NCBI GenBank assembly: GCA_001768735.1
Contig: MEMB01000007.1
Span: forward strand, 106,386 to 170,385
Reading direction: 5' to 3'
From: Alphaproteobacteria bacterium GWF2_58_20
GTDB lineage: Bacteria > Pseudomonadota > Alphaproteobacteria > UBA1247
Length of the DNA: 64,000 nucleotides
The notes beneath the pieces were generated by a model, which saw nothing but the letters and a program-made list of their open reading frames with translations, was not told the DNA's origin and did not search any database. Positions 1 to 64,000 of the stretch are shown here, in pieces (position 1 is the first letter of the stretch; each line of letters starts with the position of its first letter). A program made the position numbers and the translations under genes.

Positions 1-1
1 T

Positions 2-2128
2 GACGGTTCGGTTTATGCCGGCGTGCACCTGTCGGTGCCCATGTTTACGCAGCCTTGCGACGAAGGTCAGAGCCTTGTGGGCGGCGTCTGCACCGGAACG
101 CGGCTGTTCCTGCCTTATGGGGCTTATGGCATCATTGTTGGGGCCAGTTCGCTGGATGATGGTCTTTCCAACACCGAGCTGCTTATGGCCTATGATACCC
201 CGGCGGCCGACAGCTGCCGTTCCCATGGCGGGGGATGGTATTTGCCCGCGCGCAGCGAGGCTTATGCGCTTTATACAAATCGTACAGCTATTGGGGGTTT
301 CAGCACGTCCGAGTACTGGTCGTCTTCAGAGTATGCTTCTCCGCTAAATTATGCGTATGTCGTCAGTTTTTCTTCCGGATCCATCAATGGTGGTGATACC
401 AAGACCATCACCAACAATTATACCCGTTGCGTGCGCAAGGGCTGGCCATCCGGCATGCTGTCGGTGAGCGCTTCCTCCCCGTCAAAATTCATGAACCTTT
501 CAGATGGTGTACCCGTGAATGCAGACCTGATAGTAACGGTGGCCAATGTGGGCTTGCAGGGAACGGGAATCCTCTCCTCCACGCTTTCGGGCGATACCGC
601 CCATTTTATGGAGGTGGAAAACACCTGCAGGGGTATTGACCTTTTCCCCGGCTCCACCTGCAGCATTACCCTGCGTCCACAGGGCGTTTATGAAGGGCTG
701 ATCTATACCTATTCCGGCACCTTGCAAATCTCCGGATCGGCCGTGGCTTCGCGGAGCCTGGCCCTTTATGGGGAATCTTCCGGCACCTGGCGCGTGGCCT
801 GTTCCACCTCCAAGGTGCCGGGCTGCGAAGCGCCGGATGGTGCGGTTTATGCCGGCGTTTCCGACAGCGCGGACATGTATGTAAAGCCTTGTGATGAAGG
901 CATGACGTCCGGTGGCGGGTATGCTTGCTCCGGCACGCGCCTGAAATTCAGTAGTTTGCAGACTGCTGTCGTGACGGGAGCGTCTTCCAATACCGATGGT
1001 TTGGGGAATACCGACATTCGTGTGGGGCATGATGCGCCGGCGGCTGACCGCTGTCGGGCGCTGGGAGCGGGCTGGTACCTGCCCGCGCACAACGAGCTGC
1101 AAACGCTTTATGACAACCGGATCGCGCTGGGCGGGTTTGAGCTTTCCACGTCATCCCTGTATTACTGGAGCTCCACGGAATTTTTGTCCAGTTCATACAC
1201 ATGGATCCAGTTTTTCCAGAGTGGAGGGGCAACGTATACAACTTCCACAAATACGGCTCTGATGCGCTGCGCCCGCAAGGACTGGCCGTCGGCCATGCTG
1301 TCGGTTTCGGCCACGTCGGGCAATCCGACGACCATGAATGTGGTGGATGGTGTGGCATCGGGCGATGTGGTGTTTACGGTGCGTAATGTCGGGCCCGATG
1401 CAACAGGCGGCATTTCCAGCAGTATCGCCGGGGATACGGCCAATTTCACGGAAGTTGCGAATACCTGCACCAGTCTTGCGTCTGGCGCATCCTGCGCCAT
1501 CACCGTGCGGCCACAGGCGCCGGTCATCGGCCGCATGAACTACAGCGGCACCCTCAACGTATCGGCCAGCCCGGGCGGCACGCATGTGCGCCCCATGTCC
1601 GGCCTGAGCAGTAGTGATACCCGCGCGGAATGTGGGGATCCGCTGGTGATTGGCTGCCGCATGCCGGGGGGTGAGGTGTATGCGGGCCTGACGCCGGATG
1701 GCAACGTGCCCATGTATGTATCGCCCTGCGATGCCGGGCAGTCAGGCGCCGATTATGTCTGTGCGGGCACCCGTTCCACCCTGGCGTGGGGGCCGGCCGG
1801 TGTGGATATCGGCACGCTTGGGCAATATACGGGCAAGGCCAACACCGCAACGCTGGCGGCGCGGGCAGATGCGGCCAGCTATGTTGCCGCCTCCTATTGC
1901 GCCAATCTTGTAGCCCATGGGTATGACGATTGGTACCTGCCGGCGCGGTATGAGCTGGCCGCCTTGCAGACGAAGATGTACTTGATCGGCAATTTCGATA
2001 CGGGTTCCACCCGGTATTGGAGTTCCTCTACGTCGAGTACGTATTCTACAAATCTGCAGTTTAACAACGGGGATGGTTATAGCAGCCCCCGCACCGAGCT
2101 GAAATGGATCCGTTGCGCCCGCAAGTAG
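2..2128 (+). CDS. Large repeat surface/secreted protein, 5'-truncated by the window edge. Three DUF1566 (Legionella Lcl C-terminal-like) modules alternate with two Ig-like choice-of-anchor-D/ASH-type modules.
   Basis: The frame is open from nt 2 (DGSVYAGV... aligns with the internal repeat starts PDGAVYAGV and PGGEVYAGL), so the GTG at 23 is not the true start. There are three copies of the G(W/D)WYLPA..EL..LY ... YWSS motif. There are two copies of LSVSA.S......V.DG......V.NVG...G.......GDTA.F.EV.NTC......G.SC.IT.RPQ. Confidence 0.7.
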   Translation, partial: DGSVYAGVHLSVPMFTQPCDEGQSLVGGVCTGTRLFLPYGAYGIIVGASSLDDGLSNTELLMAYDTPAADSCRSHGGGWYLPARSEAYALYTNRTAIGGFSTSEYWSSSEYASPLNYAYVVSFSSGSINGGDTKTITNNYTRCVRKGWPSGMLSVSASSPSKFMNLSDGVPVNADLIVTVANVGLQGTGILSSTLSGDTAHFMEVENTCRGIDLFPGSTCSITLRPQGVYEGLIYTYSGTLQISGSAVASRSLALYGESSGTWRVACSTSKVPGCEAPDGAVYAGVSDSADMYVKPCDEGMTSGGGYACSGTRLKFSSLQTAVVTGASSNTDGLGNTDIRVGHDAPAADRCRALGAGWYLPAHNELQTLYDNRIALGGFELSTSSLYYWSSTEFLSSSYTWIQFFQSGGATYTTSTNTALMRCARKDWPSAMLSVSATSGNPTTMNVVDGVASGDVVFTVRNVGPDATGGISSSIAGDTANFTEVANTCTSLASGASCAITVRPQAPVIGRMNYSGTLNVSASPGGTHVRPMSGLSSSDTRAECGDPLVIGCRMPGGEVYAGLTPDGNVPMYVSPCDAGQSGADYVCAGTRSTLAWGPAGVDIGTLGQYTGKANTATLAARADAASYVAASYCANLVAHGYDDWYLPARYELAALQTKMYLIGNFDTGSTRYWSSSTSSTYSTNLQFNNGDGYSSPRTELKWIRCARK

Positions 2129-2155
2129 GCTGGAGCAGAAAGGGTTTGTGGCAAA

Positions 2156-2183
2156 GGGGGGGCGTTTCGCCCTCCCTTTTTTT
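2156..2183 (+). terminator. Rho-independent terminator after the repeat-protein gene
   Basis: GC-rich hairpin ggggggggcg-tttc-gccctccc followed by a T8 run. Confidence 0.6.
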
Positions 2184-2292
2184 GTGGGTGGGATGCCATG
2201 TCCGGGGAAGAAGTTTTTCCATCCGGCATGAACGGGCGGTGAGGTGGTGGCATGCCGCCACCGGGGCGGGTTCCGGACCGGAAGGGAAAAGC

Positions 2293-2686
2293 GCCAGACG
2301 GCCTGTAAGCCGGGTTTTGTCTTCGCTGCTTGCGCGGCGATGGATGACCATTCCTCTAGGATGCATGTTGCCATGCACCTCAAGCAACCTACCCGGACGG
2401 CACGCGGGAATGCGTGTGGATGCCTGTTTCACATCCGCCGTCCCTATTCGGTCTTGCTTCTGGCAGGGTTTGCCGTGCCACCTCCGTTACCGGAAGCGCG
2501 GTGCGCTCTTGCCGCACCCTTTCACCCTTGCCCGCAGACGCCTTTCGGCATGTACGGGCGGTTTGCTTTCTGTTGCACTGTCCCTGGGGTCGCCCCCGCC
2601 GGGCGTTACCCGGTACCATATTCCCGTGAAGCCCGGACTTTCCTCCCCGGCGCTTGCGCGTCGCGGCGGCCATCCGGCCATCTGGC
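2293..2686 (-). ncRNA. rnpB: RNase P RNA (bacterial type A)
   Basis: The reverse complement contains the universally conserved P4 element GGGGAGGAAAGTCCGGGCTTCAC (plus-strand ~2625-2647). It also contains the 3' element ACAAAACCCGGCTTACAGGCC. The terminal P1 pairing is GCCAGATGGCC (5') with GGCCGTCTGGC (3'). The length of ~394 nt is typical. ORFs predicted here on both strands have implausible composition. Confidence 0.9.
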
Positions 2687-2696
2687 AGGTTCGTTC

Positions 2697-3401
2697 CTAG
2701 CGGTTTTTTTCGATCAGCGCAAGCACCTGCCGCAGGCGGGCGATGGTTTTTTCGTCCGGCTTTCCTGAACGGTGTCCTGGCAGGAAGTGTTGCTGGAAAG
2801 CCAGAAGGATGGTTTCCGAAGATTCTTCCACATAGCCGTAACCGATGGCCGCCAGCAGGCGGCAGGCCTCTTCCGCAGGATCCGGTACGGAGATGGTAAA
2901 TGTTTCTTCCTCTGGCCACAGGCCGGTTCCGGCCTTTGCCAGGCGGGCCCAGTCAAACCATTTTCCAGGGTCCTGCTTGCGCAGGGGCGCCACATCGGAA
3001 TGTCCCAGCACGCGGCCTTTGGAGATGGCATGGCGGGCGATGATGTTCCGCGCCAGTTCTTCCAGCGTCGCCATCTGCACTTCCGGGAAAGGTTGGTTGC
3101 CGGAATTGTCCAGCTCGATGCCGATGGATCTTGAATTGATGTCGGATTCCCCAAGCCAGCAGGAGATTCCGGCATGCCATGCGCGCCGTGATTCGTCCAC
3201 CATCTGGAAGATTCGCCCGTCCTTGCCAATGAGGTAATGGGCGCTGGCCTCTGCGGATGGATCGCACATCCGCGCGAGGGCGGATGTGGCGTCGGGCATG
3301 TTGGTGTAATGCAAAACCAACATGTCGATACCCGTTTTCCGTGCATTGTGATTGGGTGACGGATGGGGGATGACAGGCGAATGGGTTTTTGCTACAAGCA
3401 T
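2697..3401 (-). CDS. N-acetylmuramoyl-L-alanine amidase (AmpD/AmiD-type amidase_2) with a C-terminal peptidoglycan-binding domain
   Basis: Contains SPNHNAR...IDMLVLHYTNM...SAHYLIGKDGRIFQMVDESRRAWHAG.S.W......NSRSIGIEL.N, the classic amidase_2 signature. The C-terminus has a PG_binding-like segment, LLAAIGYGY...LLAFQQHF. Confidence 0.8.
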   Translation of the reverse strand: MLVAKTHSPVIPHPSPNHNARKTGIDMLVLHYTNMPDATSALARMCDPSAEASAHYLIGKDGRIFQMVDESRRAWHAGISCWLGESDINSRSIGIELDNSGNQPFPEVQMATLEELARNIIARHAISKGRVLGHSDVAPLRKQDPGKWFDWARLAKAGTGLWPEEETFTISVPDPAEEACRLLAAIGYGYVEESSETILLAFQQHFLPGHRSGKPDEKTIARLRQVLALIEKNR

Positions 3402-3434
3402 GAAAGGATTTTAAAACATTCAGGGGAAAAGTCC

Positions 3435-4298
3435 ATGAAAAAGCTTATGGCATGCGCATTTATGCTTCTTGGCCTTTCGGGCTGCGTGACGGATGGGGCG
3501 ACACCTGTCGGGCCAAGGCCGGAAACGGTGGAAATGCTGGTACGGCAGGGTGGCGAAGCCCGGTTCCTTGGCCGTGCCCATGGCATGGATGGCTGGCTGG
3601 TCAAGCTGGATGACAATGTGCGCGCCATGTATGTGGCGCCGGATGGCAAAGGTGTCGTGGTGGGCCTCCTGCATGATGGAAATGGTGAAAACCTGACCAT
3701 CCGCCAGATTGAAGCCCTGGCGCTGGCTGACAAGCTTGCCAAGGCGGCTGAAACCGAAACGGCAAGGGGCATTGCCAATGTGCTGCCTGCTGAAAAGGCC
3801 GTGGAAGGTACTGCCGTTGCGGCTCCGGTGGCCGATCCTGCGCAGGCAGCCTGGGAAGCGGCGGAAAATCTCACCTATGTTTCCATCGGGGCTGAGGGTG
3901 CGCCGGTGGTTTATGTGATGTTCGATCCGCGTTGTTCCTTCTGTTCCATGTATCTGGCCGACCTGCTGGAAGGCCCCATCAGTACCCAGAAGCTCAATGT
4001 GCGTCTGCTGCCTGTTTCGGTTCTGGGAGAAGACAGCGTACGCATGGTAGCGTCCATGCTGGGCGCGCCTGTTCCGGCAGAAGCCATTTTGCGGCATGCC
4101 ATTGGGCGGGGTGGGGAGCTTCCTGCACCAACGGAGGAAAACATGGCGGAAGTCCGTCATAATTCAGAGGTTCTTTCGTCTCTGGGGCTGCGCTCGACAC
4201 CACGAACCATCTACCGGACACCCGCAGGGGAATATGGGGTTGTTACCGGTGCGCCAAAGGACATGGCGGCATTTGTCGGGCTTGTCACCGGGCCATGA
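3435..4298 (+). CDS. DsbC/DsbG-like periplasmic thiol:disulfide isomerase lipoprotein; first gene of T4BSS block 1
   Basis: The start at 3435 is preceded by aggggaa. The lipobox is MKKLMACAFMLLGLSGC. A thioredoxin-fold CxxC motif lies in VVYVMFDPRCSFCSMY. The ATGA stop/start overlap with the next gene lies at 4295-4298. Confidence 0.65.
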   Translation: MKKLMACAFMLLGLSGCVTDGATPVGPRPETVEMLVRQGGEARFLGRAHGMDGWLVKLDDNVRAMYVAPDGKGVVVGLLHDGNGENLTIRQIEALALADKLAKAAETETARGIANVLPAEKAVEGTAVAAPVADPAQAAWEAAENLTYVSIGAEGAPVVYVMFDPRCSFCSMYLADLLEGPISTQKLNVRLLPVSVLGEDSVRMVASMLGAPVPAEAILRHAIGRGGELPAPTEENMAEVRHNSEVLSSLGLRSTPRTIYRTPAGEYGVVTGAPKDMAAFVGLVTGP

Positions 4299-5131
4299 CA
4301 GACCTTTTCCCTTCTCCAGAAGGTGGGGCTGAACACCAGCGTCTTGGTGCGCGGGTGGCAGCCTTCATGCGCATGGGCGCTCCCCTTTTGGTGGCTGCGG
4401 CAGATGCCCGGTTCTGGGGGGATGAAAGTCCGGCGCGCAGCCTGCAAGAGGAGGCTGCCCTGTTTTCGCGCATGCTGGAATCGGCAGTGACCATTGGCCG
4501 TGCGGCAGCGGAACGGATTGGTGCCTGGAACCGTCCGGGAGATGATTGGGCGCGCTGGACTCTGGCTTCGGCTGCGGCGGGCCTGGTGGCCGCCCATTAC
4601 AGGGCAACAGGGAAAGTCCTGGTTGCGTCGGAGGCGGGGCCCTATCTGGATGCGGTGGCCGAATCGGCGGGAATTGCCGGAGCGCGCGCGGATGCGCCGC
4701 CGGAACATGGGCCGGGAACCATGGATGTCCCCTTGTGGGTGGATATGGTCAGGGCCATGGGCCCGGTGGTGGCTGCCATTGCCCGCCATGCCTTTGCCCA
4801 GGATGAAGAGGCGTTGGCCGTGCGGGTGCTCACCCATTTGCGCAAGGGCACCGGGCGTGCGGTGGATAGGATTCTTGGGGATGCCCCGGATCCCGGGGGA
4901 CGGGCGACTGCGTTTTCTGCCATGATGACGCTGGCGGGCGAGCTTTATGCCGAGTGTCATTATTCGGAAATGGAACGCATCCTTGCCTTGCCGGAGGATG
5001 AGCGTCAGGCTTATGCCGATGCGGAAGGCGAAGAGGAATCGCTGGTCTCCGTATTCCGGGCTTTTGATGCGCGGCTGTCCATGGTGTTTGTCGTGGCGCA
5101 GGCCGTGCGGCAACAGGGAGGCCTGTCGTGA
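4295..5131 (+). CDS. Hypothetical Ala-rich protein with no recognisable motif, translationally coupled on both sides within the T4BSS operon
   Basis: ATGA overlap upstream (4295-4298) and GTGA overlap downstream (5128-5131). The composition is more protein-like than that of the antisense 300-aa ORF. No family was recognised. Confidence 0.5.
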   Translation: MTDLFPSPEGGAEHQRLGARVAAFMRMGAPLLVAAADARFWGDESPARSLQEEAALFSRMLESAVTIGRAAAERIGAWNRPGDDWARWTLASAAAGLVAAHYRATGKVLVASEAGPYLDAVAESAGIAGARADAPPEHGPGTMDVPLWVDMVRAMGPVVAAIARHAFAQDEEALAVRVLTHLRKGTGRAVDRILGDAPDPGGRATAFSAMMTLAGELYAECHYSEMERILALPEDERQAYADAEGEEESLVSVFRAFDARLSMVFVVAQAVRQQGGLS

Positions 5132-5610
5132 GCATTTCGGCAGCTTCGCAGATTTTTGCCAAATGCCTGCTGGTGGCAGCGCAAACCTATAATGTTCCGC
5201 CTGCCGTCCTGATGGGGATCCATTATGTCGAGGGCGGGAAAGTGGGGATGCAGACCGGGCCGAACGTCAATGGAACCTATGATCTTGGTCCCATGCAGGT
5301 GAACACCATCTGGTTGCCGAAGCTGATGCGGGAGTGGCGGGTTGACCGCAGGACGGCGCATGCCTGGGTGCGGGATGACGTCTGTACCAATGTCGGTGTG
5401 GCGGGCTGGATCCTGCGGCAGAAAATCAACGAAGAGGGGGGATCTCTCGCCCGGGGGATCGCTGCCTATCATTCCAAGACGGCGTGGCGGGGAAAAGCCT
5501 ATTTGAAAAAGGTTCTTTTGTCCATGTCCCGGCATGGCCTCATCCAGTTTGAAACCCGGAAAACGGTTCCGGTTATTCCGGCAAAGCGGCTGGAAGTGAG
5601 TGAAAGGTAA
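5128..5610 (+). CDS. Lytic transglycosylase (SLT domain; VirB1/TrbN-like specialised muramidase)
   Basis: Contains LMGIHYVEGG...GPMQVN...AAYHS, which fits the SLT catalytic Glu context and the downstream GPMQ(V/I)N and AYN/AYH motifs. Uses a GTG start overlapping the upstream stop. Confidence 0.7.
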   Translation: MSISAASQIFAKCLLVAAQTYNVPPAVLMGIHYVEGGKVGMQTGPNVNGTYDLGPMQVNTIWLPKLMREWRVDRRTAHAWVRDDVCTNVGVAGWILRQKINEEGGSLARGIAAYHSKTAWRGKAYLKKVLLSMSRHGLIQFETRKTVPVIPAKRLEVSER

Positions 5611-5711
5611 AAAAGGGGAGGGTTTTCTGTTGCATGTAGCCCCTTAATCTGCATAATATGTCACTGGTTTTTGGGTTTTTTCACGACAGGAACGGACGCA
5701 CAGGACAAACC

Positions 5712-6200
5712 ATGAAGCATCGTTCGCTCGTATATTCCATCGTGCCGCTTGCGGCACTTTTCCTTTCCGGGTGTGAGCTGCCTCCTCCGGTTGTCATCCC
5801 GCAGAATCCGGTGGAATCCCGGCTGGCGGATGCGGCTGGACGTGCGGCGGATGCCCTGCAGAAGCTGGCGGCTGTTGAGCAGGTCCGGAGTGGCGTGGTC
5901 GCAGAAGCGCCGGTGTCCAATGTTCCGCCGGAGCTGATGCAGCAGGTCAGCCTGACCTGGGTCGGCCCGATTGAGCCTGTGGTTCGCCGCATGGCGGAAC
6001 GCATTGGTTATGGGTTCGACGTTCTGGGCGTTGCCCCACCGGTTTCGGTGGTTGTTGATGTCAATGCCGTTCGCCGTCCAGCCATTCAGGTGTTCCGGGA
6101 TATCGGCCTGCAGGCTGGCACCCGGGCAGACCTGACCATTGATGCACAAAATCATGTTGTGGAGTTGCAGTATGCGCCGGTTTCTGGCTCGGACCGCTGA
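5712..6200 (+). CDS. dotD: DotD/TraH-family T4BSS outer-membrane lipoprotein
   Basis: Signal peptide and lipobox MKHRSLVYSIVPLAALFLSGC. The C-terminal N0/secretin-like domain reads LTWVGPIEPVVRRMAERIGYGFDVLG..P.....V.V......AIQVFRDIGLQAG.RADL.ID.....VELQY. It sits immediately upstream of the dotC and dotB homologues. Confidence 0.75.
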   Translation: MKHRSLVYSIVPLAALFLSGCELPPPVVIPQNPVESRLADAAGRAADALQKLAAVEQVRSGVVAEAPVSNVPPELMQQVSLTWVGPIEPVVRRMAERIGYGFDVLGVAPPVSVVVDVNAVRRPAIQVFRDIGLQAGTRADLTIDAQNHVVELQYAPVSGSDR

Positions 6201-6981
6201 GGCTCTGGCCTGCAGCTTCCTGCTGGTTTTGCCAGCCGTGGCTGCACAGCCTGTGCCGCTCTCTTCCCTGCAGGAAATTGAAGCGCCGGCAGGTCTTTCC
6301 GAGGAGCTGTCCGGCCTCCAAATCCGCAATGATGCCATTCGGGAAGCCGCCCTTTCCTACGGTGCCCGTGGCGGTCTTTCCGCCCGCACGTTTGAATTGA
6401 TGCTGGAGGTGGCCAAGTACGATACGGAGATGAGCCGGGTGTTTGATTTCCGGCAGCTGCTGGTTCCGGCTCCATCGGGAATGCTGATTGAACCGCCTGT
6501 CATTGATGAATCCCAGTATGCCCTCAAGGTTGCGCCGGAAGGCCAGGAAGCCGCTGTGGCCGATCGGGTGTTTGCGATTGACAAGCCTGCCCGCATTGTG
6601 TCCGCGCCGCGTGACTGGCGTTCCTATATTGAGCGGGAATGGGACATGGTGGAGCCGCCTGTTGCGGTTCTCTTGCCGCGGACGGACGAGGAACGGGCCA
6701 GTTGGCGCAAGTGGGTTTCTGAGGGCTGGAAAATGGGTTTCCAGCAGGCAGACGAGATTTTCCAGGCTGACCTGGACCGGTTGGTCAAGGATTATACCGG
6801 GATGGTGCGGTATCGCATGCTCTTGGCACAGGGCATGGTTTCCGCGCCTTATGCCATGCATCAGGACCGTGGCGTTACCGGCGGGGGCAAGGAAATGCGT
6901 GTGGGGGATCGCGCCATACGCATTACGGGCCCGTCACAGTTTGAACCGAGGGCGGAACGTTGGACACCGGCGGACAGGTAA
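6172..6981 (+). CDS. dotC: DotC/TraI-family T4BSS outer-membrane-associated protein
   Basis: N-terminal signal sequence. Contains IRNDAIREAALSYGARGGLSART...VFDFRQLL...PPVI, which matches my recollection of the DotC family. Its position between dotD and dotB reproduces the conserved dotD-dotC-dotB order. The start was chosen at MRRFLA and overlaps the dotD end. Confidence 0.7.
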   Translation: MRRFLARTAEALACSFLLVLPAVAAQPVPLSSLQEIEAPAGLSEELSGLQIRNDAIREAALSYGARGGLSARTFELMLEVAKYDTEMSRVFDFRQLLVPAPSGMLIEPPVIDESQYALKVAPEGQEAAVADRVFAIDKPARIVSAPRDWRSYIEREWDMVEPPVAVLLPRTDEERASWRKWVSEGWKMGFQQADEIFQADLDRLVKDYTGMVRYRMLLAQGMVSAPYAMHQDRGVTGGGKEMRVGDRAIRITGPSQFEPRAERWTPADR

Positions 6982-7031
6982 CAGAAACGCCGGATCCCGT
7001 TCCCGGGACATGGCCAGCTGAACCGCCCCGT

Positions 7032-8117
7032 ATGCGGGATGAAGATCTCGACGCCCTGCTTTACTGGTGTGTGAATGAACGGGCCTCGGACATCACCCTG
7101 CAAACCGACCGACCTGTTTATGTTGAAGTGGATGGCAAGCTCCGTCCTGCAACCGTTCGTCCGTTGGACGCGGCCGACCTTTCGGTGATGCTCAACCGTG
7201 TTTATGGTGCGGAAGCGCTGGCCAAGCTGGCTTCTGGTACCGACCTCGACCTTTCCTACGAAATCCGGCTGGACCGTAATACCCGTAGCCGTTTCCGCGT
7301 CAACATCACGGCCATTTTGAGCCGTGGGCGCGATTCGGTGCAGATCACCATGCGTGTCCTGCCCAGCATGCCCCCCAGAATGCAGGATCTTGGCATCGAG
7401 CAGGAAATCATTGACGCGTGGGCGCCGCGGCAAGGCCTTGTCCTGGTTACCGGGCCAACGGGCAGTGGCAAAACCACCCTTCTGGCGGCGGGCTGCCGCA
7501 TGCTGGTGGAGCGCGAACAGGGCTGCGGCAAGATGCTGACCTATGAAGCGCCGATCGAATATGTCTATGATGCGGTTACAGGCCCGCATAGCCTGGTGTC
7601 GCAAAGTGAAATTCCTCGCCATCTTCCCAGTTTTGCGGATGGGGTGCGCAACGCGCTGCGCCGGAAGCCGAACATTATCCTGGTGGGCGAATCGCGTGAC
7701 CGGGAAACCGTGGCGGCAGCCATCGAAGCCGGACAGACCGGGCATCTGGTGTATTCAACCGTTCATACCATCGGGGTGGCGGCCACCATGCGCCGAATGG
7801 TGTCGGTGTTTGAGCCGGACGAGCGTACCGAACGCGCCTTTGCCCTGTTGGAAACAATGCGGCTCATTGTCACCCAGGCCCTGGTACCAAAAGTGGGTGG
7901 CGGCCGCGTTGGTGTGCGAGAATGGATGGCGTTTGATGATTCCATCCGTGATCGGCTGTTTGACATTCCGATTGAACATTGGACCACGGAAATCCAGCGC
8001 CTTGTGCCTGACCGTGGCCGGAGCATGGCAGAATCGGCCAAGCGCCTGTTTGAGGCCGGGTTGATTGACAAACGCTGGTTCTTCCTGCTGTCGCAGGAAA
8101 CGGCAAGGGGGGGCTGA
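7032..8117 (+). CDS. dotB: DotB/TraJ T4BSS ATPase (PilT/VirB11-like secretion NTPase)
   Basis: Walker A in LVLVTGPTGSGKTTLL. Contains ILVGE.RD (Asp box) and TGHLV.ST.HT (His box). The N-terminus reads ASDITLQ...PVYVEVDG. The ATG at 7032 is preferred over the in-frame TTG at 6960, which overlaps dotC. Confidence 0.85.
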   Translation: MRDEDLDALLYWCVNERASDITLQTDRPVYVEVDGKLRPATVRPLDAADLSVMLNRVYGAEALAKLASGTDLDLSYEIRLDRNTRSRFRVNITAILSRGRDSVQITMRVLPSMPPRMQDLGIEQEIIDAWAPRQGLVLVTGPTGSGKTTLLAAGCRMLVEREQGCGKMLTYEAPIEYVYDAVTGPHSLVSQSEIPRHLPSFADGVRNALRRKPNIILVGESRDRETVAAAIEAGQTGHLVYSTVHTIGVAATMRRMVSVFEPDERTERAFALLETMRLIVTQALVPKVGGGRVGVREWMAFDDSIRDRLFDIPIEHWTTEIQRLVPDRGRSMAESAKRLFEAGLIDKRWFFLLSQETARGG

Positions 8118-8120
8118 TCC

Positions 8121-8396
8121 ATGTCGGCAGACCTTCATTGGCGCAACACCATGAAACCCGCCCGGTTTTTTGCCCTGGATGCGCGTGCGGCGGCACCGTT
8201 TTTTGTGGTTTTGCTGCATGCCCGCAACTGGACATTTGCCGTGGCGATCATTGTCATCATCGTGTTTGTGGTGGCCGAGCGTCGGGGCCTGACTTTTGAA
8301 GCGGCCATCCGGGCCTTGCGTAGCTGGATTGTGGGGAACCGTCGTCCAGCTGTTATTTTTACAGATAAACGGCGCATGACGGAGTATCTTTCCTGA
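8121..8396 (+). CDS. icmT: IcmT/TraK small T4BSS inner-membrane protein
   Basis: 91 aa. HWRNTMKPARFFALDARAAAPFFVVLLHARNWTFAVAI......V.ERRGLTF closely follows the IcmT pattern (HWRDS...PRFF.LDARAAFP...FLLH.R.WT...). It lies directly after dotB. Confidence 0.85.
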   Translation: MSADLHWRNTMKPARFFALDARAAAPFFVVLLHARNWTFAVAIIVIIVFVVAERRGLTFEAAIRALRSWIVGNRRPAVIFTDKRRMTEYLS

Positions 8397-8520
8397 TGTG
8401 GAAGAAACAGAAAGCCGTTGCATTGAGCGTGTTGAAAACGTATAACATGCAGTGAAGGTTGTGTGGCTGCATTCATTGTGTAGCTGCAGGGGAGTATCAA
8501 TCATGCAGGAAGTCAGGTTC

Positions 8521-9612
8521 ATGAAGCATCAAGCAGTTTTTTCCTTGGCCACCGCCCTGGCATTGGTCATGGCAGCCGGTACCGCCCAGGCGGGGTTCCA
8601 ATGGGTTCCCCAGCCGGAAGTTGCAAAACCCGCCATGATGAATGCGCCGGTGGTGGAAGTTATCCCTGCACAGGACATGGCGCCTGTGGTTGAGATTGAT
8701 GTTCCCGCCATTCGGCCTGCTCCGGCCATGGTGCCGGCAGCTGCGCCCATGGCGGAGGAAGACCTGCCGCCGTGGCTGGCCAAGGAATCCCCCGCTCTTC
8801 CCGTGGTTGTGGAAGAGGAGATGACTGTTCCGGAAGTGAAGGGTGTGATTGAAGCCCCCGTCATGGCTCCGGTGGTTGCTGAAGAACCGGCCCTTGAAGG
8901 GTTTGGCAAGAACATGCCGCTGGTTATCGCCATGCGGCAGATCGTGCCAACGGATTACCAGTTTGCTTTTGGATCTGGCGTCAACATGGGGGCGGCCATT
9001 ACCTGGGAGGGTGGAAAGCCCTGGAATGTTGTCCTGAAATCGGTGCTGGAGCCCATGGGGCTTGGCCTGCGCGTTGTGGACAAGGTTGTCTATGTAGAAA
9101 AAATGGAAAACGGCAGGCCGGTTGAGGGCATGTTTGCAGCAGCCGTGAAGGCGCGTGTTTCCCAGGAACCACCTGTTATGGTGGAAAAGCCGTTGATTGA
9201 GGCTCTTCCTGCCCAGCCTGTGGTGGAAGTTGTTTCCGCCATGGGAGAGCCGATGGAAGAGGATGAATTGATGCCTGCGCTTGGAGAGGCTCCGGAATTG
9301 AGCTTCCTCCCCCTGCCTGTGGTGCGTGAAGTTCAGGAAGAAATTCGCGTACAGCCCAAATGGGTGATCGAACCCGGACGAACCTTGCGTGAGGTTCTGG
9401 AAGACTGGGGCCAGCAGGCAGATTGGGTTGTGGTCTGGCGCAGCGAACGGGATTACCTGATTGAATCCGGGGCCATCTTTGAGGGGGCTTTTGCGCAGGT
9501 CGCTGAAGAAGTCCTGCAGGCTTTTGCCCATGCCGAGCCGCCGGTGCGTGCCACGTTCTATCGCAACAAGACCTTGGTGATTGATGCCGAGGCGATGAGC
9601 GACCTGAACTGA
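8521..9612 (+). CDS. Secreted TcpQ/PilL-like protein: two TcpQ-type beta-domains joined by Pro/Ala/Val/Glu-rich linkers
   Basis: Signal peptide MKHQAVFSLATALALVMAAGTAQA. The central domain reads NMPLVIAMRQIVPTDYQF...ITWEGGKPWNVVLKSVL. The C-terminal domain reads KWVIEPGRTLREVLEDWGQQADWVVVWRSERDYLIESGAIFEGAFAQVAEEVL, typical of toxin-coregulated-pilus Q / IncI PilL-like proteins. Confidence 0.6.
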   Translation: MKHQAVFSLATALALVMAAGTAQAGFQWVPQPEVAKPAMMNAPVVEVIPAQDMAPVVEIDVPAIRPAPAMVPAAAPMAEEDLPPWLAKESPALPVVVEEEMTVPEVKGVIEAPVMAPVVAEEPALEGFGKNMPLVIAMRQIVPTDYQFAFGSGVNMGAAITWEGGKPWNVVLKSVLEPMGLGLRVVDKVVYVEKMENGRPVEGMFAAAVKARVSQEPPVMVEKPLIEALPAQPVVEVVSAMGEPMEEDELMPALGEAPELSFLPLPVVREVQEEIRVQPKWVIEPGRTLREVLEDWGQQADWVVVWRSERDYLIESGAIFEGAFAQVAEEVLQAFAHAEPPVRATFYRNKTLVIDAEAMSDLN

Positions 9613-9635
9613 TTCTTGTCAGGATACGGATGAAG

Positions 9636-9662
9636 AGGGCGGCCATTTGGCCGCCCTTTTTA
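9636..9662 (+). terminator. Rho-independent terminator closing T4BSS block 1
   Basis: Perfect hairpin agggcggcc-attt-ggccgccct followed by tttttat. Confidence 0.8.
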
Positions 9663-9846
9663 TGTTTGGAAAGCCGTGCATGGGCCTATGCACAAGGGAA
9701 TTTGGTAAGTTTTTGTAAAGAAGTTGGTGTAAACTGGAAGGCGTTGAGAAGGGTTCATTTTTTTTGAATGGAGTTGTTGAACAGCTTTTGAATTGTGTGC
9801 GTACCGGGAATTTTCCTCCTCCTGTTTGGTTGAAGGGATGTGCTGC

Positions 9847-10344
9847 ATGGCTCGGACTGAACACCATATCAAAGCCCATTTACGGCTTATACCCGTCAAG
9901 GCATGTTTGTATGTCGTGCCACCCAAGGCCGAACGCCAACGCATAGCTAAACAGTTTGGCAAGATCCGAAAACAGTTTGCCAAGTTTCTGGCGGAAAATC
10001 ATTTGGAGGATTTGCGTCGTCTGGGCATTTCCGAGGCCGAAATTGATATCATGCGGGAAACTGGACGGGGGCCAGAAGGATATACCGTCCACCATAAGCT
10101 TCCCCGCCATGGTGGCGGTACAAACGACTTTTCCAATCTTGTCCTGATTTCCAGAGCGATCCATTCCGATATCCATTATGAAATGGATCGTCAGCTTTTT
10201 GGATCAAAAAAACCGATTTCCCAGATGAAAACCGGGGATAGTTGCTGGATTGATATTCCTACGCCGGAAGGCATGATTTATATTCCGCCGGTTTTGCCCG
10301 CCCTGGATAACATCCCGGATTCCCTGCGTTTGAAGCTGCGTTGA
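9847..10344 (+). CDS. Free-standing HNH/EndoVII-superfamily nuclease-like protein (paralogue 1)
   Basis: Beta-beta-alpha-Me signature EGYTVHHKLPRHGGGTNDFSNLVLISRAIHSDIH. The gene is visibly more A/T-rich than its surroundings. The start at MARTEHH gives a size matching paralogue 2, though the longer in-frame start at 9793 remains possible. Confidence 0.65.
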   Translation: MARTEHHIKAHLRLIPVKACLYVVPPKAERQRIAKQFGKIRKQFAKFLAENHLEDLRRLGISEAEIDIMRETGRGPEGYTVHHKLPRHGGGTNDFSNLVLISRAIHSDIHYEMDRQLFGSKKPISQMKTGDSCWIDIPTPEGMIYIPPVLPALDNIPDSLRLKLR

Positions 10345-10534
10345 ATTTTTTGCATGGGCCCATGCGCGGATTTTTTTTAAAAGCGCTGGGCTTTCACGAG
10401 AGGCATGTTATGATGCCACCGAAACAAGAAAAATTCATGGAGTGAGAAGCGACAGGACAACCGTTTGTCCGGAGTGACGTGCCTTTCAAGAATCACTAGG
10501 AATATCAACCTCTAGCGATTGGAAGGAAAACAGG

Positions 10535-11029
10535 ATGGCTGGGAAGGGCATAGACGTCATCACGACGTTTTGTTGCATGCCCAAGATTAACGTCCGATAT
10601 ACCGTTGCTTCCAAAGAGCAGCGTGATCAACGTCGTAATTATTACCATGATGTTGTTCGCAAGCAGTTTGCCAGTCACCTTGCCACACATCATGCTGAAA
10701 AACTCCGCATCCTGGGGATTCCCGAAGAGCAGATCACGATCATGCGTGACCGGGGCGAAGGGCCGGAAGGCTATAATATCCACCACAAGATTCCGCTGCA
10801 TGCCGGTGGGACGAATGATTTTTCCAACCTGATCCTGATGCGGGCGGATTTGCATTGTCATCTGCACCGGTTTGTGGATGCGAAGATCCTGGGGCTCAAG
10901 GTTGGCAAGAGCCGGGATGTTGTCCTGCCTTTTCTGGAAGGGGAGGTCTGTTTTATGCAGCCGTGGAAACAGCCTGGCTGGAATCCCAACGCGCCTCTTC
11001 CTGTGCCGCCTTCCTCCTGTTGGGGGTGA
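10535..11029 (+). CDS. Free-standing HNH/EndoVII-superfamily nuclease-like protein (paralogue 2)
   Basis: Contains EGYNIHHKIPLHAGGTNDFSNLILMRADLHCHLH. It shares the upstream helix region (..RKQFA..LA.HH.E.LR.LGI.E..I.IMR..G.GPEGY) with paralogue 1. Confidence 0.65.
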   Translation: MAGKGIDVITTFCCMPKINVRYTVASKEQRDQRRNYYHDVVRKQFASHLATHHAEKLRILGIPEEQITIMRDRGEGPEGYNIHHKIPLHAGGTNDFSNLILMRADLHCHLHRFVDAKILGLKVGKSRDVVLPFLEGEVCFMQPWKQPGWNPNAPLPVPPSSCWG

Positions 11030-11035
11030 GGCAGC

Positions 11036-11293
11036 ATGGTTGTGAATGTTTCGGTGGAGACACTTTCATGGGCGGATGTTCGGGGTATCGCCCGGGCCTT
11101 GCATAAGGCTCATCCCATGGTTGACCAGTCACTTTTGACCCCCGAAGATGTGCGGCGCATGGTGGTGGAGCTTCCCGGGTTTTCCGACCTGCCGCAGCCG
11201 GAAAATGAAAACATGCTGGATACTGTTGTTTATGCATGGCTTCGGATCGAGAAAGAAGAATGGGAAAACGAATTGGTGGAAGATAATGCATGA
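11036..11293 (+). CDS. IscX (YfhJ)-like small acidic protein
   Basis: 85 aa. LSWADVRGIARALHKAHPMVDQSLLTPEDVRRMVVELPGFSDLPQPENENMLDTVVYAWL aligns position-for-position with my recollection of E. coli IscX ([60 protein letters not shown]). Its stop overlaps the start of the next gene by 8 nt. Confidence 0.6.
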   Translation: MVVNVSVETLSWADVRGIARALHKAHPMVDQSLLTPEDVRRMVVELPGFSDLPQPENENMLDTVVYAWLRIEKEEWENELVEDNA

Positions 11294-12896
11294 TATCCTG
11301 ATGCAGCCCGATGTTCACGAGGAACGCACCCTGTGGGTGCCCTTGGGGGGCAACAACGAGGACACCATCGGCGGCAACAGCCATGCCATCATTCATGAAT
11401 GGGTGGATGAGAATGGGGAAGGGCATCGTCAGGTTGTTCTGGTGGATGCGGGCAACCTGTTTGGTCGTGGCGGCAAGCATTCCGAATTCCTGCCCGTCCT
11501 GGATCCGTTCCTGACCCGGCGGGAGGATGAAGGCAAGGAATTCTCTCCCACCCATCTCCATGCATCGGCCATTTTCATTACCCATGCCCATGAAGACCAT
11601 ATCGCGGCGCTTCAGCATTACATCAACCGTGGCTTCAAGCTGCCGCCCATTTATTGCAGCAAGCTGACGTCCCAGTATGTGATGGATGACCTTGAAGAAC
11701 TGATTTCCGACCCTGACCAGTGGCCGGAAATCCATGTGATGGAGCCGGGTGAGCGGGTGCAACTTGGAAAATTCACGACACGCGCCGTGCCGGTGAGCCA
11801 TTCCGTATCGCAGTCTTTTGCCTACCAGGTGAAGACACCGGGAAGCAATCTCCTGTTCACGGGGGATTTCAAGATTGACCAGGATTTGCTTCTTGGGCCG
11901 ATGACCGACCTCGGCATGCTTGCGGAAATCGGGCGTGAAGGTGTGGATGCTGTCATGATGGACTCCACCCGGGCCGATGTGCCGGGCTTCACCATGACGG
12001 AACATGCGGTACGGGAAACTTTCCGGCGGATCATGAAGCAAAATCCGGACAAGCGCTTTATCACGGCGGTCATGGGCCGGAATACCGAGCGTGTTGCGGG
12101 GCTGGTGAAGGTGGCAGCGGAAATGGGGCGCCAGATTGTTCATGAGGGGCCTGCGCTCAAGAAGACGCTTTATCTTTGCAAGCGTGCGGGGATTGACCTG
12201 CGGTCGTTGCATCCGGATGTGAAGATCCACGATGGCAAGAGCCAGTTGGCCCGGAAATTGGCCCCCAGCCAGATGGCAGGCATGATTACCGGAACCCAGG
12301 CCGAGATCAATGCCGCTCTTGATCTGGCATCGCGGGGAGATCACCGTCGTCTGCGGCTGGATCCGAAAACCGATATCCTGATCATTTCTGCCTCGCTCAT
12401 TCCCGGTAATGAGGCGCGGGTGCATAAATTGGTTGCCGACTTGCGTGCCCAAGGTTTCATCGTCATTGTGTCCCGGGATGAAGACGTCGCTTCATCCGGC
12501 CATCCGGCGGCAGAGGATTGCAAGCTGACAGCGAAAACCACAAATGCCCGCATGGTCATTCCGGTGCATGGCTCGATTGCACACCGGACGGCCCAGTGCC
12601 GCAACATGGCAGAGATCGGCGTGCCCAGCCTGATGGTGGGGAATGGCAATATTGTGTGTTTCGGAGGGCCGCAAGGCACCCGGATTATCGGGCACCGGCC
12701 GCATGGCCTGATTGGCGTTCAGGAAAAGCGGGTGGGTTACAACAGTCCCGACAAGAATGACCCGAACGCGCCCAAGGTCCAGTATGCCTATGAAATGATC
12801 ATGCAGAAACCGAAGCCTTTGGCCCAGCCAAAACCACCGGCGCCAAAACCGCCACAGCCGCGCTATGCGCCGAAAGACGATCCAGCACTGCTGTGA
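11286..12896 (+). CDS. RNase J-fold metallo-beta-lactamase/beta-CASP nuclease-like protein, paralogue 1, with a Pro/Lys-rich C-terminal tail
   Basis: Motifs VLVDAGN, THAHEDHIAA (HxHxDH), VSHSV..S, FTGDFK.D and MMDSTRADVPGFTMTEHAV. Also SSGHPAAED and IPVHGS, the equivalents of beta-CASP motifs. The N-terminus PLGGNNEDTIGGNSH replaces the canonical LGGLGEIGKN. The tail reads KPKPLAQPKPPAPKPPQPRYAPKDDPALL. Confidence 0.75.
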   Translation: MHDILMQPDVHEERTLWVPLGGNNEDTIGGNSHAIIHEWVDENGEGHRQVVLVDAGNLFGRGGKHSEFLPVLDPFLTRREDEGKEFSPTHLHASAIFITHAHEDHIAALQHYINRGFKLPPIYCSKLTSQYVMDDLEELISDPDQWPEIHVMEPGERVQLGKFTTRAVPVSHSVSQSFAYQVKTPGSNLLFTGDFKIDQDLLLGPMTDLGMLAEIGREGVDAVMMDSTRADVPGFTMTEHAVRETFRRIMKQNPDKRFITAVMGRNTERVAGLVKVAAEMGRQIVHEGPALKKTLYLCKRAGIDLRSLHPDVKIHDGKSQLARKLAPSQMAGMITGTQAEINAALDLASRGDHRRLRLDPKTDILIISASLIPGNEARVHKLVADLRAQGFIVIVSRDEDVASSGHPAAEDCKLTAKTTNARMVIPVHGSIAHRTAQCRNMAEIGVPSLMVGNGNIVCFGGPQGTRIIGHRPHGLIGVQEKRVGYNSPDKNDPNAPKVQYAYEMIMQKPKPLAQPKPPAPKPPQPRYAPKDDPALL

Positions 12897-13012
12897 CGGA
12901 GCCTTGCATTTTTTGCAGGGGTGGTGAATGAAAAGAACATGGCTGTTTGCGGGTTTTTCATGCGAAAATGTTCGTATGGAAGTTCCCTTTTTGTCCGGGA
13001 AAGGCAAAAAAC

Positions 13013-14479
13013 ATGTCGGAATGGATTGCATGGGTTGCGCTCGGCGGGACCAATGACCATGGCATCGGCGGCAACTGCGGCCTTCTCATTCATGGAGATG
13101 ATTCCGGTGCGGCTCCGGAAATCCTCATGGTGGATGATGGCTTCAAGTTCGAGGACGGGCATGGCAAGTCCTACCCGGTTCTGGATGACTTCCTGCCCTA
13201 TATCAAGGGCGTTCTCCTGACCCATTCGCACGGCGACCATATCGGCGGCATTTCGTTGCGCATGCCCCGGACGGAGGTCTATCCGCCCATCTACGGTTCG
13301 CAGATGACCATCAACGTGCTGGAGCACAACATCGAGCGCGAAGTGGATGAACGAATTGTGCGGGGGCTTGCACGCAACGTGGTGGCGCCCAGGGAAAGTT
13401 TCCGGGTTGGCGGGTTCGAGGTTGAGCCCGTGCTGGTCAGTCATTCCTCGGTCGAATCCTATGGCTATCATGTGAAGGTGGCGGGTCGGAGCGTTTTCTT
13501 TACCGGCGATTTCAAGTGGGATCTTGACATGCCGCTGGATAGCTCCACCGATGTGGCGCGCCTCATCGAGATCGGGAATGCGGGACTGGATGTCCTTTTT
13601 CCGGATTCGACGGGTGCCGACAATCCCGGCTTTACGCCCAAGGAATGGGCGGTCGCGGCCGATCTGGAAAAGCTGGTGCGCGACAATCCGCAGGTGACTG
13701 AGTTCATCATGCCCATCGGGGCAACCGCGCATCAGCATATTGCCATGCTGGCGGCTGTGGCCATGAGAACGGGCCTGCCCATCGTTTACGAGGGCAAGGG
13801 GCTTGATAACAGCCTCTTGGACCTGTTTCGTTCGGGGTACGAAATGGAAAAGAAATATCACGGTTGCCGGATTGTTCCGGCAAACAGTGCGCTTGGGCAG
13901 GAAATCATCGGACGGGAAGATCGCCGCCTGTGCCTGGGTACTGGTGCGCAGGGCGAGGAAAATGCCTTTTTCGCAAAGGCGCTGCGAGGCTGCAATTATA
14001 ACCTGCGTCTGGATCCCGTGCAGAGCATGGTGGTCAACCTGTCGGGGGTGATTCCCGGCAACGAGAAAACCGCAGATTTCATTTTTGAAAAATGCCGGGA
14101 GCTGGGGATCCGGCAGGCGTTTGCCAAGGCATCCGGCCACGGGGCGTCGGAGGATTTGCTGTGCATGAGTACGGCGCTGCGCCCGGGAGTTGTCATTCCC
14201 CTGCATGGCGACCGGAAAAAAATCGCGGCCCATGTGGCGTTGCAACAGGCGGCCGGGCACGAGGCTGTCGCAACAATCGGCGGGCAGGTGCTGCTGTGGC
14301 GGGATGGGGCCGTTTTGCCGGAAACCATCGGTTTTGTGGATACGGCGCGGATGATCGCGCGGGAAACCGGGTTTGTGCGCGGCCGCAACATCTACCAGTA
14401 CATGCGCGCGGAAGGCTGGTCGAAACAGCCGGAAAACGCCCACAAAATCACGCTTCCCACATGGGCGCCGAAACCCTGA
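13013..14479 (+). CDS. RNase J-fold metallo-beta-lactamase/beta-CASP nuclease-like protein, paralogue 2
   Basis: Motifs LGGTNDHGIGGNC, LMVDDG, THSHGDHIGG, VSHSS, FTGDFKWD, FPDSTGADNPGFTPKEWAV, ASGHGASEDL and IPLHGD. The protein ends ...TLPTWAPKP. Confidence 0.75.
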   Translation: MSEWIAWVALGGTNDHGIGGNCGLLIHGDDSGAAPEILMVDDGFKFEDGHGKSYPVLDDFLPYIKGVLLTHSHGDHIGGISLRMPRTEVYPPIYGSQMTINVLEHNIEREVDERIVRGLARNVVAPRESFRVGGFEVEPVLVSHSSVESYGYHVKVAGRSVFFTGDFKWDLDMPLDSSTDVARLIEIGNAGLDVLFPDSTGADNPGFTPKEWAVAADLEKLVRDNPQVTEFIMPIGATAHQHIAMLAAVAMRTGLPIVYEGKGLDNSLLDLFRSGYEMEKKYHGCRIVPANSALGQEIIGREDRRLCLGTGAQGEENAFFAKALRGCNYNLRLDPVQSMVVNLSGVIPGNEKTADFIFEKCRELGIRQAFAKASGHGASEDLLCMSTALRPGVVIPLHGDRKKIAAHVALQQAAGHEAVATIGGQVLLWRDGAVLPETIGFVDTARMIARETGFVRGRNIYQYMRAEGWSKQPENAHKITLPTWAPKP

Positions 14480-14596
14480 CCCATGCGCCCCGCGCATGGC
14501 TCCCTTGCGAAATCGGAATACCTCCTGCCCGCCATTATCTGTGATACTGGTTCCGTCAGCATATTTCGACACAAACCCGATGTGAAAGGACATGAC

Positions 14597-16120
14597 ATGA
14601 CCGCACCCTATACCGAATGGGTTTCCCTTGGCGGCAACAATGAAGACGATATTGGCGGAAACTGCCATCTGGTGACATATTTTGATGGCAAACATGCGCA
14701 TTCCATTCTGGTTGATGCCGGCAACAAGTTCAGCAAGGTTCCGGGCTATGACCAGTTCTTTCCCATCCTGCCCAAGGGCGTGAAGGCGACCTTCTGCACC
14801 CATGGCCATCTTGACCATATCGGAGCCACCGCGCACCTGCTCAATCACGGACTTCCGGTTCCGCCGGCCGTTTATGGCAGTTCCATGAGCCTCAATGTCA
14901 TGCGCATCCAGCTGGGCCGCGTTTATGGCAATGAAAATCCTTGGCCGCACCTGCACGACATGGAACCGCGCGAGGCCGTCAATGTCGGCCATATCCGGGT
15001 GGAAGGGGTTTCCGTGAGTCACTCCATTCCGCAGGCTATGGGTTTTTATGTGGTCACGCCCACGGCGCGCCTGCTGTTTACGGGCGATTGCAAATGGGAT
15101 ACCCAGCTGCCCATCAAGCCGGTTACGGATGTCAATGGTCTGCAGCGGATTGGTGATCGCGGTCTTGAAGCCCTGTTCCTTGATTCCACCCGTTGCCAGG
15201 TGCCGGGCTTTACCCGGCCGGAGCAAGACGTGCGTGACGAGATCCGCGCGCAGGTTCTGGCCAATCCGCAGGTGGATGAGTTCATCATGCCGGTCATGAG
15301 CACCTCGGTGCAGCGCATGGCCGTTCTTGCCGAGCTGTCGCAGGAGATGAATATTCCCATTATTTATGAGGGACGTTCGATCGAGGACATGCTGGAAGCG
15401 GCCAAGCGTTCCAAAATCGACCTGAAGAAGATGTATCCCGGTGCGCGTATCATGAATGCCCGCAGTTTTCAGGGGCAGGAGATGATCAAGCAGGGAATCC
15501 GGCATTTCCACATGGGTACTGGCACACAGGGCGAGGAAAATGCCTTTTTTGCCAGGGCCATGCGCGGGGAAAGCCAGAATGTTCGCCTTAATCAGGCAAA
15601 AACCCTGGTCCTGTTCCTGGCTTCTGTCATTCCAGGAAATGAGGCTGCATGTGAACCGCAGTTCGCCAAATTGCGCGAGATGGGAATCCGCTATGTCCTG
15701 ATCCACACATCGGGTCACGGCAGTGCAGAAGATCTCTTGAAATACGGGGAAGTGACAAAACCGCGCGTGCTGTTTCCGGTGCATGGTTCCCGCGCCCACA
15801 TCGATCATCATGCCAGCATCCAGCAGGAAGCGGGCCGCAAGGTGCAGATGGCCATGAATGGTGACCGGTGGCGCTGGGATGGGAAGGGGCAGACCCCTTA
15901 TTATGCCGGCCACATCGACACCAAGGCCCTGGCCTGCAAGGAAATGGGACAGAAATGGGTCACCAACCCCAAGAGCAAGACGGGACAGGAAGTCTTGCGC
16001 AATATCTATGAGTACAAGATTGTAGATAGCTGGGATGCGCCGAAGACGGAAAGCGGCATTGTCCTTCCGGCCAAGAAGAAGATCGTCCTGGCGGGCATGG
16101 AACCTGTGGGGCCGAAATGA
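14597..16120 (+). CDS. RNase J-fold metallo-beta-lactamase/beta-CASP nuclease-like protein, paralogue 3
   Basis: Motifs LGGNNEDDIGGNCH, ILVDAGN, THGHLDHIGA, VSHSIPQ, FTGDCKWD, FLDSTRCQVPGFTRPEQDV, HTSGHGSAEDL and FPVHGS. It shares NPQV.EFIMP with paralogue 2. Confidence 0.75.
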   Translation: MTAPYTEWVSLGGNNEDDIGGNCHLVTYFDGKHAHSILVDAGNKFSKVPGYDQFFPILPKGVKATFCTHGHLDHIGATAHLLNHGLPVPPAVYGSSMSLNVMRIQLGRVYGNENPWPHLHDMEPREAVNVGHIRVEGVSVSHSIPQAMGFYVVTPTARLLFTGDCKWDTQLPIKPVTDVNGLQRIGDRGLEALFLDSTRCQVPGFTRPEQDVRDEIRAQVLANPQVDEFIMPVMSTSVQRMAVLAELSQEMNIPIIYEGRSIEDMLEAAKRSKIDLKKMYPGARIMNARSFQGQEMIKQGIRHFHMGTGTQGEENAFFARAMRGESQNVRLNQAKTLVLFLASVIPGNEAACEPQFAKLREMGIRYVLIHTSGHGSAEDLLKYGEVTKPRVLFPVHGSRAHIDHHASIQQEAGRKVQMAMNGDRWRWDGKGQTPYYAGHIDTKALACKEMGQKWVTNPKSKTGQEVLRNIYEYKIVDSWDAPKTESGIVLPAKKKIVLAGMEPVGPK

Positions 16121-16515
16121 CCAGCCTGAAGACGGTTTTGGAGAAACTTGTTGCTGGTGGGGGGCGCAAGCTGCCCCCTGCCAGCGATGCCGGCCTGACC
16201 TCGGCGGAAATGACGCTGGCCGCCCTTGGTGCGCCGGGCCTTCCGCCCGATTTCGTGGCGTTTCTGCGGGTGTCGGATGGTGCCGTTTACCACCATATCC
16301 GCTTTTTTGGCACGGCAGATATTGCCATGGCGCAGGAGGATATGTTCCGGAGTCGTCGGCCGCCGCATTTCCTTGGCCTTGGCCAGGCAGATGACGATGT
16401 ATATGCCTTTGATGCCCGCGATGGCGCCTACAAGATTCTCGACCCCACCGATTGTGAGGATTTTGGCACATTTGCAAGTTTTGCCGAATTGATGGACGAC
16501 GCTGTCGGGGAATGA
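16117..16515 (+). CDS. SMI1/KNR4 (SUKH-superfamily) immunity-type protein
   Basis: 132 aa. Contains LTSAEMTLAALGAPGLPPDFVAFLRVSDGAVY...FFG...........LGLGQADDDVYAFD, which resembles the SUKH-1 pattern (LP.DY..FL...NG). The ATGA overlap with paralogue 3 lies at 16117-16120. Confidence 0.55.
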   Translation: MTSLKTVLEKLVAGGGRKLPPASDAGLTSAEMTLAALGAPGLPPDFVAFLRVSDGAVYHHIRFFGTADIAMAQEDMFRSRRPPHFLGLGQADDDVYAFDARDGAYKILDPTDCEDFGTFASFAELMDDAVGE

Positions 16516-16532
16516 AGTGTTTCCCGGCCCGC

Positions 16533-16566
16533 AAAAAAACCGGCCCTTTGCGGGGCCGGTTTTTTC
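16533..16566. terminator. Bidirectional rho-independent terminator between the nuclease cassette (+) and flgL (-)
   Basis: An A7 run, then hairpin ccggccc-tttgcg-gggccgg, then a T6 run. Confidence 0.75.
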
Positions 16567-16586
16567 ATGGGGAAATTTCCGGGGAA

Positions 16587-17582
16587 TCAGAGATAGTTGA
16601 CGAGGCTGGTTTCCTGCATGGAAGAGATGATGCGGTAAGAGATTTCCAGCTGTGTCTGCATGTTTTGCAGGCGAGTCAAAATTTCCGCCGTGTCCACGTC
16701 CTCCACCTGGCCGATCATCTTGTCCATGACCACCTTGGTTTCCTCGTGACGGGAGGCGGCATCGTCCATGGCATTGGATGCAAGAGCCAGGTTGGCGACG
16801 TCCACATCAAGGGCGCGGCTTCCACTGTCAATAAGGCCCATGGCGGAATCGTAAAGGGCCCAGTAGCCCTCCACATCGTTGCTTTTGTATTCAAGGTTTT
16901 CAATGATGGCCAGGCCCTTCATGATGTCCTTGAACCCATCGTTGTTGGCCTTGATGGTATAATCCACCGTCAGGTTGTCATCCACACGGACGGTGGTTCC
17001 GCCTGCGGCGGCAAGTCCGCCAGACAGGCCGATATCCGTGTCTGAAAAGGCGTCAATGTTCGCAATGGTGGTTGCCGCATCCTGGGTTCCGGCCTGCCAT
17101 GCGGCCATTTCCGCCTGGATATTGGTGTTGAGGGCATCTTCATCTGCCATGGGGGCGCTTTCAATGGCGTCGCCGGCAAAAAGCAGTCGGCCATTGAGGG
17201 AGGTATTGATCAGGTTCTGAATGGAGTCGAGGGCGTTGGCCGCCGATATGTTGACGCTTTCGGAAACCGCATCGCCGCCGCGGAGCTGGCCAACCAGGGT
17301 GGTGAGGACAGCGCGGGCCGAGGACGTCATGTTGTTGACGGCCTTGTCCATGATTTCGGTGTTGCCGAGCGCTGTGTTGATGCTGGAAATGTAGGTGTCC
17401 ATGCGGGCCAGATCGCCACGCATGGAGACAGAGATGGTGGCATCAGTTCCCAGGCCACTGAAGCTTTCGGATTTCAGGCCGCTGGCCAGCTGGCTCTGGG
17501 CCGTGGACATCTGCCCGCGCAGGTTGCGCAGAAGGGCGTTCATGTGGGTGGTCTGGCCGATGTTGGAAGTTGCGATGCTCAT
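16587..17582 (-). CDS. flgL: Flagellar hook-associated protein 3 (FlgL)
   Basis: Flagellin-like N- and C-terminal helices (C-terminus TRLQNMQTQLEISYRIISSMQETSLVNYL). It lies 4 nt downstream of flgK. Confidence 0.7.
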   Translation of the reverse strand: MSIATSNIGQTTHMNALLRNLRGQMSTAQSQLASGLKSESFSGLGTDATISVSMRGDLARMDTYISSINTALGNTEIMDKAVNNMTSSARAVLTTLVGQLRGGDAVSESVNISAANALDSIQNLINTSLNGRLLFAGDAIESAPMADEDALNTNIQAEMAAWQAGTQDAATTIANIDAFSDTDIGLSGGLAAAGGTTVRVDDNLTVDYTIKANNDGFKDIMKGLAIIENLEYKSNDVEGYWALYDSAMGLIDSGSRALDVDVANLALASNAMDDAASRHEETKVVMDKMIGQVEDVDTAEILTRLQNMQTQLEISYRIISSMQETSLVNYL

Positions 17583-17586
17583 GGGA

Positions 17587-19062
17587 TTACCTCACCGTGT
17601 TGAGAAGTTCCTCGAAAATCTGGTCCATGCTCTGGAAGACGCGGGCTGCGGCGGCATAATTGCGCTGCAGCTCGATCATGTTGGCCACCTCTTCGTCGAG
17701 ATTGACGCAGGATGAATCCTGCAGGCGCTTGAGCAGAAGTTCGGAATAGGTTGTTTCCTGCGTTTCCTTGCCTTGTGTGTTGGCGGTTTCCTGCGCGTGC
17801 CGCGAAATGATGGTGCGGGCGTATTCCACCAGGGTGGCCGTGCCTGTCATGCCGGTTGTCAGGGTGCCATCAGGCCCAAGGCCGGATGTACGGAAAGGAT
17901 CATGTGCCGTTCCGGCGGCATCCGCCGTTGTGCCAAAGGTATAGGCCAGGATGTTGTTGATGACGGCATTCGATCCTGCATTCAATCCGCCGGCTCCCGT
18001 GCCTTGCTGGATGAGGGAGGAATCCGCCACCACGGCCGGGTTGACGGTGATGGTGCCGGCAAACCCCACATAGGCGGGGGGCGCATCGGCCGGAATGTTG
18101 CCGGAGGAGTCGGAAAACAGCCGCAATCCCTGGGCATCAAAACGCAGGGCCATCTTGTGGGCGATTTCGTCGATCTGGGCATTCTGCTGGGGCAGGGTGG
18201 TGTCGCGCATTTCGATCAGTGCGCCCAGTTTGCCGCCGGGATTTCCCGCACACAGATCGATGTTGGTGGACGGGTCGCCAACATAGATGCCAGCGGCTGT
18301 TGCGGGATAGGCTGAAGTGGTGGTGATGGACGTTGGGGTAAAGGAAAGCAGTCTGGCTTCGGTGTCTGCCAGAAGCTGGCCATCCCGTGTCTGGACCACA
18401 AGGGTGCCGTCCCCCTGCTTGTAGGAGGTGATTTCCATCTGCCCTGAAAGGGTGTTCACCAGCTGGTCGCGGTAATCTTCAAGGTCGGCCGTGCTGTGGC
18501 CGGCATAGATTTCCGTGACGATGGACTTGTTGATGTCGGCAAGCTCGGTGAGCGTTGCGTTAATTCCCTCAACGGTTGTTTCCATCGCTGTCTGGACATC
18601 GCCCCGCAGTTTTGTGAAGCTTTCGGACAGGCGGTTCAGGGTTTCGGCAACGGTTTGGGCCTGACGCAAGGTGTCGTTCTGCAGAACGGTGGAATCCGGA
18701 ACCGAGGAAAGCTTGATGAAACGGTCATTGAGTGTGCTGATTTCCGCAGCGATGGAGATTTCCGAATCCGGGGAACCATTGAGGTCCTCGATCCGTGACA
18801 TGTAGGTGGCCCGTGTTCCATAGTAGCTGGCGTTGCTGACCTGTTTCCAGTAGTCCTTGAGCAGGGCGCCATCAACATTGCGGCTGGTTTCCCCAACCCA
18901 GACGCCGGAAAACTGGTTGTCGATGAACAGGCTGTGTTGCGGCAAAATTTTCCGGGTATAGCCCGGGGTGGAAACATTTGCCGTGTTTTGCGCCACGAGG
19001 TCGAGGCCGCGTTGGGCGACCTTGATGCCGAGAAGGGCAGATTGCAGGCCTTGTATCGCCAT
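17587..19062 (-). CDS. flgK: Flagellar hook-associated protein 1 (FlgK)
   Basis: N-terminus MAIQGLQSALLGIKVAQRGLDLVAQNTANVSTPGYTRK. C-terminus VNLDEEVANMIELQRNYAAAARVFQSMDQIFEELLN. The start was trimmed to the ATG at 19062. Confidence 0.9.
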   Translation of the reverse strand: MAIQGLQSALLGIKVAQRGLDLVAQNTANVSTPGYTRKILPQHSLFIDNQFSGVWVGETSRNVDGALLKDYWKQVSNASYYGTRATYMSRIEDLNGSPDSEISIAAEISTLNDRFIKLSSVPDSTVLQNDTLRQAQTVAETLNRLSESFTKLRGDVQTAMETTVEGINATLTELADINKSIVTEIYAGHSTADLEDYRDQLVNTLSGQMEITSYKQGDGTLVVQTRDGQLLADTEARLLSFTPTSITTTSAYPATAAGIYVGDPSTNIDLCAGNPGGKLGALIEMRDTTLPQQNAQIDEIAHKMALRFDAQGLRLFSDSSGNIPADAPPAYVGFAGTITVNPAVVADSSLIQQGTGAGGLNAGSNAVINNILAYTFGTTADAAGTAHDPFRTSGLGPDGTLTTGMTGTATLVEYARTIISRHAQETANTQGKETQETTYSELLLKRLQDSSCVNLDEEVANMIELQRNYAAAARVFQSMDQIFEELLNTVR

Positions 19063-19208
19063 GTGATGACTCCTTGCCATAAAGTGGCTCCGCCTGTTTC
19101 CATGCAAGTTGCGGGCCAAGTGTAAAAGCGTGTTTGACGCCATTGCAAAATTCTGCGCCCTGCGCCATAATTCCGGCAATCTGGCGATTGCCTTTCTGAC
19201 AGGAGATC

Positions 19209-20639
19209 ATGATGCGAACGGAAAAATGGATGCGTGCCTGGGCTGTTCTGGTGGCCCTGCCTTTTTTTGCAGGGGCTACGGCACAGGCGGCCTTTACGGT
19301 CAATCCCAATGGTTCCATCCTGTTGCGGGCGGCTGATCCGGCCATTGCCTACATGGACCATGCCGATTTTTCACCGGCTGGGGATACAACCCAGTTTTCG
19401 CAGCAACTCATCCGGTATTATTCAGACCGCGTGCCTTCGGCCACCACGCTGGAAACCGCCCGACGGGATGAACTGGCCATCTCCACCTGCATGAACAAGT
19501 GCGGGGCAACCGGCCATTGCGCCATTCTGGGCACATTCCCGGATTTTGAGGCTGCCAACCTGTTTGGCATCATGGCGGGCAGCTACCGCTATACGCCTTA
19601 TACCATTGGGTGCAGCCTGCCCAGCCGTTCGGCGCTGGCGGCGTTTGAACATGCCGCCAATTTCGGCAGCGCCATGAACCTGTGCCCGAATGTGGAGGGA
19701 ACGCGCGCGGAAACCATGTGCAGTCTGGTCACCGCCGATGTGTTTGCAACCCTTCTGGTTGCGCGGGAAGCCGGCTATGATTCCTCGCTTGTGGATGCCG
19801 TTCTTCGCGCCCGCAGCCTCATGCCGCTGCAGATGCAAATCGAGTTTGGCGAAACTTCGGCAGCCATCCGCAAGGCTGCGGTGGAGGCAGCGGAAGACAA
19901 TCCGCGTCTGTCCAACCCTTCCATTTACGACCAGCTCATCGGCGGCATTTTCACCCCGCTGATCGATCCGCCCACCCCCTACAAGCAGAACTGCCTTGAG
20001 AACTCGGCCATCTTCACCACCTCGGCATGGCGTATCCTGCAGCCGCGCTTTGCGCTTCTGCGGCAGCCGCTCATGAACAAGGCCAAGGATGCATTTGAAG
20101 AAAAACCCCGCCAGATGGATGTGGGGTATCCGTCCATGCTGCCCCGTGTCAATACGCCCGCCGCCGGCAATGCCGGCAACCGCGGCACGGGCACCGCGAC
20201 AACCACCGAAATCAAGCGGCCACGCCTGGCCACGGGATGTTTCTCGCAGCGCACCAATGACATGGAATATACCGACTGGGAACTGCTGGAGCTGATTTTG
20301 GCGGGGGAAAAACCGGAACTGCTGACCGTGCTGAACAAACTCATTGCCAGTATCGAATCCGAGGATCGCGCCCTTTACATCAAGGCACAGCAAATTGCGA
20401 AAGACTTTGTCTGGAGCGAGGAGGAGATCACCGAAGCCGCCGATGTCCTCATGCAGGCCGAGATACGTTATCCCGTTGCCGATACGGCCACCGCGTGGAT
20501 GGCGCGCCTTGCAACTATTGATCCGCTGGACACCTACAGCCCCACAAAGGCGAAATCGGCGGATATTCCCATGCCGGAAACGCTCCGCCGCCTGCGCGAT
20601 GAGCTGGGCCGCTCCCTTGCGGCTTGTGGCGGCCCCTGA
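19209..20639 (+). CDS. Secreted Cys-rich hypothetical protein (476 aa)
   Basis: RBS aggaga lies 3-8 nt upstream. Signal peptide MMRTEKWMRAWAVLVALPFFAGATAQA. Composition is normal, versus an Arg/Gly/His-rich antisense ORF. No family was recognised. Confidence 0.55.
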   Translation: MMRTEKWMRAWAVLVALPFFAGATAQAAFTVNPNGSILLRAADPAIAYMDHADFSPAGDTTQFSQQLIRYYSDRVPSATTLETARRDELAISTCMNKCGATGHCAILGTFPDFEAANLFGIMAGSYRYTPYTIGCSLPSRSALAAFEHAANFGSAMNLCPNVEGTRAETMCSLVTADVFATLLVAREAGYDSSLVDAVLRARSLMPLQMQIEFGETSAAIRKAAVEAAEDNPRLSNPSIYDQLIGGIFTPLIDPPTPYKQNCLENSAIFTTSAWRILQPRFALLRQPLMNKAKDAFEEKPRQMDVGYPSMLPRVNTPAAGNAGNRGTGTATTTEIKRPRLATGCFSQRTNDMEYTDWELLELILAGEKPELLTVLNKLIASIESEDRALYIKAQQIAKDFVWSEEEITEAADVLMQAEIRYPVADTATAWMARLATIDPLDTYSPTKAKSADIPMPETLRRLRDELGRSLAACGGP

Positions 20640-20666
20640 TCTTTATAAGGGTTTTTGGTTTGATGG

Positions 20667-20697
20667 AAAAAGCCCCGCCGCAAGCGGGGCTTTTTTG
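20667..20697. terminator. Rho-independent terminator (bidirectional design)
   Basis: An A5 run, then hairpin agccccgc-cgcaa-gcggggct, then a T6 run. Confidence 0.75.
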
Positions 20698-20893
20698 CGG
20701 CACCGGACAATGGGGAGGTTGTGCCAAGGGTGGGGAGGCGTTTCCCTGCCCGCCCCTTGTGGGGGTGCCAGGGTGGCGCGTGGTTGGTCCTTGCGGCAAG
20801 CCCGGTGTTCCAAGGCGTTGCCATGCTGCGCGTGGCTTTGGGGACGGCCGGTTTTCTTCCGGGGGCGGGTGCGGCTGCGGAAGGGGCGGGCAC

Positions 20894-20929
20894 AAAAAAA
20901 CCGGAGCGCGGGGCTCCGGTTTTTTTTTC
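20894..20929. terminator. Rho-independent terminator (bidirectional design) downstream of the 407-aa gene
   Basis: An A7 run, then hairpin ccggagc-gcggg-gctccgg, then a T9 run. Confidence 0.75.
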
Positions 20930-20946
20930 GTGCGTTTGGAAATCCC

Positions 20947-22170
20947 TTACTTGGTCGGCAAACCTTCCACCTGGACGCCGGCGCCGCGCGCGACTTCAAG
21001 GTCCATGCCCAGCTTGGTGCTCATGACAGCGGTCAACATTTCCATCATCTGGAACTGCTTCCACTGGAGCATGAGCGAGAAAGCCATCATCTGGGCCATC
21101 TGGCGCTGGAGGTTTTCTCCGCCGTCCTTCCAGAGTTCGGCATGCCACTTGGGATCCTGAAACTTCTGGTTCATGACGATGTTCATCAGGTAGAACTGGC
21201 TGATCTTGTTGTTTTCGACATTCTTGTCGTTTGGATCCATCTGGAAGGATGCGTTGTTGAGGATTTCAGAAACATATTTGGTGTCCACGCTCGGGGTGCG
21301 CATGCCCATGCTGAAATTCAGCGGGGCCTTAGCCATTTCTTCGCGGGCCTCGTTCGAGCGCAGGCGGTTATAGGCCAGCTTGCCGGAAAAATCAGCCTTG
21401 GACGGATCGGTGAGGGCGGTGGGAGCAGGCTCCTGCTTGATCGGATTGATCAGGTTATCCCTCAGGAGGATGGCGGCTTTTTGCTCTTTGGGGATTTTTG
21501 CTCCGGGCGGGTTGGTTTCGGTGACGCCTGTCCGGTCAACATCGGTGTTTTCTCCGATGGTCAGGTTGCCGAAGAGGGTTTTTTCGGGGTTCTTGTCCTC
21601 TTCCGTGTTGCGGGTGTCCTGCAATTCATCAAAGCGCTGGACAACGTCATCCTGCGCGCCGACTGGCTCGCCGGGTTTGCTGACAGGCGCTTTGCCGCCG
21701 GGAACCCATTTTGTGGAGCCGGAACGGGCGCTGCCTTTCTTGAAGATTTTCTGGATGGCGGCCTTGGTTCCCTTTTCGGCCTCCGTGAAGGCAGTGGCCT
21801 GCGACGTGTTGCCGCAGCCGGCGGCGCTGGTCATGTGTTCCTTGATGGATTGTGCCAGGTGTTCTTCCTGTTTCATTTCCTTCATGGAACGCACCAGTCC
21901 GTCAATGGCGGCAGCTACCTGCGGCCCCACCTTTTCCACCGCGCCGGTGGTTTGGGCTGCATGGAGCTTCAGGGTTTCCACAAGCTTTTCTTCAAGCTTG
22001 TCGATGCGCTTGTTGACCTTGTCAATGGTGCGGGTGGCTTCCTTTTCATCGTTGTCCGTCGGGTCGCACTGGGGGCAGACGCCGCAAGCGGCATGGGCGG
22101 ACGCAAAAGGGGTTGCCAGGGCCAAAACGGCGGCGAAGGCGATGGCGGAAGTTTCAAGTGTTTTTTTCAT
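20947..22170 (-). CDS. Secreted coiled-coil protein (407 aa). Unassigned; possible periplasmic T4BSS component of the IcmX/TraW class, which is speculative.
   Basis: RBS gcgagg. Signal peptide MKKTLETSAIAFAAVLALATPFASAHA, followed by the Cys cluster ACGVCPQC and a Lys/Glu-rich helical region. It lies in an operon with the 221-aa gene, divergent from the icmL block. Confidence 0.55.
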   Translation of the reverse strand: MKKTLETSAIAFAAVLALATPFASAHAACGVCPQCDPTDNDEKEATRTIDKVNKRIDKLEEKLVETLKLHAAQTTGAVEKVGPQVAAAIDGLVRSMKEMKQEEHLAQSIKEHMTSAAGCGNTSQATAFTEAEKGTKAAIQKIFKKGSARSGSTKWVPGGKAPVSKPGEPVGAQDDVVQRFDELQDTRNTEEDKNPEKTLFGNLTIGENTDVDRTGVTETNPPGAKIPKEQKAAILLRDNLINPIKQEPAPTALTDPSKADFSGKLAYNRLRSNEAREEMAKAPLNFSMGMRTPSVDTKYVSEILNNASFQMDPNDKNVENNKISQFYLMNIVMNQKFQDPKWHAELWKDGGENLQRQMAQMMAFSLMLQWKQFQMMEMLTAVMSTKLGMDLEVARGAGVQVEGLPTK

Positions 22171-22192
22171 GATGTGTGCCTCGCTTCTGGGA

Positions 22193-22858
22193 TCAACGGA
22201 ACAGGTTGATCAGGTCGTTTTGCTGGGCCGGCGGATTGCTGGATGCCGGGGTGGACGTGGTACCGCTGACCCCGGTGCCTTGTGTGCTGGCAGGTGCCGC
22301 GCGAACACTGCGGCTAACCGTGGTCTTGATGATGCTGGATGTGTCGGGCAGGCTGGAGGAAATGGAGCTGCCCAGCCAATCCTGCAGCGCACCGCTGCCG
22401 CCGCTGAAGATGTCGCCAAGGCCGGAAGATCCGAGGTTGCCGATGTCGAGGTTGCTCAGGCTGGAAAGCTCGCCGATCTTGTCGGTGAGGGAGCCGAGGA
22501 GTTCGTTGGCCTTGTCGCAGGCCTGATCCATCAGGCCGTCGAGCAGGGAATTGCCGTCGATGCTGGGGGCTTGCAAATCCTGCGGCACCTGCATGGTGAT
22601 GGAGCCAAAGCAGGATTTATCGGAGGATGTGACGGATTCTGCTGGTTTGACGGTGCCGGCCGTGGCCTTGAACTGGGCTTCCATGCCTTCCTTGGCCTTG
22701 GCGCAAAGCTCGGCGCATGCGGGGTCGCTGCAATCCATACCGGTGCCGGCGCTGGCGCTTTCCTGGGCGCGGGCTATGGAGGGAGAAGCCAGGATGCCAC
22801 TGGCGAAAAGGGCCAGAAGGCAGGCGGAAAGGCTTTGGAAAGGAAGATGTTTGCGCAC
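22193..22858 (-). CDS. Secreted Cys-containing Ser/Gly/Leu-rich protein (221 aa), unassigned
   Basis: GTG start with a strong RBS (ggaggg, 5-nt spacer). Signal peptide RKHLPFQSLSACLLALFASGILASPSIARA. Cys pairs occur in DCSDPACAELC, KSCFGS and QACDK. Confidence 0.5.
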   Translation of the reverse strand: MRKHLPFQSLSACLLALFASGILASPSIARAQESASAGTGMDCSDPACAELCAKAKEGMEAQFKATAGTVKPAESVTSSDKSCFGSITMQVPQDLQAPSIDGNSLLDGLMDQACDKANELLGSLTDKIGELSSLSNLDIGNLGSSGLGDIFSGGSGALQDWLGSSISSSLPDTSSIIKTTVSRSVRAAPASTQGTGVSGTTSTPASSNPPAQQNDLINLFR

Positions 22859-23155
22859 GGCAACCCTCCGGAGTAAGTGTATGGATGCAACATTGAAACA
22901 TGGGCATCTTAGCTTCCCTTTAAGGGAAAATCAATGGTTCATCTTGAGCTGCGTCCTCATGGTTCCCTCCCGGAATGTCTTGGCGGGCCTTGTGAGTTCC
23001 ATGTTGACCGGCCATGCCCCATGAGGTAAAACAGAAGGGATCCGGAATCTGTCCCTTTTTTAGGCGGGTGCTGGTTTCATGGTTTTGTGCGGAATGTCCG
23101 GGAGGAATGCCGGGTGGTTGAACAGTCTGAAAAAGTGCAGGAAAAATCAGGGGAG

Positions 23156-23797
23156 ATGGCTTCGCCACCCCCGGCAGCACCTGCACACCCTGTTCATGTT
23201 GCGCGCAATCGCCGCGCCTTTCTTGTGGATGGATCCCAGAACATTCTTGCCGTGGCGATCATTGAAGCCCTGGTGATTGTGGCACTGGTTGTGGCCTGGG
23301 CGGTAACCATTGTCGTCCTCAAGCCGGAGGATCGCGTATTTGCGCTGACAGCGGACAAGCAGATGTTTGCCATGAGCCCCCTTTCTTCCCCCAACATGAC
23401 CAACAGCGCGCTGGTGGCCTGGGCCGCGCAGGCGATAACCGATGTCATGACAGTCAGCGTGGGAGATTATGACCAGCGGCAAATTGAGCATGAGAAGTAT
23501 TTCACGCCGGATGGCTGGAAGTCGTTTTCTGCCGCCCGCAAACTTGTGGGGGAGCGTGAGAATGTCCTCCGTAACCGGCAGGTGATTACGGCAGCCCCGC
23601 GTGCGGCGCCCAGCATTGTCGAGAAGGGGCTCCGGGGAGACAGCTATTTCTGGCGCGTGCAGGTTCCCATGGTCATTACCTACAACGTGGGGAACTCGCA
23701 GCAGGCCTCGGAGCAGGACTATGAAATTCTTGTGCTTCGGGTTTCCACAAGCGTCAACACCTTTGGGGTTGGGATTGATAGATGGCAGAAGATCTGA
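23156..23797 (+). CDS. dotI: DotI/IcmL (TraM)-family T4BSS inner-membrane protein, paralogue 1
   Basis: A single N-terminal TM segment (ILAVAIIEALVIVALVVAWAV) is followed by the IcmL-like periplasmic domain (..RVFALT.D.......PLS.P..T...L..WA.QA.......D........YFT..GW..F). The ATG at 23156 follows caggggag. Confidence 0.7.
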   Translation: MASPPPAAPAHPVHVARNRRAFLVDGSQNILAVAIIEALVIVALVVAWAVTIVVLKPEDRVFALTADKQMFAMSPLSSPNMTNSALVAWAAQAITDVMTVSVGDYDQRQIEHEKYFTPDGWKSFSAARKLVGERENVLRNRQVITAAPRAAPSIVEKGLRGDSYFWRVQVPMVITYNVGNSQQASEQDYEILVLRVSTSVNTFGVGIDRWQKI

Positions 23798-24477
23798 AGC
23801 CCGAAAACAAGATTGAGGCGGAAAAGAAGCCGGCTGCCGGGCATTCTTCGGGGCTTGATGCTGTGGTAACCCGCAATGCTTTTTATCAGGATGGTTATCG
23901 GCGGCTGATTTTTCTGGCCATGGTGGAGGCTGTGGCGATTGTGGTCCTGTTGGGGGTTGTCCTTGGTTTTGTCACCATGTGGCGTCCGCAGGATCGCTTT
24001 TTTGCAACCACAACAGCTGGACATGTGATTGCCCTGGTGCCTGCCAACCAGCCGGTCCTTGATGATTCCCGGGTGGCGGAATGGAGCCGGACGGCCTTTG
24101 AGGACATCCTGCGCTTCAATTACATGGATTACCGGGAACGCCTGATCTCCATGTCGCCCGATTTTTCCGAAAGGGGCTATGCAACGTGGCTTTCCATCCT
24201 GAAGCGGGATGGTTTTGTGGATTCGGTTGTCAATCCGGACAATCTCTTTTCTGTATCCACGCAGGTAACGGCGCAGCCCATGATTGTGCAAAAAGGGGTT
24301 TCCGGAGGGCTTTACCGTTGGCGGATCCAGATGCAGGCGGTGACCAATTTCATTTCCGCAAGGCCCAACCGATCTTACGCCGTCAAATGGAATGTGACGC
24401 TGGAAGTTGTCCGTGTCCCAAGCCTTCATAATAATTCCGGTATCGGAATCGAACAGGTTGTTTTGAGCAAACTATGA
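23782..24477 (+). CDS. DotI/IcmL-family paralogue 2 (DotJ/IcmM position)
   Basis: Same architecture: TM LIFLAMVEAVAIVVLLGVVLGFV, then RFFATT..G.......QPVL.DS.V..W...A....F.....YR.......F...G. It overlaps paralogue 1 by 16 nt. This mirrors the icmM-icmL paralogue pair of Legionella. Confidence 0.65.
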   Translation: MAEDLKPENKIEAEKKPAAGHSSGLDAVVTRNAFYQDGYRRLIFLAMVEAVAIVVLLGVVLGFVTMWRPQDRFFATTTAGHVIALVPANQPVLDDSRVAEWSRTAFEDILRFNYMDYRERLISMSPDFSERGYATWLSILKRDGFVDSVVNPDNLFSVSTQVTAQPMIVQKGVSGGLYRWRIQMQAVTNFISARPNRSYAVKWNVTLEVVRVPSLHNNSGIGIEQVVLSKL

Positions 24478-25577
24478 AAAAAATGCTGAAAAAGAAAAAA
24501 ATGTTGAAAAAAAACACGAACCGGAGGACATTCCGGCCCTTGAAAAAGGTGGAGGCCATGAGAGCATCAGGAATTTATGGGGCAGTTGCCCTGTTTGCCC
24601 TTTCGGGCATGTTGGCGGTGGGCCAGGCCCATGCGCAGGCGGAATCCATTCAGGTGGAAGCGCCGCAGGTTGAGGCAGCGCGTACGCAGAAGGTCTCTTT
24701 TCGCCAGGCTGCGCCCGTCGTGCAGGATTCAGATGTGATCGCGCCGGTATCCCAGGACATGTTCGAGGATGCCCTGGCCGATCTTGGTCAGGACAGGCGT
24801 GAAAAGGCTTATGATTCGGCGGTGGATGGCATCATGCCGCTCAGCCCGGAGCAGATCCGCACCTTGCGCACGCATCTTGACGAAAGCCAGGATGCGGCAC
24901 AGTCGCCCATGTCCCAGCCCAGGGCGGAGGTTCATGTGGAAAGCCTGTCGCTGGATCCCGGGGTTGCGCCGCCGGAAATGAAATTGGCCACGGGATACGT
25001 GACAACGCTGACCATGCTGGATTCGACGGGGCAGCCGTGGCCCATCAAGGATTATGGGGTTGGGGGCAATTTTGATGTGCCGCAGCCAGAGGATGGCAGC
25101 CATATCCTGCGCATTGTTCCGCTGACACAGCATGGGGCGGGGAACCTGTCCCTGCGTCTTGTCGGGCTGGCGACGCCCATTGCCTTCCGCCTGTCGTCTG
25201 GTGGAAATGTTGTTCATTACCGGTTTGATGCCAGGGTGCCGAAGCTGGGGCCCTCGGCGAAAGCTTCGCTGATTGACCGTGGTGTTTCTATGGCAGCCGG
25301 GGATGAGATCCTGATGGGGGTCCTGTCTGGCGTTGCGCCCAAAGGCTTTGAACGGATGGCGGTTTCGGGGGCCGATTCGCAGACCTCCGTATGGAAGAAT
25401 GGGGAAACCATGTATGTCCGCACGCCACTGACCCTGCTTTCGCCGGGGTGGAATGGAAGCGTGTCGTCTGCGGATGGAACCTGTGTTTATGAAATTGCCG
25501 CGTCGCCGGTGCTGCTGCTTTCAGACAGTGGTGCCATGGTGCGGGTCCGGATTGGAAGCAAAGAGGCCGTACAATGA
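24474..25577 (+). CDS. dotH: DotH/IcmK (TraN)-family T4BSS outer-membrane core protein
   Basis: Contains IMPLSPEQIRTLR...LATGYVTTLTMLDSTGQPWPIKDYGVGGNF......DGSHILRIVPL...GAGNLSLRLVGLATPIAFRL. The ATGA overlap with the upstream gene lies at 24474-24477. An alternative start at 24558 (MRASGIYG, the signal peptide) follows ggagg. Confidence 0.75.
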   Translation: MKKMLKKKKMLKKNTNRRTFRPLKKVEAMRASGIYGAVALFALSGMLAVGQAHAQAESIQVEAPQVEAARTQKVSFRQAAPVVQDSDVIAPVSQDMFEDALADLGQDRREKAYDSAVDGIMPLSPEQIRTLRTHLDESQDAAQSPMSQPRAEVHVESLSLDPGVAPPEMKLATGYVTTLTMLDSTGQPWPIKDYGVGGNFDVPQPEDGSHILRIVPLTQHGAGNLSLRLVGLATPIAFRLSSGGNVVHYRFDARVPKLGPSAKASLIDRGVSMAAGDEILMGVLSGVAPKGFERMAVSGADSQTSVWKNGETMYVRTPLTLLSPGWNGSVSSADGTCVYEIAASPVLLLSDSGAMVRVRIGSKEAVQ

Positions 25578-26863
25578 TTGATCAGATGCCAGAGATGGGA
25601 GGCCCGGAGGGCGGTCCCGAGGATTTTGAGGGAATCGCCCCCCCGGTGTCGCAGGGGTTTGTTGCCCGCCAGAATCTTTCCGAAGCCTGGAAAACGCGTC
25701 CGATGTTCCGGCTTTTGGTCATCGTGATGCCGGTTGTCGCTGTGGCGGCCATCGCCATGGGGATGTTCGGCGGCAATAACGATGTGTCTGCACCTTTGCC
25801 AACACAAGGCTTGCGGACATCGGATATTTCGCTCAATCCGGCCATTCCGACAACGCCTGAGGTGAAGCAATCGGTTGAGCAATATGACGCCCAGAAAATC
25901 GACCAGGCCCTGGCAACAGGAACCAGTGCGATTGCCACGCCGATGCGTTCAGACCAGATGGGAAATTCCTCAATCATGGTTGAGGATTCTGCCGCTGATC
26001 CGTTGGCGGAATGGCGCGGAGCTTCGGACATGTCGGTTGATTACATGACCCAGACCATGATTGAAGACCAGCGTTCTGCCCGTCCACAGCAGGTGGATAC
26101 CGAGGCGCAACAGCGCCGCCAGCAGGAAAATGACCGTTTGTCGCAGGCCATGCAGGCACAGATGAATGCTCTGCTGTCGGCCTGGGTGCCCAAGGGCGCC
26201 AAGGTGACAATGGTTGAGGACATGAAAAAGGCCGAGGATGCTGCGGCCGCTGCGGCAGCCGCACAGCAGCAGGCGTCTGCGGCTCCGGCCACCATTGATT
26301 CCAGCAAGCTCAACACGCTGGCCATGGCGGGGGATGTGGTTTATGCGCAGATCCTGACCCAAGCCAATTCCGATGTTCCGGGTCCTGTTCTTGCCCATAT
26401 CCTGACGGGAAAGTTCAAAGGCGCACGGGTTCTCGGCAATTTTGAATACACGGAGGAATACCTTGTGGTGCGCTTTACCACAGCCGTCCTTGGAAACCGG
26501 GAATACAAGATCGAGGCGGTGGCCCTGGATCCCGACACGACACTGACGGGTGTTGCGACGGATGTGGACAATCATTACTTCAAGCGGATTGTCCTGCCGG
26601 CCGCAGGCGCTTTCATCAGCGGGTTTGCCAGTGCACGCGCACAGACGACAACCACCAGCACCACGACATCTGGTGGCCAGGTTGTGCAGGATACAGCCAA
26701 AGCCACGGATGAAGAACAGGTTTACAAGGGAATTGAAAGTGCCGCCGACAAGGTCCAGGAAGTTCTGGACAAGGCGGGAGATGTGCGTCCCACGGTTGTC
26801 CTGGCGGCCAATACGCCGGTGGGCATCCTGTTCATGCAGTCTGTCCGGGAGATCATGAAATGA
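25574..26863 (+). CDS. dotG: DotG/IcmE (TraO)-family T4BSS core protein with a VirB10/TrbI-like C-terminal domain
   Basis: N-terminal TM segment FRLLVIVMPVVAVAAIAMGMF. C-terminal domain GDVVYAQILTQANSDVPGPVLAHILTGKFKGARVLGNF......LVVRFT.......EYKIEAVALDPDT...GVATDVDNHYF.R. It has ATGA overlaps on both sides. Confidence 0.8.
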   Translation: MIDQMPEMGGPEGGPEDFEGIAPPVSQGFVARQNLSEAWKTRPMFRLLVIVMPVVAVAAIAMGMFGGNNDVSAPLPTQGLRTSDISLNPAIPTTPEVKQSVEQYDAQKIDQALATGTSAIATPMRSDQMGNSSIMVEDSAADPLAEWRGASDMSVDYMTQTMIEDQRSARPQQVDTEAQQRRQQENDRLSQAMQAQMNALLSAWVPKGAKVTMVEDMKKAEDAAAAAAAAQQQASAAPATIDSSKLNTLAMAGDVVYAQILTQANSDVPGPVLAHILTGKFKGARVLGNFEYTEEYLVVRFTTAVLGNREYKIEAVALDPDTTLTGVATDVDNHYFKRIVLPAAGAFISGFASARAQTTTTSTTTSGGQVVQDTAKATDEEQVYKGIESAADKVQEVLDKAGDVRPTVVLAANTPVGILFMQSVREIMK

Positions 26864-27888
26864 TCAAGGAAACGGAATACACAGGGGGCGCGCCCCTTTC
26901 TGATGACATGGAAGACGATGGGATGGCCGGAGAGGCCCGTCCTGTGCTTTCAGATGAAACCCTTGATTCCCTGCCGGAAGAAGGCGAAGGGCTTCAGGTT
27001 CCGCCTCCGGATGAGGACGAGGAAGATTTTGGAACAGCGGAGCCGGTGGTGAAATCCAGCCGCATGCTGCCCCTTATGGTTGGGGGTGGTTTCCTGGTTT
27101 TTGCCATGGCAATGGCCTATTTCCAGTTCCGTCCCAAAGCGGTTGAGGAAACAGCTTTTGTCCCGATGGACATGTCGGCCGAGATGCCGATGGCCCTGCC
27201 GGAAGTGGTGGTGCCCGGATCCATGGAGAATGATTTCCCGAAACCGTTTGAGGTTTCGCAGATGGGGATGGGAGATGCCGGGATCCCGGCGATTTTGTCC
27301 GAGCCGCAGGGTCTGGACGCAAAAGCGCCTGTTGTGGCCATGGCCGCATTTCCTGCTCCGGTGGACAATGTAAAGCCCATGACCATTGATCAGACGCCTG
27401 TCAGGGAAGAGGAATCCCTGTCGGACGCCGTGGAAGGCAAGGTTGTTGTTCTGGAAGCGCAGATAAAGGCGCTTGAAGCCCGTCTGACAGAGATGTCCGC
27501 TTTGCAGGCGCAGATTCGCAATCTTGAAAGGAAGCTGATGGACATGTCGGTTTCTGAAACCGCACCCGCGCCCATGGTTTCGTCCATGCCGGTTGCCAAG
27601 GTTGTGGAAACGCCGAAGGCGGAACCTGCCAAGGCCATGCCCGTTGCAAAAGCGGAGCCTGCGGTAAAGCCCGTGTCCGCCCCTCCGGCAAAAAAAGTGG
27701 TGAAAGCCCCGAAATGGGAACTGCGCTCGGTTGCAGGGGATGCTGCCTGGGTTGGCGAGGCCGGGAAAGCGGATGTCAAGCGCGTAATCGTTGGTGACAC
27801 CCTTGAAGGTCTTGGGAAAATCACGGCCATTCACAAGGTGGACGGGGGTTGGGTGGTTGAAGGCAGCAGGGGAACTCTTAAACCGTAA
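26860..27888 (+). CDS. dotF: DotF/IcmG (TraP)-like T4BSS protein
   Basis: Acidic N-terminus, a single TM segment (MLPLMVGGGFLVFAMAMAYF) and a coiled-coil (LEAQIKALEARLTEMSALQAQIRNLERKL). The C-terminal beta-domain reads WELRSV.GDAAWV......DVKRVIVGDTLEGLGKITAI. It occupies the conserved position after dotG. Confidence 0.6.
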   Translation: MIKETEYTGGAPLSDDMEDDGMAGEARPVLSDETLDSLPEEGEGLQVPPPDEDEEDFGTAEPVVKSSRMLPLMVGGGFLVFAMAMAYFQFRPKAVEETAFVPMDMSAEMPMALPEVVVPGSMENDFPKPFEVSQMGMGDAGIPAILSEPQGLDAKAPVVAMAAFPAPVDNVKPMTIDQTPVREEESLSDAVEGKVVVLEAQIKALEARLTEMSALQAQIRNLERKLMDMSVSETAPAPMVSSMPVAKVVETPKAEPAKAMPVAKAEPAVKPVSAPPAKKVVKAPKWELRSVAGDAAWVGEAGKADVKRVIVGDTLEGLGKITAIHKVDGGWVVEGSRGTLKP

Positions 27889-28053
27889 GGGTTTCAGGAT
27901 GGAGGATCATCCAAAACGCCTTTTTTACTTGACGTTTTTGCTTTGGTTGCACATATTCGCGCCAAAGGAATGTTTCGCTTGGAAAGATTGAACCAGAATA
28001 TGCCGGGGAAGGGACATCATCACATTCTTGCGCAGCCTGAGATCGGGCTGCGC

Positions 28054-28956
28054 ATGTTTTCGTGCGCCTTTTTCCTGTTGGCTGTCCTTCTGGCGCTGCC
28101 ATCCCCGGCCTATGCGCTGGATGTTGGGGGCATCATTTCCAATGCTGGAAACCTTGCAATTTCTTCGCCTGTTCGTATTTTCATTCACGTTGTCGCTTAT
28201 GTCGTTGGGGCCTCCCTCATTTTTCTTGGCATGTTCAAGCTGGTCAAATATGTGGATGACCCGGCGCGCAACCATCCGGTTGAGCCATGGATGTACCTCA
28301 TTTCCGGTACGCTGCTCATTTTCTTTGTCTGGTTTGTTTACCAGCGGTTGGTTCCCACCCTGTTTTCGGGGGATCTTAAAGGGGTTGGTTCTGGCGGCGG
28401 CATGGCCGGTGGATCGGGCGAGGGGCTGGATGCCCGTTTCATCAGTTTTGTGTCGAATGTTGATGGTCCCCTGCGGGCGGCCATTACAGCCATTTGCTGG
28501 CTGATTGGCGTGATCATGGCGTTTAATGGCGTGGTGCGCCTCACCAAGGTTTCGCAGAAAGGGCCCAAGGGCCCTGCGGGTGCTGGTACGCTGATGACCT
28601 TCATTGTGGCTGCCATCATGCTCAGCCTCGGCAACATGATGGAAGCCGTGAGCTTCAGCGTTCTCGGCGGCGTGGATTTCAGCACCAGTTATGAGCTGGT
28701 CGCCATTCCCAAGGCGCTTGGAAAGCATGGCGAAGCGGCGAAGAATGCCTTCCAGGCCGCGCTGGTTTTTGTCCAGCTCATCGGCTGGATTGCTTTTGCG
28801 CGCGGATGGCTGCTCATCCGCGACATTGTGGACGGAACATCGAAATCCTCGATGTTGTCGGGCTTTACCCATGTCATTGGGGGTGCGCTGGCGGCCAATA
28901 TTGGCAGCGTGCTCAAGGCCCTTCAGGCAACATTGGGCATCACCATCATCTCGTAA
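28054..28956 (+). CDS. DotE/IcmC (TraQ)-like polytopic inner-membrane protein, enlarged (about 300 aa)
   Basis: Signal-like N-terminus MFSCAFFLLAVLLALPSPAYA. Three successive TM-hairpin modules each resemble IcmD. It occupies the position between dotF and icmD. The start is uncertain (in-frame starts at 27943 and 28000). Confidence 0.5.
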   Translation: MFSCAFFLLAVLLALPSPAYALDVGGIISNAGNLAISSPVRIFIHVVAYVVGASLIFLGMFKLVKYVDDPARNHPVEPWMYLISGTLLIFFVWFVYQRLVPTLFSGDLKGVGSGGGMAGGSGEGLDARFISFVSNVDGPLRAAITAICWLIGVIMAFNGVVRLTKVSQKGPKGPAGAGTLMTFIVAAIMLSLGNMMEAVSFSVLGGVDFSTSYELVAIPKALGKHGEAAKNAFQAALVFVQLIGWIAFARGWLLIRDIVDGTSKSSMLSGFTHVIGGALAANIGSVLKALQATLGITIIS

Positions 28957-28994
28957 AAAAGATGATGTTTTTTATCTCAAGGTAACCAGAATTA

Positions 28995-29375
28995 ATGGAG
29001 TTGAACATGAACAAGCTGAATGAAAAGTTTTACGGCATCCTGGCGGCCGGTTCCGCCACGGTTTTCACCAGCAAGTCGGCTTCCGCCGCCACGATTGGTG
29101 ACATCATTGAAAGCCTGACGGACAGCTTCCGTCCGGCGGCCACCCTCATTTCCGTGGTCTGCTATCTGGGCGGCGCCGCGCTGGTGGCGCAGGGCCTGCT
29201 GAAGCTGAAGAACCACATTGATCAGCCGGAGAAGGCGCCGCTGAAGGATGCTCTTGGCCGCCTCATCGTGGGTGCGGGCCTCATTGCCATCCCCTTCATC
29301 GTCGAGGCTGTGCTGGAAAGCATGGGCGGTACTCAGGGCGGTAACGTCACCGGTGGCGATGGTTTCGGCCTTTAA
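28995..29375 (+). CDS. icmD: IcmD/DotP (TraR)-like small T4BSS membrane protein
   Basis: Signal/TM segment ...GILAAGSATVFTSKSASA, then ATLISVVCYLGGAALVAQGLLKLKNH...LIVGAGLIAIPFIV. Size and position are as expected. Confidence 0.65.
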   Translation: MELNMNKLNEKFYGILAAGSATVFTSKSASAATIGDIIESLTDSFRPAATLISVVCYLGGAALVAQGLLKLKNHIDQPEKAPLKDALGRLIVGAGLIAIPFIVEAVLESMGGTQGGNVTGGDGFGL

Positions 29376-29394
29376 TCAAAGAAGCTGATACCTG

Positions 29395-30093
29395 ATGTCT
29401 CTCTTTCCGGTTGTTTTGGGTGTGCGCCGTGAGGTGAAGGGAAAGCCCGGTGAAGCTTTCCCCGCCTCTGGCCTTGACGCCTCCAGTCCCGAGCTGCGTG
29501 CCCGGGTGCTGGAGCGTGATGGAAACACATGCCAGTTTTGCGGATTTACGTCGAAAAAATACCAGAATCTGGTATTCCGCAATGGCAATGCCCTGGATAC
29601 CCGGATGGAAAATCTCGCGACGGCCTGCATTTTCTGTCACCAGTGTTTCTTTCTGGAAACGGTGGCGGGCATGCGGTCGGGCGTTCTTGTCTGGTTGCCG
29701 GAAATGGATGCGGCGGCGCTTCACCACGTTTGCCGCGCCATTTATATTGCCCGGATCAGCCAGGGGCCGGTGGCCGATGCCGCCCGCATTGCCCTTGATG
29801 CGCTGATTTCGCGGCGTGATGAGGCGCGCAAGCGCCTTGGCACGGACGATCCGGCCATTCTGGCTGGTGTCCTGCAGGATTTCCTGGAGGACAAGGATTA
29901 TGCGATGCGCAGTCGCAAGCTGGACGGTATCCGGCTTTTGCCGCTGGATCGGCGCATCATCCGTGACGGGGACATGGAGTTCAACCAGTTTCCCCAAATT
30001 CTTGCTTACTGGCGTTCCAAGGATGGGCCATTTGGCGGCGTGCCGCCGGCCGGATGGGAACAGCTTTTTGATCAGGTTTCATCCCTGGCCTGA
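29395..30093 (+). CDS. icmJ: IcmJ/DotN (TraT)-like zinc-binding T4BSS protein
   Basis: Four-Cys motif RVLERDGNTCQFCGF......LVFRNGNALDTRMENLATACIFCHQC. It lies immediately upstream of dotO, as in Dot/Icm and IncI loci. Confidence 0.65.
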   Translation: MSLFPVVLGVRREVKGKPGEAFPASGLDASSPELRARVLERDGNTCQFCGFTSKKYQNLVFRNGNALDTRMENLATACIFCHQCFFLETVAGMRSGVLVWLPEMDAAALHHVCRAIYIARISQGPVADAARIALDALISRRDEARKRLGTDDPAILAGVLQDFLEDKDYAMRSRKLDGIRLLPLDRRIIRDGDMEFNQFPQILAYWRSKDGPFGGVPPAGWEQLFDQVSSLA

Positions 30094-30153
30094 TTGCTGG
30101 GGAGAAGGCCCGCATGTGCGGTAGGTTGAAGGAAAAAGAGGGAGAGGATTTTT

Positions 30154-33138
30154 ATGGCCAGGTTGATTGATGATATCCTCGGGTCCTTTTTTGCTGCCAT
30201 GCATCAGCCGGTCGAATCCTATGTCCGTCTTGAAACGGCGGATGACAGCCAGACCCTTGTTGCGGGAGATGGCTCGCTCCTGACCATTCTCAAGATCCAT
30301 GGGGCCCGCCAGATCATTGGCGACGAGGAATATCGCTTTATTGTGGAGCAGGCTTCGGTGAAGCTGGGGGCACGGTTTGACCGCCCCGGCCATGCCATGC
30401 AGGTGTATTTCAGCCGCGATCCTGAACGCATGGTCAGGGAAATCGGCGACATGGTGCGGCCCAGCGAACTGACGTCGCGGGCCATTGGGCTTGATCTTGC
30501 CGACCTCTTCGAGGAGCGCCGTCGCAACCTGTCGCGCTACCTCGCGTGGGAGGATATTTATTTCGTCCTGTGGACCCGCCCCGTGGCCATGACGGATGTG
30601 GAACGCAAGAATGAGGAACAGAAGCGCCGTGCCCGTCCATGGGTGGTGGCGCCCACCGCCCAGTACCCCTTTGCGGCGCTTGAATCGCTGCGGAGCCGGC
30701 ACGGCAGTTATGTCTCCTCCATTGCGAGCTCTCTTGAGGAAATCGGTATCCAGTCCAGTGTTGTTGAAGTGCATGAGGCCCTTTCTGCCGTCCGCACCAG
30801 CATCTATCCCAATCTGGCCAATGATCGCTGGCGTCCCTGCCTGCCGGGCGATCCGATACCTGTGCGCGCGCTACAGAGCAGAAGTGACCTGTCCGATGTG
30901 CTGTGGCCTGCCCTGCGCCGCCAGTTGTGTGTGGGGGATGCCGAGGTCAAGACCCAGAATTCCGTGCGAATCGGCAACCAGATCTGGTCGGGCGTGGACA
31001 TGACTCTGGCTCCCATGGAACCCAGCCCGTTTCCGGTGTTTCTGGGCCGGTTGGTGGAAGCCGGAATTCCGTTCCGCATTTCCTTCCTGATTGAGGCGGG
31101 GGGCGCTTCGGCTCTCGGGTTCAAGAAGGCTGTTGCCTCCATTTTGGGCTTCAGCAATGACGTGAACAAGCAGATCAAGGATTCGCTGGAAGGGATTGAA
31201 GCCCTGGCCCGTGATGAAGCCGTGGTCAAGTTGCGGATTTCCATGGCGACATGGGCGCCTCCGGACCAGCCAAAACTTCTGGAGGAACGCACATCCATGC
31301 TGGTGCAGGCCTTTGAAGGCTGGGGCTATTGCCAGGTATCACAGATTGCGGGCGACCCGCTGGATTGCGTGATGTCTTCGGCGCTCGGCATTGCCTGTGC
31401 CTCCACGGCACCTGCGGCCATTGCGCCTTTTTACGATGTTCTCAAGCTGTTGCCGTGGCAGCGGGCATCCAGCCCGTTTGACAAGGGATCGGTTCTCCTG
31501 CGCTCGCCGGACGGACGTGTGTGGCCCTATCAAACCGGGACGAATCTTACCACCACCTGGTTCGACCTGATTTTCGCCCAGCCGGGTGCAGGCAAGTCGG
31601 TGCTGATGAATGCGCTGAACCTTGGCACCTGCCTTACGCCAGGGCTTTCCCAGTTGCCTTATGTGGCCATTATCGACATTGGTCCGTCATCTGCGGGGCT
31701 TGTGTCCCTTCTCAAGGATGCCATGCCGCCGGAACGCCGCCATGAAGTGGCGCATTACCGTCTGCGCATGACGCCGGAATATGCCATCAACCCGTTTGAT
31801 ACCCAGCTGGGGTCGCGCTATCCACTGCCCGATGAGCGTTCCTATCTTGTGGAACTCCTCACCCTGTTGTGTACGCCGCCAGGACAGCCGGTGCCTTATG
31901 ATGGCATTCCCCAGCTCTGCGGGCTGGTGGTGGATGAAATGTTCCGCTGGCGGGATGATGTGACCGCAAATGCCGAGGCGCATCCCTACCTGCAGCGGAT
32001 TGATGAAGAAGTGGACAAGGCCATTTCCGACCGCAATATTCACCTGCCGACGGAAGCGACATGGTGGGATGTGGTGGATGGCCTGTTTGAGGCCGGGGAT
32101 ACGCATGCGGCCATGCTGGCGCAGCGTTATGCGGTTCCGACATTGACCGATGCCGTGACGGCTTCGCGTCGGCCGCAGATCCGGGCGCTTCTGGAAGAGA
32201 CCAAGATCAGCGCCGGTGCGGAAAGCGTCATTGGCGCGTTTGAGCGCATGATTGCCTCCAGCATTCGTGAGTTTGCGCTGCTGGCCTCCGTCACCAAGTT
32301 TGATATTGGTGATGCCCGCGTGTGTGCGCTCGACCTTGGCGAAGTGGCTCCGCAGGGGGATGAAACATCGGATCGCCAGACGGCCATCCTCTACATGCTG
32401 GCGCGCCATGCGCTGGTGCGGCATTGGTGGCTGGGCGAAGATGCCCTCAAAAACCTCAATCCGAAATACCGCGAACATCATGAACTCCGCCTGCGATCAA
32501 TCCGCGAATCGCCCAAGCGCCTGTGTTATGATGAGTTCCATCGCACCAGCAAATCGCGCTCGGTGCGCGCCCAGGTGGTGCGTGACGTGCGCGAAGGCCG
32601 CAAGTGGGGCGTGCAAATTGTTCTTGCCTCGCAGCTGCTGGAAGATTTTGACGACAACATGATTGACCTTGCCACAGGCGTGTGGATTCTGGGTGCGGCC
32701 ATTTCCGAGCGTTCGGTGGATCAGGCCGCCAAGCGGTTTGGCCTGTCCGACACGGCACGCTGGTACATGCGTTATCGCCTTACCGGGCCGCGTTCCAGCG
32801 GGGCGCCTGCGCTCATGGTGCTGGGCACCAATGAGGGGCGTTATGAGCAGTTCCTCATCAACACCCTTGGCCCCATCGAGCTGTGGGCGCTTTCGACATC
32901 CTCCGAGGATGTTTCCATCCGGACACGCGTTTACCATCGTTTGGGCGCCAAGCTGGGGCGTGAAATCCTGGCCACCAACTATCCGGGGGGCAGTGCGCGC
33001 AGTGAAATTCGCCGTCGCGTCACCCAGCTTTCTGAAAAGGGTGAAGTGGAAAGCGCCGCCACGTCGGTGGTGATCGAGGATATTGTGAACGAGCTGGTGC
33101 AAGCGGCGGTGGCCGCGCAGAGATTGCAGTTGTCCTGA
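30154..33138 (+). CDS. dotO: DotO/IcmB (TraU) T4BSS VirB4-class ATPase
   Basis: 994 aa. Walker A in IFAQPGAGKSVLMNAL. Walker B-like region in LCYDEFHRTS...GRKWGVQIVLASQ. Size and position are typical of DotO. Confidence 0.85.
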   Translation: MARLIDDILGSFFAAMHQPVESYVRLETADDSQTLVAGDGSLLTILKIHGARQIIGDEEYRFIVEQASVKLGARFDRPGHAMQVYFSRDPERMVREIGDMVRPSELTSRAIGLDLADLFEERRRNLSRYLAWEDIYFVLWTRPVAMTDVERKNEEQKRRARPWVVAPTAQYPFAALESLRSRHGSYVSSIASSLEEIGIQSSVVEVHEALSAVRTSIYPNLANDRWRPCLPGDPIPVRALQSRSDLSDVLWPALRRQLCVGDAEVKTQNSVRIGNQIWSGVDMTLAPMEPSPFPVFLGRLVEAGIPFRISFLIEAGGASALGFKKAVASILGFSNDVNKQIKDSLEGIEALARDEAVVKLRISMATWAPPDQPKLLEERTSMLVQAFEGWGYCQVSQIAGDPLDCVMSSALGIACASTAPAAIAPFYDVLKLLPWQRASSPFDKGSVLLRSPDGRVWPYQTGTNLTTTWFDLIFAQPGAGKSVLMNALNLGTCLTPGLSQLPYVAIIDIGPSSAGLVSLLKDAMPPERRHEVAHYRLRMTPEYAINPFDTQLGSRYPLPDERSYLVELLTLLCTPPGQPVPYDGIPQLCGLVVDEMFRWRDDVTANAEAHPYLQRIDEEVDKAISDRNIHLPTEATWWDVVDGLFEAGDTHAAMLAQRYAVPTLTDAVTASRRPQIRALLEETKISAGAESVIGAFERMIASSIREFALLASVTKFDIGDARVCALDLGEVAPQGDETSDRQTAILYMLARHALVRHWWLGEDALKNLNPKYREHHELRLRSIRESPKRLCYDEFHRTSKSRSVRAQVVRDVREGRKWGVQIVLASQLLEDFDDNMIDLATGVWILGAAISERSVDQAAKRFGLSDTARWYMRYRLTGPRSSGAPALMVLGTNEGRYEQFLINTLGPIELWALSTSSEDVSIRTRVYHRLGAKLGREILATNYPGGSARSEIRRRVTQLSEKGEVESAATSVVIEDIVNELVQAAVAAQRLQLS

Positions 33139-33161
33139 TTTGCAAGGTTCCGGAAACCATG

Positions 33162-33195
33162 AAAAAAGCCCCTTCTTCACGGAAGGGGCTTTTTG
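33162..33195. terminator. Rho-independent terminator between dotO (+) and the ankyrin gene (-)
   Basis: An A6 run, then hairpin gccccttc-ttcacg-gaaggggc, then a T5 run. Confidence 0.75.
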
Positions 33196-33320
33196 CTGGA
33201 AGGGCTTATGTGGGGATCAGTCTTGTTCGATTTTTTTGGCACCATCGGGGGCCGCGGCACGGCTGTCATCCAACAGGGGGAATAGGTTGTGGTTCCAGGG
33301 ATATTTCCCGGCTTTCCAAG

Positions 33321-34331
33321 TCAGGGAGCGGGTTTTGGCGCGGGCAGGGCGGGAGTCGGATGTTTACCATGGCGCGGCAGGCGTACAGGCAAGCCGGCGG
33401 CTTTCTGATTCATGGCGTAGGCCAGGGATTGTTGGAGTCTGGTTGCACGCGTCCGGGTTTTCGGGTGGTTTTGGGCGTGTTTGTGCAGTTTTTTCTGGGC
33501 CAGGTACACGGTTTTTTTCCACGTCTCATCCGTTGTGGTGGCGGCAACCTGTTCCAGGATGATGTTGCAAATATCCAAGCGTGCTTCTGTCGGTTTCTGC
33601 ATATAGTGACGCATGGCAAGATGGAAGGTGCCTTCATTGGTGGCGGCACCATGCCCGGTCAGAAACGCGGCATGTTCGGCATCTCCATCCCGGATGGTGT
33701 AATTCAGGAGGGGAATGTCGCCAACCAATGTGTTGTCGCAAATGTTTGGGTTCAAACCGTTTTCAATCAGGATGCGGGCGATTTTCTTGTTTTTAATAAT
33801 GACTTTTGTGTTCTCTGACGTGCGATAAAAATTATATGTCGATTGCACGCCTTCTGAATGGATCAAACGTTCGATTTCAAAGCTGTCTTCAGCTTGAATG
33901 GCGGAGGCAAGCTTGGTTTGCTGGTTGCACAGTCTGCCCAGGAAGGCGAGATTCGTGATGCAGGTGATGAGCAGAACCCATGGCGCTGTTGAGAGGGTGG
34001 CAAGGCTTGCGGCCCCCATGGCCCAAAATCCGCACCAGGCCAAGTTGCGGGTCTTGGTCAGGTAGGCGTGGCCCTTCCATGTTGTCCGCGCCGTGTCCTG
34101 GGCCTGTGTGCGCTTGATATCTTCCTGCTGGATGAAACTTTGCAAGACCTGTGCCGCATGGGTTTTTTCATCGGTTTCGGAATCCACATTGTAAAGCCAT
34201 GCCTGTTTTTTCAGGGTTTGGCCGTGCATCTCGAAGCTTTTGCGCGCGACAATTTCCTGGTCTGGCAGGAGATCTTCCTCATATGGTTCAGCCGGAATAT
34301 GTGACGGATGCCTGAATTGGGTTTCTGTCAT
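33321..34331 (-). CDS. Membrane-hairpin ankyrin-repeat protein, paralogue 1 (candidate T4BSS effector)
   Basis: Two adjacent TM helices (LAWCGFWAMGAASLATL / PWVLLITCITNLAFLG) are followed by ANK-like repeats (ILIENGLNPN..D......PLLNYTIRDGDAEHAAFLTGHGAATN). The C-terminal tail reads LPVRLPRHGKHPTPALPAPKPAP. The internal stretch is visibly A/T-rich. Confidence 0.6.
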   Translation of the reverse strand: MTETQFRHPSHIPAEPYEEDLLPDQEIVARKSFEMHGQTLKKQAWLYNVDSETDEKTHAAQVLQSFIQQEDIKRTQAQDTARTTWKGHAYLTKTRNLAWCGFWAMGAASLATLSTAPWVLLITCITNLAFLGRLCNQQTKLASAIQAEDSFEIERLIHSEGVQSTYNFYRTSENTKVIIKNKKIARILIENGLNPNICDNTLVGDIPLLNYTIRDGDAEHAAFLTGHGAATNEGTFHLAMRHYMQKPTEARLDICNIILEQVAATTTDETWKKTVYLAQKKLHKHAQNHPKTRTRATRLQQSLAYAMNQKAAGLPVRLPRHGKHPTPALPAPKPAP

Positions 34332-34348
34332 GGGAATCCCTTATCTTC

Positions 34349-35353
34349 TTAAGGTTGTTTTGGCTGTGGGGCTGGCAGCTGGCGCGGCAGCCGCACAGGC
34401 AGTTTTGCCGCCCGCTGGCTCATGGCCTGCATGAGCCGTTTCCGGATATCCGGCAGGAAGGGATGGTCCTTCATGTCCGCCAGCGTTCTCTCCATGAGAC
34501 GCATTTCCCGCCGCCATCCTTCATGGGATGCCTGGCTGCCGGCCTGTTCCAGCAGCATGCCAAGAATGTCGAAAAAGGGTTTGCGGGCTGCATCGGGATT
34601 CTTGCTCTTCTGCAGTTCGGTGACAAGCTGGCCGAGATCCGATCCGGTGGTGCTGAAAAGGCCGACCGTGGCCCCATGGTGCAGCAGCATGGCCACGCGG
34701 TCGCTATCCAGATCCTTCATCGCTGTTTGGAGGGGATTGAGGCGATGTCTGAAAACACTGCGGACGTTTGGGTTGAAACCATTCTCCAGCAGGAGTTTTG
34801 CGATTTTGTTGTCGGTCTCCTTGAAGGCGCCCGGCATGGGGTTTTCCACGGCGACCACCGGGCCAAACGCGCCATGTACGGGACAATTCGGGTTGACGCC
34901 TTCGGCCAGCAGGCGGCGGATTTCAAACTCCTCCCGGTTTTCCACGGCTTCGGCCAGCAAAGATTCCTGGCAGAGATGCTTGAAGAACAGGGCCGCGTTG
35001 GCGATGGCCGCCACGCCGGCCAGCCATGGCATGACCGGCAACATCGCAATGCCAGCCCCCCCGACGGCAAAAAAACCGGCCCAGGCCAATCTGCGGACGC
35101 GGCGGGCGCGGGTTTTATCGCCCCACCCCTGTTCCAGCCGTGTTTCCTCCTGCCGCAGGATGTTGTCCATGACCTGCCGGGTGCTGGTGGCCTCGTCCGC
35201 ATCGGGGGAGACAGCATACATATCCGGGTTCTCCCGGATGAATTGCTCCATGAAGCGCAGGCTTTTGCGTGCCGCCAGCTCCTTGTGGGAAGGCATCTCG
35301 TCTTCGGCTTGCTCTTGCGGGAGACATGGCGGTTGTTTGAATTCCGTGGTCAT
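34349..35353 (-). CDS. Membrane-hairpin ankyrin-repeat protein, paralogue 2 (candidate T4BSS effector)
   Basis: Same architecture: TM helices LAWAGFFAVGGAGIAML / PWLAGVAAIANAALFF and ANK-like LLLENGFNPN......LNPLQTAMKDLDSDRVAMLLHHGATV. The tail reads KLPVRLPRQLPAPQPKQP. The start was set at MTTEFKQPP, parallel to MTETQFRHPS of paralogue 1. This gives an ATGA overlap with the upstream gene. Confidence 0.6.
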   Translation of the reverse strand: MTTEFKQPPCLPQEQAEDEMPSHKELAARKSLRFMEQFIRENPDMYAVSPDADEATSTRQVMDNILRQEETRLEQGWGDKTRARRVRRLAWAGFFAVGGAGIAMLPVMPWLAGVAAIANAALFFKHLCQESLLAEAVENREEFEIRRLLAEGVNPNCPVHGAFGPVVAVENPMPGAFKETDNKIAKLLLENGFNPNVRSVFRHRLNPLQTAMKDLDSDRVAMLLHHGATVGLFSTTGSDLGQLVTELQKSKNPDAARKPFFDILGMLLEQAGSQASHEGWRREMRLMERTLADMKDHPFLPDIRKRLMQAMSQRAAKLPVRLPRQLPAPQPKQP

Positions 35354-35946
35354 GGCATGTCTGTCCTGGAAAAAGGTGAGGGCTTGGGGGCGGTTTTGCG
35401 GAGCTTCTGGATCCATGGTGCGGGTTCGAGGCCAAGCCTTTTTTCGCGTTGTCTGGCTTCGTTGAGGAGGCGGAAAGCCCTTTCATCCCACGAGGCCTTG
35501 TTGAAAAGCAGGTTTTCACCAAGTTCTTCATAAAGGCCGGAAAAATCGGCGTTCGGATCCTGGCTTGTGAAGGCGTTATTGACATCGATGATGACGGGAT
35601 TCCTGGCATGAAAGAAGTTGGCCCAGATTTTCGGCTGGACAGGGAAAGGGCAATGGGCAGGGTCGATCACCAAGGGCACAATGCGCCCGTCGGGCCATGT
35701 CGTCATCAGGCACGGGGCGACATGGAGGTTGAATTCCATGGTTTCATTCCCCTCATGTTTTTTGATCAGCCAAGCTTGCCGCGTGTCGATGCCCTGCTCC
35801 ACCATTTGTATGCTTTTTACATGGGCGCGACAGTCGCAGCAGGTGTTTGTCACGCCCAGGGCCAGCTCTTCGCTGCGGGCGAAATACTCGAACCATGCAA
35901 CGGCTTCCGCGGGTGTCACGGTTTTTCTGGGAGTGGATGCCTGCAT
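35350..35946 (-). CDS. Protein-glutaminase-like (papain/transglutaminase-fold Cys-His-Asp) protein, paralogue 1; candidate glutamine deamidase effector
   Basis: CCDCRAH ... LHVAPCL ... LVIDPA has the spacing and context of the protein-glutamine glutaminase triad. My recollection of the Chryseobacterium enzyme is DGCYARAH ... YHVAILV ... IIDPS. The tail contains TAPKPSP. Confidence 0.55.
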   Translation of the reverse strand: MQASTPRKTVTPAEAVAWFEYFARSEELALGVTNTCCDCRAHVKSIQMVEQGIDTRQAWLIKKHEGNETMEFNLHVAPCLMTTWPDGRIVPLVIDPAHCPFPVQPKIWANFFHARNPVIIDVNNAFTSQDPNADFSGLYEELGENLLFNKASWDERAFRLLNEARQREKRLGLEPAPWIQKLRKTAPKPSPFSRTDMP

Positions 35947-36521
35947 TATGGGGTTCCGGTCATGTTTGGCATAGGCACAAGGGCCAGGGACTTTTCCTTG
36001 CGGATCCGCGTGACCCAGCGGCGGGGTTTCAGGTGGTGTATCATAGAGAACGCATAGGCATGGGATAAGGTGTCGTTGGTCTGCTGGTCACGCATCGCGG
36101 CAGATCTTTTGTATTTTTCATTCCAATAATATCTGTCTTCCTGAGGGTTTGCGCAGTCCGTGATGAGGAACTGGGTGGCCTTCATGCCTTTTGTCCAGAC
36201 CTTGGGGGAGACTGGACGGGGATAAAAGACAGGGTCGATGACCACCGGTTTGGCGGTTCCATTTTTGCCGACAACCATCAGGCAGGGGGCGACATGGAAG
36301 ATGACATCCATTTTTTCCGCTTGCCGGGGCGTTTCCATATCCGAAGCCACCCAGATTTTCCGGGTGTCAAGCCCATGGGCCTGCATGACAGAACAGATGA
36401 GGTGGGCGCGGGCGAAGCAGCCGTTCCAATTAAAAGCTGGCGCCATATCCTTGCGCAGGGCGAAGTATTCAAACCACTGCTGCGCTTCTTCTGGCGTGAC
36501 GGTTTTGTGTTTTTCGGACAT
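35946..36521 (-). CDS. Protein-glutaminase-like Cys-His-Asp protein, paralogue 2
   Basis: Contains NGCFARAHLICSVMQAHGLD ... FHVAPCLMV ... VVIDPVFYPRPVSPKVW. Its stop TAA shares one base with the ATG of paralogue 1. Confidence 0.6.
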   Translation of the reverse strand: MSEKHKTVTPEEAQQWFEYFALRKDMAPAFNWNGCFARAHLICSVMQAHGLDTRKIWVASDMETPRQAEKMDVIFHVAPCLMVVGKNGTAKPVVIDPVFYPRPVSPKVWTKGMKATQFLITDCANPQEDRYYWNEKYKRSAAMRDQQTNDTLSHAYAFSMIHHLKPRRWVTRIRKEKSLALVPMPNMTGTP

Positions 36522-36617
36522 GTTTCTCCCTCGTATCTATCATGCCGAAGATAAGGCAAGCGGGGGCAATGCAGAATTGCTGATTGTGCAACCCAGCCCT
36601 GCGCGGCGCGCATGGGT

Positions 36618-38774
36618 TCAGGTTTTCAGGCGGTGGAGGGCGGTTTCCAGTGTGGAAATGGCATATGCCTTGTCGGTTTCGGAGATTTTCTCCAGATCGA
36701 CGGTAATGGCGAAATTGTCGCGCTGTTCATGGATGGTGGTTTGCGACATGTCGATCTCGCCATAAAAGCCGATGACGCGATACGTTTGCACGGGCTGGGC
36801 AAATCCCTTGACGCTGATGGGGTCCTGCGCTTCGCCCAGCACAAGATCCTTCACCAGGGCATAGGTTTCATACGAGAGGACAATATCGCCCGGCTGGGCG
36901 GTGGATTGCAGGCGGGAGGCCAAATTCACTTCGCTGCCGATGAGCGTGTAATCCATTCGCTCCTCGCTGCCAAAGTTCCCCACCGTGCAGTAGCCGGTAT
37001 TGATGCCCACGCGCATGTGGAACGGACGTTCCATGCCTTTGTCGCGCCATTCCATGCGCATTTCCGCCAGGCGTTTTTGCATGGCGATGGCGGTATGGAC
37101 GGCGGCGATGGCATCCTCGCGCGCGCCGCGGCTTTCAGGGTCGCCGTAAAACAGCATGATGGCATCGCCCATGTACTTGTCGATGGTCGCGCCATGCAGC
37201 AGGGCGATCTTGGTCATTTCCTGGAAATATGTGTTGATGATGGTGGAAAGCTCTTCGGCTTCCATGCTGTCCGAGGAGGCCGTGAAGCCAACAATGTCGC
37301 AGAACAGGATGGAGAGTTTCTTGCGCTGGGCACCTACCTTGACATCGCGGTTTCCGCTGAAAATTGAGTTGTAGATCTGTGGCGACAGGTATTTGGAAAT
37401 CTTGTCGGACAGGTTTTCAAGATACCGGTTCTTTTCCTGCAGCAGGACATTGGCGGCCCGCAGTTCGCCCGTCCGTTCGCGTACCTGGAATTCCAGCGTG
37501 TGGTTGAGATGCTCAAGGTCCACCGACATGTGTTCCATTTTTTCATGGGCCTTGTTCACCTTGAGGCCGATGACCGCCGCATGGGAGAAGACAAAGATGA
37601 TGAAGCCGGCATGCGCCATGTCCACGGTCTGCACAATGTGGGCGTAAAAAAGGATGTCATTGATGGTGGTAACGGCGACGAGTGCAAGGCCGCCGGCAAT
37701 CCAGAAGGCGCTGTCACGCCGGTGCAGGCATGCACGCACCAGGGTTGAGACGGAAAACAGGATGGTGCCGAACACCACGGCCATGGCCGGGTCGCGCAGG
37801 CGGGTGTAAATGTGCGCCGGGAAAAGCAGCATGACGGTGGTGGCAAAAATGCCAAAGGCAAAAAGGCCTGTGCGGACCCGTGGTTCAATTTCATCCGGGA
37901 ACAGCCAGCCCAGCAGCGCATAATAAAAGCCAACACCCAGGAAGGGGGCAAGATATTCCAGCGGCAGGTACCATTCGGCCGAAATGTCCGGCAGGAAGTC
38001 GAGGACAAGCTTGCTGGTGCCAAGGGTGCGCAGGCTGATGAGCAGAATGAGCAGGCCAAGATAGAGGTAGCCTTTTTCCTTGGGGCGATGCAGGAAGAGA
38101 AGGAGCTGGTAGAAGGCGATGATGAGACCGGCCCCGATGGTCAGGGCGTTGAGGAGGCGGACGTTGAGGGCCCGCTTGGCCAGAAGATGGGATCGGCCCA
38201 GCCGGATGGCGCGGGCAATGCCCCCTTCATAGTGATAGTGGTTGGATACCTGCATGACGATATCGAGAGAGCTTTCTCCCGTTGGCAGGTTGACCACCCG
38301 GGTTTGGGAAACCGGAACTTCGGTTGCCCGGCTGTCTCCCACCATGCCGATATAGTCAAGGTTGACGCCATTGACCCATAGGTTGAAGGCATAGTTGAGT
38401 TCGCCAATTTCAAGGGCCAGCGCTGGTGCGCCCTGCGGCAGGACAATCTTCAGGTGGTAGGTGGCCATGCCCGTGCCGGGCAGGTCGCGTCCGCAAGCAA
38501 ACTGGCCGTTCCAGATAGCAGGAACCTGGATGAAATCCATGCATGCGGACGTGCCCTTTTCCAGGTCTTCGGGCGTGAGTTTCTGGTCCCAGTAAAAGCC
38601 CCAGTTGCCAAAAAGGTCCACCACGGGGGTTTGGGTGAAATCCCATGTCGAAAGGTCTATGACGCCTTTTTCAGCGCGCGGCATCCGGAGGGTCTTGGCC
38701 GCCGCGGCCTCTTTTCCCGCAAGGGAGAGGCTGAGCAGGAAAACGGCAAGAAGGGTGAAAATCCGCATGCGCAT
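36618..38774 (-). CDS. 7TM-receptor (7TMR-DISM type) class III adenylate/guanylate cyclase
   Basis: The N-terminal signal peptide and extracytoplasmic domain are followed by about 7 TM helices and then a coiled-coil. The cyclase domain reads KKLSILFCDIVGFTA........L....N.YF.EMT.I...HGATIDKYMGDAIMLFYG ... RVGINTGYCTVGNFGS..R.DYT.IG..VNLASRL. Confidence 0.85.
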   Translation of the reverse strand: MRMRIFTLLAVFLLSLSLAGKEAAAAKTLRMPRAEKGVIDLSTWDFTQTPVVDLFGNWGFYWDQKLTPEDLEKGTSACMDFIQVPAIWNGQFACGRDLPGTGMATYHLKIVLPQGAPALALEIGELNYAFNLWVNGVNLDYIGMVGDSRATEVPVSQTRVVNLPTGESSLDIVMQVSNHYHYEGGIARAIRLGRSHLLAKRALNVRLLNALTIGAGLIIAFYQLLLFLHRPKEKGYLYLGLLILLISLRTLGTSKLVLDFLPDISAEWYLPLEYLAPFLGVGFYYALLGWLFPDEIEPRVRTGLFAFGIFATTVMLLFPAHIYTRLRDPAMAVVFGTILFSVSTLVRACLHRRDSAFWIAGGLALVAVTTINDILFYAHIVQTVDMAHAGFIIFVFSHAAVIGLKVNKAHEKMEHMSVDLEHLNHTLEFQVRERTGELRAANVLLQEKNRYLENLSDKISKYLSPQIYNSIFSGNRDVKVGAQRKKLSILFCDIVGFTASSDSMEAEELSTIINTYFQEMTKIALLHGATIDKYMGDAIMLFYGDPESRGAREDAIAAVHTAIAMQKRLAEMRMEWRDKGMERPFHMRVGINTGYCTVGNFGSEERMDYTLIGSEVNLASRLQSTAQPGDIVLSYETYALVKDLVLGEAQDPISVKGFAQPVQTYRVIGFYGEIDMSQTTIHEQRDNFAITVDLEKISETDKAYAISTLETALHRLKT

Positions 38775-38780
38775 GTATTT

Positions 38781-40175
38781 TTAGTCCTCCATGGCCTTGA
38801 GGATGTCCTCGACCATCTTTTTGGCGTCACCAAACAGCATCATGGTATTAGGCCTGAAGAATAGTTCATTGTCCACCCCCGCATAGCCTGCGGCCATGGA
38901 GCGTTTGACAAACAGGACCGTCTTGGCGTTTTCCACCTCAAGGATCGGCATGCCGTAAATGGGGGAAGATGTGTCTGTTTTCGCGGCGGGGTTGGTGATG
39001 TCGTTCGCGCCAATGACGAAAGCCACATCTGTCTGGCTGAAATCGCGGTTGATTTCATCAAGTTCCAGCACATCGTCATAAGGTACATTGGCCTCTGCCA
39101 GAAGAACGTTCATGTGGCCCGGCATGCGGCCCGCCACCGGATGGATGGCATAACGCACCTTGATGCCACGGTTCTTGAGCATGTCCGACATTTCCCGCAG
39201 GGCGTGCTGCGATTGCGCCACCGCCATGCCATAGCCGGGGACAATGATGACGCTGCTGGCATTCTGCATGAGGAAGGCCGCATCGTCGGCGGAACCGGTG
39301 CGGACATTGCGGTCTCCGGTGTCCTTGTCTGCCGCGTCTGCGGTGGCTTCAGCGCCAAATCCGCCGAAAATGACGTTGAGCAGGGAACGGTTCATGCCCT
39401 TGCACATGATATAGCTCAGGATGGCACCACTGGAGCCAACCAGCGCACCGGTCACCACCAGAAGGTTGTTTTCCAGCGTGAAGCCGATGCCGCATGCCGC
39501 CCAGCCGGAATAGCTGTTGAGCATGGAAACGACCACCGGCATGTCAGCTCCGCCAATTGGCAGGATCAGCAGGATGCCAAGGGAAAGGGCCAGGATGTTG
39601 ATGAGCCAGAAGGCGACCGGGGACGAGCTTTCGCACAGCCACAGGATGAGACCCACCAGAAAAATGCCCAGCACGAGGTTGAGGATGTGCTGGCCCTGGA
39701 AACGCAGGGGCTTTCCGCCAATAAGTCCCTGGAGCTTGCCAAAAGCCACCAGGGAACCGGTGAAGGTGACGGCGCCAATCGCGGTGCCAAGGCTCATTTC
39801 AATCAGGCTACCGACATGGATGTTGCCAGGAATGCCGATGCCATAGGCCGTGGGGCTGGAAAAGGCGGCGGCAGCCACAAACACGGCGGCCAGGCCGACA
39901 AGGCTGTGGAAGCCTGCCACCAGCTGCGGAAGGGCTGTCATCTTGATCTTCAGGGCAATGAAGGCGCCAATGCCGCCGCCAATGGCCATGGCGGTAAAAA
40001 TGGCCGAATAGGACAGCACGTTGGGCTTGAAGACGGTGACAAGCACCGCCAGCATCATTCCGGCTGCGCCCAGGATGTTGCCGCGCCGCGCGCTTTTCGG
40101 GTGCGCAAGGCCCTTGATCGACAGGATGAAGAGGACGGCGGCGATGAGGTAAAGGATTTCAGAAACCGGGGTCAT
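38781..40175 (-). CDS. pntB: NAD(P) transhydrogenase subunit beta
   Basis: Polytopic N-terminus plus an NADP(H)-binding dIII domain (IIVPGYGMAVAQSQH...HPVAGRMPGHMNVLLAEA.VPYD). Confidence 0.9.
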   Translation of the reverse strand: MTPVSEILYLIAAVLFILSIKGLAHPKSARRGNILGAAGMMLAVLVTVFKPNVLSYSAIFTAMAIGGGIGAFIALKIKMTALPQLVAGFHSLVGLAAVFVAAAAFSSPTAYGIGIPGNIHVGSLIEMSLGTAIGAVTFTGSLVAFGKLQGLIGGKPLRFQGQHILNLVLGIFLVGLILWLCESSSPVAFWLINILALSLGILLILPIGGADMPVVVSMLNSYSGWAACGIGFTLENNLLVVTGALVGSSGAILSYIMCKGMNRSLLNVIFGGFGAEATADAADKDTGDRNVRTGSADDAAFLMQNASSVIIVPGYGMAVAQSQHALREMSDMLKNRGIKVRYAIHPVAGRMPGHMNVLLAEANVPYDDVLELDEINRDFSQTDVAFVIGANDITNPAAKTDTSSPIYGMPILEVENAKTVLFVKRSMAAGYAGVDNELFFRPNTMMLFGDAKKMVEDILKAMED

Positions 40176-40182
40176 GTCGTCC

Positions 40183-40590
40183 TCACTTCTTTTTCCGGAA
40201 CATGGCGAGCATGCGTTCAGTCACGATGAACCCGCCAAAGATGTTGATGGACGCCAGCAGGACCGCGATGAAGCCTTCGATCTTGGACAGGCCCATGCCA
40301 CGGGGGCCGGCCGCCACCAGTGCGCCGACAATGATGACGGACGAAATGGCGTTGGTTACGGCCATGAGCGGGGAATGCAGCGCCGGAGTTACCGACCAGA
40401 CCACATGGTAGCCCACGAAAATGGCCAGCACGAGGACGGTGAGGCCTGTCAGGAAGTAGGGATGTCCGCCCATGGCGGTCTGGTTGGCGAAATTGGTGAT
40501 CTCATGGGAAAGTGTGCCGGCCTGCCCTGCAAGGGCGGTAGCGGCTTCCGAGAGCGCGGAAGCCTTTGCGGCAATGGTTGTGGAATCCAT
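40183..40590 (-). CDS. pntAB: NAD(P) transhydrogenase subunit alpha part 2
   Basis: 135-aa membrane protein. Contains [20 protein letters not shown]...[15 protein letters not shown]. Confidence 0.85.
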
Positions 40591-40593
40591 GGG

Positions 40594-41757
40594 TCAGCTT
40601 CCTTTCTTTTTGGATGCGTGCGGTTTTTTTGCAGCATCGGCAAAGGCGGGATGAACGATCTTGCCGCCCCGCGTTAAAGTTGTTGCGGTCAGGATCTCGT
40701 CATCGAAATCCGCCGTGATGGCGCCGCTTTCCTTGTCTTTCATCAGGCTGATGAAGGACAGCAGGTTGCGGGCGTAAAGGGCGGCGGCATCGGCGGCGAT
40801 TCGGCTGGGAAGGTTTTCATGGCCAATGATGGTGACGTCATGGACAACCACATTTTGGCCAGCGCGTGACAGGGGGCAATTTCCGCCCTGTGCCACCGCC
40901 ATGTCCACAATCACGGAGCCGGGTTTCATGGCTTTCACCATGTCCTCGGTGATCAAGACAGGTGCGGGTTTTCCGGGGATGAGCGCCGTGGTGATGGCGA
41001 TATCTGTCTTGGCAAGGGTTTCGTGGATTTTCACGGCTTGGCGGCGCTTGTAATCCTCATCGGCTTCCTTGGCATAACCGCCCTTGGTTTCAAGGTTTCC
41101 GGCGCCTTCCACTTCCACGAAGCTGGCACCAAGGCTTTCCACCTGTTCCTTTGCGGCGGCGCGAACGTCGAACGCGCTGACAATGGCGCCCAAGCGGCGG
41201 GCGGTGGCAATGGCCTGCAATCCGGCAACACCAGCGCCAAGGATAAGGACGCGGGCCGGGGTAATGGTGCCAGCAGCGGTCATCATCATGGGAAAGGCCC
41301 GGCCAAAGGCGCAGGCGGCTTCAATGACGGCGCGGTAACCGGCCAGATTGGCCTGGCTGGAAAGGACATCCATGGCCTGGGCACGGGTAATGCGTGGAAC
41401 GAATTCCATCGCCATGGCGGTGACATGCGCCTTGGCGCAGGCCGTCATGAAGTCTCCGGCACTGTGCGGGGCCAGCATGCCGATGAGAAGGGCATCCTTC
41501 TTCATGGCCTTGACAGCTTCAGCTTCCGGGCGCTGGACGCACAAGACGATATTGGCATCGGCAAGCAGGGCGTTGCGGTCTTCAGAAACCGATGCGCCGG
41601 CCTTGTCATATTCGCTGTCAGGAATGGATGCGCCGATGCCGGCGTCCGCTTCAACAAGAACTTCTGCGCCGAGAGCGATCAGTTTCTTGACGGTTTCCGG
41701 CGTTGCTGCCACGCGCATTTCGCCAGGCAGGTTTTCCTTGAGGACGGTAATTTTCAT
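40594..41757 (-). CDS. pntAA: NAD(P) transhydrogenase subunit alpha part 1
   Basis: Alanine-dehydrogenase/PNT fold: MKITVLKE...E.RVAATPETVKKL, Rossmann segment VLILGAGVAGLQAIATARRLGA. The start was trimmed to the ATG at 41757. Confidence 0.9.
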   Translation of the reverse strand: MKITVLKENLPGEMRVAATPETVKKLIALGAEVLVEADAGIGASIPDSEYDKAGASVSEDRNALLADANIVLCVQRPEAEAVKAMKKDALLIGMLAPHSAGDFMTACAKAHVTAMAMEFVPRITRAQAMDVLSSQANLAGYRAVIEAACAFGRAFPMMMTAAGTITPARVLILGAGVAGLQAIATARRLGAIVSAFDVRAAAKEQVESLGASFVEVEGAGNLETKGGYAKEADEDYKRRQAVKIHETLAKTDIAITTALIPGKPAPVLITEDMVKAMKPGSVIVDMAVAQGGNCPLSRAGQNVVVHDVTIIGHENLPSRIAADAAALYARNLLSFISLMKDKESGAITADFDDEILTATTLTRGGKIVHPAFADAAKKPHASKKKGS

Positions 41758-41836
41758 CTTGTCAAACGGATCCTTCGCGATGTCATGGAAGGCGTGCAAA
41801 ATGCATCATTTTGTCGCTCTTGTGAAGGGGGTATGC

Positions 41837-42787
41837 ATGGACTATACTGTTTTCATTCAGGAACGGAAAGGGGGGCTTGTGATAAAACCCAACAAAAACA
41901 AATCCATCTCCGGGAAAACGGAAAATCCGCAAGGCCCCGGAAAAGGGGATGTCTGTCCTGTTTGCGGAGGATATTTTGCCGCATCCTGCATCCGGGGGCT
42001 TTCCACCTGCCAGACTTGTGGTTTCGTCATGGCATCCGTCCGTCCCCAGCCGGAACAGGCTGCAGTCCTTTATGGCGAAGATTATTTCCATGGGGATGGC
42101 TATGCCGATTATGCGGCAGAGCGGCCCGCGCTGAATTTCAACTTCAAGGAACATCTCAAGCGTATCCTGCGGGAAATGGGAAATGCGACAGGGCAGAAAA
42201 CCCTTTTTGAGGCAGGCTGCGGCTTTGGTTATTTTCTTGAGCTTTCCCGCGGGTTCTTCAAGGAGGTTTCCGGATGTGAGCTGTCGCCTTTTGCGGCGGG
42301 CCGTGCCCGCAAGGCTTTCGGGCTGAATGTGCAGGAGGGGGATGTGCTGACGCTGCCCCTTTCGGGCCCTTACGATGTCATGTGCATGTGGGATGTCCTG
42401 CCCAGCTTGGCTGAGCCGGACAAGGTTCTGGCCCGTGTCGCGGAAGCTCTTGCGCCGGGCGGGATACTGGCGTTGACCATGCCCAATATCGGCAGCCGGT
42501 TTGCCAGGATTTCCGGCCGGTTCTGGCCCCTCATCCATTTTCCGTGGCGGGTGGGATATTATTCTCCGGAGACAATCACGAAATTGTTGGAAAAAAGCGG
42601 GTTCAGGGTGGTTTATGTCCGCCCGTTCCACAAGACGCGGAGCCTGCGGGAAATCCTTTACCAGCTGGTTGCCCTGAAATTCCGTCGGCCTGACTGGTTC
42701 CATGCCCTTGAACGTCTTCCGTTCATGAAGGTTCTGGTTCCCATGGGTTTTGCCGATGAAATGTTTATCATGGCCCACAAGGCATGA
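41837..42787 (+). CDS. Class I SAM-dependent methyltransferase with an N-terminal Cys4 zinc-ribbon
   Basis: Zinc-ribbon CPVCGG...CQTCG, then SAM motif I in LFEAGCGFGYFLE. The longer ORF-track start at 41348 would run antisense through pntAA and was rejected. Confidence 0.7.
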   Translation: MDYTVFIQERKGGLVIKPNKNKSISGKTENPQGPGKGDVCPVCGGYFAASCIRGLSTCQTCGFVMASVRPQPEQAAVLYGEDYFHGDGYADYAAERPALNFNFKEHLKRILREMGNATGQKTLFEAGCGFGYFLELSRGFFKEVSGCELSPFAAGRARKAFGLNVQEGDVLTLPLSGPYDVMCMWDVLPSLAEPDKVLARVAEALAPGGILALTMPNIGSRFARISGRFWPLIHFPWRVGYYSPETITKLLEKSGFRVVYVRPFHKTRSLREILYQLVALKFRRPDWFHALERLPFMKVLVPMGFADEMFIMAHKA

Positions 42788-42834
42788 GGAGGATGGGGGA
42801 GGTGTTTTCCTGCCCCATCGCATCCTCTGCCGTG

Positions 42835-44019
42835 TCAGTCCAGCTGCATGATCATGGTCTTGAGGTAGGCGCTTTCCGGCAGCTGGGGATGTACGGGATG
42901 GTCGGGGCCCGCACCACCCGTATGGATGACGCGTCCGGTGCGTCCGGATTCGGATGCGCCGCGGCAAATTTCCTGCTGGAATTCGGCAGGGCTTGCGTTG
43001 TGGCTGCAAGAGGCGGCAAGCATGAATCCACCAGGACGGACAAGGCGGGCGGCCAGCCGCGCCATTTTCCGGTAGCCCTTGAGACCTGCAAACAGGTCCT
43101 TTTTCGATTTCACGAACGCGGGGGGATCGACGATCACAATGTCAAAGCTTTCCCCGGCGGTTGCCAGGCGTTCCATTTCCGCAAAGGCTTCCCCGCGCAG
43201 GAAGGTGCATTTTTCGGAAACCCCATTGGTTTCGGCTGCGGCATTGGCTGAAGCCAGCGCCAGTTCCGAGCGGTCAATCCCGACCACTTCAGAGGCGCCC
43301 CCCATGGCGGCGGCAATGGAAAAGGCCCCTGCATAGCAAAACATGTCCAGGATGCGCCGGTCTTTCGCGATGGCCTTGATGAAGGTGCGGTTGGGGCGGT
43401 GATCAAAAAACCATCCGGTTTTCTGGCCTTCCAGCGGATCAACGGCAAAGCGCGCCCCGTTTTCGATGACTTCGATGGGGCCGGATTCCGGTCCCTTCAG
43501 AACGCGAACCTCACTGGCCATGCCCTCCATGTCGCGGGCCGAGCTGTCGCCGCGCAGGATAATGCGGCGCGGGGCAAGAACCTCTTCGAGGGCGGTGACA
43601 ATGCTGTCCATGCAAAGGGAAACGCCCGCGGAATTGGCCTGGATGACACAGGTGTCGCCAAAGCGGTCAATCACGAGGCCCGGCAGGCCGTCAGCCTCGG
43701 CGTGGACAAGACGATAGTGCCCTTCCGGAAAGAAAACGTCGCGCAGCGCCTTGGCCTTGCCAAGACGTTCCGCAAAAAAGGCGGAATCAATGGCGATATC
43801 CGGTTTCCGGACAAGGATACGGGCCGCGATCAGGGAATGGGGGTTGAAAAAGGCCGTGGCAAAGGCATGTCCATGGGGATCGGTGAGTGTGACAACACTT
43901 CCGGGCGGCAGGGCCTTGGCCTCGGCATTCATGTCGATTTCATTGGAATAGACCCACGGATGTCCGGCGGAAACGCGTCGGTTGTGTCCAGACTGCAGGG
44001 TGATTTTGGGGTGGGTCAT
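42835..44019 (-). CDS. rlmI: 23S rRNA (cytosine-C5)-methyltransferase RlmI-like (PUA plus class I methyltransferase)
   Basis: N-terminus ...LQSGHNRRVSAGHPWVYSNEI. SAM motif ILDMFCYAGAFSIAAA. Catalytic region DIVIVDPPAF. Confidence 0.75.
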   Translation of the reverse strand: MTHPKITLQSGHNRRVSAGHPWVYSNEIDMNAEAKALPPGSVVTLTDPHGHAFATAFFNPHSLIAARILVRKPDIAIDSAFFAERLGKAKALRDVFFPEGHYRLVHAEADGLPGLVIDRFGDTCVIQANSAGVSLCMDSIVTALEEVLAPRRIILRGDSSARDMEGMASEVRVLKGPESGPIEVIENGARFAVDPLEGQKTGWFFDHRPNRTFIKAIAKDRRILDMFCYAGAFSIAAAMGGASEVVGIDRSELALASANAAAETNGVSEKCTFLRGEAFAEMERLATAGESFDIVIVDPPAFVKSKKDLFAGLKGYRKMARLAARLVRPGGFMLAASCSHNASPAEFQQEICRGASESGRTGRVIHTGGAGPDHPVHPQLPESAYLKTMIMQLD

Positions 44020-44906
44020 GAAGGGATGTCCTTGTGTCCAGGTTGATTGTGAAAGAAGCCATTGCAGAAAATGGTTTCCGGCGCAAGCTTTTGTGCGTGG
44101 TCATGGGCTTCTTCCGGAGAAATTTTTTCGGCAAGGATGTTCCTGATCAGGCAGGCGATGTCCGCGGGAGGGATGTTTTCCTCCGGCTGGATGCGCAAAG
44201 CGGATATGCCCATGGCGGCAATTTGCGGGACTTCACGGAGCAGATTGGTGCAGTGCGCGGAAAGGACAAGAGGGCCGCTGGCGGAAAGGAAGGGCATGCC
44301 TTCCAGGGTATGGATCACCATGGGATGGCCATTGTTCCGGGAGCAGGCCGATTGACATGTCTCACGCGTACGGCCCGCAGACCTTGCCGAAAAGCAGCGG
44401 GCGGAAATGGCCAGGGAGGCATGTCCGAATACCTGGATTTCCAGGGGGATGGGACTGTTTCTGGCCAGGTTGCTGATGACGCCGGATGGCAGGTCAAAGG
44501 GCAGGCAGGCGCTTTTTGCGCCGTTTTCCGCAAGGATACGCAGGGTATCCTCATTGGTGATGGACAGGAAGGGGCCCAGGGTATGCGGCCTGCCCTGCAA
44601 CAGGGCAACTGCGGTCATGTCATTGGCTTCCACCAGCCTCTTGCCGTTTTTCATTTCCGCAATGTGCGTGCGTTCCTGTTGGCTTTTGGGGAGGGCAAGG
44701 GTAGAAAAGACCACGGTTTTTCCCGCACTTTCCATCCGGGCCACAATATCATCCAGCATGTTGGATGTGATGCGGATGCGGTGCGCGCAGGTGATTTCGC
44801 CCAGAAAGACCGTGTCAATGGCCGCCTCGTCTGCCACGCGCAAGTAAAAATCCTGACGCGTGTCGTGGGGCCAGTTGTAGGGAAGCGGGCCCAGCGTGAT
44901 CTTCAT
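44016..44906 (-). CDS. ubiV: U32-family protein UbiV (O2-independent ubiquinone hydroxylation)
   Basis: MKITLGPLPYNWP....DFY......A.D.VFLGE..C and HASLAISARCFSARS parallel my recollection of E. coli YhbV/UbiV. It overlaps ubiU by 4 nt. Confidence 0.75.
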   Translation of the reverse strand: MKITLGPLPYNWPHDTRQDFYLRVADEAAIDTVFLGEITCAHRIRITSNMLDDIVARMESAGKTVVFSTLALPKSQQERTHIAEMKNGKRLVEANDMTAVALLQGRPHTLGPFLSITNEDTLRILAENGAKSACLPFDLPSGVISNLARNSPIPLEIQVFGHASLAISARCFSARSAGRTRETCQSACSRNNGHPMVIHTLEGMPFLSASGPLVLSAHCTNLLREVPQIAAMGISALRIQPEENIPPADIACLIRNILAEKISPEEAHDHAQKLAPETIFCNGFFHNQPGHKDIPS

Positions 44907-45874
44907 GCCCAGTCCTTTCCATAAGCGCCGAGGGAGGCAGTCCCGCCTTCATAAAGCGAGGAAATTCCCGGGGAAGGCTTTCCATCCAGCAAGCTACGGA
45001 AGGCATGAACCACTTGCGCCACATAGGCCCGGCTGCGCTGGCGGCCTTCAATCTTGAGGGCTGCGATGCCTGTCTCCACAATCTGGGGAAGAATGCTGCT
45101 GATGTCGAGACTTCCGGGCTCTGCAAAGGGATGGCATGGCGTTCCCTCGACAAGGTAGCGGCCCTTGCAGACCGTTGGATAACCGGCATAACGGCTGGCA
45201 GAAAAACGATCGAGGGCAAACATGCCCAGACGGAAGGTGGTGGTGTCTCCGGTTTCCTCAAATCGGGCCGCAGAGGCGGGTGAGCAGGCGCCTCCCCGGT
45301 TGGGGGAAATGCCGCAAGCTTGGCCTGACAGGGCGCAGCGGCCTTCGGCCATGATGCAATACCCGCCAAAGGCAAAGGCTTCGCAGGGGACGTCGGATTC
45401 AGCCACCAGCGCCGTGAGGTCTTCAAGGGTGAGGACCCGTGGCAAAACCACGCGTGCGATGCCGAAGCGGTCTTTGTAAAAGGCAAGGGCTTCAGGTGTG
45501 CAGGCTGAAGCCTGAACCGACAGGTGGCGGCGCAGGCCTGGATGCTTGCGGGCAGCATGGTCGCACAGTCCGACATCCGCAAGGATGACGGCGTCCGCGC
45601 CACAGGATTCCGCGTCAGAGATCGCCTTGTGCCACGGTCCGGTGTTCCCGGCCTCAGGAAAGGTGTTGATGGCAATATAGAGTTTGGCGTGGTGGCGGTG
45701 GGCAAAATCGGCAGCCTGGACCATTTCCTCCATGGAAAAGTTGAGGCCGGGAAAATGGCGGGCGTTGGTTTCATTCCGGAAACCGGCATATACGGCATCG
45801 GCCCCTGCCATGACGGCGCTTGCAAGGGCTGCGGGCGTTCCGGCCGGGCAGACAAGTTCCGGCTTCATGGGCAT
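44903..45874 (-). CDS. ubiU: U32-family protein UbiU
   Basis: ELVCPAGTPAALASAVMAGADAVYAGFRNETNARHFPGLNFSMEEM...KLYIAINTF closely parallels the N-terminus of E. coli YhbU/UbiU. Confidence 0.8.
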   Translation of the reverse strand: MPMKPELVCPAGTPAALASAVMAGADAVYAGFRNETNARHFPGLNFSMEEMVQAADFAHRHHAKLYIAINTFPEAGNTGPWHKAISDAESCGADAVILADVGLCDHAARKHPGLRRHLSVQASACTPEALAFYKDRFGIARVVLPRVLTLEDLTALVAESDVPCEAFAFGGYCIMAEGRCALSGQACGISPNRGGACSPASAARFEETGDTTTFRLGMFALDRFSASRYAGYPTVCKGRYLVEGTPCHPFAEPGSLDISSILPQIVETGIAALKIEGRQRSRAYVAQVVHAFRSLLDGKPSPGISSLYEGGTASLGAYGKDWA

Positions 45875-46326
45875 GTCCCTGGCAGCAGGATGGAGAGCGG
45901 CCCCAAAAGTCCTGTGAGGTCTTCGTGCAGGTTGATGGTAGCGGCATCCAGCGCATTGCGCAGGGCAAGCACGGCTTCCATGTTGCCGGTGATGTGCAGG
46001 TCCCTGCCAAAAAACAGGGCATCGCCGTCAGCTGAGCCGGAGAGGAGGGCCATGAGTATCGCAAGAGGAGCCGTCATGGTGGCGGCAGGGGGAAAGGGGG
46101 GAGCTTTTGCGACAGGCTGCACCACAAGGCGCGCAGAAAATCCGGATGCGTGCAGGTAAAAGGCTACAGGAGCATCCTGCGGTCGGATTTCAAACCATGC
46201 GCCTTCATGCCTGCCCATGCGGGAGAACATGCCGGGATGCGCACGGCGCACGGCTTCCAGCGCAATATTGCAGAAGGGCTGGAGGAGGGGGGGCGGCAGG
46301 TGCAGGAGGCTGTGCAGGCGAGACAT
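45865..46326 (-). CDS. ubiT: SCP2-domain ubiquinone-pathway accessory protein UbiT
   Basis: 153 aa. Contains DGDALFFGRDLHITGNMEAVLALRNALDAA, an SCP2/YhbT-like segment. It lies upstream of ubiU-ubiV in the same operon. Confidence 0.7.
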   Translation of the reverse strand: MSRLHSLLHLPPPLLQPFCNIALEAVRRAHPGMFSRMGRHEGAWFEIRPQDAPVAFYLHASGFSARLVVQPVAKAPPFPPAATMTAPLAILMALLSGSADGDALFFGRDLHITGNMEAVLALRNALDAATINLHEDLTGLLGPLSILLPGTCP

Positions 46327-46381
46327 GGACCATCTCTTGTGTTATGTTCGTTGCGGGTAAACACTATAGGAAGAATATGCC

Positions 46382-47851
46382 ATGGTCTATAGGTCGATGC
46401 GGGATTTCCTTGCGGAGATGGAAGCTGCAGGTGACCTGTTGCGCATTTCCGAGCCGGTTTCTTCCTATCTTGAAATGACGGAAATCAGCCAGCGGCTGGT
46501 GGCGCATGATGGCCCCGCGGTTCTTTTTGAAAAGCCGGTTCTGGCAAATGGCCAGATTTCGAGCATGCCCGCCCTGGCCAATCTGTTTGGCGCACGGCGG
46601 CGGATTGCGCGTGGGATGGGGCTTGCGGACGAGGATGGTTTTGGGGCGCTGGGAGAAAAGCTTGCCCGGTTGTCACATCCCCAGCCGGGGGATGATTTCC
46701 TCTCCATGGCGGGATCCGTGCTGGGAATGCCTCCGCGCAAGGTGCAGCGCATTCCGGCGCAGGAAGTGGTAAACAAGGGGCGGCAGGTCAATCTGGAAAC
46801 CCTGCCTGTCCAAACCTGCTGGCCGGGGGATGCCGGGCCGCTTGTCACTTGGCCGCTTGTGGTCACAAAAGGGCCTGCCGGGGACATCAATGTGGGTGTG
46901 TACCGCATGCAGGTTCTGGGACGGAATCGCACCATCCTGCGCTGGCTGCCGCACCGGGGCGGCGCGCAGCATTTTGCGCAGTGGACTGCGGCTGGAAAGA
47001 AGAAAATGCCGGTGTCCGTGGTGATCGGGGCGGATCCCGCCACCATTCTTGCTGCGGCAACGCCCCTGCCGGAAGGCATTTCGGAATATGCCTATTCAGG
47101 CCTGCTGCGTGGCCGGGGCCTTGAGCTGGGCAAAAGCCTTTGCAGTGATTTGCCCATTCCGGCGCAGGCGGAGATTGTACTGGAAGGCCATGTGGCCGTG
47201 GGGGATGTGGCTGCGGAAGGACCTTTTGGCGACCATACCGGCTATTATAACGAGGTGGAGTCCTTTCCGGTTTTTCATGTGGAAGCCCTTACCCACCGGC
47301 GCGATGCCATCTATCACACAACCCATACAGGCCGTCCACCGGATGAACCCAGCGTCATTGCGCTGGCTTTCAAGGATATGCTGAAACCGATGGTGCAGCG
47401 CCAGTTTCCCGAAATCGTGGATTTGCACCTGCCGCAGGAGGCATGTTCTTACCGCATGGCGGTGGTGTCCATCAAGAAGACGTATCCGGGCCAGGCCCGC
47501 CGGGTGATGATGGGGCTCTGGTCCTATCTGCGGCAGTTCCTTTACACCAAGATCATCATCGTGGTGGATGAGGATATCGATGTGCGCAACTGGAAGGATG
47601 TCATGTGGGCGGTGGCCACCCGCATGGATCCTGTGCGTGACATCCTGCCGGTGGAGGGCACGCCCATTGATTATCTCGATTTTGCTTCGCCCGCATCGGG
47701 GCTTGGGGGAAAATTGGGATTGGATGCCACGAACAAGCTGCCGCCGGAAACCGGTCGTGTCTGGGGGCGGAAAATCGAGCGCGATGAAGCGGTGGCGGCG
47801 CGGATGGATGAACTCTTTGCCCGCCTTGGGCTGGAAGGAACAGCAAGATGA
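46382..47851 (+). CDS. ubiD: 4-hydroxy-3-polyprenylbenzoate decarboxylase UbiD
   Basis: YRSMRDFLAEMEAAGDLLRISEPVSSYLEMTEISQR ... GPFGDHTGYY is the classic UbiD signature. Confidence 0.9.
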   Translation: MVYRSMRDFLAEMEAAGDLLRISEPVSSYLEMTEISQRLVAHDGPAVLFEKPVLANGQISSMPALANLFGARRRIARGMGLADEDGFGALGEKLARLSHPQPGDDFLSMAGSVLGMPPRKVQRIPAQEVVNKGRQVNLETLPVQTCWPGDAGPLVTWPLVVTKGPAGDINVGVYRMQVLGRNRTILRWLPHRGGAQHFAQWTAAGKKKMPVSVVIGADPATILAAATPLPEGISEYAYSGLLRGRGLELGKSLCSDLPIPAQAEIVLEGHVAVGDVAAEGPFGDHTGYYNEVESFPVFHVEALTHRRDAIYHTTHTGRPPDEPSVIALAFKDMLKPMVQRQFPEIVDLHLPQEACSYRMAVVSIKKTYPGQARRVMMGLWSYLRQFLYTKIIIVVDEDIDVRNWKDVMWAVATRMDPVRDILPVEGTPIDYLDFASPASGLGGKLGLDATNKLPPETGRVWGRKIERDEAVAARMDELFARLGLEGTAR

Positions 47852-48411
47852 AACGGATCATTGTCGGAATCAGCGGGGCCACAGGTGCCATTTACGGCGT
47901 GCGGGCCCTCATGCAACTGCGCGGCATGCCGGATGTGGAAACCCATCTGGTTGTGACCGAAAGCGGCTTGAAAACGCTGGAGATGGAAGTGGACATGCCG
48001 CTTTCTGCCATTGCCGCGCTAGCGCATGCAAGTCATGACGCGAAGGATGTTGCCGCGCCGGTTGCCAGCGGGTCTTTTCCTGCCGATGGCATGATTGTCG
48101 CGCCCTGCTCGGTGCGCAGCCTGTCCGCCATTGCCTATGGCCAAACAGATACCCTGCTGGCGCGCGCGGCCGACTGCATCCTCAAGCAGCGGCGTCCGCT
48201 CGTGCTGATGCTGCGGGAAGCGCCGCTGCATGCCGGGCATATCCGCAGCATGCAGATGGTGACGGAGATGGGCGGGATCGTGTTTCCGGCAAGTCCCGTG
48301 TTTTACACAAAGCCGCAGGGCATTGAAGCCATGGTGGATGAAACTGTGGCCCGGGCTCTTGATCTTTTGGGAATTCAGACAAAAGCGCTCAAGCGTTGGC
48401 GCGCCTCCTGA
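47848..48411 (+). CDS. ubiX: Flavin prenyltransferase UbiX
   Basis: Contains MKRIIVGISGATGAIYGVR...MIVAPCSVRSLSAIA.G..D.LL.RAADC.LK.RRPLVLM.RE.PLH. The ATGA overlap with ubiD lies at 47848-47851. Confidence 0.9.
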   Translation: MKRIIVGISGATGAIYGVRALMQLRGMPDVETHLVVTESGLKTLEMEVDMPLSAIAALAHASHDAKDVAAPVASGSFPADGMIVAPCSVRSLSAIAYGQTDTLLARAADCILKQRRPLVLMLREAPLHAGHIRSMQMVTEMGGIVFPASPVFYTKPQGIEAMVDETVARALDLLGIQTKALKRWRAS

Positions 48412-49239
48412 TCAATAGCTGAAGCTTCGGGTTTTCCGGCTCGATTGCAGGCGTTGCATGATGGCCATTTCCTGCGCATCGTCATCCTCGTCGCCAAGAC
48501 CGCTGAGAACGGCTTCAAGGCGCTGCATGCGACGGGTATTCCCCGGGCTGAGCTGTTCGGAGAATACGCCGATGCTGCCGCACAGGATGTCCCTGTCGAG
48601 ACAAGAGGCGCCATTGGGCGGCAGTGCGCACATGCCGGTGAGCATGTCCGGTGTGAGGGGGCGGAAACCGGCCGCCTTCGCTTTTTCCAGCGCATCCGTC
48701 CGGGATGAGAGACTATCAAGGGTGGCGGTGTCGTAGCGGTCGCGGCACCAGGAAAGGCTAAACCAGGCCAGGAAGGCCCGTCCTGGCTCATTCATGCTGC
48801 GTATGGCGGCAACCTGCGCGCTGTATCCCATTTGCTCGTGCACGCGCATGGGGTCGAGATAGCCTTTTTGCTCGAGCTCCCGGCACATGATGAGGCTGCC
48901 TGTTTGCGCGGTGGCCTCGATTGTCCGGTTCGCGGTGATGGCATCTTGCGGAGACAGGTTGTCATCGGGCCAGAAGCCGCTGTGCTTTTGCCATGCATGG
49001 ATGATTTCATGGGCGAGGGATGCGGCCAGGGCCGCCGGTGGTGCCTTTTGGTTGGTGATGATGGCCTCATGTTCAGGCAGGAAACAGGCCAGGGCGTCGT
49101 GGCCAAGGGGTTCGGCAACAATGGAAACCCCCATGGTTTTGGCAAGCTCCAGCAACATGGCGCCATAATCGCTTTTGGCCATGAGATCCGTGGCCTTGGC
49201 GAGGTTGCTGTTCTGAACGGTTTTCCCTGTTCCATCCAT
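48412..49239 (-). CDS. Hypothetical protein with an HExxH zinc-metallopeptidase motif
   Basis: Contains LAASLAHEIIHAWQKH. The start is uncertain. The longest ORF starts at 49287, where its ATG overlaps the divergent Nudix ATG (49286) within GCATGG. I therefore favour an internal start (49239 or 49182). Confidence 0.45.
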   Translation of the reverse strand: MDGTGKTVQNSNLAKATDLMAKSDYGAMLLELAKTMGVSIVAEPLGHDALACFLPEHEAIITNQKAPPAALAASLAHEIIHAWQKHSGFWPDDNLSPQDAITANRTIEATAQTGSLIMCRELEQKGYLDPMRVHEQMGYSAQVAAIRSMNEPGRAFLAWFSLSWCRDRYDTATLDSLSSRTDALEKAKAAGFRPLTPDMLTGMCALPPNGASCLDRDILCGSIGVFSEQLSPGNTRRMQRLEAVLSGLGDEDDDAQEMAIMQRLQSSRKTRSFSY

Positions 49240-49285
49240 GGAGGGAATGCTAACATGGATACGTATGATGACAAGAGGTTTTTGC

Positions 49286-49909
49286 ATGGAACAGGTGGAT
49301 TTTTTTGACGAGAATTATGTGCGTCAGGGGGTGACGACCCGGCCCGAAGCGTTGGAAAAGGGCTTGTGGCTGCATTCCTTTCATTGCTGGGTGGCCCGCC
49401 CCTGCGCGCGCAGCTTGCTTGTCCAGCGACGCAGCTCTGAAAAGGCCCTGTTTCCCGGCATGCTCGATATCACGGCGGCCGGTCATCTCATGGTGGGCGA
49501 ATCGGTGGCCGATGGCATCCGCGAGGTGCATGAGGAGCTTGGGGTTTCCGACATAGCTTTTGATCGCCTTGTGCCGCTGGGAATCAAGCTTGACGTGGCG
49601 CGCATCGGGGATAAGCGCACCCGGCATTTTGCCCATGTGTTCCTGCTGGCGGATGACCGCCCGCCCGCGGCGTACCGTCCGCAGGAATCGGAGCTTTCCG
49701 GTCTTGTCGAAATCAGCGTTGCGGAAGGACTTTCGCTGTTTTCCGGGAGAACGGCCCAGGTGCCGGCATGGGAGTGGAATCTGGCGGGGGATGCCATGAA
49801 AACCTGTGTGTCGGCGGCCGACTTCATTCCGCGCATCGACCCTTATTATTACAAGATCTTCATTCTCGCCCACCGGCTGTTTTGCGGGGAACGCCACCTC
49901 GCTATTTGA
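49286..49909 (+). CDS. Nudix hydrolase
   Basis: Nudix box GHLMVGESVADGIREVHEELGV (G.5E.7REV.EE.G). Confidence 0.75.
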   Translation: MEQVDFFDENYVRQGVTTRPEALEKGLWLHSFHCWVARPCARSLLVQRRSSEKALFPGMLDITAAGHLMVGESVADGIREVHEELGVSDIAFDRLVPLGIKLDVARIGDKRTRHFAHVFLLADDRPPAAYRPQESELSGLVEISVAEGLSLFSGRTAQVPAWEWNLAGDAMKTCVSAADFIPRIDPYYYKIFILAHRLFCGERHLAI

Positions 49910-52304
49910 GGAAGCCGCGTTTCCAGTTCCACAGGGTGGTGCCTTTGGGAGCCTTGCCGCGGCGGAGCAGGCGCCACACCTGCACGATTTCGGCCGGCGT
50001 TTTTCCAGACAAGGTGAAATCAGCGAGACGCAGCAATGGAGGCAGGCCCGCAAGACTTTCAATCACACAGCGTGACTGGACGGAACAGACAAAACTGCGA
50101 CAGCCTTTGCGGATGAGTCGCAGGTCGTTGCCATGGCGGGAGCGCAGGTCGGATATCCCCCCCTTGCAGCCGGAAGGGCAGGATGCGCCGCTGGCTGGTA
50201 CCGGGCAGGTTTCGCTGATGAACAGGGGCGGGGTCATGTAAACCGGCAGGGCGATACGGCCGGGGAAGCGGGCCAGAAGGGTTCTTGCGTTTTCCTGCGA
50301 GTCCTCCGGCGAGAGGGTGATGCGGGAAAACCCCATCTCCATGAGGCTGGAAACCGCCGCCGTGTTCAGGGCGTAAAGCGGCCAGCCGGCGGAAAGGTCA
50401 AGGCCTGCCTTTTCGTGCAGCATTTCCCAGCCCCAGAGGTTCTGGATGTCCCACCGTGTTTGCCCGGCGGCGATGAGGCTCTCCACATGCTTTTGGATGG
50501 CCTGGGTTTCCCATGCCCGGCACAGCGTGGGCAGGGAGATGCGCAATGTGGCATTGGGCCATGCGTGGGCCATGGTTTGCAGGGTTTCAGGGGTTGCGCT
50601 GTCGAGCGGCAGGAGAATTTCGGAAACGCCCTCCCGGTCGGCCTCTTCAAAATCCTGAAGATCAGCGGCATTATCCACGGACAGAAGGTATCCGGGCGAT
50701 GCCGGGAGGGTTTCCGGCTGTGTGGCACCAAGCCCTGCAAGGACGGCGGCCCGCGTTTCCGCGCGGTTTTTGGCGTGGGCCTCCTCCAGCTCCGCCAGCA
50801 GCCTGCGGCGGATGTCGTTGAGCTGGGCGGCGGGTACAAAAAGTCCGTCCGGGTTTAAAAACGAGAGGGTTTCAAGAGAAAAGGGCGTGTCGCCGCATTT
50901 TTCAAACGCCTTGCGGCAGGCAGTTTCCATGCCCTCCGGAGTTTGCGCGGGCGGCAGGTCGCCAACCACTGACAGGCTGGCGGCGCTGCCATCGGCCAGC
51001 AGCGCTTCGGCATCGATTCGGCCATGGGTAAGGGACAGGCGGATGGACACAGGCATGCGGCTGCGGAAAGCGCCGGGGCGCGGGATGGGAAATGGATAGG
51101 CTTTCTGTGCCGCCTGGCTTGAGGAAACGTAAACGGGCATGCTTTCGGCAAGGGTGGGAGCGCCTGCGGGCAGTGCCAGTTCCACCACTTGTCCGGCAGG
51201 GGCGTTGAAAACGGATTTGCCTTTCAGGCGCATGTCCATGACGGCAAAACCAAACGGTTTTTCTTCGCCGGGCAAGGGGATTTGCAGCCCGTCATGGCGT
51301 TCGATGGCGTGGGTGGGAATGAAGCGGAGCCATGTCCGTCCCTGCGCGTTGACAATGGCGGCAACCCGTCCAAGTTCTCCGCCCATGGGGCCGACAACAT
51401 GCGGGGAGACCACGTTTTTGGCCCGCCGGTTTTCAAGGTAAAGCCGGGTCTGGTTGCGGCTGAAGATGGTCTTGATGCGCCAAGCCTTTTCGGCCAGCTC
51501 CTTCGGGGATGCCGTGCCGTCAAGGATGTTGCGGTAATAATCGGTGACGGCGGCGGTGTAAAGCGGGCCCTTTTTGCGCCCTTCGATCTTGAGTGAGGTG
51601 ATGCCGGCCTCGGCCAGCTTGGCTACGTCACCATCGAGCGCCATATCCTTCATGGAGAAGATGTGGCCGGAAGGAAGTCCTTCCCCGGAAAACTGGTCAC
51701 GGCAGGGATAGGCGCAGGAGCCGCGGTTGGCGCTGCGTCCGGTGGCAAAGGAGGAGTAAAGGCACAGGCCGCTCATGCTGTAGCACAAGGCGCCATGGAT
51801 GAAGGCTTCGGTTTCCACGCCGCTGTTCTGTGCGATGTCGGAAAGTTCGGGCAGGGTTAGTTCGCGGGCCAGGACCACGCGGGAGATGCCAAGGGCCATG
51901 GCCGCCATGGCGCCTTCCCGGTTGTGGATGGCCATCTGCGTGCTGGCATGGAGGGCAAGTCCGGGGAAGTGCTGGCGGATGATGCGCGCCACGCCCATGT
52001 CCTGCACGATGACGGCATCGGCCCTCAGGTCTTCGAGCATTTCCAGCATGGGGAGCAGGTCGGGCAGTTCGGCGTCCTGCACCAGGGTGTTGACGGCCAC
52101 ATAAACCTTGCGGGGCTTTTCCTGAGCATGGGCGAAACCGATGGACTCGGAAAGCGCCTCCCTTGTGAAATTGGTGGCATCCGCTCTTGCGGAAAAGCGC
52201 GAAAGGCCCAGATAAATGGCATCGGCGCCATGGGAAAAAGCGGCATAGGCCGATTCGGGGGAGCCTGCCGGAGCGAGAAGTTCTGGTTTTTTGTTTTTGT
52301 TCAT
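49902..52304 (-). CDS. Large U32-family protein (YdcP/RlhA- or YegQ-like, with a long C-terminal extension)
   Basis: 800 aa. N-terminus KPELLAPAGSPESAYAAFSHGADAIYLGLSRFSARA.A.NF. Contains HGALCYSMSGLCLYS....RSANRGSCAYPCR. This is the third U32 paralogue in the window. Confidence 0.75.
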   Translation of the reverse strand: MNKNKKPELLAPAGSPESAYAAFSHGADAIYLGLSRFSARADATNFTREALSESIGFAHAQEKPRKVYVAVNTLVQDAELPDLLPMLEMLEDLRADAVIVQDMGVARIIRQHFPGLALHASTQMAIHNREGAMAAMALGISRVVLARELTLPELSDIAQNSGVETEAFIHGALCYSMSGLCLYSSFATGRSANRGSCAYPCRDQFSGEGLPSGHIFSMKDMALDGDVAKLAEAGITSLKIEGRKKGPLYTAAVTDYYRNILDGTASPKELAEKAWRIKTIFSRNQTRLYLENRRAKNVVSPHVVGPMGGELGRVAAIVNAQGRTWLRFIPTHAIERHDGLQIPLPGEEKPFGFAVMDMRLKGKSVFNAPAGQVVELALPAGAPTLAESMPVYVSSSQAAQKAYPFPIPRPGAFRSRMPVSIRLSLTHGRIDAEALLADGSAASLSVVGDLPPAQTPEGMETACRKAFEKCGDTPFSLETLSFLNPDGLFVPAAQLNDIRRRLLAELEEAHAKNRAETRAAVLAGLGATQPETLPASPGYLLSVDNAADLQDFEEADREGVSEILLPLDSATPETLQTMAHAWPNATLRISLPTLCRAWETQAIQKHVESLIAAGQTRWDIQNLWGWEMLHEKAGLDLSAGWPLYALNTAAVSSLMEMGFSRITLSPEDSQENARTLLARFPGRIALPVYMTPPLFISETCPVPASGASCPSGCKGGISDLRSRHGNDLRLIRKGCRSFVCSVQSRCVIESLAGLPPLLRLADFTLSGKTPAEIVQVWRLLRRGKAPKGTTLWNWKRGFLK

Positions 52305-52339
52305 GGCGGCATTATGGCATAGTTGGGGCCGAAAGGAAT

Positions 52340-52627
52340 ATGGATATGATCCAGATGCTGGGGATTGCCCTTTTTGTTCTCATGATGATGTCGCTGAAGC
52401 GGTGTCTTGCCTGCGCGCGGCATGCGTCAAAGGCACATGACAATCGGCGGGCGGATGCGGGGTGGCGCTACTGGGTGGATCCATTGTCCATGTTTCGCGA
52501 CCGCTACTATACCAAGGAAGGCCAAAAGCACCGGCAGGCGTTTGCGGCGGATTTCAAGCGGCTCATGATCCTGCTCTGGCCCGCCCCGCTTCTTGTTGTG
52601 GCAATTTTATGGCTCGATAAGGGATAA
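52340..52627 (+). CDS. Small hypothetical membrane protein (95 aa, two hydrophobic segments)
   Basis: RBS aaagga before the ATG at 52340. Hydrophobic segments MLGIALFVLMMMSL and LMILLWPAPLLVVAILWL. No family was recognised. Confidence 0.35.
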   Translation: MDMIQMLGIALFVLMMMSLKRCLACARHASKAHDNRRADAGWRYWVDPLSMFRDRYYTKEGQKHRQAFAADFKRLMILLWPAPLLVVAILWLDKG

Positions 52628-52768
52628 TTCTTCTTTTGGACCATTTGTTTGCAAAGGTGCCGGGTATGCTGTCCGTCAAGGTGACAAAGGATTCCTTGGC
52701 TGCCTGCATCATGGCAAGACACCCATGTTTCGTCTGTCCATAACCTGTTGAGACATGACATCTAAGCT

Positions 52769-53410
52769 TCAGTTTTTGGTTTTCCAGCCTGTTCCATCAT
52801 GCCGGAAGGTGAGGATGTCGGCATTGCGGATGGGGCGTTCCTTGTATTGCGTCATGAAATCACGCATGGCATACGGTGTTGGTTTTTCGCTTGGGTTTTC
52901 CATCACCCAGCGCAGGGCGTTCAGGAAATAGGCGTGGCTGAAAAGGCATATCCGCGCCATGTGTTCTGCATGCAGGGCTTCCAGTTTGGTTTTGATCTGC
53001 GTGGCGTGTGCCATCAGGCGGGAAAAAGGTTCCGCTCCCTCGGCCGCAAAAACCGGGTCCGCCCTGTCCCAGTAGCTTTGTGCGATTTCCAGCCGCTCGG
53101 GCCGCAGGGCCTTGAGGCCATCCTGGCCAAGAAAGGAAAATTCCCGGATCAGCGGCCAGGTTTCATGCGGGATATTCGGCAGGGCTGCAATGGTGGGGGC
53201 TGCCGTTTGTTGCGCCCGCAGATAGGGGGAGACCGCAATCAGGTCCATGGGTCGGGCCGTGATGATGCGGCTGATGGCTCCGGCCTGGTTGTGGCCATGA
53301 TCTGTCAGGGGAATATCGGCCTCATTGTCCAGCGCTCCACCGGCATTTGCCCGGCTTTCGCCATGGCGGATGCCATGGACAAGCAGTTCTGGTACGGGCC
53401 TTTTTCCCAT
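52769..53410 (-). CDS. Histidine phosphatase family protein (phosphoglycerate-mutase-like), paralogue A
   Basis: RHG motif in LLVHGIRHGESRANAGG....ADIPLTDHGHNQA. Confidence 0.7.
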   Translation of the reverse strand: MGKRPVPELLVHGIRHGESRANAGGALDNEADIPLTDHGHNQAGAISRIITARPMDLIAVSPYLRAQQTAAPTIAALPNIPHETWPLIREFSFLGQDGLKALRPERLEIAQSYWDRADPVFAAEGAEPFSRLMAHATQIKTKLEALHAEHMARICLFSHAYFLNALRWVMENPSEKPTPYAMRDFMTQYKERPIRNADILTFRHDGTGWKTKN

Positions 53411-53412
53411 CG

Positions 53413-55404
53413 TTATTTAATGCCTGTCATGTGAGGTGGGGACGAAACAACCAAGGGATCAAGTTCTGTGGCATTGTCGCGGATGAAAGAGGCTCGGAAA
53501 TGGGTGGCATCCTTGAACAGTGGAGTGCCATCAGGCTCCGTGAAAAAGCACGTGTCGTCGGAGCAAATCCAGTTGGCTGGATCTATGACGGAAATGTCCA
53601 GGTTCTTTGCGATGTTTCTGATCTGGTCATTTATGGCGGCTGTGCGCTTTAGGTGTTCTTCCATCGTCACCGATTTCACTTCCGGTTTGCTGCTGAACCG
53701 CAAACGGATTGCCGCATCCATGGTTCCCGGGTCGGCACGTCCTCCGCCCGGAGGATGCAGGATGATGGAGATGTTCTTTCCAAGGGATTTCAGGCTGGCC
53801 AACGATTTTTCCAGGCGCATGAAGGTGCGGTCAAGGATGGCTGGGTCTGCAAAGTTGATGATCTTGGCATCGCGATCATCCAGTTCGTAGTAATCTCCAC
53901 GGGTGATAACGCCAAGCCAGGAGCCGCCAATCACGATATTTTCGATGTCCGGCCCTGCGGCGAGGCGGAAGCCCTGGTCAGCATGCTCCCCGCATTGCGG
54001 GTTGCTTTTTCTGGAAAACCCGGGAATGGGAGCGCATCCTGATGATGTGTGGAAAATTACGGTTTTGTGGGGAATATGTTGCGCGTCGAGATATGCGATT
54101 CTCGGATAAAGCTGCTGAATGTAACTGTCACCGAAGAACAGCGTGGTGCCGGGCAGGGAGCCTGGCGTGAAAGCCTTTTCATCGCCGGGGTATTTCCAGT
54201 CCCGCCGTGCCGTGATGAGCTGGGCCCGGAGGGAATGCAGCCTTTCCCGCACCCCTCCCTTGTGGATGGTGAGACCTATGCCGAAAAAGGCCAGCATGAT
54301 GAGGCTAAGGATGGTGATGATCCTGCGGGAATTTTGTGGTTTTTGGGCTGCCAGCCGCAGCGGTGTTTCCACCCAGCGATAGGTTGCCCATGCCAGAAGG
54401 GTCGCAGTTGCGGTCAGGATGATGCGTACGGTAACGGGCGGTATCTCTGGATAGAGGATGTGTGCGAAGGCATTCAGCGGCCAGTGCCACAGGTAAAGCG
54501 GATAGCTGATGAGCCCAATCCAGACCATCGCCTTGTTTGAGAGTATGTGGCGTGCAACCCATGTTTTCTGTCCCGTGCCGATCAGCAGGGTTGCGCCCAG
54601 GGTTGGCAGTAGAGCCCACCAGCCGGGGAAGCCCGCTTCCGGGGTTTTCAGGATGGCGATGGCGATGAGGGCGAGCCCAAGCGGAGCGGCGATTTCTCCT
54701 AGCTTGGCAGGAATGCGCACCGGTTTCTGTTGTGCGGCATCGGCGGCCATCCGTGTGTGGGACAGGATCACGGACGCCAGAATGCCCCCCATGATGAGTT
54801 CCCAGAACCGGGTACCGGGTAGGAAAAAGACACCGGACGGATAGGTTGCGACAAAGAGGATGTTGAAGAAGAAGGACACCACCATCAGGGTTGCGGCCAT
54901 GGCGATGAAGTGGATGCGTAGCCTGAAGATGATGGCGATCAGGAGAGGCCAGATGAAATAAAACTGTTCCTCGATGCCGAGCGACCACAGGTGGCGCAGG
55001 GGTTTCAGGTTTCCTTCGACGTCAAAATATCCGGATTCCGACCAAAGCGCGATGTTGGAGATGAAGCTGGCCGCGGCTGAGGTGTGCCAGCCGAGCTTTT
55101 GGAATTCATCCTCCAGCAGAATGGCCCAGCCGACGGCAAGGGTGGTGATCAGCACCAGGATCAATGCCGGAAACAGGCGTTTGATTCTCCGGGCGTAAAA
55201 AGCCCGGATGGAAAAGGTGGATGAGGCGATTTCCCGCAGCAGGATGCCAGAGATCAGGAAGCCGGAAATGACGAAGAAGATGTCCACTCCGACGAATCCG
55301 CCCGGCAACAGGGATGGAAAGTTGTGGAAGAGGATGACGGCCAGGATCGCGATGGCGCGTAGGCCGTCAATGTCCGGCCGGTATGACATGTGTTTGTCAT
55401 GCAT
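53413..55404 (-). CDS. Acyltransferase family 3 membrane protein with a C-terminal SGNH-like domain (OafA/YrhL-type O-acyltransferase)
   Basis: N-terminus YRPDIDGLRAIAILAVILFHNF....GGFVGVDIFFVISGFLI. About 10 TM segments, then a soluble C-terminal domain (FFGDSY...). Confidence 0.8.
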   Translation of the reverse strand: MHDKHMSYRPDIDGLRAIAILAVILFHNFPSLLPGGFVGVDIFFVISGFLISGILLREIASSTFSIRAFYARRIKRLFPALILVLITTLAVGWAILLEDEFQKLGWHTSAAASFISNIALWSESGYFDVEGNLKPLRHLWSLGIEEQFYFIWPLLIAIIFRLRIHFIAMAATLMVVSFFFNILFVATYPSGVFFLPGTRFWELIMGGILASVILSHTRMAADAAQQKPVRIPAKLGEIAAPLGLALIAIAILKTPEAGFPGWWALLPTLGATLLIGTGQKTWVARHILSNKAMVWIGLISYPLYLWHWPLNAFAHILYPEIPPVTVRIILTATATLLAWATYRWVETPLRLAAQKPQNSRRIITILSLIMLAFFGIGLTIHKGGVRERLHSLRAQLITARRDWKYPGDEKAFTPGSLPGTTLFFGDSYIQQLYPRIAYLDAQHIPHKTVIFHTSSGCAPIPGFSRKSNPQCGEHADQGFRLAAGPDIENIVIGGSWLGVITRGDYYELDDRDAKIINFADPAILDRTFMRLEKSLASLKSLGKNISIILHPPGGGRADPGTMDAAIRLRFSSKPEVKSVTMEEHLKRTAAINDQIRNIAKNLDISVIDPANWICSDDTCFFTEPDGTPLFKDATHFRASFIRDNATELDPLVVSSPPHMTGIK

Positions 55405-55457
55405 GGGGCGAGGTCTTTTTGCCGTTGCGGAGGATGTGGCGGGGTAGGGGTTTCATG

Positions 55458-56120
55458 TTAGAACGCCGGGGTTGGATACGGCTGCGATGCAAGGACGGAA
55501 GGCGTCTTGATCCGCCATGCCCGTCCGTCAAAGCTTGCGGTGAAGCCGGAGGCGTTCGGGATGGGATCATGCTTGTAATAGGCGTAGAAGGCCTGCATGG
55601 CGTCTGGTGTGATGTCGTCGATCCCTTGGGTGATCAGCCAGCGCAAGGCCAGGAAAAACTGGCAGTGACCAAAGGCCAGGATGGTTTTTTCGGAGGGGAG
55701 TGTTTCCAGCTTTTCCATGGTGGTGCGTATGCGTCCGATGAAGGCCGCAAAGGATTCCGCGCCTTCTCCATCGACATAATCTGGATCGGCTTTTTGCCAG
55801 TATTCCCGCACCCACGGTTTGCGGTCCTCCATGGTCGAACCGCCCCAGCGCTCGGCCAGCAGGGTGAATTCCTCGATGGGCCAGGTTTCCACTGGCACGT
55901 CCGGCAGGAGCGCCAGCGTGGGCTCTGCGGTTTGCCGGGCGCGGGAAAATGGTGAGCAGATGACGAGGTCGGGCGCGGTGGCGGCAAGCCTGGCGCTTAC
56001 GGCCCGGGCTTGCGCATGGCCAAGTTCCGTCAGCGGGATGCTGGCCGCATCGGAACTTACCCCTCCGGCATTGGCCACGCTTTGCCCATGCCGGATGCAG
56101 TGGATGACCAGTTCCTCCAT
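55458..56120 (-). CDS. Histidine phosphatase family protein, paralogue B
   Basis: Contains VIHCIRHGQSVANAGG....ASIPLTELGHAQA. Its ATG shares a base with the asnS stop (TGATG). Confidence 0.7.
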   Translation of the reverse strand: MEELVIHCIRHGQSVANAGGVSSDAASIPLTELGHAQARAVSARLAATAPDLVICSPFSRARQTAEPTLALLPDVPVETWPIEEFTLLAERWGGSTMEDRKPWVREYWQKADPDYVDGEGAESFAAFIGRIRTTMEKLETLPSEKTILAFGHCQFFLALRWLITQGIDDITPDAMQAFYAYYKHDPIPNASGFTASFDGRAWRIKTPSVLASQPYPTPAF

Positions 56121-57502
56121 CAGAACTCGGCCCAGCCGGGAACGCGCGGGAAGGGCGAGACGTCTCTAATGTTGGGAATGCCGGTCACCAGCATGAGCAG
56201 GCGCTCAAAGCCGAGTCCAAAGCCGGCATGCGGAACAGAGCCATATCTGCGCGAGTCAAGATACCAGCCATAATCATCCGGGTTGAGCCCCATTTTTTCC
56301 ATGCGGGCGGTGAGCCTGTCCATGCGCTCTTCGCGCTGGCTGCCGCCGATGAGTTCGCCGATGCCGGGCACCAGCACGTCCATGGCGGCGACGGTTTCGC
56401 CGTCCTCGTTCATGCGCATGTAGAAAGCCTTGATCTGTTCAGGGTAGTCGAACACGATGACCGGCCTCTTGAAGTGCTCCTCGGTGAGGAACTGTTCATG
56501 CTCGCTCTGCATGTCGCAGCCGAAAAACACGGGAAATTCAAACTTTTTGCCCGAGTTTTGCATGATCTCGATGGCTTCGCGGTAGGGCAGGCGGACGAAT
56601 TCGTTGCCTTCGATGTTTTTCAGTGTGTCCAGCAGGCCGGGGTTCACGAACTGGTTGAAAAGCGCGAGATCTTCGGCACAATGTTCCAGCGCATGGCGCA
56701 CAAGATGGCGCACGAAATCTTCGGCGAGCTGCATGTCGCCCTGAAGATCGCAGAAGGCCATTTCCGGCTCGATCATCCAGAATTCGGCGGCGTGGCGGCG
56801 GGTGTTGGAGTTTTCGGCGCGGAAGGTGGGGCCGAAAGTGTAGATGTCGCCAAGGGCCAGGGCGAACATTTCGCCTTCCAGCTGCCCGGAGACGGTGAGG
56901 TTGGCCGCTTTGCCGAAGAAATCCTGGCTGAAGTCGACCTTGCCGTCCTTCATGGGCGGGGTTTCAAGGTTGAGGGTGGTGACCTTGAACATTTCGCCTG
57001 CGCCTTCGCAGTCCGATGCGGTGATGATGGGGGTGTGGACGTAGCGGAAGCCGCGCCCGTGGAAAAAGTCATGCACGGCCCAAGCCATTTCCGAGCGAAT
57101 GCGGAAGGCGGCACCAAACTTGTTGGAACGCGGGCGCAGGTGGGCGATGGAACGCAGGAATTCGTCGGAATGGCGTTTTTTCTGCAAGGGGAAATCCTCG
57201 CCCGCGCCGCCCAGCAGGACGAGGTTTTCCGCGATGATTTCGAACTTCTGTCCCTGGCCTTGCGATTCCACCATTTTTCCGGTGACCTCGATGGCCGAAC
57301 CGGTGGTGATTTTCTTGATGTCCTCATAATTGGGGAGGGTGTCAGAGGCAATCACCTGAATGTTGCGCAGACAGGAGCCATCATTGAGTTCAATGAAGGA
57401 AAAGTCTTTGGCATCGCGTCGGGTACGAACCCAGCCCTTGGCCAGGACCTGCGGCATCGGTGTTTCGGACGCGAGGAGATGAAGGATTTTGGTGCGCTGC
57501 AT
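56120..57502 (-). CDS. asnS: Asparagine--tRNA ligase
   Basis: [69 protein letters not shown] matches the AsnRS pattern. Class II motif 3 is GFGLGFERL. Confidence 0.9.
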
Positions 57503-57563
57503 GGGAATGCCTCTTGGCTTTTGGGAAGAATAAAGACCAAAGGGCTATAGCAGATAGATGCTG

Positions 57564-58235
57564 TTACGGCAATATGACAATGGGGATTCCGGGCGATACC
57601 ATTTTCCAGATTTCGTCCATTTCGGCATTGGTCACGGCAATGCAGCCATCGGTCCAGTCTTCATAAGGATGGCCAACATAATCGGCGGAAATGTCATTGG
57701 GCAGGCCATGGATCATGATGGCACCGCCAGGGCTTGCCCCCAGCGCCCGGGCCCGGCTGACATCGTCCGGGCGGGGATAGGAAATGTGCAGGGCCTTGTA
57801 GAAATTGCTGGCGGCCCGTCGGGCGTCAATGGTGTAAAAACCTTCGGGGGTTCGGCCATCGCCTTCAAACACCTTGTGGCCGACAGGGGTTTTCCCGAGG
57901 GCCATCCGGAAAGACCGGATGATGCCGCCATCCTTCATCAGGCTGAGCGTGCGTGCGCCCTTGCGGACCAGAACCATGTCAGCCAACTTGGGCAAGGCTG
58001 TGGTGCGGATGTGGAATTTTGGAAAGCTTGAGGGGGTGCGGCTGGCAAGCTGCAGGCTTTCCGTTTTTGCGCCGCTGTCATCAATGGCGGCGGGCTGCAC
58101 CGCCTCCCGCATGCGTTGCATGCGCTGGCTGGCAAACACAAGATCGGGCGCGGCGGCATGCGCTGGCTGGCCCGCAAGGATAAATCCTGCTGCCATCACC
58201 AAAAAAAGCTTGCCGAGAAAGTGTCTCAAGGCCAA
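57564..58235 (-). CDS. YafK/DpaA-like L,D-transpeptidase-fold protein
   Basis: Signal peptide present. Contains HISYPRPDDVSRARALGASPGGAIMIHGLPN.......H.YEDWTDGCIAVTNAEMDEIWKMV, the YkuD catalytic Cys context as in the YafK family. Confidence 0.75.
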   Translation of the reverse strand: MALRHFLGKLFLVMAAGFILAGQPAHAAAPDLVFASQRMQRMREAVQPAAIDDSGAKTESLQLASRTPSSFPKFHIRTTALPKLADMVLVRKGARTLSLMKDGGIIRSFRMALGKTPVGHKVFEGDGRTPEGFYTIDARRAASNFYKALHISYPRPDDVSRARALGASPGGAIMIHGLPNDISADYVGHPYEDWTDGCIAVTNAEMDEIWKMVSPGIPIVILP

Positions 58236-58247
58236 TAATCCCCGTCC

Positions 58248-59183
58248 ATGAAGAATGTTCTTTCATATAAGCGGGTTTTGGCCGTCTTGTCAAAGCTGCT
58301 GGTTGCATGGCTGTCCTGCGTCTGCGGCATGGCCATGGCGGCATCGCCTCCATCCATTGGAAAAATCCGGGTCCATGAAGCGGCGTATGAAGATACGCTG
58401 GTGGATATGGCCCGGGCGGAAAACCTGGGGTATGTGGAAATGCGGGCCGCCAATCCGGATGCGGATCCGTGGCTGCCAGGCGCAGGAACCAAACTGGTAT
58501 TGCCCCAGGAACACCTGTTGCCGGATGGCGCGCGCGAAGGCATCCTCATCAACCTGCCGGACATGCGGCTGTATTATTTTCCGGAAAAGGACGGGATTCC
58601 GGTGTCGTGGCCCATCGGCATCGGGGCCGATGGCCTTTTAACGCCGATTGGCAGCACCACGGTGGTGCGCAAGATGGCAGGGCCCAGCTGGCGGCCAACG
58701 GCGGAAAAACGTGCCCGTGACCCGTCGGTTCCCGATGTGGTGGGGCCGGGGCCTGACAATCCGCTGGGGGCGTATGCGCTGTATCTGGGCTGGCCCACCT
58801 ATCTCATTCATGGCACCAACAAACCCCTCGGGGTGGGGCGTCGGGTGTCCAGCGGCTGCATCCGCATGTATCCGGAAGCCATCGAGGCGTTGTTTGCCAA
58901 GGTAGCGCCCGGAACGAAGGTGATGGTGGTGAACCAGCCGGTGAAAATGGCCTTCAAGGGGGGCGAACTGTTCATGGAAGCGCATCCCAGCCTGATCCAG
59001 GCGGATGCCGTGGAGGCGCAGGGACGTTTCATTCCTGAAGTTCCGGAAGGGTTCATGAAGAGGGTGATTTCGATGGCGGGGGATGCCGCGCCCCGGCTGG
59101 ACTGGCCACTTGTCCGGCAGGTGATCCGTGAACGGCGGGGGTATCCGGTGAAAATCACGCAGTCCGCATCCATTGGGCCCTGA
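58248..59183 (+). CDS. L,D-transpeptidase of the ErfK/YbiS/YcfS/YnhG type
   Basis: Contains REGILINLPDMRLYYFP...PIGIG....TP.G.T.V..K...PSWRPT...R......P..V.PGPDNPLGAYALYLG...YLIHGTNKPLGVGRRVSSGCIRMYPEAIEALF. Confidence 0.85.
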   Translation: MKNVLSYKRVLAVLSKLLVAWLSCVCGMAMAASPPSIGKIRVHEAAYEDTLVDMARAENLGYVEMRAANPDADPWLPGAGTKLVLPQEHLLPDGAREGILINLPDMRLYYFPEKDGIPVSWPIGIGADGLLTPIGSTTVVRKMAGPSWRPTAEKRARDPSVPDVVGPGPDNPLGAYALYLGWPTYLIHGTNKPLGVGRRVSSGCIRMYPEAIEALFAKVAPGTKVMVVNQPVKMAFKGGELFMEAHPSLIQADAVEAQGRFIPEVPEGFMKRVISMAGDAAPRLDWPLVRQVIRERRGYPVKITQSASIGP

Positions 59184-59216
59184 CCGCAGACCTTTCCAAG
59201 ACAGCAGGGCATCATG

Positions 59217-59256
59217 AAAAAACCACGCCGGACCCAAAGGTTCAGCGTGGTTTTTG
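59217..59256. terminator. Bidirectional rho-independent terminator between the L,D-transpeptidase (+) and the lipoprotein gene (-)
   Basis: An A6 run, then stem aaccacgc ... gcgtggtt (16-nt loop with further partial pairing), then a T5 run. Confidence 0.6.
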
Positions 59257-59316
59257 TCTTTTTGGAAAGATGCGGTTTCCCTTATGGGACCTGCGTCTTT
59301 CCACAGGTCATGGAAA

Positions 59317-59586
59317 TTACTTCCGAAGGCCCTTCTGGAAAACGCGGTCAGCCTTTTCCGAGGCAGACTTGGCCATGGCAGCAGCCATGTTGGCCTTTTC
59401 GACGGCGGCGGCGGCAGACTGGGCGGCGTTTTCAGCCGACATGGCGGCCATTTCGGCAGCGGCCTTGGCGTCCTGTGACTGGGCGCTGATCTGTTCGATC
59501 ATGGCGCGGTCTTCGGTGGTCAGGCCGGAGCATGCCGAAAGGGCAGCAACGGAAGCGATCATCGCAACAGTGGCAAACTTGTTCAT
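59317..59586 (-). CDS. OprI/Lpp-like alanine-zipper outer-membrane lipoprotein with a C-terminal Lys
   Basis: 89 aa from the ATG at 59586. Lipobox VAALSAC. The body is an Ala-rich helix. The C-terminus EKADRVFQKGLRK parallels my recollection of Pseudomonas OprI (...RALRMLEKASRK) and E. coli Lpp (...YRK). Confidence 0.7.
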   Translation of the reverse strand: MNKFATVAMIASVAALSACSGLTTEDRAMIEQISAQSQDAKAAAEMAAMSAENAAQSAAAAVEKANMAAAMAKSASEKADRVFQKGLRK

Positions 59587-59654
59587 GGGAATGGTTCCTC
59601 TTTTCAGATGTTGAAGCGAGGGCCTCCCCCCGCGAGTTCCTAATATACCTGAGT

Positions 59655-60890
59655 TCAACCCAGGTTGGCAAGGCGGTCTATGCGCTTTTGCGTGGGCGGG
59701 TGGGTGGAGAAGAGTGCGAGCGACATTCCCGAAAACTTTGCGTAAGGGTTGATGAAGTACATATGTTGGAAGGCTTCGCTTGATCCCATGAAGGTGCCGT
59801 TGGGCGCGTCTATTTTCTGCAGGGCACCAATGAGCCCCTTGGGATTCCGGGTCAGCTGCACGGATGTGGCGTCTGCCATGTATTCACGCTGGCGGGAAAT
59901 GGCCGCCTGCAGGATCTTGGCAATGATGGGGGCCAGAATGGCAATGAAAAGATAAAGGATGATGATGACCAGCAGCGCTCCCCCGCCCTTGCCGCCGCGC
60001 CGGCTGCCGCCTCTTGGAACAAGGAGCCGGGGCGCCTGTCGCATGAGGCTGCCAAGGATCAGCAGGATGCCAACCGCCACGGCCAGCATGGTGGCATAAC
60101 GGATGTCCGCATTGACGATGTGCCCGGTTTCATGCCCCACCACGCCCTGCAGTTCCTCGCGGTTCAGCTTGCGCAACAGGCCTCTTGTGACGGCAATGGC
60201 CGATTTGCTTGGCGACATGCCGGTGGCAAAGGCGTTGAGACCCTCGCTTTCAATGATGAAGACGCGGGGTTTGGAAATGCCGGCTGCCAAGGCCATTTCT
60301 GTCACCACATTGTCGAGCATGGGATGTTCATCATGGGTGATTTCGTGGGCGCCGGAAATTTTGAGCACCACCTTGTCGCCAAACAGGAATGCGTAAAAGA
60401 TCCAGAGGATGCTGAGCCCGCCAAGGATGCCCGCGCCCAGGAGCTTGGGCATGGTCAGGGCCGTGAAGGGAGGTGGCGTTGCGGAAAGGTTGATGACATG
60501 CCCGGCAAAGCGGGGATCATATTGCTTTGTCAGGAAGGGGTAAAAGAAACTGTTTTCTATGATGGCGCCGATGGCATAACCAACGCTGCCCAGCAGCAGG
60601 ATGAACAGGATGCCCAGCAGGAGGGTGTTGCGCCGGTTTTTGGCAATGGCACCAAAAAAGTCGGTGCGCAGGATGCGCGGGCCCGGCGGCGGATTGAGTG
60701 TGTCATTGAGGATTTGCACCTCACGCAGCTCTTCCGGGGATGCCGAAGGCTCTTTTTTGGGAAAGGTGTTTGCACCGTTTCCTTGCACAGGTCCCCACGG
60801 GCCAGCCCGCAGCCGCTGCGTTTCCAGCGTGGAAACGGCGGCCGTGGCGTTTGGCAGGGGGATGTCATCCCATGGCGAGATGCGGGTCAT
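59655..60890 (-). CDS. M48-family (HtpX-like) zinc metalloprotease
   Basis: HExxH in VVGHETGHIVN, flanked by TM segments. It lies downstream of lemA, a common pairing. Confidence 0.8.
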   Translation of the reverse strand: MTRISPWDDIPLPNATAAVSTLETQRLRAGPWGPVQGNGANTFPKKEPSASPEELREVQILNDTLNPPPGPRILRTDFFGAIAKNRRNTLLLGILFILLLGSVGYAIGAIIENSFFYPFLTKQYDPRFAGHVINLSATPPPFTALTMPKLLGAGILGGLSILWIFYAFLFGDKVVLKISGAHEITHDEHPMLDNVVTEMALAAGISKPRVFIIESEGLNAFATGMSPSKSAIAVTRGLLRKLNREELQGVVGHETGHIVNADIRYATMLAVAVGILLILGSLMRQAPRLLVPRGGSRRGGKGGGALLVIIILYLFIAILAPIIAKILQAAISRQREYMADATSVQLTRNPKGLIGALQKIDAPNGTFMGSSEAFQHMYFINPYAKFSGMSLALFSTHPPTQKRIDRLANLG

Positions 60891-60904
60891 GGCATGATGT
60901 CCGC

Positions 60905-61468
60905 TTATTTAATGGAGAGATCCACCTTGGGGGCTTCGCGTTCGGCCGGGTTTTCCAGCGCGAAATACTCTTCTGGCGTGAAGCGGAACATTCCCGCAAA
61001 GATGTTGGCCGGGAACACCTGGATGCGGGTGTTGTAACGCATCACCGTGTCATTGTAGTGCTGCCGCGTGAAGGAAACCTGGTTTTCGGTGGTTGAGAGT
61101 TCTTCCATCAGGCGGGCGATATTCGCCTGCGCCTTGAGGTCGGGATAGGATTCCACCAGTGCCATGAGCTTGCTGAGCATGCCGCCCAGTTCCCCTTCCG
61201 CCTTCGAGACTTCAGCCGGGGTTTTTGCACCCATGGCGGCGCTGCGGGCGTTGATGACCTTTTCCAGCGTTTCCTGTTCATAGGTCATGCTGCCCTTGAC
61301 GGCATTCACCAGGTTGGGAATGAGGTCGTAGCGGCGCTTGAGCTGGACATCCACCTGTTTCCAGGCAGCCTTGGTCATGTTGCGCAGGGTCACGAGGCTG
61401 TTGTAGATGCCGATGGCGTAAAGGACGACAAGGGCGAGGACGCCCAGCACAATCCAGGTCGGGTTCAT
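60905..61468 (-). CDS. lemA: LemA family protein
   Basis: N-terminal TM segment, then YNSLV.L.......W.QVDVQLKRRYDLIPNLV..VKG...YE..TLE.V..AR. Confidence 0.85.
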   Translation of the reverse strand: MNPTWIVLGVLALVVLYAIGIYNSLVTLRNMTKAAWKQVDVQLKRRYDLIPNLVNAVKGSMTYEQETLEKVINARSAAMGAKTPAEVSKAEGELGGMLSKLMALVESYPDLKAQANIARLMEELSTTENQVSFTRQHYNDTVMRYNTRIQVFPANIFAGMFRFTPEEYFALENPAEREAPKVDLSIK

Positions 61469-61473
61469 GGGAG

Positions 61474-62787
61474 TTATCCTTTCGTTTTTGTTTCTTCAGG
61501 AGCTTCTGCGCGTTGCAGTACAGCGGCAAAGAAGCCATCTGTCTTGTGCAGGTGCGGAAGCATTTTGAGATGGGGCGATGTCGGGCATTCCGCCCAGACA
61601 TCCTGTGTATTCACCAGCGTGAAAGCCGGGTTCTTTTCAAGGAAGGCGGTGACCTGATCCTCGTTTTCGCGCGGCAGCAGCGAACAGGTGGCGTAAACAA
61701 GACGTCCGCCGGGTTTCACAAGGCGGGCGGCGCTTTCCAGAATACGTGCCTGAATGGAGGTGATTTCATCAAGCGCCGGGCCAAGGGGTTTCCACCGGCT
61801 GTCCGGGTTGCGACGCCATGTGCCGGTGCCGGAGCAGGGGGCATCCACCAGCACGCGGTCAAACGAGAGCTTGTGGTGTTTGATCCATGGGTCTGTTTCA
61901 CTCTTGAGGGGCTTGGTTTCAATATTGAAGGCGCCGGCCCGGCGGAAACGCTCCTTGGCGCGCACCAGGCGGCGATCCAGCACATCGGCGGCAATGAGTC
62001 GGCCCTTGTTGTTCATGGTGGCGGCAAGGCCAAGGGTTTTTCCGCCTGCCCCTGCGCAAACATCAGCTACCATCATGCCGGGCTTTGCATCCACCAGCAG
62101 GGCGATGAGCTGGGAGCCTTCATCCTGGATTTCCACTTGGCCATCCTCAAATTCCGGCCATGTGGCGACGGCCGGACGCCCCATGATTCGCAGGCCCCAG
62201 GGGGAATAAGGCGTGGCTTCGGCCGGAATGCCGTGCTTGCGCAGGGAAGCCAGCAGCTTTTCGCGGGTGGTTTTGAGGGTGTTGGTGCGCAGGTCGAGCG
62301 GGGCGGGTTCCGTCATGGCCGAAAGAGCCGGGACAAAATCCTTGCCAAGTGCCTGACGCATGTCGGCTTCGGCCCATGGCGGGCATTCGGCGCGCACCGA
62401 ATCGGGCATGTGCCGGTCCACCAGTTTTTTGCCGGAGAGCGCCTTGAGAAGTTTCATTTCGCCATCGCCCATTTCGGCGGGGGCGAATTTTGCGCCGCTG
62501 AAAATCCCGGTCACTTCTTCGGGCGGGCGGCATTCGCCCACCAGGATGTTGGCAATGAGCAGGCTGCGCGGCAGGACGGGAACCCCGCAGGATTCAATAT
62601 GCCAGGCCAGTCGCGCCTTGCGACGCAGGATGGCATAGAAGGTTCCGGCAATGTCGGTGCGGTCCTTGCTGCCGATATAGCGATGGTTGCGGAAATAGGC
62701 GCTGGCGATGGAATCAGCCGGCTTTGGCGTGGCGTCAAGGGCCGTCAGGAGTTCAATGGTGGCCTGGATGCGCGCTGCGGGTGTCAT
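61474..62787 (-). CDS. rsmB: 16S rRNA (cytosine-C5)-methyltransferase RsmB/Sun-like
   Basis: NusB-like N-terminal domain plus a NOL1/NOP2/Sun catalytic domain: VADVCAGAGGKT, FDRVLVDAPCSGTGTWRRNPD and LVYATCSL. Confidence 0.8.
   Translation of the reverse strand: MTPAARIQATIELLTALDATPKPADSIASAYFRNHRYIGSKDRTDIAGTFYAILRRKARLAWHIESCGVPVLPRSLLIANILVGECRPPEEVTGIFSGAKFAPAEMGDGEMKLLKALSGKKLVDRHMPDSVRAECPPWAEADMRQALGKDFVPALSAMTEPAPLDLRTNTLKTTREKLLASLRKHGIPAEATPYSPWGLRIMGRPAVATWPEFEDGQVEIQDEGSQLIALLVDAKPGMMVADVCAGAGGKTLGLAATMNNKGRLIAADVLDRRLVRAKERFRRAGAFNIETKPLKSETDPWIKHHKLSFDRVLVDAPCSGTGTWRRNPDSRWKPLGPALDEITSIQARILESAARLVKPGGRLVYATCSLLPRENEDQVTAFLEKNPAFTLVNTQDVWAECPTSPHLKMLPHLHKTDGFFAAVLQRAEAPEETKTKG

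Positions 62788-64000: not shown

Follow-up and report, generated by a model that had tools for sequence, protein, structure and literature searches.

The window, a 64,000-nucleotide stretch from an alphaproteobacterial, Micavibrio-like MAG, carries a Dot/Icm-like type IVB secretion system (T4BSS) arranged in two modules on the forward strand. Module 1 (5658-9612) comprises DotD (5658-6200, from precomputed gene calls), DotC/TraI (6139-6981; Pfam T4SS_TraI, 2e-77), the DotB ATPase (6960-8117; Pfam T2SSE, 6e-37), IcmT (8121-8396; IcmT_2 in the precomputed gene calls) and a TcpQ-domain protein (8452-9612; Pfam TcpQ, 6e-20). Module 2 (23087-33138) contains two DotI genes (23087-24477; Pfam DotI_IcmL, 3e-35), DotH (24474-25577; Pfam DotH_IcmK, 2e-75), DotG/TrbI (25574-26863; TrbI in the precomputed calls), four small or membrane proteins and a DotO-like ATPase of 994 aa (30154-33138). 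The latter had no match in the Pfam scan, and its label comes from 60-69% identity to homologues in 80 loci of Micavibrio-like MAGs. The core set of DotB, DotC, DotD, DotG, DotH, DotI and DotO was present in the window by Pfam or precomputed calls (DotO by identity), and the system is conserved across approximately 140 related Micavibrio-like genomes. IcmS and IcmW were not seen, and Pfam scans detected no DotL or DotM homologue among the window proteins scanned.

Nine accessory proteins adjoin the T4BSS: two HNH nucleases, three RNase J-like proteins (RNJ1-3), two ankyrin-type proteins (Ank1 and Ank2) and two protein-glutaminase-like proteins (Gln1 and Gln2). Those that bear unusual C-terminal tails flank both modules. 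Downstream of module 1, all on the forward strand, HNH nuclease 1 (9793-10344; Pfam HNH, 2.2e-4) ends in ...IYIPPVLPALDNIPDSLRLKLR and HNH nuclease 2 (10535-11029; Pfam HNH, 1.2e-4) in ...QPWKQPGWNPNAPLPVPPSSCWG, with a Pro-rich part at 10988-11026 and 7 Pro within the last 25 residues; both tails are Pro-rich and not basic. RNJ1 (11286-12896; 536 aa in public data) has an MBL plus beta-CASP core followed by a Pro/Lys tail (12807-12893), RNJ2 (13010-14479) ends in ...HKITLPTWAPKP (tail 14450-14476) with Pro as its last residue, and RNJ3 (14594-16120) has a weaker tail, ...DAPKTESGIVLPAKKKIVLAGMEPVGPK (16034-16117), which can be aligned with those of RNJ1 and RNJ2. All three match Pfam Lactamase_B_2 and RNase_J_b_CASP and contain the HxHxDH motif (aligned as THAHEDHI, THSHGDHI and THGHLDHI). 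The AF2 model of RNJ1 compares with the RNase J fold at a TMq of 0.75, and its identity to any RNase J is 33% or less. RNJ1-3 gave no Pfam match to RNase_J_C (PF17770), though most of the listed database homologs carry this domain; the RNJ1 residues at that position are predicted by AF2 to be disordered. The HNH-RNJ block interrupts a conserved T4BSS-flgLK arrangement, as at locus L151 a TcpQ-like gene directly abuts flgL-flgK. Overlapping the RNJ3 stop codon with its start (ATGA) is a gene for a small acidic protein (16117-16515, forward strand), which is possibly an immunity protein of the SUKH/SMI1-KNR4 type; this is a weak call from a sub-cut-off Pfam SMI1_KNR4 match (E = 0.022). A PDB sequence search returned nothing meaningful and the AF2 model (pLDDT 41) was unusable.

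The remaining four proteins lie beyond module 2 on the reverse strand. Ank1 (33321-34331), an orphan, has a unique N-terminus, a hydrophobic hairpin-like stretch and degenerate ankyrin repeats, and its tail is LPVRLPRHGKHPTPALPAPKPAP (33324-33392); its paralog Ank2 (34349-35353; 334 aa in the public call) ends in LPVRLPRQLPAPQPKQP (34352-34402). Both have sub-threshold Pfam Ank matches only, and a profile of the pair matches multi-repeat proteins over columns 135-285. Gln1 (35350-35946; Pfam Gln_deamidase_2, 1.6e-7; tail ...KLRKTAPKPSPFSRTDMP, 35353-35397) was an orphan in a word-indexed search. Gln2 (35946-36521; Pfam Gln_deamidase_2, 9.8e-18) has a basic tail, ...RIRKEKSLALVPMPNMTGTP, with a Pro-rich end at 35949-35981; both proteins match PF18626, and Gln2 also matches the PDB protein-glutaminase 2ksv (1.8e-4). 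Inspection of the N-termini of the accessory proteins revealed no signal-peptide-like hydrophobic start, and defence-system models gave no match to these proteins except for a weak one between Ank2 and PDC-M72A (8e-5).

A sequence-only reading of the window had proposed that five proteins from three unrelated families share a Pro/Lys-rich tail, and that the tail is a T4BSS export signal. Translation reproduced all of the C-termini and coordinates it quoted, namely ...KPKPLAQPKPPAPKPPQPRYAPKDDPALL for RNJ1, ...TLPTWAPKP for RNJ2 (to 14476), the Ank1 and Ank2 ends (to 33324 and 34352, respectively) and ...KTAPKPSPFSRTDMP for Gln1. The family labels of the bearers also held, for the RNJ and Gln proteins by Pfam and for the Ank proteins by sub-threshold Pfam matches and the pair profile, and none of the window's housekeeping proteins ends in a tail of this kind. 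HNH nuclease 2 is Pro-rich at its end as described, but it ends in NAPLPVPPSSCWG and not in ...PPSS. What was overstated is the independence of the cases: the three RNJ tails are mutually alignable and paralogous and Ank1 and Ank2 are paralogs, so that the number of independent tail events is three to four rather than five.

We found APKP four times in the 19,773 residues of window proteins against approximately 0.3 expected, and all four occurrences were within 18 residues of a protein C-terminus. However, the specific motif that had been suggested, [AL]P.PKP, is not statistically secure. In a motif-blind test for any 4-mer common to at least three families among 53 tails (p ~0.06-0.11), a shared 4-mer arose in 6-11% of null draws, including shuffles preserving the composition of each tail, and we therefore regard the tail signal as compositional and not as a strict APKP word. 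The Pro-richness of the accessory tails, on the other hand, is far beyond chance. When the 25-residue C-termini of 59 window proteins were ranked by Pro content, the top six all came from the nine accessory proteins, and the mean number of Pro in the last 30 residues was 6.2 for accessory proteins versus 1.6 for the rest (p = 1.4e-6). Net charge over the same 30 residues was +3.2 versus +0.6 (p = 0.01); seven of the nine tails (RNJ1-3, Ank1-2 and Gln1-2) had net charges of +2 to +7, and the two HNH tails had -1. No E-block, which would be a Glu-rich acidic stretch some 10-17 residues before the C-terminus, was found in the nine tails: each had 0-2 Glu among its last 30 residues, and nothing resembling EExxE was seen.

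The identity between Ank1 and Ank2 is 35% overall and rises to 76% in the final aligned columns of the tail, which is the best-conserved segment of the pair. AF2 modelled the core of RNJ1 with pLDDT values above 85 and the last 63 residues with values of 28-39 (below 50), so this tail is predicted to be disordered.

Further analysis of related loci showed comparable tails in one other group. In five Micavibrio-like genomes (loci L041, L047, L058, L079 and L082), the genes after DotO form islands that encode non-homologous families, including ankyrin-repeat proteins (Pfam matches to 2e-33), DUF6782 peptidases, an Ank-like family and a 713-aa family. Their tails are basic and contain Pro, often ending in P-x-P-COOH. 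The combination of two or more Pro and a net charge of +2 or higher within the last 12 residues occurred in 21 of 35 island proteins versus 0.9-3.5% of core and other proteins; these island families were selected after tail inspection and all come from a single clade, so that the five genomes add about one further lineage rather than five. Pro was the last residue in 5 of 9 window accessory proteins and 13 of 35 island proteins versus 6% elsewhere, and P-x-P-COOH ends were present in 9 of 44 accessory and island proteins versus 5 of 1205 others. Also, a composition model trained on the window tails alone separated the island families of the other genomes with an AUC of 0.90. Enrichment of such tails in T4BSS neighbours was seen neither in the other 75 genome loci nor in 58 DotB-centred metagenome loci. 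Compared with the island tails, those of the window are richer in Pro and less basic at the extreme end, and because of this difference the two sets may not be one signal. Besides, proteins other than cargo have similar tails as well: DotO itself has Pro-rich extensions, a conserved DotC tail is of this kind, MraZ of the window genome carries a similar Pro/Lys tail, and YidC of the Micavibrio-like group, a housekeeping inner-membrane protein, ends in ...SKPKPKKKKKK and scores as high in the composition model as the candidate cargo tails. The YidC case shows that composition alone is insufficient to identify cargo. Adjacency to secretion genes is likewise weak evidence of cargo status.

With these limits, the best reading is that the tails are a lineage-specific C-terminal signal of the T4BSS. 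The evidence is circumstantial, and we give this reading a probability of roughly 0.4. The export-signal proposal of the sequence-only reading is partly supported. In its favour are the position of the orphan, signal-peptide-free bearers beside both modules, the insertion of the HNH-RNJ block, the conserved Ank tail, the predicted disorder of the RNJ1 tail, the recurrence of such tails in the five other genomes and the loss of E-block Arg residues from DotM homologs of the group. Speaking against it are the marginal APKP word, the overstated independence of the five cases, the tails on proteins that are not exported cargo, the choice of island families by their tails and the lack of a DotL or DotM homologue among the window proteins scanned. 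We infer that the bearers are cargo, that the T4BSS recognizes them and that they act in a target cell, as follows. The tails would be intrinsically disordered, Pro-rich and net-positive extensions on the cargo of a chromosomal Dot/Icm-like T4BSS, the bearers being lineage-specific enzymes and ankyrin proteins. The basic tail would stick out from the folded domain in an extended form, in many cases with Pro or P-x-P-COOH at its end, and a coupling complex of the DotL/DotM type, presumably encoded elsewhere in the genome, would capture it and pass the protein on into the channel. After delivery, nucleic acids of the target cell would be cut by the RNase J-like and HNH nucleases and its proteins deamidated by the protein-glutaminase-like enzymes. 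For the ankyrin proteins, which have a hydrophobic hairpin-like stretch, the proposed site of action is membranes.

The tails could instead have no shared function, being disordered, low-complexity ends of fast-evolving orphans in a lineage of ~58% G+C, with the T4BSS as an orphan insertion site. This possibility, which we consider unlikely but not negligible, draws on the orphan or very divergent nature of all bearers, on the lack of significance of the exact APKP motif and on DotO itself, which has acquired Pro-rich extensions in several genomes. Also in line with it are the similar ends (...PKAPKNAPAAPKK... and ...QKPAKPK...) of two further orphans that lie immediately outside the window, at a distance of 30-40 kb from the T4BSS. 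However, only 3.5% of the rare and singleton families in 80 related loci had such a tail, no segment of the Ank paralogs is better conserved than the tail, and in other genomes the Ank-like family (22-25% identical) has KP as a conserved column close to its end. C-terminal Pro, moreover, is enriched approximately 6-9-fold despite its cost for termination, which was reportedly described in E. coli by Hayes, Bose and Sauer in 2002. A chance pattern from Ala-, Pro- and Lys-containing ends in a mid-G+C genome is the most improbable of the explanations: it could account for the outcome of the motif-blind test, but the compositional enrichment is very strong and recurs in other genomes, and for composition chance is largely excluded.

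A function of the tails inside the target cell and not in export, through binding to nucleic acid, acidic membranes or proline-recognition domains or by aiding passage across the prey membrane, is unlikely, and it and the signal hypothesis are not mutually exclusive. Cationic Pro-rich peptides cross membranes, and three of the four window families are enzymes acting on polyanions or proteins. YidC of the same group has a Pro/Lys tail with a non-secretory role, and the basic tail of YidC binds ribosomes. In Rickettsia RalF, a Pro-rich tract attaches to the host cytoskeleton, and the coupling protein is bound by a different, basic stretch at the terminus (PMC4546372). Against such a role, a single binding function is hard to fit to nuclease, deamidase, peptidase and ankyrin bearers alike; the strong preference for terminal Pro suggests recognition of a free C-terminus, as would suit a sorting signal better. 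Alternatively, the tails might be a signal for something other than the T4BSS, for example for type I secretion, for degradation (a protease degron) or for sorting into vesicles. Type I secretion signals are not known to be Pro-rich or basic, and we regard this option as very unlikely even though these signals are likewise C-terminal and type I systems are present in Micavibrio (PMC3189940): the bearers lacked RTX or Ca-binding repeat domains in Pfam scans and adjoin two T4BSS modules and no type I genes.

The signal hypothesis can be compared with known systems. The machine belongs to the same family as the Dot/Icm system of Legionella and Coxiella (DotB, C, D, G, H, I, O and IcmT), and the proposed signal likewise occupies the disordered final 20-30 residues of proteins that lack a Sec signal. 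In contrast to the basic, Pro-rich tails described here, the signals of that system are an E-block read by DotM and IcmSW-dependent classes; also, the organism that has the system is not an intracellular pathogen of the Legionellales but an alphaproteobacterium related to bacterial predators. Arg residues of Legionella DotM bind acidic E-block peptides, and it has been suggested that DotM co-evolves with different tails (PMC5802825). DotM homologs (Pfam DotM_C, 5.6e-46) come after DotO in four related Micavibrio-like genomes, and 4 of the 5 E-block Arg are lost in them: the R196/R197 loop is deleted, R217 is replaced by K, C, G and G and R315 by E, A, V and A, and R314 alone is kept. An acidic docking surface was not found on these four homologs, which remain net positive. 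On the signal hypothesis, the tails would be counterparts of the positively charged C-terminal signals found in VirB/D4-type (T4ASS) systems and not of the acidic E-block. Both are net positive and unstructured, although the machine here is of type IVB and theirs of type IVA, the tails are dominated by Lys and Pro instead of Arg (the Agrobacterium C-terminal signal is said, after Vergunst et al. in 2005, to be Arg-rich), and the frequent terminal Pro or P-x-P-COOH is not described there. RalF, also from an alphaproteobacterium, combines a Pro-rich region with a basic tail bound by RvhD4 (PMC4546372). The kib T4BSS of Pseudomonas putida IsoF kills bacteria with an effector that has no Legionella-type signals and adjoins an immunity gene within the secretion region (PMC9519443). 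The nucleases beside the T4BSS, with a possible SUKH-like partner (a weak assignment), resemble this arrangement, but the kib effector has a Gln-rich and not a Pro/Lys-rich C-terminus and kib is a recently acquired island, whereas the system described here is chromosomal and widely conserved.

A full-text literature search on type IV/IVB secretion found no report, in titles or abstracts, of a Dot/Icm-type system in the Micavibrio group. A Dot/Icm-like T4BSS flanked by toxin- or effector-like enzymes bears on the way in which Micavibrio and other epibiotic predators kill their prey and drain it. It is conceivable, though we think it improbable, that the Micavibrio-like T4BSS is the injection device of these predators, reading a novel basic polyproline tag with Pro or P-x-P-COOH as its typical end and exporting RNase J-derived and HNH nucleases, deamidases, peptidases and ankyrin proteins to prey or host. 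In that case, the whole effector repertoire of an uncultured group would become predictable from sequence via the tail. If the tails are low-complexity ends of orphan genes, the gain would be smaller, and the catalogue of T4BSS-linked islands would still be useful. If they are a cargo tag, a basic, Pro-rich flavour would join the type IVB signals, so far mainly acidic E-blocks, and the proposed co-evolution of DotM with different tails would have a concrete case. The tag would also provide a testable list of candidate effectors.

Translation of each named open reading frame reproduced all of the C-termini and coordinates quoted in the sequence-only reading, with the exception of the second HNH nuclease (HNH2), whose end had been given as ...PPSS and which ends NAPLPVPPSSCWG. 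Of the 59 window proteins, the six richest in Pro over the last 25 residues were RNJ1 (the first of three RNase J-like proteins), the ankyrin protein Ank1, HNH2, the protein-glutaminase-like Gln1, Ank2 and RNJ2. [quoted passage not shown] All seven RNJ, Ank and Gln tails had a net charge of +2 to +7, and both HNH tails had -1.

The exact word proposed for these tails was a different matter. APKP occurred four times in the 19,773 residues of the window proteins, versus about 0.3 expected, and each occurrence was no more than 18 residues from the C-terminus. A motif-blind test, which asked whether any 4-mer was common to the tails of at least three families, found a shared 4-mer in 11% of draws when internal 20-mers were taken at random and in 6% of shuffles that kept the composition of each tail. 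After this test, the strict APKP or [AL]P.PKP motif was dropped for a compositional description: the enrichment of Pro and charge held, and the word itself proved weak. Also, the five proteins counted earlier as coming from three unrelated families do bear such tails, but they are not five independent cases. Because RNJ1-3 tails align with each other and Ank1 and Ank2 are paralogs, the independent tail events are the RNJ, Ank, Gln and HNH (Pro only) families. A shared DNA element behind the tails was rejected, since the genes encode APKP with different codons and no repeat joins the tails across families. Pro was the last residue in 5 of 9 accessory proteins, compared with 6 of 50 other window proteins and 6% of 1,155 proteins of related loci. 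Terminal Pro, or P-x-P-COOH, is a sharper feature than the APKP word. Hayes, Bose and Sauer reportedly found in 2002 that in E. coli a Pro at the C-terminus delays termination and triggers tmRNA tagging, so its enrichment is probably not neutral.

None of the window accessory genes had a homolog in the 10 kb around DotO or DotB in 160 related loci; tblastn with the nine accessory proteins and the small acidic SUKH-like protein encoded after RNJ3 likewise returned nothing from these loci. The ends of non-homologous T4BSS neighbors were therefore compared. In five loci (L041, L047, L058, L079 and L082), DotO was followed by islands of accessory-type families: genuine ankyrin-repeat proteins (Pfam Ank_2, to 2e-33), putative metallopeptidases of the DUF6782 type, an Ank-like family, a family of 713 aa whose Ank matches are weak, and a Smr protein. 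Inspection of their N-termini revealed no signal-peptide-like starts. Typical tails were ...LKLKPSKPGP, ...STPKPRPPAP, ...AAPKPNGPKP, ...LPAPPKPAS and ...RSVRIGLKGP. A loose criterion (at least two Pro and a net charge of at least +2 within the last 12 residues) was passed by 21 of 35 island proteins, from families chosen after the tails were seen and from five genomes of one clade, versus 0.9% of T4BSS core proteins, 1.7% in other conserved families and 3.5% in rare families. Pro was the final residue in 13 of the 35, versus 6% elsewhere (p = 8e-8), and P-x-P-COOH was present in 9 of 44 accessory and island proteins, versus 5 of 1,205 others and, in an independent metagenome set, 2 of 758 proteins. 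A composition model trained on the nine window tails alone ranked the island families high elsewhere (AUC 0.90). The other 75 loci had housekeeping neighbors without such tails. Replication around DotB in metagenome contigs found no accessory islands; many of these DotB-centered loci belonged to other lineages, in which the gene order downstream differs.

Some of the island proteins shared a further element. The motif [QD]DFN.[AS]A was present in the first 40 residues of 9 of 35 island proteins versus 4 of 1,214 others, its bearers coming from three families, DUF6782 peptidases, the 713-aa family and ankyrin-repeat proteins (L041:561-1616, L041:17570-19711, L047:594-1661, L047:15316-17457, L058:505-1455, L058:14382-15233, L079:495-1544, L079:14586-15458 and L082:18757-19737). 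The motif, absent from the window proteins, may represent a second targeting element that these proteins share.

Similar ends were found on other proteins as well. The composition model placed YidC (...PKPKKKKKK) and Pro-rich extensions at the C-terminus of DotO near its top, a conserved DotC tail (...IP[KR]S..W..APR) passed the loose criterion, and MraZ of the window genome ends ...TIPGKAPQTEP; thus, composition alone cannot identify cargo. The DotO extensions are long and Ala/Pro-rich and occur in several genomes (L081:9965-13054, L010:9974-13039, L058:9995-13030, L079:9989-13051 and others), e.g. ...APEAPPPPAPPPPPPPPAAPAKAAS; the window DotO has none. DotC homologs of one clade (L086-L136) share the tail ...GPSxLIP[KR]SxxWxxAPR, and in the window dotC (6139-6981) the end corresponding to other DotC tails overlaps the dotB start. 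Besides, two more orphans of the window genome, 187 aa (L166:9354-9917) and 830 aa (L166:3913-6405), end ...SQPKAPKNAPAAPKKHHQANLG and ...QKPAKPKDNIHFTDAKKQYEVPVPGK; both lie just past the window, and the region given for them includes window position 63566 onward (plus strand), running off the window end.

Genes were called with a codon-usage model trained on open reading frames with family matches. The map lists an Lcl_C protein and an amidase, T4BSS module 1 (DotD, DotC, DotB, IcmT and a TcpQ-domain protein; 5658-9612), a block of two HNH nucleases, three tandem RNase J-like genes and the small gene (9793-16515), flgL and flgK on the strand opposite to the RNJ genes and the small gene, T4BSS module 2 from DotI to DotO (23087-33138), Ank1, Ank2 and the two protein-glutaminase-like genes on the minus strand, and housekeeping genes (pntAB, ubiD, asnS, htpX, rsmB and others). 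In a related T4BSS (L151), the TcpQ-like gene directly abuts flgL-flgK; the block at 9793-16515, which separates them in the window, is therefore inserted at the border of the secretion module. As the dcw cell-division cluster lies upstream of the window, the T4BSS is chromosomal; this Dot/Icm-like system is placed between the dcw cluster and housekeeping genes. A plasmid origin was rejected, the 25-kb region having no megablast match in PLSDB, and no Pfam match to a relaxase family was found among the window proteins scanned. Identical sequence was also present in MAG GCA_003485165.1 (contig DNAY01000012.1), a JGI metagenome and a 498,845-bp ENA scaffold. Homologs of the DotO-like ATPase occur in 142 stretches of GTDB species genomes, at 60-69% identity. 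Those from the 80 listed loci belong to MAGs labelled Micavibrio, Alphaproteobacteria, Rhodospirillales/Rhodospirillaceae, Pseudomonadota and Bdellovibrionales/Pseudobdellovibrionaceae, the last label going back to the older NCBI placement of Micavibrio. Members of Micavibrio prey on bacteria as epibionts, and the window organism may share this predatory lifestyle.

RNJ1-3 keep the HxHxDH motif in alignment, and the RNJ1 model had a confident RNase J core (pLDDT >85 over roughly residues 90-460; Foldseek TMq 0.75 against RNase J structures). The C-terminal 63 residues of RNJ1, with the entire Pro/Lys tract, had a pLDDT of 28-39. Pfam RNase_J_C, carried by most of the nearest database relatives, was not detected in RNJ1-3. 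RNJ1 matched only ordinary RNase J in databases, at about 33% identity. In the two best matches (P0003 and P0004; 802 and 805 aa), about 250 residues of ordinary RNase J are duplicated internally, and both look like assembly artefacts rather than a distinct family. The small acidic gene (16117-16515) begins with an ATG overlapping the RNJ3 stop (ATGA), and its product weakly resembled SUKH/SMI1-KNR4 (E = 0.022). For the SUKH immunity fold, the AF2 single-sequence model was unusable (pLDDT 41), and an effector-immunity pair with RNJ3 is tentative; if the resemblance is real, RNJ3 would be a toxin and the small protein its cognate immunity partner. Gln1 and Gln2 match the protein-glutaminase family. 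In Ank1 and Ank2, the ankyrin repeats are real but degenerate, the N-terminal part is unique, and there is a hydrophobic stretch of hairpin-like appearance. No full-length relatives of Ank1/2 were found in two very large protein libraries, a word-indexed search of 5.8 billion proteins gave no relatives of Ank1 or Gln1, and a full HMMER profile search with Ank1 and Ank2 recovered only generic ankyrin-repeat proteins. Homology of Ank1/2 to the island Ank-like family was unsupported (hhalign probability 22%). None of the nine accessory proteins has a start resembling an N-terminal signal peptide. An anti-phage defence island was rejected: PADLOC gave no match for the HNH, RNJ, SUKH-like and Gln proteins, and the sole defence-model match among accessory proteins was a weak one of Ank2 to PDC-M72A (8e-5). 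Perfect GC-rich palindromes stand right after the stops of HNH1 (GCATGGGCCCATGC, 10352-10365) and RNJ2 (CCATGCGCCCCGCGCATGG, 14481-14499) and are probably hairpins. A shared upstream regulatory palindrome was not upheld, only two isolated hairpins and no recurrent site being found.

The best-supported reading, to which we give a probability of about 0.4, is that the tails serve the T4BSS as a lineage-specific C-terminal export signal or as a component of one. The tail would act as do the positively charged tails on VirB/D4 substrates, and a close comparison is Rickettsia RalF, which has a Pro-rich tract and, in addition, a basic terminal stretch to which the coupling protein binds (PMC4546372). 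The bacteria-killing T4BSS of Pseudomonas putida shows that systems of this type are able to inject toxins into bacteria, with effectors that need no Legionella-type signals (PMC9519443). Of the translocation signal proposed earlier, the Pro-rich tails themselves stand and the export interpretation is supported in part. The leading alternative, that the tails are functionless low complexity of orphan genes, is unlikely in our judgment. The 187-aa and 830-aa orphans, which have no Pfam match and no signal peptide, lie 30-40 kb from the T4BSS, so that their ends fit either scattered effectors or a general orphan-gene habit. On the other hand, Ank1 and Ank2 are best conserved in the final two alignment windows (AA.LPVRLPR...LPAP.P..P), with 57-76% identity there against 35% overall, and in the Ank-like family (22-25% pairwise identity) a KP close to the C-terminus is conserved in the alignment; together with the terminal-Pro enrichment, these features are evidence that the tails may be under selection.

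Ranking after low complexity, and also unlikely, is a function of the tails in the target cell, through binding of nucleic acids, membranes or proline-recognition domains. A signal for another pathway is improbable. Least probable of all is chance, as the Pro and charge composition of the accessory tails is beyond it.

A possible reader of an export signal was found in related genomes. No coupling protein (DotL/DotM) was found among the window proteins scanned; DotM homologs (Pfam DotM_C, 5.6e-46) directly follow DotO in four related genomes (L028:13062-14225, L048:13106-14353, L066:9321-10535 and L068:13100-14338). Arg patches of Legionella DotM bind the acidic E-block, and the study concerned raised the possibility that in other bacteria DotM co-evolves with tails of a different kind (PMC5802825). 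In alignment with Legionella DotM (PDB 6sz9) as reference, the four homologs have the R196/R197 loop deleted, K/C/G/G at R217 and E/A/V/A at R315, and only R314 is kept. A non-acidic signal in the Micavibrio-like group would fit this loss of Arg residues. No acidic docking surface is revealed in these homologs, because the domain stays net positive.

The genome paper of M. aeruginosavorus ARL-13 states that evidence for type III or type IV systems is absent (PMC3189940), and a Dot/Icm-type system in Micavibrio was not reported in the titles and abstracts searched; a Dot/Icm-like system conserved in Micavibrio-like bacteria is apparently unreported. Its setting is of added interest, the T4BSS neighbors being nuclease, deamidase, peptidase and ankyrin proteins. 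C-terminal T4SS signals are already known. The literature searched contained no description of a basic, Pro-rich, Pro-ending tail on a type IVB system, and such a signal, often ending in Pro, would be new.

Follow-up and report, generated by a model that had tools for sequence, protein, structure and literature searches.

What are two paralogous ankyrin-repeat (ANK) proteins with a hydrophobic hairpin doing beside two deamidase-like enzymes and, across a shared terminator, the genes of a Dot/Icm-type T4BSS? The four genes, here called dea1, dea2, ank2 and ank1, lie in the middle of the window, by which we mean the whole stretch of 64,000 nucleotides from Alphaproteobacteria bacterium GWF2_58_20 that was analysed (MEMB01000007.1:106386-170385; Table 1). 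Relatives of Micavibrio are studied as 'living antibiotics', and their epibiotic killing and draining of prey is poorly understood. Four answers have to be weighed. The ANK proteins could be T4BSS cargo that travels with the enzymes. They could be immunity proteins, which stay in the inner membrane of the producer and neutralise the cognate toxin before export or after an attack by siblings, dea1 and dea2 being toxins sent into bacterial prey or competitors. They could be secretion adaptors or chaperones, retained in the producer, which hold the enzymes at the inner membrane by the T4BSS for hand-over and are neither exported nor inhibitory. Finally, the four genes could form an endogenous regulatory module independent of the T4BSS, scaffolding protein deamidation at a membrane of the producer itself, possibly together with the upstream 7TMR-DISM adenylate cyclase, the proximity of dotO being coincidental.

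Table 1. Features of the dea–ank operon and its surroundings, numbered from the first nucleotide of the window.
Feature	Position	Strand	Description
dotO/icmB-family ATPase	30154..33138	+	last gene of the cluster; convergent to the operon
Hairpin terminator	33162..33189	.	between convergent ank1 and dotO; read from sequence
ank1	33321..34331	-	336 aa; last gene of the operon; ank2 paralogue
ank1 basic Pro-rich tail	33324..33404	-	KAAGLPVRLPRHGKHPTPALPAPKPAP
ank1 ANK region	33552..33920	-	holds the low-GC patch
ank1 hydrophobic hairpin	33936..34043	-	residues 97-132; hydropathy
ank2	34349..35353	-	334 aa; hairpin-ANK protein
ank2 basic Pro-rich C-terminal tail	34352..34417	-	QRAAKLPVRLPRQLPAPQPKQP
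ank2 ANK region	34604..34969	-	residues ~129-250; 3-4 degenerate repeats
ank2 bilobed hydrophobic hairpin	34982..35089	-	residues 89-124; hydropathy
ank2 acidic N-terminal region	35099..35353	-	residues 1-85; alignments
dea2	35350..35946	-	198 aa; dea1 paralogue, 34% identity
dea1	35946..36521	-	191 aa; first gene of the operon; protein-glutaminase-family enzyme
dea1 catalytic triad	Cys35 36417-36419; His76 36294-36296; Asp96 36234-36236	-	aligned to PDB 2zk9/3a56/8z3i
Spacer upstream of dea1	36522..36617	-	96 nt; follows the 7TMR-DISM adenylate cyclase gene, same strand

Gene organisation and secretion context

Judging from the sequence, dea1, dea2, ank2 and ank1 form a tightly, translationally coupled four-gene operon. 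The ATGA overlap between the dea2 stop and the ank2 start (35350-35353), pointed out in the initial annotation, is confirmed, and to it can be added the overlap TAATG of the dea1 stop and the dea2 start at 35946 and the 17-nt spacer ahead of the ank1 ATG, which carries an AAGGGA Shine-Dalgarno-like site. A scan found no internal terminator among the four genes. The operon is convergent to dotO/icmB, and on the minus strand the terminator between them reads GCCCCTTC-cgtgaa-GAAGGGGC and then T6; its plus-strand version was also picked up by the scan, and it probably acts in both directions. In the spacer upstream of dea1 the scan gave neither a terminator-like nor a minus-strand promoter-like site, and this lack of a terminator-like site behind the cyclase gene is a point for a module that works with the cyclase independently of secretion. 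We place the start of ank2 at the ATG at 35353 and not at 35416, on the strength of the N-terminal alignment and three independent gene calls. Plus-strand ORFs lying over the operon (34355-35533 and 33159-33818) were rejected as high-GC antisense artefacts, because paralogy, ANK matches, synteny with another metagenomic contig (L004, see below) and the three gene calls all back the minus strand. No repeats were found flanking the operon and there is therefore no sign of a mobile cassette.

The operon sits at the edge of the secretion cluster, adjoining housekeeping genes. The gene content identifies its neighbour as a chromosomal Dot/Icm-type T4BSS: the cluster dotJ/I-H-G-(F)-(E)-icmD-dotN-dotO spans 23087-33138, and DotD, DotC, DotB, IcmT, DotI/J, DotH, DotG and IcmJ/DotN (above the NCBIfam cut-off) are found in or just beside the window. 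DotO gave neither a PDB nor a Pfam match and is identified by gene order and by its similarity to plasmid IcmB/TraU, to which it is 40-45% identical over the full length. Within the stretches examined, the coupling protein (DotL) and further T4BSS components did not turn up; nor did IcmS or IcmW in the window, and the scan of window genes revealed nothing of a T3SS.

The T4BSS was placed in a Micavibrio-like alphaproteobacterial lineage, the cultured members of which are epibiotic predators of bacteria (PMC3189940). According to the first Micavibrio genome paper there was no type IV secretion system at all (PMC3189940); a survey published later lists Dot/Icm-type systems in seven marine Micavibrionales (PMC9418006). 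Since the cultured members of this lineage prey on bacteria, a eukaryotic target cannot be assumed, and the frame in which the ANK proteins were originally placed, that of the eukaryote-targeting effectors of Legionella, Coxiella and Rickettsiales, is in need of revision.

The co-transcribed enzymes

The two genes first described as a deamidase-like pair can now be assigned: dea1 and dea2 are predicted protein-glutaminase-family enzymes with an intact Cys-His-Asp triad. Both match Pfam PF18626 (E=1e-17 and 1.6e-7; 64.7 and 31.9 bits, gathering score 25), C35, H76 and D96 are invariant across six sequences and align with the triad of 2zk9 and 3a56, and for the AF2 model of dea1 (pLDDT 73) the top six Foldseek matches in the PDB are all protein-glutaminase. 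The catalytic Cys is preceded by 34-38 hydrophilic residues with no hydrophobic N-terminal window, and no signal peptide or pro-peptide is visible in dea1 or dea2, which also lack the long N-terminal pro-region of the secreted Chryseobacterium zymogen. An active glutaminase would therefore sit in the cytoplasm of the producer, a situation that would suit a dedicated immunity protein.

The termini of dea1 are kept in a close relative while its core diverges to 43% identity, compared with 95% for the neighbouring cyclase of the same relative. Such core divergence is as expected of an arms race and so agrees with immunity, and the conserved N-terminus and tail are possible docking sites for an adaptor. 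Queries with dea1 or with the alignment of the enzymes returned only the orthologues on L004 and on a further locus (L005) and one distant PF18626 relative, a 230-aa protein encoded beside cell-division genes without an ANK partner, a setting more in line with a function outside secretion. A scan of genome contigs with that alignment produced 300 pattern matches, but none proved real; in plasmids, tblastn of dea1 found a single weak match, a Sinorhizobium protein of 370 aa encoded in an unrelated setting. The conserved KTVTxxEAxxWF(E/D)(Y/H)FA motif, searched for as two degenerate DNA patterns, had no match in metagenome contigs, the locus being known from a JGI sample that is evidently outside that collection. 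PF18626 proteins were noted beside Dot/Icm systems previously (PMC10318531), and this association argues against independence from the T4BSS.

Architecture of the ankyrin-repeat proteins

The architecture proposed for the two proteins in the initial annotation was borne out in each of its parts. They are paralogues, aligning end to end with 32% identity (E=1e-46), and the duplication is still visible in the DNA as direct repeats ~1.0 kb apart. The acidic N-terminal peptides quoted there are found in both translations, and the MTxxFxxPPxxPQ motif of the ank2 N-terminus is common to ank1 and to both copies on L004. The centre of ank1 is indeed A/T-rich, with a GC content of 0.39 over 33725-33874 compared with ~0.58 elsewhere.

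The bilobed hydrophobic stretch, LAWAGFFAVGGAGIAMLPVMPWLAGVAAIANAALFF in ank2 and LAWCGFWAMGAASLATLSTAPWVLLITCITNLAFLG in ank1, has a Kyte-Doolittle mean over 36 residues of 1.70 and 1.43, respectively, compared with <=1.00 in 19 other ANK ORFs from related loci, so that among these proteins the hairpin is limited to those linked to the enzymes. The lobes are only moderately hydrophobic, at 1.16-1.73, where inner-membrane proteins of the window peak at up to 2.1-2.6, and are separated by an uncharged turn of <=6 residues with an invariant central P-W. In ank2 the hairpin has basic flanks (KTRARRVRR... on one side and ...FKH on the other), and helices are predicted at residues 80-102 and 109-138. 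Because of the basic flanks and the uncharged turn, the positive-inside rule, which is the only basis used here, predicts an N-in/C-in topology in the inner membrane of the producer. The ANK domain would then face the cytoplasm, where an adaptor would also need it.

The ANK repeats are degenerate enough for Pfam Ank_2 to remain below its threshold (16.7 bits for ank2 and 13.3 bits for ank1, cut-off 27.3), but profile methods used in the reverse direction do detect them. An HMM of the ank pair run against 1.84e9 representatives gave 1068 matches at E<=1e-3, the best 150 of which all fall on profile columns ~110-300, nearly all in several stretches, and all nine matches sampled were strong ANK proteins. 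Ankyrins or designed ANK proteins make up 14 of the 15 PDB sequence matches (best 4rlv, E=3e-8), and jackhmmer seeded with consensus ANK reached ank2 at 4e-19 and ank1 at 2e-5. The AF2 model of ank2 is poor (mean pLDDT 58.7) and all-helical with paired short helices; its top Foldseek matches, to be read with that pLDDT in mind, are mostly DARPins or DARPin fusions (E ~6e-3, TM 0.25-0.39). Among the best 150 of the 1068 matches there were no full-length relatives besides ank1 and ank2, and a word-indexed homologue search with ank2 found ank2 itself as the sole match. An anti-phage defence role was considered and dropped, since the PADLOC matches were weak, confined to the ANK region and to one candidate model.

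The APKP-type tails are present in both translations and end in ...LPAPQPKQP and ...LPAPKPAP. Their last 20 residues carry a net charge of +4 with no Glu or Asp, and they do not match the C-terminal signal known from Legionella, with its Glu-rich E-block and small polar residues. Any signal in the tail would be of another type.

Related loci

The enzyme-enzyme-ANK-ANK order recurs in a second organism, on the metagenomic contig L004, with identities to the window of 47% for dea1, 57% for dea2, 23-24% for the ank1-like protein (hhalign probability 92%) and 64% for ank2. Divergence thus looks matched within each pair (dea1 with ank1-like, dea2 with ank2), as immunity proteins and their toxins would show. 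On L005 the adjacency of the cyclase and dea1 is kept, which again fits joint action with the cyclase. The module was found in none of the 80 related dotO loci and is very rare in public data; being absent from these loci and located at the edge of the T4BSS next to housekeeping genes, it is therefore accessory. Of the suggestion that two enzymes and two ANK proteins make a conserved 'stoichiometric pairing', the order stands, recurring as a unit on L004 though not in the 80 dotO loci, and the proposed stoichiometry is based on gene counts at two loci. No orthologues that lack both the enzyme partners and any type IV secretion system were found among the related loci.

Five of the 80 loci carry 3-5 ANK genes downstream of dotO, mostly convergent to it, and none upstream. 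These arrays are hairpin-less and, in the stretches examined, without dea homologues. Of the 19 dotO-side ANK ORFs, 14 have a basic tail that contains Pro among its six final residues, compared with 26 of 1028 other ORFs, a post hoc comparison in which orthologues are not independent. In the window, also post hoc, the last 20 residues contain on average 5.0 Pro in four paralogous families flanking T4BSS clusters and 1.1 in 40 other genes. These proline and charge counts replaced a stricter first tail motif, which had failed on seven of nine window candidates. As hhalign of the ank pair against the dotO-convergent ANK family of the relatives aligned only the generic ANK core, orthology with these arrays is not claimed.

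Function of the ankyrin-repeat pair

What is the role of ank1 and ank2 then? They are probably a lineage-restricted pair of accessory cargo of the Dot/Icm-type T4BSS, secreted rather than housekeeping. The more specific proposal, that they are cargo acting as membrane-inserting ANK partners of the co-expressed enzymes, is the best explanation we have, with a probability that falls somewhat short of even. It is suggested by the coupling of the operon, the T4BSS genes across the shared terminator and the accessory nature of the module, as well as by the conserved order on L004 together with the restriction of the hairpin to enzyme-linked ANK proteins. The occurrence of dotO-side ANK genes without hairpin or enzymes in relatives favours it too, as do the basic, Pro-containing tails that these share and the conservation of the dea1 termini around a diverging core. 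From the literature it draws on the properties of transmembrane effectors (PMC11602083), on PF18626 proteins beside Dot/Icm systems (PMC10318531) and on AnkJ with Ceg14 (PMC13439196). Against it count the lack of a Glu-rich, E-block-like feature in the tail, the alignment of the relatives' arrays over the generic ANK core only, the post hoc definition of the tail counts, the moderate hydrophobicity of the lobes, the poor ank2 model and the gaps in the T4BSS inventory of the stretches examined, DotL among them. Equal copy number, co-transcription and fast evolution would, moreover, also fit an immunity protein.

In the proposed mechanism, the hairpin would insert into the inner membrane of the producer with both ends in the cytoplasm, offering the C-terminal tail to the secretion machinery. 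Extraction from that membrane and delivery into the target cell would follow, a route already proposed for the transmembrane effectors of Legionella. In the target cell, be it bacterial prey or a eukaryote, the hairpin would re-insert into a membrane and the ANK domain could bind its cognate co-delivered enzyme (dea1 with ank1, dea2 with ank2), localising or restraining protein deamidation at the target membrane in a metaeffector-like manner. That the ANK proteins anchor or regulate the enzymes, as first suggested, is thus plausible.

Immunity is the main rival to the cargo proposal, although we consider it unlikely. In addition to the expected cytoplasmic location of the enzymes and the divergence patterns described above, it is in line with translational coupling of genes present in equal copies (2:2), the ATGA overlap making ank2 an adjoining, co-transcribed partner of dea2 as is typical of effector-immunity pairs. 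Cultured members of the lineage prey on bacteria (PMC3189940), and a bacteria-killing T4BSS has a cytosolic, co-transcribed effector-immunity pair in its cluster (PMC9519443). However, the order is enzyme-enzyme-ANK-ANK and not alternating toxin-immunity, the ANK proteins are large and four-part with a tail of the same kind as that of the enzymes, and neutralising a cytosolic enzyme needs no membrane hairpin. Nor does immunity sit easily with the tailed ANK arrays by dotO in relatives, where the stretches examined hold no dea homologue. Retention as secretion adaptors is clearly improbable: coupled expression of the four genes would agree with it, as would the predicted orientation of the ANK domain and the conserved dea1 termini, but the known Dot/Icm adaptors IcmS, IcmW and LvgA, so far as described in PMC7251119, are small soluble proteins, and neither the cargo-type tail on the ANK proteins nor the enzyme-free ANK arrays flanking dotO elsewhere would be explained. 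Equally improbable is a module independent of the T4BSS, since, despite its link to the cyclase, it is missing from the 80 related loci and evolves fast, and ANK genes recur specifically downstream of dotO in this lineage.

If ank1 and ank2 are indeed cargo, ANK-repeat and transmembrane T4BSS effectors reach beyond intracellular pathogens of eukaryotes, the protein-glutaminase family, known for its use in food, gains a role in biology as well, and the tail becomes a sequence tag with which to mine the remaining arsenal. The locus would supply candidate T4BSS cargo, namely the two glutaminase-like enzymes with the hairpin-bearing ANK proteins, and in their tails a possible C-terminal export tag found also on the ANK arrays of relatives. 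A wider and decidedly speculative extension, which we think unlikely, is that Micavibrio-like bacteria use a conserved Dot/Icm-type T4BSS as a weapon for predation or host manipulation, with substrates marked by an undescribed basic, Pro-containing C-terminal signal and an arsenal that includes nucleases as well as protein-glutaminases and ANK-repeat proteins. Co-delivered with the glutaminases, the hairpin-ANK proteins would insert into a membrane of the cell under attack and there position or gate these enzymes. Were the target bacterial, these would be ANK-repeat transmembrane effectors directed against a prokaryote; were it eukaryotic, part of a 'bacterial predator' order would really be eukaryote-associated.

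Comparison with known systems

Chlamydial Inc proteins, which the type III system of Chlamydiae secretes and which insert into the inclusion membrane, carry a bilobed hydrophobic domain (~40 residues) whose two ends lie on one side of the membrane. The likeness of ank1 and ank2 to them, proposed earlier, holds for the bilobed domain and is architectural only, since the lineage is Micavibrio-like and the stretches scanned showed no T3SS genes.

ANK repeats occur in 24 of 368 L. pneumophila effector models (PMC11696984). Like the ANK Dot/Icm effectors of Legionella and Coxiella, ank1 and ank2 combine ANK with other modules, are encoded in a genome with a Dot/Icm-type T4BSS, and are lineage-specific and fast-evolving. 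However, they are related to those effectors over the ANK core only, their tail is basic and Pro-rich rather than Glu-rich, and the Micavibrio-like alphaproteobacterium that encodes them is not known to live as an intracellular parasite of eukaryotes. In Legionella, transmembrane effectors such as SidF need a cytoplasm-facing C-terminus and short periplasmic loops and have been linked to two-step export via an inner-membrane intermediate (PMC11602083). With hydrophobic segments, a predicted cytoplasmic C-terminus, a tail available as a signal and a predicted turn of <=6 residues, against a periplasmic loop of <30 residues in that study, ank1 and ank2 resemble them, but they share no homology, their topology is derived from charge distribution only, and IcmS/IcmW were not seen in the window.

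Tandem deamidase-fold paralogues with a neighbouring inhibitor are known from Legionella in MavC/MvcA and Lpg2149. Another Legionella effector, Ceg14, is inhibited by the ANK protein AnkJ (PMC13439196). In both cases an enzyme is encoded alongside its regulator, as dea1 and dea2 are alongside candidate ones, the parallel being the ANK regulator in AnkJ and the tandem paralogous enzymes in MavC/MvcA; unlike in these effector/metaeffector pairs, the enzymes here belong to PF18626 and the putative regulators are duplicated and carry a membrane hairpin. The kib T4BSS of Pseudomonas putida IsoF kills bacteria, and its authors raise co-transfer of the immunity protein (PMC9519443). Its pair is likewise a co-transcribed cytosolic two-protein pair beside T4BSS machinery, but there is no homology to dea or ank, kib consists of one toxin and one immunity protein without ANK or hairpin, and its island is a recent horizontal acquisition, whereas the Micavibrio-like T4BSS is lineage-wide.

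The closest known structures for the enzymes are those of the protein-glutaminase of Chryseobacterium proteolyticum (2zk9, 3a56), which shares the Pfam family and the aligned Cys-His-Asp. That enzyme has a pro-form of ~305 residues with the catalytic domain from ~150, the match to 3a54/3a56 starting at 150, whereas in dea1 and dea2 the C-terminal half is helical and distinct, and the tail is conserved.

The operon and its Dot/Icm surroundings

The two paralogous protein-glutaminase-family genes (dea1, dea2) and the two hairpin-ankyrin genes (ank1, ank2) are arranged head to tail in the order dea1-dea2-ank2-ank1. The stop codon of dea1 and the start codon of dea2 overlap in TAATG, the ATGA coupling between the enzyme and ankyrin (ANK) sets proposed in the initial annotation is present at 35350–35353 as an overlap of the dea2 stop with the ank2 start, and ank1 is preceded by a 17-nt spacer bearing an AAGGGA site. 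The ank2 ATG at 35353 was picked by all three independent gene calls (JGI metagenome, MAG GCA_003485165.1 and Logan assembly) and agrees with the N-terminal alignment (MTTEF / MTETQF / MTTEL / MTEMF). A scan of the 96-nt spacer between dea1 and the cyclase gene directly upstream found no terminator-like site, and transcripts of the cyclase gene may read through into the operon.

Coordinates of the features discussed (window positions unless another locus is named)
Feature	Position	Strand	Details
Lcl_C-domain (C-terminal domain of Legionella collagen-like protein) large protein	23-2128		complete in L088 5162-7834, 890 aa
Second T4BSS cluster	5658-9612		DotD, DotC, DotB, IcmT, TcpQ-like gene
HNH-like 1	9793-10344		Pfam HNH match
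HNH-like 2	10535-11029		called paralogue from N-terminal resemblance only
RNase J/beta-CASP metallo-beta-lactamase paralogues	11148-12896; 12947-14479; 14483-16120		tandem
Gene between flgK and dotJ	19209-20639	+
Gene between flgK and dotJ	20947-22170	-
Gene between flgK and dotJ	22193-22858	-
Dot/Icm cluster	23087-33138	+
Dot/Icm cluster, start		+	two DotI/IcmL-family genes, DotH/IcmK, DotG/IcmE
Dot/Icm cluster, next		+	two unassigned genes (one TraQ-like), then IcmD-like gene
IcmJ/DotN		+	above NCBIfam cut-off
dotO ATPase	ends 33138	+	994 aa; full-length match to plasmid IcmB/TraU, 40-45% identity
Strong hairpin, then T6	33162-33189		between ank1 and convergent dotO
ank1	33321-34331	-	336 aa
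Low-GC patch in mid-ank1	33725-33874		150 nt, first ANK repeats
ank2	34349-35353	-	334 aa
dea2	35350-35946	-	198 aa
dea1	35946-36521	-	191 aa
7TMR-DISM adenylate/guanylate cyclase	36618-38774	-	718 aa
PF18626 relative	L086 205-897		230 aa, E=4e-13
Unannotated ORF, Sinorhizobium sp. BG8 plasmid pEMPC1	L090 7311-8423		370 aa
ANK island with DUF6782 genes	L043 13118-19711
ANK island with DUF6782 genes	L049 13059-18705
ANK island with DUF6782 genes	L060 13084-20233
ANK island with DUF6782 genes	L081 13126-20380
ANK island with DUF6782 genes	L084 13265-22350

[quoted passage not shown] The Lcl_C-domain gene sits between the dcw cluster and the DotD-DotC-DotB cluster. The three genes between flgK and dotJ have signal-peptide-like N-termini, no Pfam match and, by tblastn, no counterparts in 80 related dotO loci.

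The GTDB species representatives yielded 142 relatives of the ATPase, mostly from MAGs that are Micavibrio-like or bear a generic alphaproteobacterial label; about one third of the best 80 of them (59–69% identity) are labelled Micavibrio or Pseudobdellovibrionaceae/Bdellovibrionales (the NCBI family/order for Micavibrio), the remainder carrying generic alphaproteobacterial, Rhodospirillales or Pseudomonadota labels. These 80 also keep the gene order upstream of dotO, and we conclude that the window derives from a Micavibrio-like alphaproteobacterium. The cultured representatives of this group live as obligate epibiotic predators of bacteria; for strain ARL-13 of M. aeruginosavorus, the genome publication of 2011 reported neither a type III nor a type IV system (PMC3189940). 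Relaxase-free systems of Dot/Icm type were listed for seven marine Micavibrionales in a 2022 survey (PMC9418006), and we found no functional study of them in the literature.

Hairpin and ankyrin repeats of ank1 and ank2

The two ANK paralogues align over their full length (32% identity, E=1e-46), with traces of the duplication still present at the DNA level, and share an acidic N-terminal region of ~85 residues. Both contain a 36-residue hydrophobic stretch divided by an invariant Pro-Trp, with basic flanks and an uncharged turn; its Kyte-Doolittle means are 1.70 and 1.43, the single lobes being only moderately hydrophobic (1.16–1.73, while inner-membrane proteins of the window peak at up to 2.1–2.6). 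The paralogy, acidic N-terminus and bilobed hairpin recognised in the initial annotation are all borne out, and the A/T-rich centre that it saw in the first paralogue is real (GC 0.39 in the patch vs ~0.58 otherwise in the region). Compared with ank1, ank2 carries 10 inserted residues at the point of this patch.

The ANK repeats claimed there were recovered by some profile methods and missed by another. Pfam Ank_2 stays below threshold in both paralogues (16.7 and 13.3 bits vs a cut-off of 27.3). An HMM of the two paralogues, run exhaustively against 1.84 billion representative proteins, gave 1068 matches, the best 150 of which all fall at profile columns ~110–300, nearly all with several matched stretches, and nine of nine sampled matches were strong ANK proteins. 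With the same profile, 14 of 15 matches among PDB sequences were ankyrins or designed ANK proteins (4rlv, E=3e-8), and jackhmmer seeded with consensus ANK reached ank2 at 4e-19 and ank1 at 2e-5. Because these three other tests are positive despite the Pfam scores, we conclude that both proteins contain three to four degenerate ANK repeats. For ank2, AlphaFold2 gave a weak model (pLDDT 58.7, two-sequence alignment) made up entirely of helices, of which two long ones span the hydrophobic stretch and short ones follow in pairs; Foldseek matched this model, with poor scores, mostly to DARPins or DARPin fusions. The exhaustive HMM search of the 1.84 billion representatives returned no further full-length relative, and we conclude that the architecture made up of N-terminal region, hairpin and C-terminal helical part is an orphan one.

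The dea1 and dea2 enzymes

dea1 and dea2 (34% identity) both score above threshold for Pfam PF18626. Aligned to the protein-glutaminases 2zk9, 3a56 and 8z3i, they have the Cys, His and Asp motifs in register, C35, H76 and D96 being invariant in six sequences, and the six best PDB matches of the dea1 model (pLDDT 73) are all protein-glutaminase structures. However, the Chryseobacterium enzyme is a pro-enzyme, whereas dea1 and dea2 have only 34–38 hydrophilic residues ahead of the catalytic Cys. The only more distant PF18626 relative found, at L086, lies in another organism directly upstream of rsmH-ftsL-ftsI-murE and has no ANK partner; the genome studied here has the same dcw cluster just left of its T4BSS region (L088). 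The Sinorhizobium plasmid ORF has a tryptophan-rich hydrophobic segment (IWPWWRRLLDWIWRWPIWPWWWF) before a protein-glutaminase-like domain and adjoins an ORF that, by inspection, resembles a TonB-dependent receptor.

Distribution and divergence of the module

Neither a dea nor a hairpin-ANK homologue was found within 10 kb on each side of dotO in any of the 80 related loci. Outside its own species the module was found twice. A 2.6-kb Logan contig (L004) carries, in order, orthologues of dea1 (47% identity) and dea2 (57%), an ANK protein and the start of an ank2 orthologue (64%); the 324-aa ANK protein shares the N-terminal motif, has a hydrophobic stretch of hairpin size, and matches the window pair in hhalign with a probability of 92% (275 columns, 23% identity). 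Since this enzyme-enzyme-ANK-ANK order is the same as in the window, the enzymes-then-ANK arrangement is conserved as a unit, in line with the 2+2 arrangement initially noted.

The other case, L005, is from a related species. Its positions 1–2200 align with window 35968–38138 at ~86% DNA identity through the cyclase (95% in protein, 86% in DNA) and the first ~110 nt of dea1; from there identity drops to 40–57% over the core and is back at 82% in the stretch encoding the C-terminal tail, where the contig ends. From this drop and recovery the dea1 core appears to evolve quickly with its ends held constant, and this mosaic pattern points to diversifying selection or to cassette exchange affecting the core.

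ANK arrays and C-terminal tails in the lineage

When ORFs in the related loci were chosen purely by a proline/lysine-rich C-terminus, the majority encoded ANK-repeat proteins or putative metallopeptidases with DUF6782. In five of the 80 loci (L043, L049, L060, L081 and L084) dotO is followed downstream by three to five ANK genes, mostly in convergent orientation, beginning 128–1916 bp past its stop, with none upstream; no dea gene is found near these arrays, and their ANK proteins lack a hairpin (36-residue hydropathy at most 1.00). Only the ANK core aligns in a profile comparison of the window family with this dotO-convergent family, so we call the array genes positional and architectural analogues of ank1 and ank2 and not orthologues. 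Strongly basic tails with proline in the last six residues end 14 of the 19 array ANK proteins (...LKLKPSKPGP, ...IGLKGP, ...FSLKP, ...LPAPPKPAS) vs 26 of 1028 other ORFs, although p-values for the tails overstate the case because the tests were designed after the pattern was seen and orthologues are not independent. Across these ANK/DUF6782 islands nearly every gene product has a basic C-terminal tail with proline in it, and they may be effector islands with a lineage-specific C-terminal export signal.

In the window, nine proteins of four paralogous families (two HNH-like, three RNase J/beta-CASP-like, two enzymes and two ANK) flank the two T4BSS clusters, all with net-positive tails and a mean of 5.0 prolines in the last 20 residues vs 1.1 in 40 other window genes. 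Despite the statistical caveats given above, the recurrence of such tails is striking. The HNH-like and RNase J/beta-CASP proteins (9793–16120, between the two clusters), with Pro-rich ends such as ...PKPPAPKPPQPRYAPKDDPALL, ...LPTWAPKP and ...MEPVGPK, are candidate nuclease cargo.

Proposed role and comparison with known systems

Of the readings considered, the best supported makes ank1 and ank2 T4BSS cargo and not housekeeping or purely protective proteins, because they match the relatives' arrays in position, ANK content and tail type, and those relatives have, within 10 kb of dotO, no enzyme against which protection would be needed. Were they instead immunity proteins against the co-encoded enzymes, the gene coupling and 2:2 count, the fast-evolving enzyme core and the matched divergence of the presumed pairs would be accounted for, in a lineage that preys on bacteria and with a known precedent in a T4BSS that kills bacteria and has an effector-immunity pair in the cytosol (PMC9519443), but the shared tail, the elaborate ANK-protein architecture, the non-alternating gene order and the enzyme-free ANK arrays would be less well explained. 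It is possible, but less likely, that ank1 and ank2 serve as a non-exported adaptor, or that the operon is an endogenous regulatory module tied to the neighbouring cyclase.

For ank1 and ank2 as cargo, the confinement of the hairpin to enzyme-linked ANK proteins in the 36-residue hydropathy comparison suggests that the ANK domain binds its cognate enzyme and that the hairpin anchors the two together to a membrane, which would be that of the recipient cell, where the pair would localise or restrain deamidation. A precedent is AnkJ, an ANK metaeffector inhibiting the enzyme effector Ceg14 (PMC13439196), and PF18626 proteins have been noted next to Dot/Icm systems (PMC10318531). In Legionella, transmembrane T4BSS effectors are reported to be exported via an intermediate in the inner membrane, to require that their C-terminal signal faces the cytoplasm, and to have short loops in the periplasm (PMC11602083); the ank1/ank2 hairpin has a similarly short turn and a predicted topology that would fit. 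In sum, operon, domains, context and comparative pattern are established by the sequence data, and the topology in the membrane, the export, the binding of enzyme to ANK domain and the nature of the target cell are inferences from them.

The value of the locus is chiefly that it makes the unstudied Micavibrio-type T4BSS testable. As kinds, effectors with ANK repeats, transmembrane effectors and pairs of enzyme and regulator were known before; what is new is an orphan family in which ANK repeats are joined to a short-turn hairpin, the parallel duplication of this family and of a protein-glutaminase-like enzyme, a basic tail that is rich in proline and differs from known Dot/Icm signals, and the presence of such a set in a lineage known for predation on bacteria.

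Follow-up and report, generated by a model that had tools for sequence, protein, structure and literature searches.

The window analyzed here, the whole stretch of 64,000 nucleotides, contains a four-gene operon in which two enzymes of the protein-glutaminase family, PG-A and PG-B, are followed by two ankyrin proteins with a transmembrane (TM) hairpin, Ank1 and Ank2 (Table 1). Translational coupling links the two PG genes with each other and with the ankyrin genes, and the operon lies beside genes of a Dot/Icm-type type IVB secretion system (T4BSS). The explanation that we favor, tentatively, is that PG-A and PG-B are exported deamidase toxins and that the ankyrin proteins are their cognate neutralizing partners, together forming a cassette of the polymorphic-toxin type, with the adjacent T4BSS as the most plausible exporter. 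What is known of protein-glutaminase concerns mainly an enzyme that Bacteroidota secrete and that is used in food processing, and in the literature we found no established biological role for members of family PF18626 that are cytoplasmic or fused to carriers.

Table 1. Positions of the cassette, its upstream neighbor, and the Dot/Icm-type genes in the window
Feature	Position	Strand	Description
IcmL/DotI-like (two genes)	23087-23797, 23782-24477	plus	Pfam PF11393 twice
IcmK/DotH	24474-25577	plus	Pfam PF12293/PF03743 matches in the IcmK and IcmE stretch
IcmE/DotG	25574-26863	plus	DotG/IcmE model outscores IncI TraO
ORF without assignment	26860-27888	plus	Inside the T4BSS run
IcmJ/DotN	29395-30093	plus	NCBIfam IcmJ_DotN, 108 bits (cut-off 100)
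IcmB/DotO	30154-33138	plus	994 aa; 62-69% identical homologues named IcmB
Ank2	33321..34331	minus	336 aa; Ank1 paralogue (31% identity) of identical architecture
Ank1	34349..35353	minus	334 aa; degenerate ankyrin repeats
PG-B	35350..35946	minus	198 aa; PG-A paralogue, triad retained
PG-A	35946..36521	minus	191 aa; protein-glutaminase-family enzyme (PF18626), predicted catalytic C35/H76/D96
Leader	36522..36617	minus	96 nt between adenylate-cyclase gene and PG-A; carries a ribosome-binding site
7TMR-DISM adenylate/guanylate cyclase	36618..38774	minus	Directly upstream of the cassette; Pfam

The PG enzymes and their predicted active site

The first-pass annotation had proposed a tandem pair of protein-glutaminase-like paralogues at 35350-36521, and this assignment stands. 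Both ORFs are in place and are paralogous (34% identity over 184 residues, E 3e-29), and both score above the curated gathering cut-off of 25 bits for Pfam PF18626 (Gln_deamidase_2), PG-A with 64.7 bits (E 9.8e-18) and PG-B with 31.9 bits (E 1.6e-7), which excludes a chance motif match. The motifs noted originally, C-x-(A)-R-A-H, (F/L)-H-V-A-P, and V-I-D-P, are present in both proteins, as G-C35-F-A-R-A-H, F-H76-V-A-P, and V-I-D96-P in PG-A and as C-C-D-C-R-A-H, L-H-V-A-P, and V-I-D-P in PG-B. In a HMMER alignment, C35, H76, and D96 of PG-A fall opposite positions 42, 83, and 103 of the mature Chryseobacterium protein-glutaminase (2ksv/2zk9), which, taken with the alignment, we presume to be the active-site numbering of that enzyme. 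PMC9396377, citing Hashizume 2011, describes the triad as the active-site residues of protein-glutaminase. The three triad columns are invariant in a 48-sequence alignment of the PF18626 family, and the Cys-His-Asp triad is intact in all six members of the clade, PG-B included.

Comparison with protein-glutaminase structures, by profile and by Foldseek, agrees with the family assignment. The PDB sequences matched by PG-A are 2ksv, 2zk9, 3a54, and 8z3i, each with the triad aligned, and the PF18626 family profile finds protein-glutaminases only (E 1e-26 to 4e-20), with no other PDB sequence matched at E values up to 0.01. The AF2 model of PG-A (pLDDT 85.8, pTM 0.84) has protein-glutaminases as all of its best six Foldseek matches (probability 1.00, E 2e-6 to 1.4e-5, TM-score about 0.5-0.55), among them 8z3i, 2ksv, 3a56, 3a54, and 2zk9, and the first match outside this group is SpvD at E 0.25. 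The analogy once drawn to deamidases of host ubiquitin and NEDD8 is not borne out, as none of Cif/CHBP, MavC/MvcA, OspI, and TecA is among the 50 Foldseek matches listed for the model.

As papain/transglutaminase-like amidohydrolases with a Cys-His-Asp triad, protein-glutaminases turn glutamine residues of proteins into glutamate, and the same chemistry is predicted for PG-A and PG-B. Neither protein has a signal peptide or a pro-peptide, in agreement with the first-pass annotation: the N-termini (MSEKHKTVTPEEAQQWFEYFA... and MQASTPRKTVTPAEAVAWFEYFA...) are hydrophilic, with neither the hydrophobic core of a signal peptide nor a pro-region, and the PF18626 domain begins at residue ∼14-17. This domain and a helical C-terminal region make up the whole of each protein, and neither has a trafficking or carrier domain at its N-terminus. 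Both end in a basic, Pro-rich tail (…RIRKEKSLALVPMPNMTGTP and …KLRKTAPKPSPFSRTDMP), and comparable tails are found on Ank1 and Ank2. The Legionella-type translocation signal is Glu-rich, and the PG tails are not of that type. Judged from sequence and model, PG-A and PG-B appear to be intact, active-looking members of the protein-glutaminase family that are made in the cytoplasm.

The operon and the neighboring Dot/Icm-type system

The stop codon of PG-A and the start codon of PG-B have one base in common (TAATG), and the PG-B stop overlaps the Ank1 start as ATGA, provided that Ank1 begins at 35353, a start supported by its orthologue in a related locus (L002; 64% identical). These are the one-base and 4-nt overlaps by which the genes had been described as chained. 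Ank1 and Ank2 do not overlap; the 17 nt between them contain an AAGGGA ribosome-binding site, and that of PG-A (GAGGGAG) lies 5 nt 5' of the ATG. The 96-nt leader shows no convincing promoter or terminator, and the counts in the promoter and terminator scan were near the shuffled expectation. The L002 locus also has a PG-B orthologue at the equivalent operon position. Synteny with Micavibrio loci suggested looking for a third PG copy near the window's right end, but there is none.

Ank1 begins with an acidic region, followed by a hydrophobic hairpin of ∼40 residues (89-128, approximately), the degenerate repeats, and the basic, Pro-rich tail. Ank1 alone gives a weak Pfam match to Ank_2 (E 0.011), and a profile of the five-member Ank family finds ankyrin chains in the PDB with E values down to 8.5e-56. 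Modeled with AF2 on an alignment of two sequences, Ank1 is all-helical, at low confidence (pLDDT 58.7).

The cassette does lie beside a T4BSS, as first described. Two IcmL genes and those for IcmK, IcmE, IcmJ, and IcmB are all within 13 kb of it, and the end of Ank2 is 183 bp from the stop codon of the convergent icmB/dotO. The IcmB/DotO protein matches TraC/VirB4 weakly, and its IcmB-named homologues (NCBI, JGI) come from Micavibrio, Alphaproteobacteria, and Rhodospirillales MAGs. The T4BSS gene order of the window is repeated in three further loci (L087, L088, and L089), no relaxase gene is present within the window, and the system is chromosomal and apparently vertically inherited. In the window and its closest relative (L087/L003), the cassette is found next to icmB; in two T4BSS loci of the lineage that are more distant, no cassette follows icmB. 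Dot/Icm genes were found within 10 kb of the PG gene at 0 of 80 loci in species-representative genomes, a set selected with the Micavibrio-type subgroup motif DGC[YHF][AS]RAH[LI], a choice that biases the list of organisms and leaves room for PF18626 members whose motif differs, in Legionellales for instance. Adjacency to a T4BSS is thus a feature of a narrow clade and no trait of the PF18626 family. As exporter of PG-A and PG-B, the adjacent T4BSS is a plausible candidate.

A genomic neighborhood with Dot/Icm type IVb systems has been described for PF18626 proteins (Ozhelvaci & Steczkiewicz 2023, PMC10318531), and a supplementary table of that work names PF18626 a "Type IVb secretion system effector," a label given in silico only. 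The statement in the first-pass annotation that the fold had no prior link to a T4BSS is therefore outdated. This classification paper is the only literature found that connects PF18626 or protein-glutaminase with Legionella, Icm, or T6SS toxins; our literature searches returned no validated T4BSS effector with PF18626 and no link between Micavibrionales and a T4BSS.

Family context and the proposed function of the cassette

Apart from the window's own pair, only two close relatives came up when PG-A was used in a word-indexed homology search, whereas an exhaustive profile search gave 1,613 cluster representatives of the family. The contigs of 185,579 species genomes, scanned with an alignment of four clade sequences, yielded no relative. 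Elsewhere in the family, the PF18626 domain forms the C-terminal part of Rhs and VgrG homologues and is also fused to PAAR (PF05488), WXG100 (PF06013), and DUF4280 (PF14107). Free-standing copies in the motif-selected scan are concentrated in predatory bacteria, and loci are enriched in Micavibrio, Bdellovibrio-like organisms, Herpetosiphon, and Gemmataceae. At the loci of species-representative genomes, a small ORF comes directly after nearly every PG gene, its start codon often overlapping the PG stop. One family accounts for 46 of the 56 small downstream ORFs, and other clades have other partner families, some in T-I-T-I-like arrays. Enzyme and partner tend to agree in whether they carry a signal peptide (odds ratio 30, Fisher p 1.4e-4), and in Bdellovibrio-like organisms both have one. 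In Micavibrio-type genomes, the pair sits in a conserved housekeeping context (PG-partner-FtsJ-IMPDH-RsmB).

At this locus and in its relatives, ankyrin-TM genes occupy the partner position: two follow the two PG genes of the window, at least two are found in L002, and one follows the single PG gene of L003/L087. An HMM of the small-partner family gave no match in six frames of the window, L001-L003, and L087-L089, indicating that the ankyrin proteins are no disguised version of the small partner. Ankyrin repeats are a recognized immunity class, Imm-Ank (PMC3482391). The carrier fusions, the enrichment in predators, and the matched downstream gene suggest a toxin with its cognate partner, an arrangement of interbacterial or predatory systems. 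On that reading, the ankyrin proteins are likelier to be neutralizing partners than independent co-effectors.

A close relative, L001, bears on the nature of the PG gene. Its identity to the window is 86.5% for nucleotides and 95% for amino acids through the cyclase gene, and the similarity continues over the PG gene's first ∼113 nt. Within that gene, these ∼113 nt and the last ∼51 nt are kept and the core is different, such that amino acid identity to the window PG is 77% at the N-terminus, 31% in the core, and 62% at the C-terminus, with the triad intact. With the cyclase gene as synteny anchor, the cassette site is conserved and the PG core has been swapped. Such replacement between close relatives is polymorphism of the toxin type.

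In the mechanism that we propose, the four cassette genes would be co-translated, and the cytoplasm-facing ankyrin domains would bind the PG enzymes and keep them harmless at the inner membrane of the producer, acting in trans like the covalent pro-peptide of the secreted Chryseobacterium enzyme. The PG enzymes would be exported into another cell, most plausibly via the Dot/Icm-type T4BSS, and would there deamidate glutamines of target proteins; the target cell may be bacterial prey or a competitor, or a eukaryotic host. Several features count against this mechanism: no export signal and no N-terminal trafficking domain was identified on PG-A or PG-B, only a narrow clade has the cassette beside a T4BSS, and the gene order is T-T-I-I, not T-I-T-I. 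The ankyrin proteins are also elaborate for an immunity role, with a length of ∼335 aa, 85 acidic-region residues at the N-terminus, a TM hairpin, and a Pro-rich tail, and in this they are more like membrane-inserting effectors. To our knowledge, Dot/Icm-type systems serve eukaryote-directed effectors and conjugation (including interbacterial DNA transfer), and we know of none that delivers toxins into bacteria. A bolder form of the proposal, in which chromosomal Dot/Icm-type systems, widespread in uncultured Micavibrio-related Alphaproteobacteria, inject PG deamidase toxins into bacterial prey or competitors, with the membrane-anchored ankyrin proteins as immunity, we consider rather unlikely.

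A less probable but serious contender is that all four proteins are Dot/Icm substrates for a eukaryotic host, with Inc-like ankyrin hairpins in the host or vacuolar membrane and PG enzymes that deamidate host proteins, such as ubiquitin-like modifiers. The adjoining system, with its apparent vertical inheritance and no relaxase in the window, would suit this role, as would ankyrin repeats combined with a bilobed hydrophobic hairpin like that of known membrane-targeted effectors. According to PMC12981334, TM segments occur in roughly a third of T4SS effectors. The basic Pro-rich tails common to all four proteins could be a shared signal, the in silico label on PF18626 is in line with host delivery, and a conflict between host and pathogen would explain the rapid turnover of the core as well as one between bacteria. 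However, there are no Legionellales among the 80 motif-selected loci listed, and most of the homologues in that list belong to predatory bacteria, the others to Planctomycetes and to various scattered MAGs. The carriers to which the domain is fused belong to T6SS, T7SS, and Rhs systems, which are often antibacterial, and a strict, localization-matched partner implies self-protection, which is unexpected with a eukaryote-specific target. The lack of structural similarity to Cif/CHBP or MavC also argues against host delivery. Besides the T4BSS and ankyrin genes, we found no pointer to a eukaryote-associated lifestyle, and the lineage is Micavibrio-related by IcmB naming and RsmB/FtsJ-like similarity.

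It seems quite improbable that PG-A and PG-B are non-exported regulatory deamidases of the producer's cytoplasm, acting as CheD does on chemoreceptors, with the ankyrin proteins as scaffolds or substrates and the T4BSS adjacency coincidental. The absence of a secretion signal or carrier domain, the housekeeping context of the Micavibrio-type pair, and the narrow distribution of the adjacency are compatible with such a role, but the toxin-carrier fusions elsewhere in PF18626 and the signal peptides on the Bdellovibrio-like enzyme and partner count against it, and replacement of a catalytic core between close relatives is atypical for housekeeping enzymes. An anti-phage or toxin-antitoxin system, in which PG abortive-infection toxins are restrained by the ankyrin proteins, is very improbable despite the toxin-plus-neutralizer gene logic and weak PADLOC matches of Ank1 and Ank2 to candidate PDC-M72A (E 8e-5 and 3e-3), as these are limited to the ankyrin repeat region, PG-A and PG-B have no PADLOC match, no defense or mobile-element genes are nearby, and base composition is uniform across the window.

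The locus is a compact system of two enzymes, two candidate neutralizing partners, and a neighboring secretion machine. It raises the questions of whether glutamine deamidation is a general antibacterial or anti-host weapon, what the enzymes target, and whether partners acting in trans take the place of the pro-peptide. A further point of interest is a large Micavibrio-like group, apparently undescribed so far, with Dot/Icm-type systems, whose function may bear on attack by epibiotic predators or symbionts. Delivery of PG enzymes into bacteria by the T4BSS, if true, would make this the first type IVB system known to kill or prey on other bacteria, and cytoplasmic PF18626 proteins would for the first time have a function assigned. 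Should the cassette be no more than another effector-immunity pair, it would still provide a new pairing of PF18626 with TM-ankyrin proteins and an annotation rule for about 1,600 homologue clusters.

Comparison with known systems

PG-A has the PF18626 domain and the predicted fold of the Chryseobacterium proteolyticum protein-glutaminase (EC 3.5.1.44; 2ZK9, 2KSV, 3A54-3A56) and of Flavobacterium FBPG (8Z3I), and the triad aligns residue for residue in the GC(Y/F)ARAH, HVAP, and IDP contexts, whereas identity between the window PGs and these enzymes is only about 17-20%. The known enzyme is a Sec-secreted pre-pro-protein with a 21-aa signal, a 114-aa inhibitory pro-region, and a 185-aa mature enzyme (PMC9396377, PMC6132073). 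PG-A and PG-B differ in having neither signal nor pro-region and in being accompanied by separate partner genes. Membership in the secreted pre-pro type (NCBIfam equivalog NF040782, Chryseobacterium type) was rejected on the hydrophilic N-termini and on a score of 26.8 bits (cut-off 250), obtained over profile positions 173-258 alone.

Cif/CHBP, Legionella MavC/MvcA, Shigella OspI, and Burkholderia TecA are alike in the predicted Cys-His glutamine deamidation and in the concept of an injected effector, but their families differ from PF18626. Membership in Cif/CHBP and MavC/MvcA was rejected, as both are absent from the listed Foldseek matches and from the PDB sequence and profile searches. The likeness of the PG enzymes to these four would be one of mode of action only.

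The T4BSS-effector entry in PMC10318531 flags PF18626 by a Dot/Icm neighborhood, as seen in the window, but names neither organisms nor partner genes nor a target and reports no experiment; nor does it describe the tandem paralogues, the ankyrin-TM partners, or the polymorphism of the core. Polymorphic toxin systems, which include papain-like toxins (Tox-TGase) and Imm-Ank (Zhang et al. 2012, PMC3482391), resemble the cassette in the C-terminal placement of the domain on Rhs, VgrG, PAAR, and WXG100 carriers in homologues, in the cognate gene downstream, and in the core swaps. The window PGs differ from such toxins in being free-standing, with no carrier domain and a T-T-I-I order, and the putative immunity proteins differ in their TM hairpin and long extensions. 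The machine beside the cassette is also a T4BSS and none of T5SS, T6SS, or T7SS.

Tandem protein-glutaminase homologs and their operon

PG-A and PG-B, the tandem protein-glutaminase-family proteins of the window, are paralogues (34% identity across 184 residues, E 3e-29), and both exceed the curated 25-bit cut-off of Pfam PF18626 (Gln_deamidase_2), with 64.7 and 31.9 bits, respectively. The PG-A sequence matches the solved protein-glutaminases 2KSV, 2ZK9, 3A54, 3A56, and 8Z3I, and in the sequence alignment its C35, H76, and D96 fall on residues 42, 83, and 103 of the mature Chryseobacterium enzyme. These Cys-His-Asp columns are kept in PG-B and are invariant across a 48-sequence family alignment. 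AlphaFold2 gave a confident model for PG-A (pLDDT 85.8, pTM 0.84). When Foldseek compares this model with the PDB, each of the top six hits is a protein-glutaminase (probability 1.00, E 2e-6 to 1.4e-5); the first match beyond them is the papain-like effector SpvD (E 0.25), and a family profile searched against the PDB gave no matches other than protein-glutaminases. The protein-glutaminase-like triad proposed in the first-pass annotation is thus borne out, as is its statement that both paralogues are made without a signal peptide or pro-peptide: a hydrophobic N-terminal signal or pro-region is absent from each. The secreted protein-glutaminase precursor has a 21-aa signal and a 114-aa pro-sequence (PMC9396377), and the NCBIfam equivalog of that enzyme scores 26.8 bits against a cut-off of 250. 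PG-A and PG-B are therefore family members and not orthologues of the secreted enzyme. Judged from family membership, they would be Cys-His-Asp amidohydrolases acting on protein-bound glutamine.

Two genes for ankyrin-repeat proteins with a transmembrane hairpin (ankyrin-TM), Ank1 and Ank2, complete the cassette. PG-A is preceded by a GAGGGAG ribosome-binding site. The PG genes had been described as linked by overlaps to one another and to the ankyrin genes, which holds for PG-A/PG-B, whose stop and start have one base in common (TAATG), and for PG-B/Ank1, which overlap by ATGA, but not for Ank1 and Ank2, which are 17 nt apart with an AAGGGA site inside the gap. Ank1 and Ank2 are 31% identical and are built alike. 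Each begins with an acidic stretch of ~85 residues, continues with a hydrophobic hairpin (~40 residues) and degenerate ankyrin repeats, and ends in a basic proline-rich tail. Taken singly they match ankyrin models weakly; a five-member ankyrin-TM family profile matches ankyrin-repeat chains with E down to 8.5e-56. The AlphaFold2 model of Ank1 is all-helical and of low confidence.

The C termini of all four cassette proteins are basic and proline-rich (…RIRKEKSLALVPMPNMTGTP, …KLRKTAPKPSPFSRTDMP, …AAKLPVRLPRQLPAPQPKQP, …AAGLPVRLPRHGKHPTPALPAPKPAP) and could represent a signal or interaction motif common to the four; a PKP-rich tail is also found on the RNase J of the window. The next gene upstream, 96 nt away on the same strand, encodes a 7TMR-DISM sensor joined to an adenylate/guanylate cyclase and may be co-transcribed with the cassette.

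Coordinates of features in the window and, where a locus is named, in related loci
Feature	Position	Strand	Remarks
PG-A	35946..36521	-	ORF, 191 aa
PG-B	35350..35946	-	ORF, 198 aa
Ank1	34349..35353		334 aa; downstream of PG-B
Ank2	33321..34331		336 aa; downstream of Ank1
Whole cassette	33321-36521		
Sensor-cyclase	36618-38774	-	
Chromosomal Dot/Icm-type T4BSS	23087-33138		icmL, icmK, icmE, icmJ, icmB; also in loci L087, L088, L089
Overlapping ORF pair	27925..28872; 27943..28956	-; +	in T4BSS cluster
Lcl_C protein	23-2128	+	701 aa
Long ORF	12863-16534	-	1,223 aa
RNase J	11148-12896		
UbiV, UbiU, UbiD, second large U32-family protein	44016-47851; 49902-52304		
L001, PG gene	1618-2199		compared with PG-A
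L010, small partner	10671-10883		directly downstream of PF18626 gene
L036, small partner	10546-10809		directly downstream of PF18626 gene
L004, free-standing enzyme	9327-10699		Micavibrio type

Chromosomal setting and lineage

The cassette ends 183 bp from the stop of a convergent IcmB/DotO gene (994 aa), upstream of which are two IcmL/DotI-like genes, IcmK/DotH, IcmE/DotG, and IcmJ/DotN, the type IVB secretion system (T4BSS) of the window. The remainder is ordinary chromosome (FlgK/FlgL, RNase J, PntB, UbiD/U/V, AsnS, HtpX, RsmB), base composition is uniform, and no relaxase was seen in the window. Within the T4BSS cluster, two long ORFs overlap on opposite strands; the gene caller picked the plus strand in locus L087, the minus-strand ORF also aligns (44% identity), and neither has a family match; either may be the real gene. 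Near the T4BSS, one protein has Lcl_C (DUF1566) in three stretches, and a 1,223-aa ORF is without a family match; both may be surface or effector proteins, and the latter may be spurious. The UbiV/UbiU/UbiD set, accompanied by a second large U32-family protein, indicates from gene content O2-independent ubiquinone biosynthesis and hence a facultatively anaerobic lifestyle.

Hundreds of IcmB homologues at 62-69% identity occur on contigs up to 2.2 Mb, and the named ones trace to MAGs that carry the label Micavibrio, Alphaproteobacteria, or Rhodospirillales. The RsmB and FtsJ-like proteins of the window share 52-60% identity with their counterparts in Micavibrio loci, and type III and IV systems are reported absent from cultured Micavibrio aeruginosavorus ARL-13 (PMC3189940), so the source belongs to a related but distinct lineage. 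Our literature search found no description of a T4BSS in this Micavibrio-related group.

Core polymorphism and partner genes

Four related cassette loci were recovered (L001, L002, L003, and L087). L002 has the order of the window: PG-A and PG-B are followed by an ankyrin-TM gene and by an orthologue of Ank1 (64% identity). In L003 and L087, from the closest T4BSS relative (IcmB 91% identical), icmB is followed by an FAH-like gene and by a convergent pair made up of one PF18626 (PG) gene and one ankyrin-TM gene. In two T4BSS loci at greater distance, whose IcmB proteins are 68% and 64% identical, icmB is followed by neither a PG nor an ankyrin gene. L001 is 86.5% identical to the window in nucleotides throughout the cyclase gene that lies upstream, across the intergenic stretch, and on to nt ~113 of the PG gene; the core then cannot be aligned as DNA, and the last ~51 nt are again 82% identical. 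Protein identity falls from 77% at the N terminus to 31% in the core and rises to 62% at the C terminus, with the triad intact. This mosaic suggests that the catalytic core has been replaced, in the manner of a cassette, among close relatives. Together with the differing numbers of PG and ankyrin genes, it indicates a conserved site at which catalytic core and copy number vary.

An exhaustive profile search places the family at 1,613 cluster representatives. Homologues carry the PF18626 domain at the C terminus of Rhs and VgrG proteins or fused to PAAR, WXG100, and DUF4280 domains. Scanning 185,579 species genomes with a motif as guide, which biases the list, gave 98 relatives. The best 80 of these, subject to that bias, come mostly from the predatory lineages Micavibrio, Bdellovibrionales, Bacteriovorax, Halobacteriovorax, and Herpetosiphon, with Gemmataceae, Saprospiraceae, and others as further carriers; free-standing and N-terminally extended forms, in the same biased list, are concentrated in predatory bacteria (Micavibrio, Bacteriovoracaceae, Halobacteriovorax, Bdellovibrio, Herpetosiphon, Saprospiraceae) and Gemmataceae. 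Several MAGs have more than one copy. Dot/Icm genes are absent within 10 kb of the PG gene in all 80. Free-standing enzymes of the Micavibrio type end in a conserved Q-G-K-T-W-(V/I)-S after a low-complexity linker, a motif absent from the window clade.

In almost every one of the species-genome loci, a partner ORF lies directly 3' of the PG gene. A single family takes in 46 of the 56 small partners (63-109 aa), with the typical motif …F-x-V-S-F-x-x-H-x-G-Y-F…F-x-Y-D-x-x-L-N-I; it occurs in Micavibrio-like and Bdellovibrio-like genomes, and none of five members scanned matched Pfam. Signal peptides are absent from alphaproteobacterial enzymes and partners and present on both in Bdellovibrio-like versions (odds ratio 30, p 1.4e-4), and this matching suggests that the small partner is a trans-acting inhibitor or immunity protein. 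Partners of other kinds occur in other clades, in some cases with the PG-partner unit arrayed three times. The window clade has ankyrin-TM genes at the partner position and no small-partner homologue.

Destination of the enzymes and comparison with known systems

The partner rule with matched localization, the carrier fusions, and the core polymorphism, taken together, indicate that the enzymes are harmful to their producer and destined for another cell. The adjacent T4BSS would be the obvious candidate exporter. The secreted Chryseobacterium enzyme is held inactive by its covalent pro-peptide, a role that a separate partner could plausibly fill for free-standing forms; by this analogy the ankyrin-TM proteins are plausibly cognate neutralizing partners of PG-A and PG-B. 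Ankyrin repeats are a recognized immunity class (PMC3482391).

A viable alternative is that the Dot/Icm system delivers all four cassette proteins to eukaryotic cells and that the ankyrin proteins insert into membranes of the host. The hairpin and ankyrin architecture fits such a role, as do the common basic tails, and we know of no case in which a Dot/Icm system delivers toxins into bacteria. It is less likely that the cassette is a defence system or that the enzymes are self-directed and regulatory in the producer, the latter being at odds with the Rhs, VgrG, PAAR, and WXG100 fusions and the core replacement in relatives.

The family itself is known. The first-pass annotation had no earlier description of this fold as T4BSS cargo, which is out of date: the in silico association of PF18626 with Dot/Icm neighbourhoods was stated by Ozhelvaci & Steczkiewicz (2023, PMC10318531), who label the family "Type IVb secretion system effector" in a table. 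Judged by the literature searched, the new elements are the tandem paralogues, the TM-ankyrin partners, the polymorphism of conserved ends and variable core, the family-wide partner rule, the enrichment in predatory bacteria, and the Micavibrio-related T4BSS setting. The Chryseobacterium enzyme has a signal and a covalent pro-sequence, whereas PG-A and PG-B have neither, and the carrier fusions of their homologues are built like the polymorphic toxins that T6SS, T7SS, and Rhs systems deliver.
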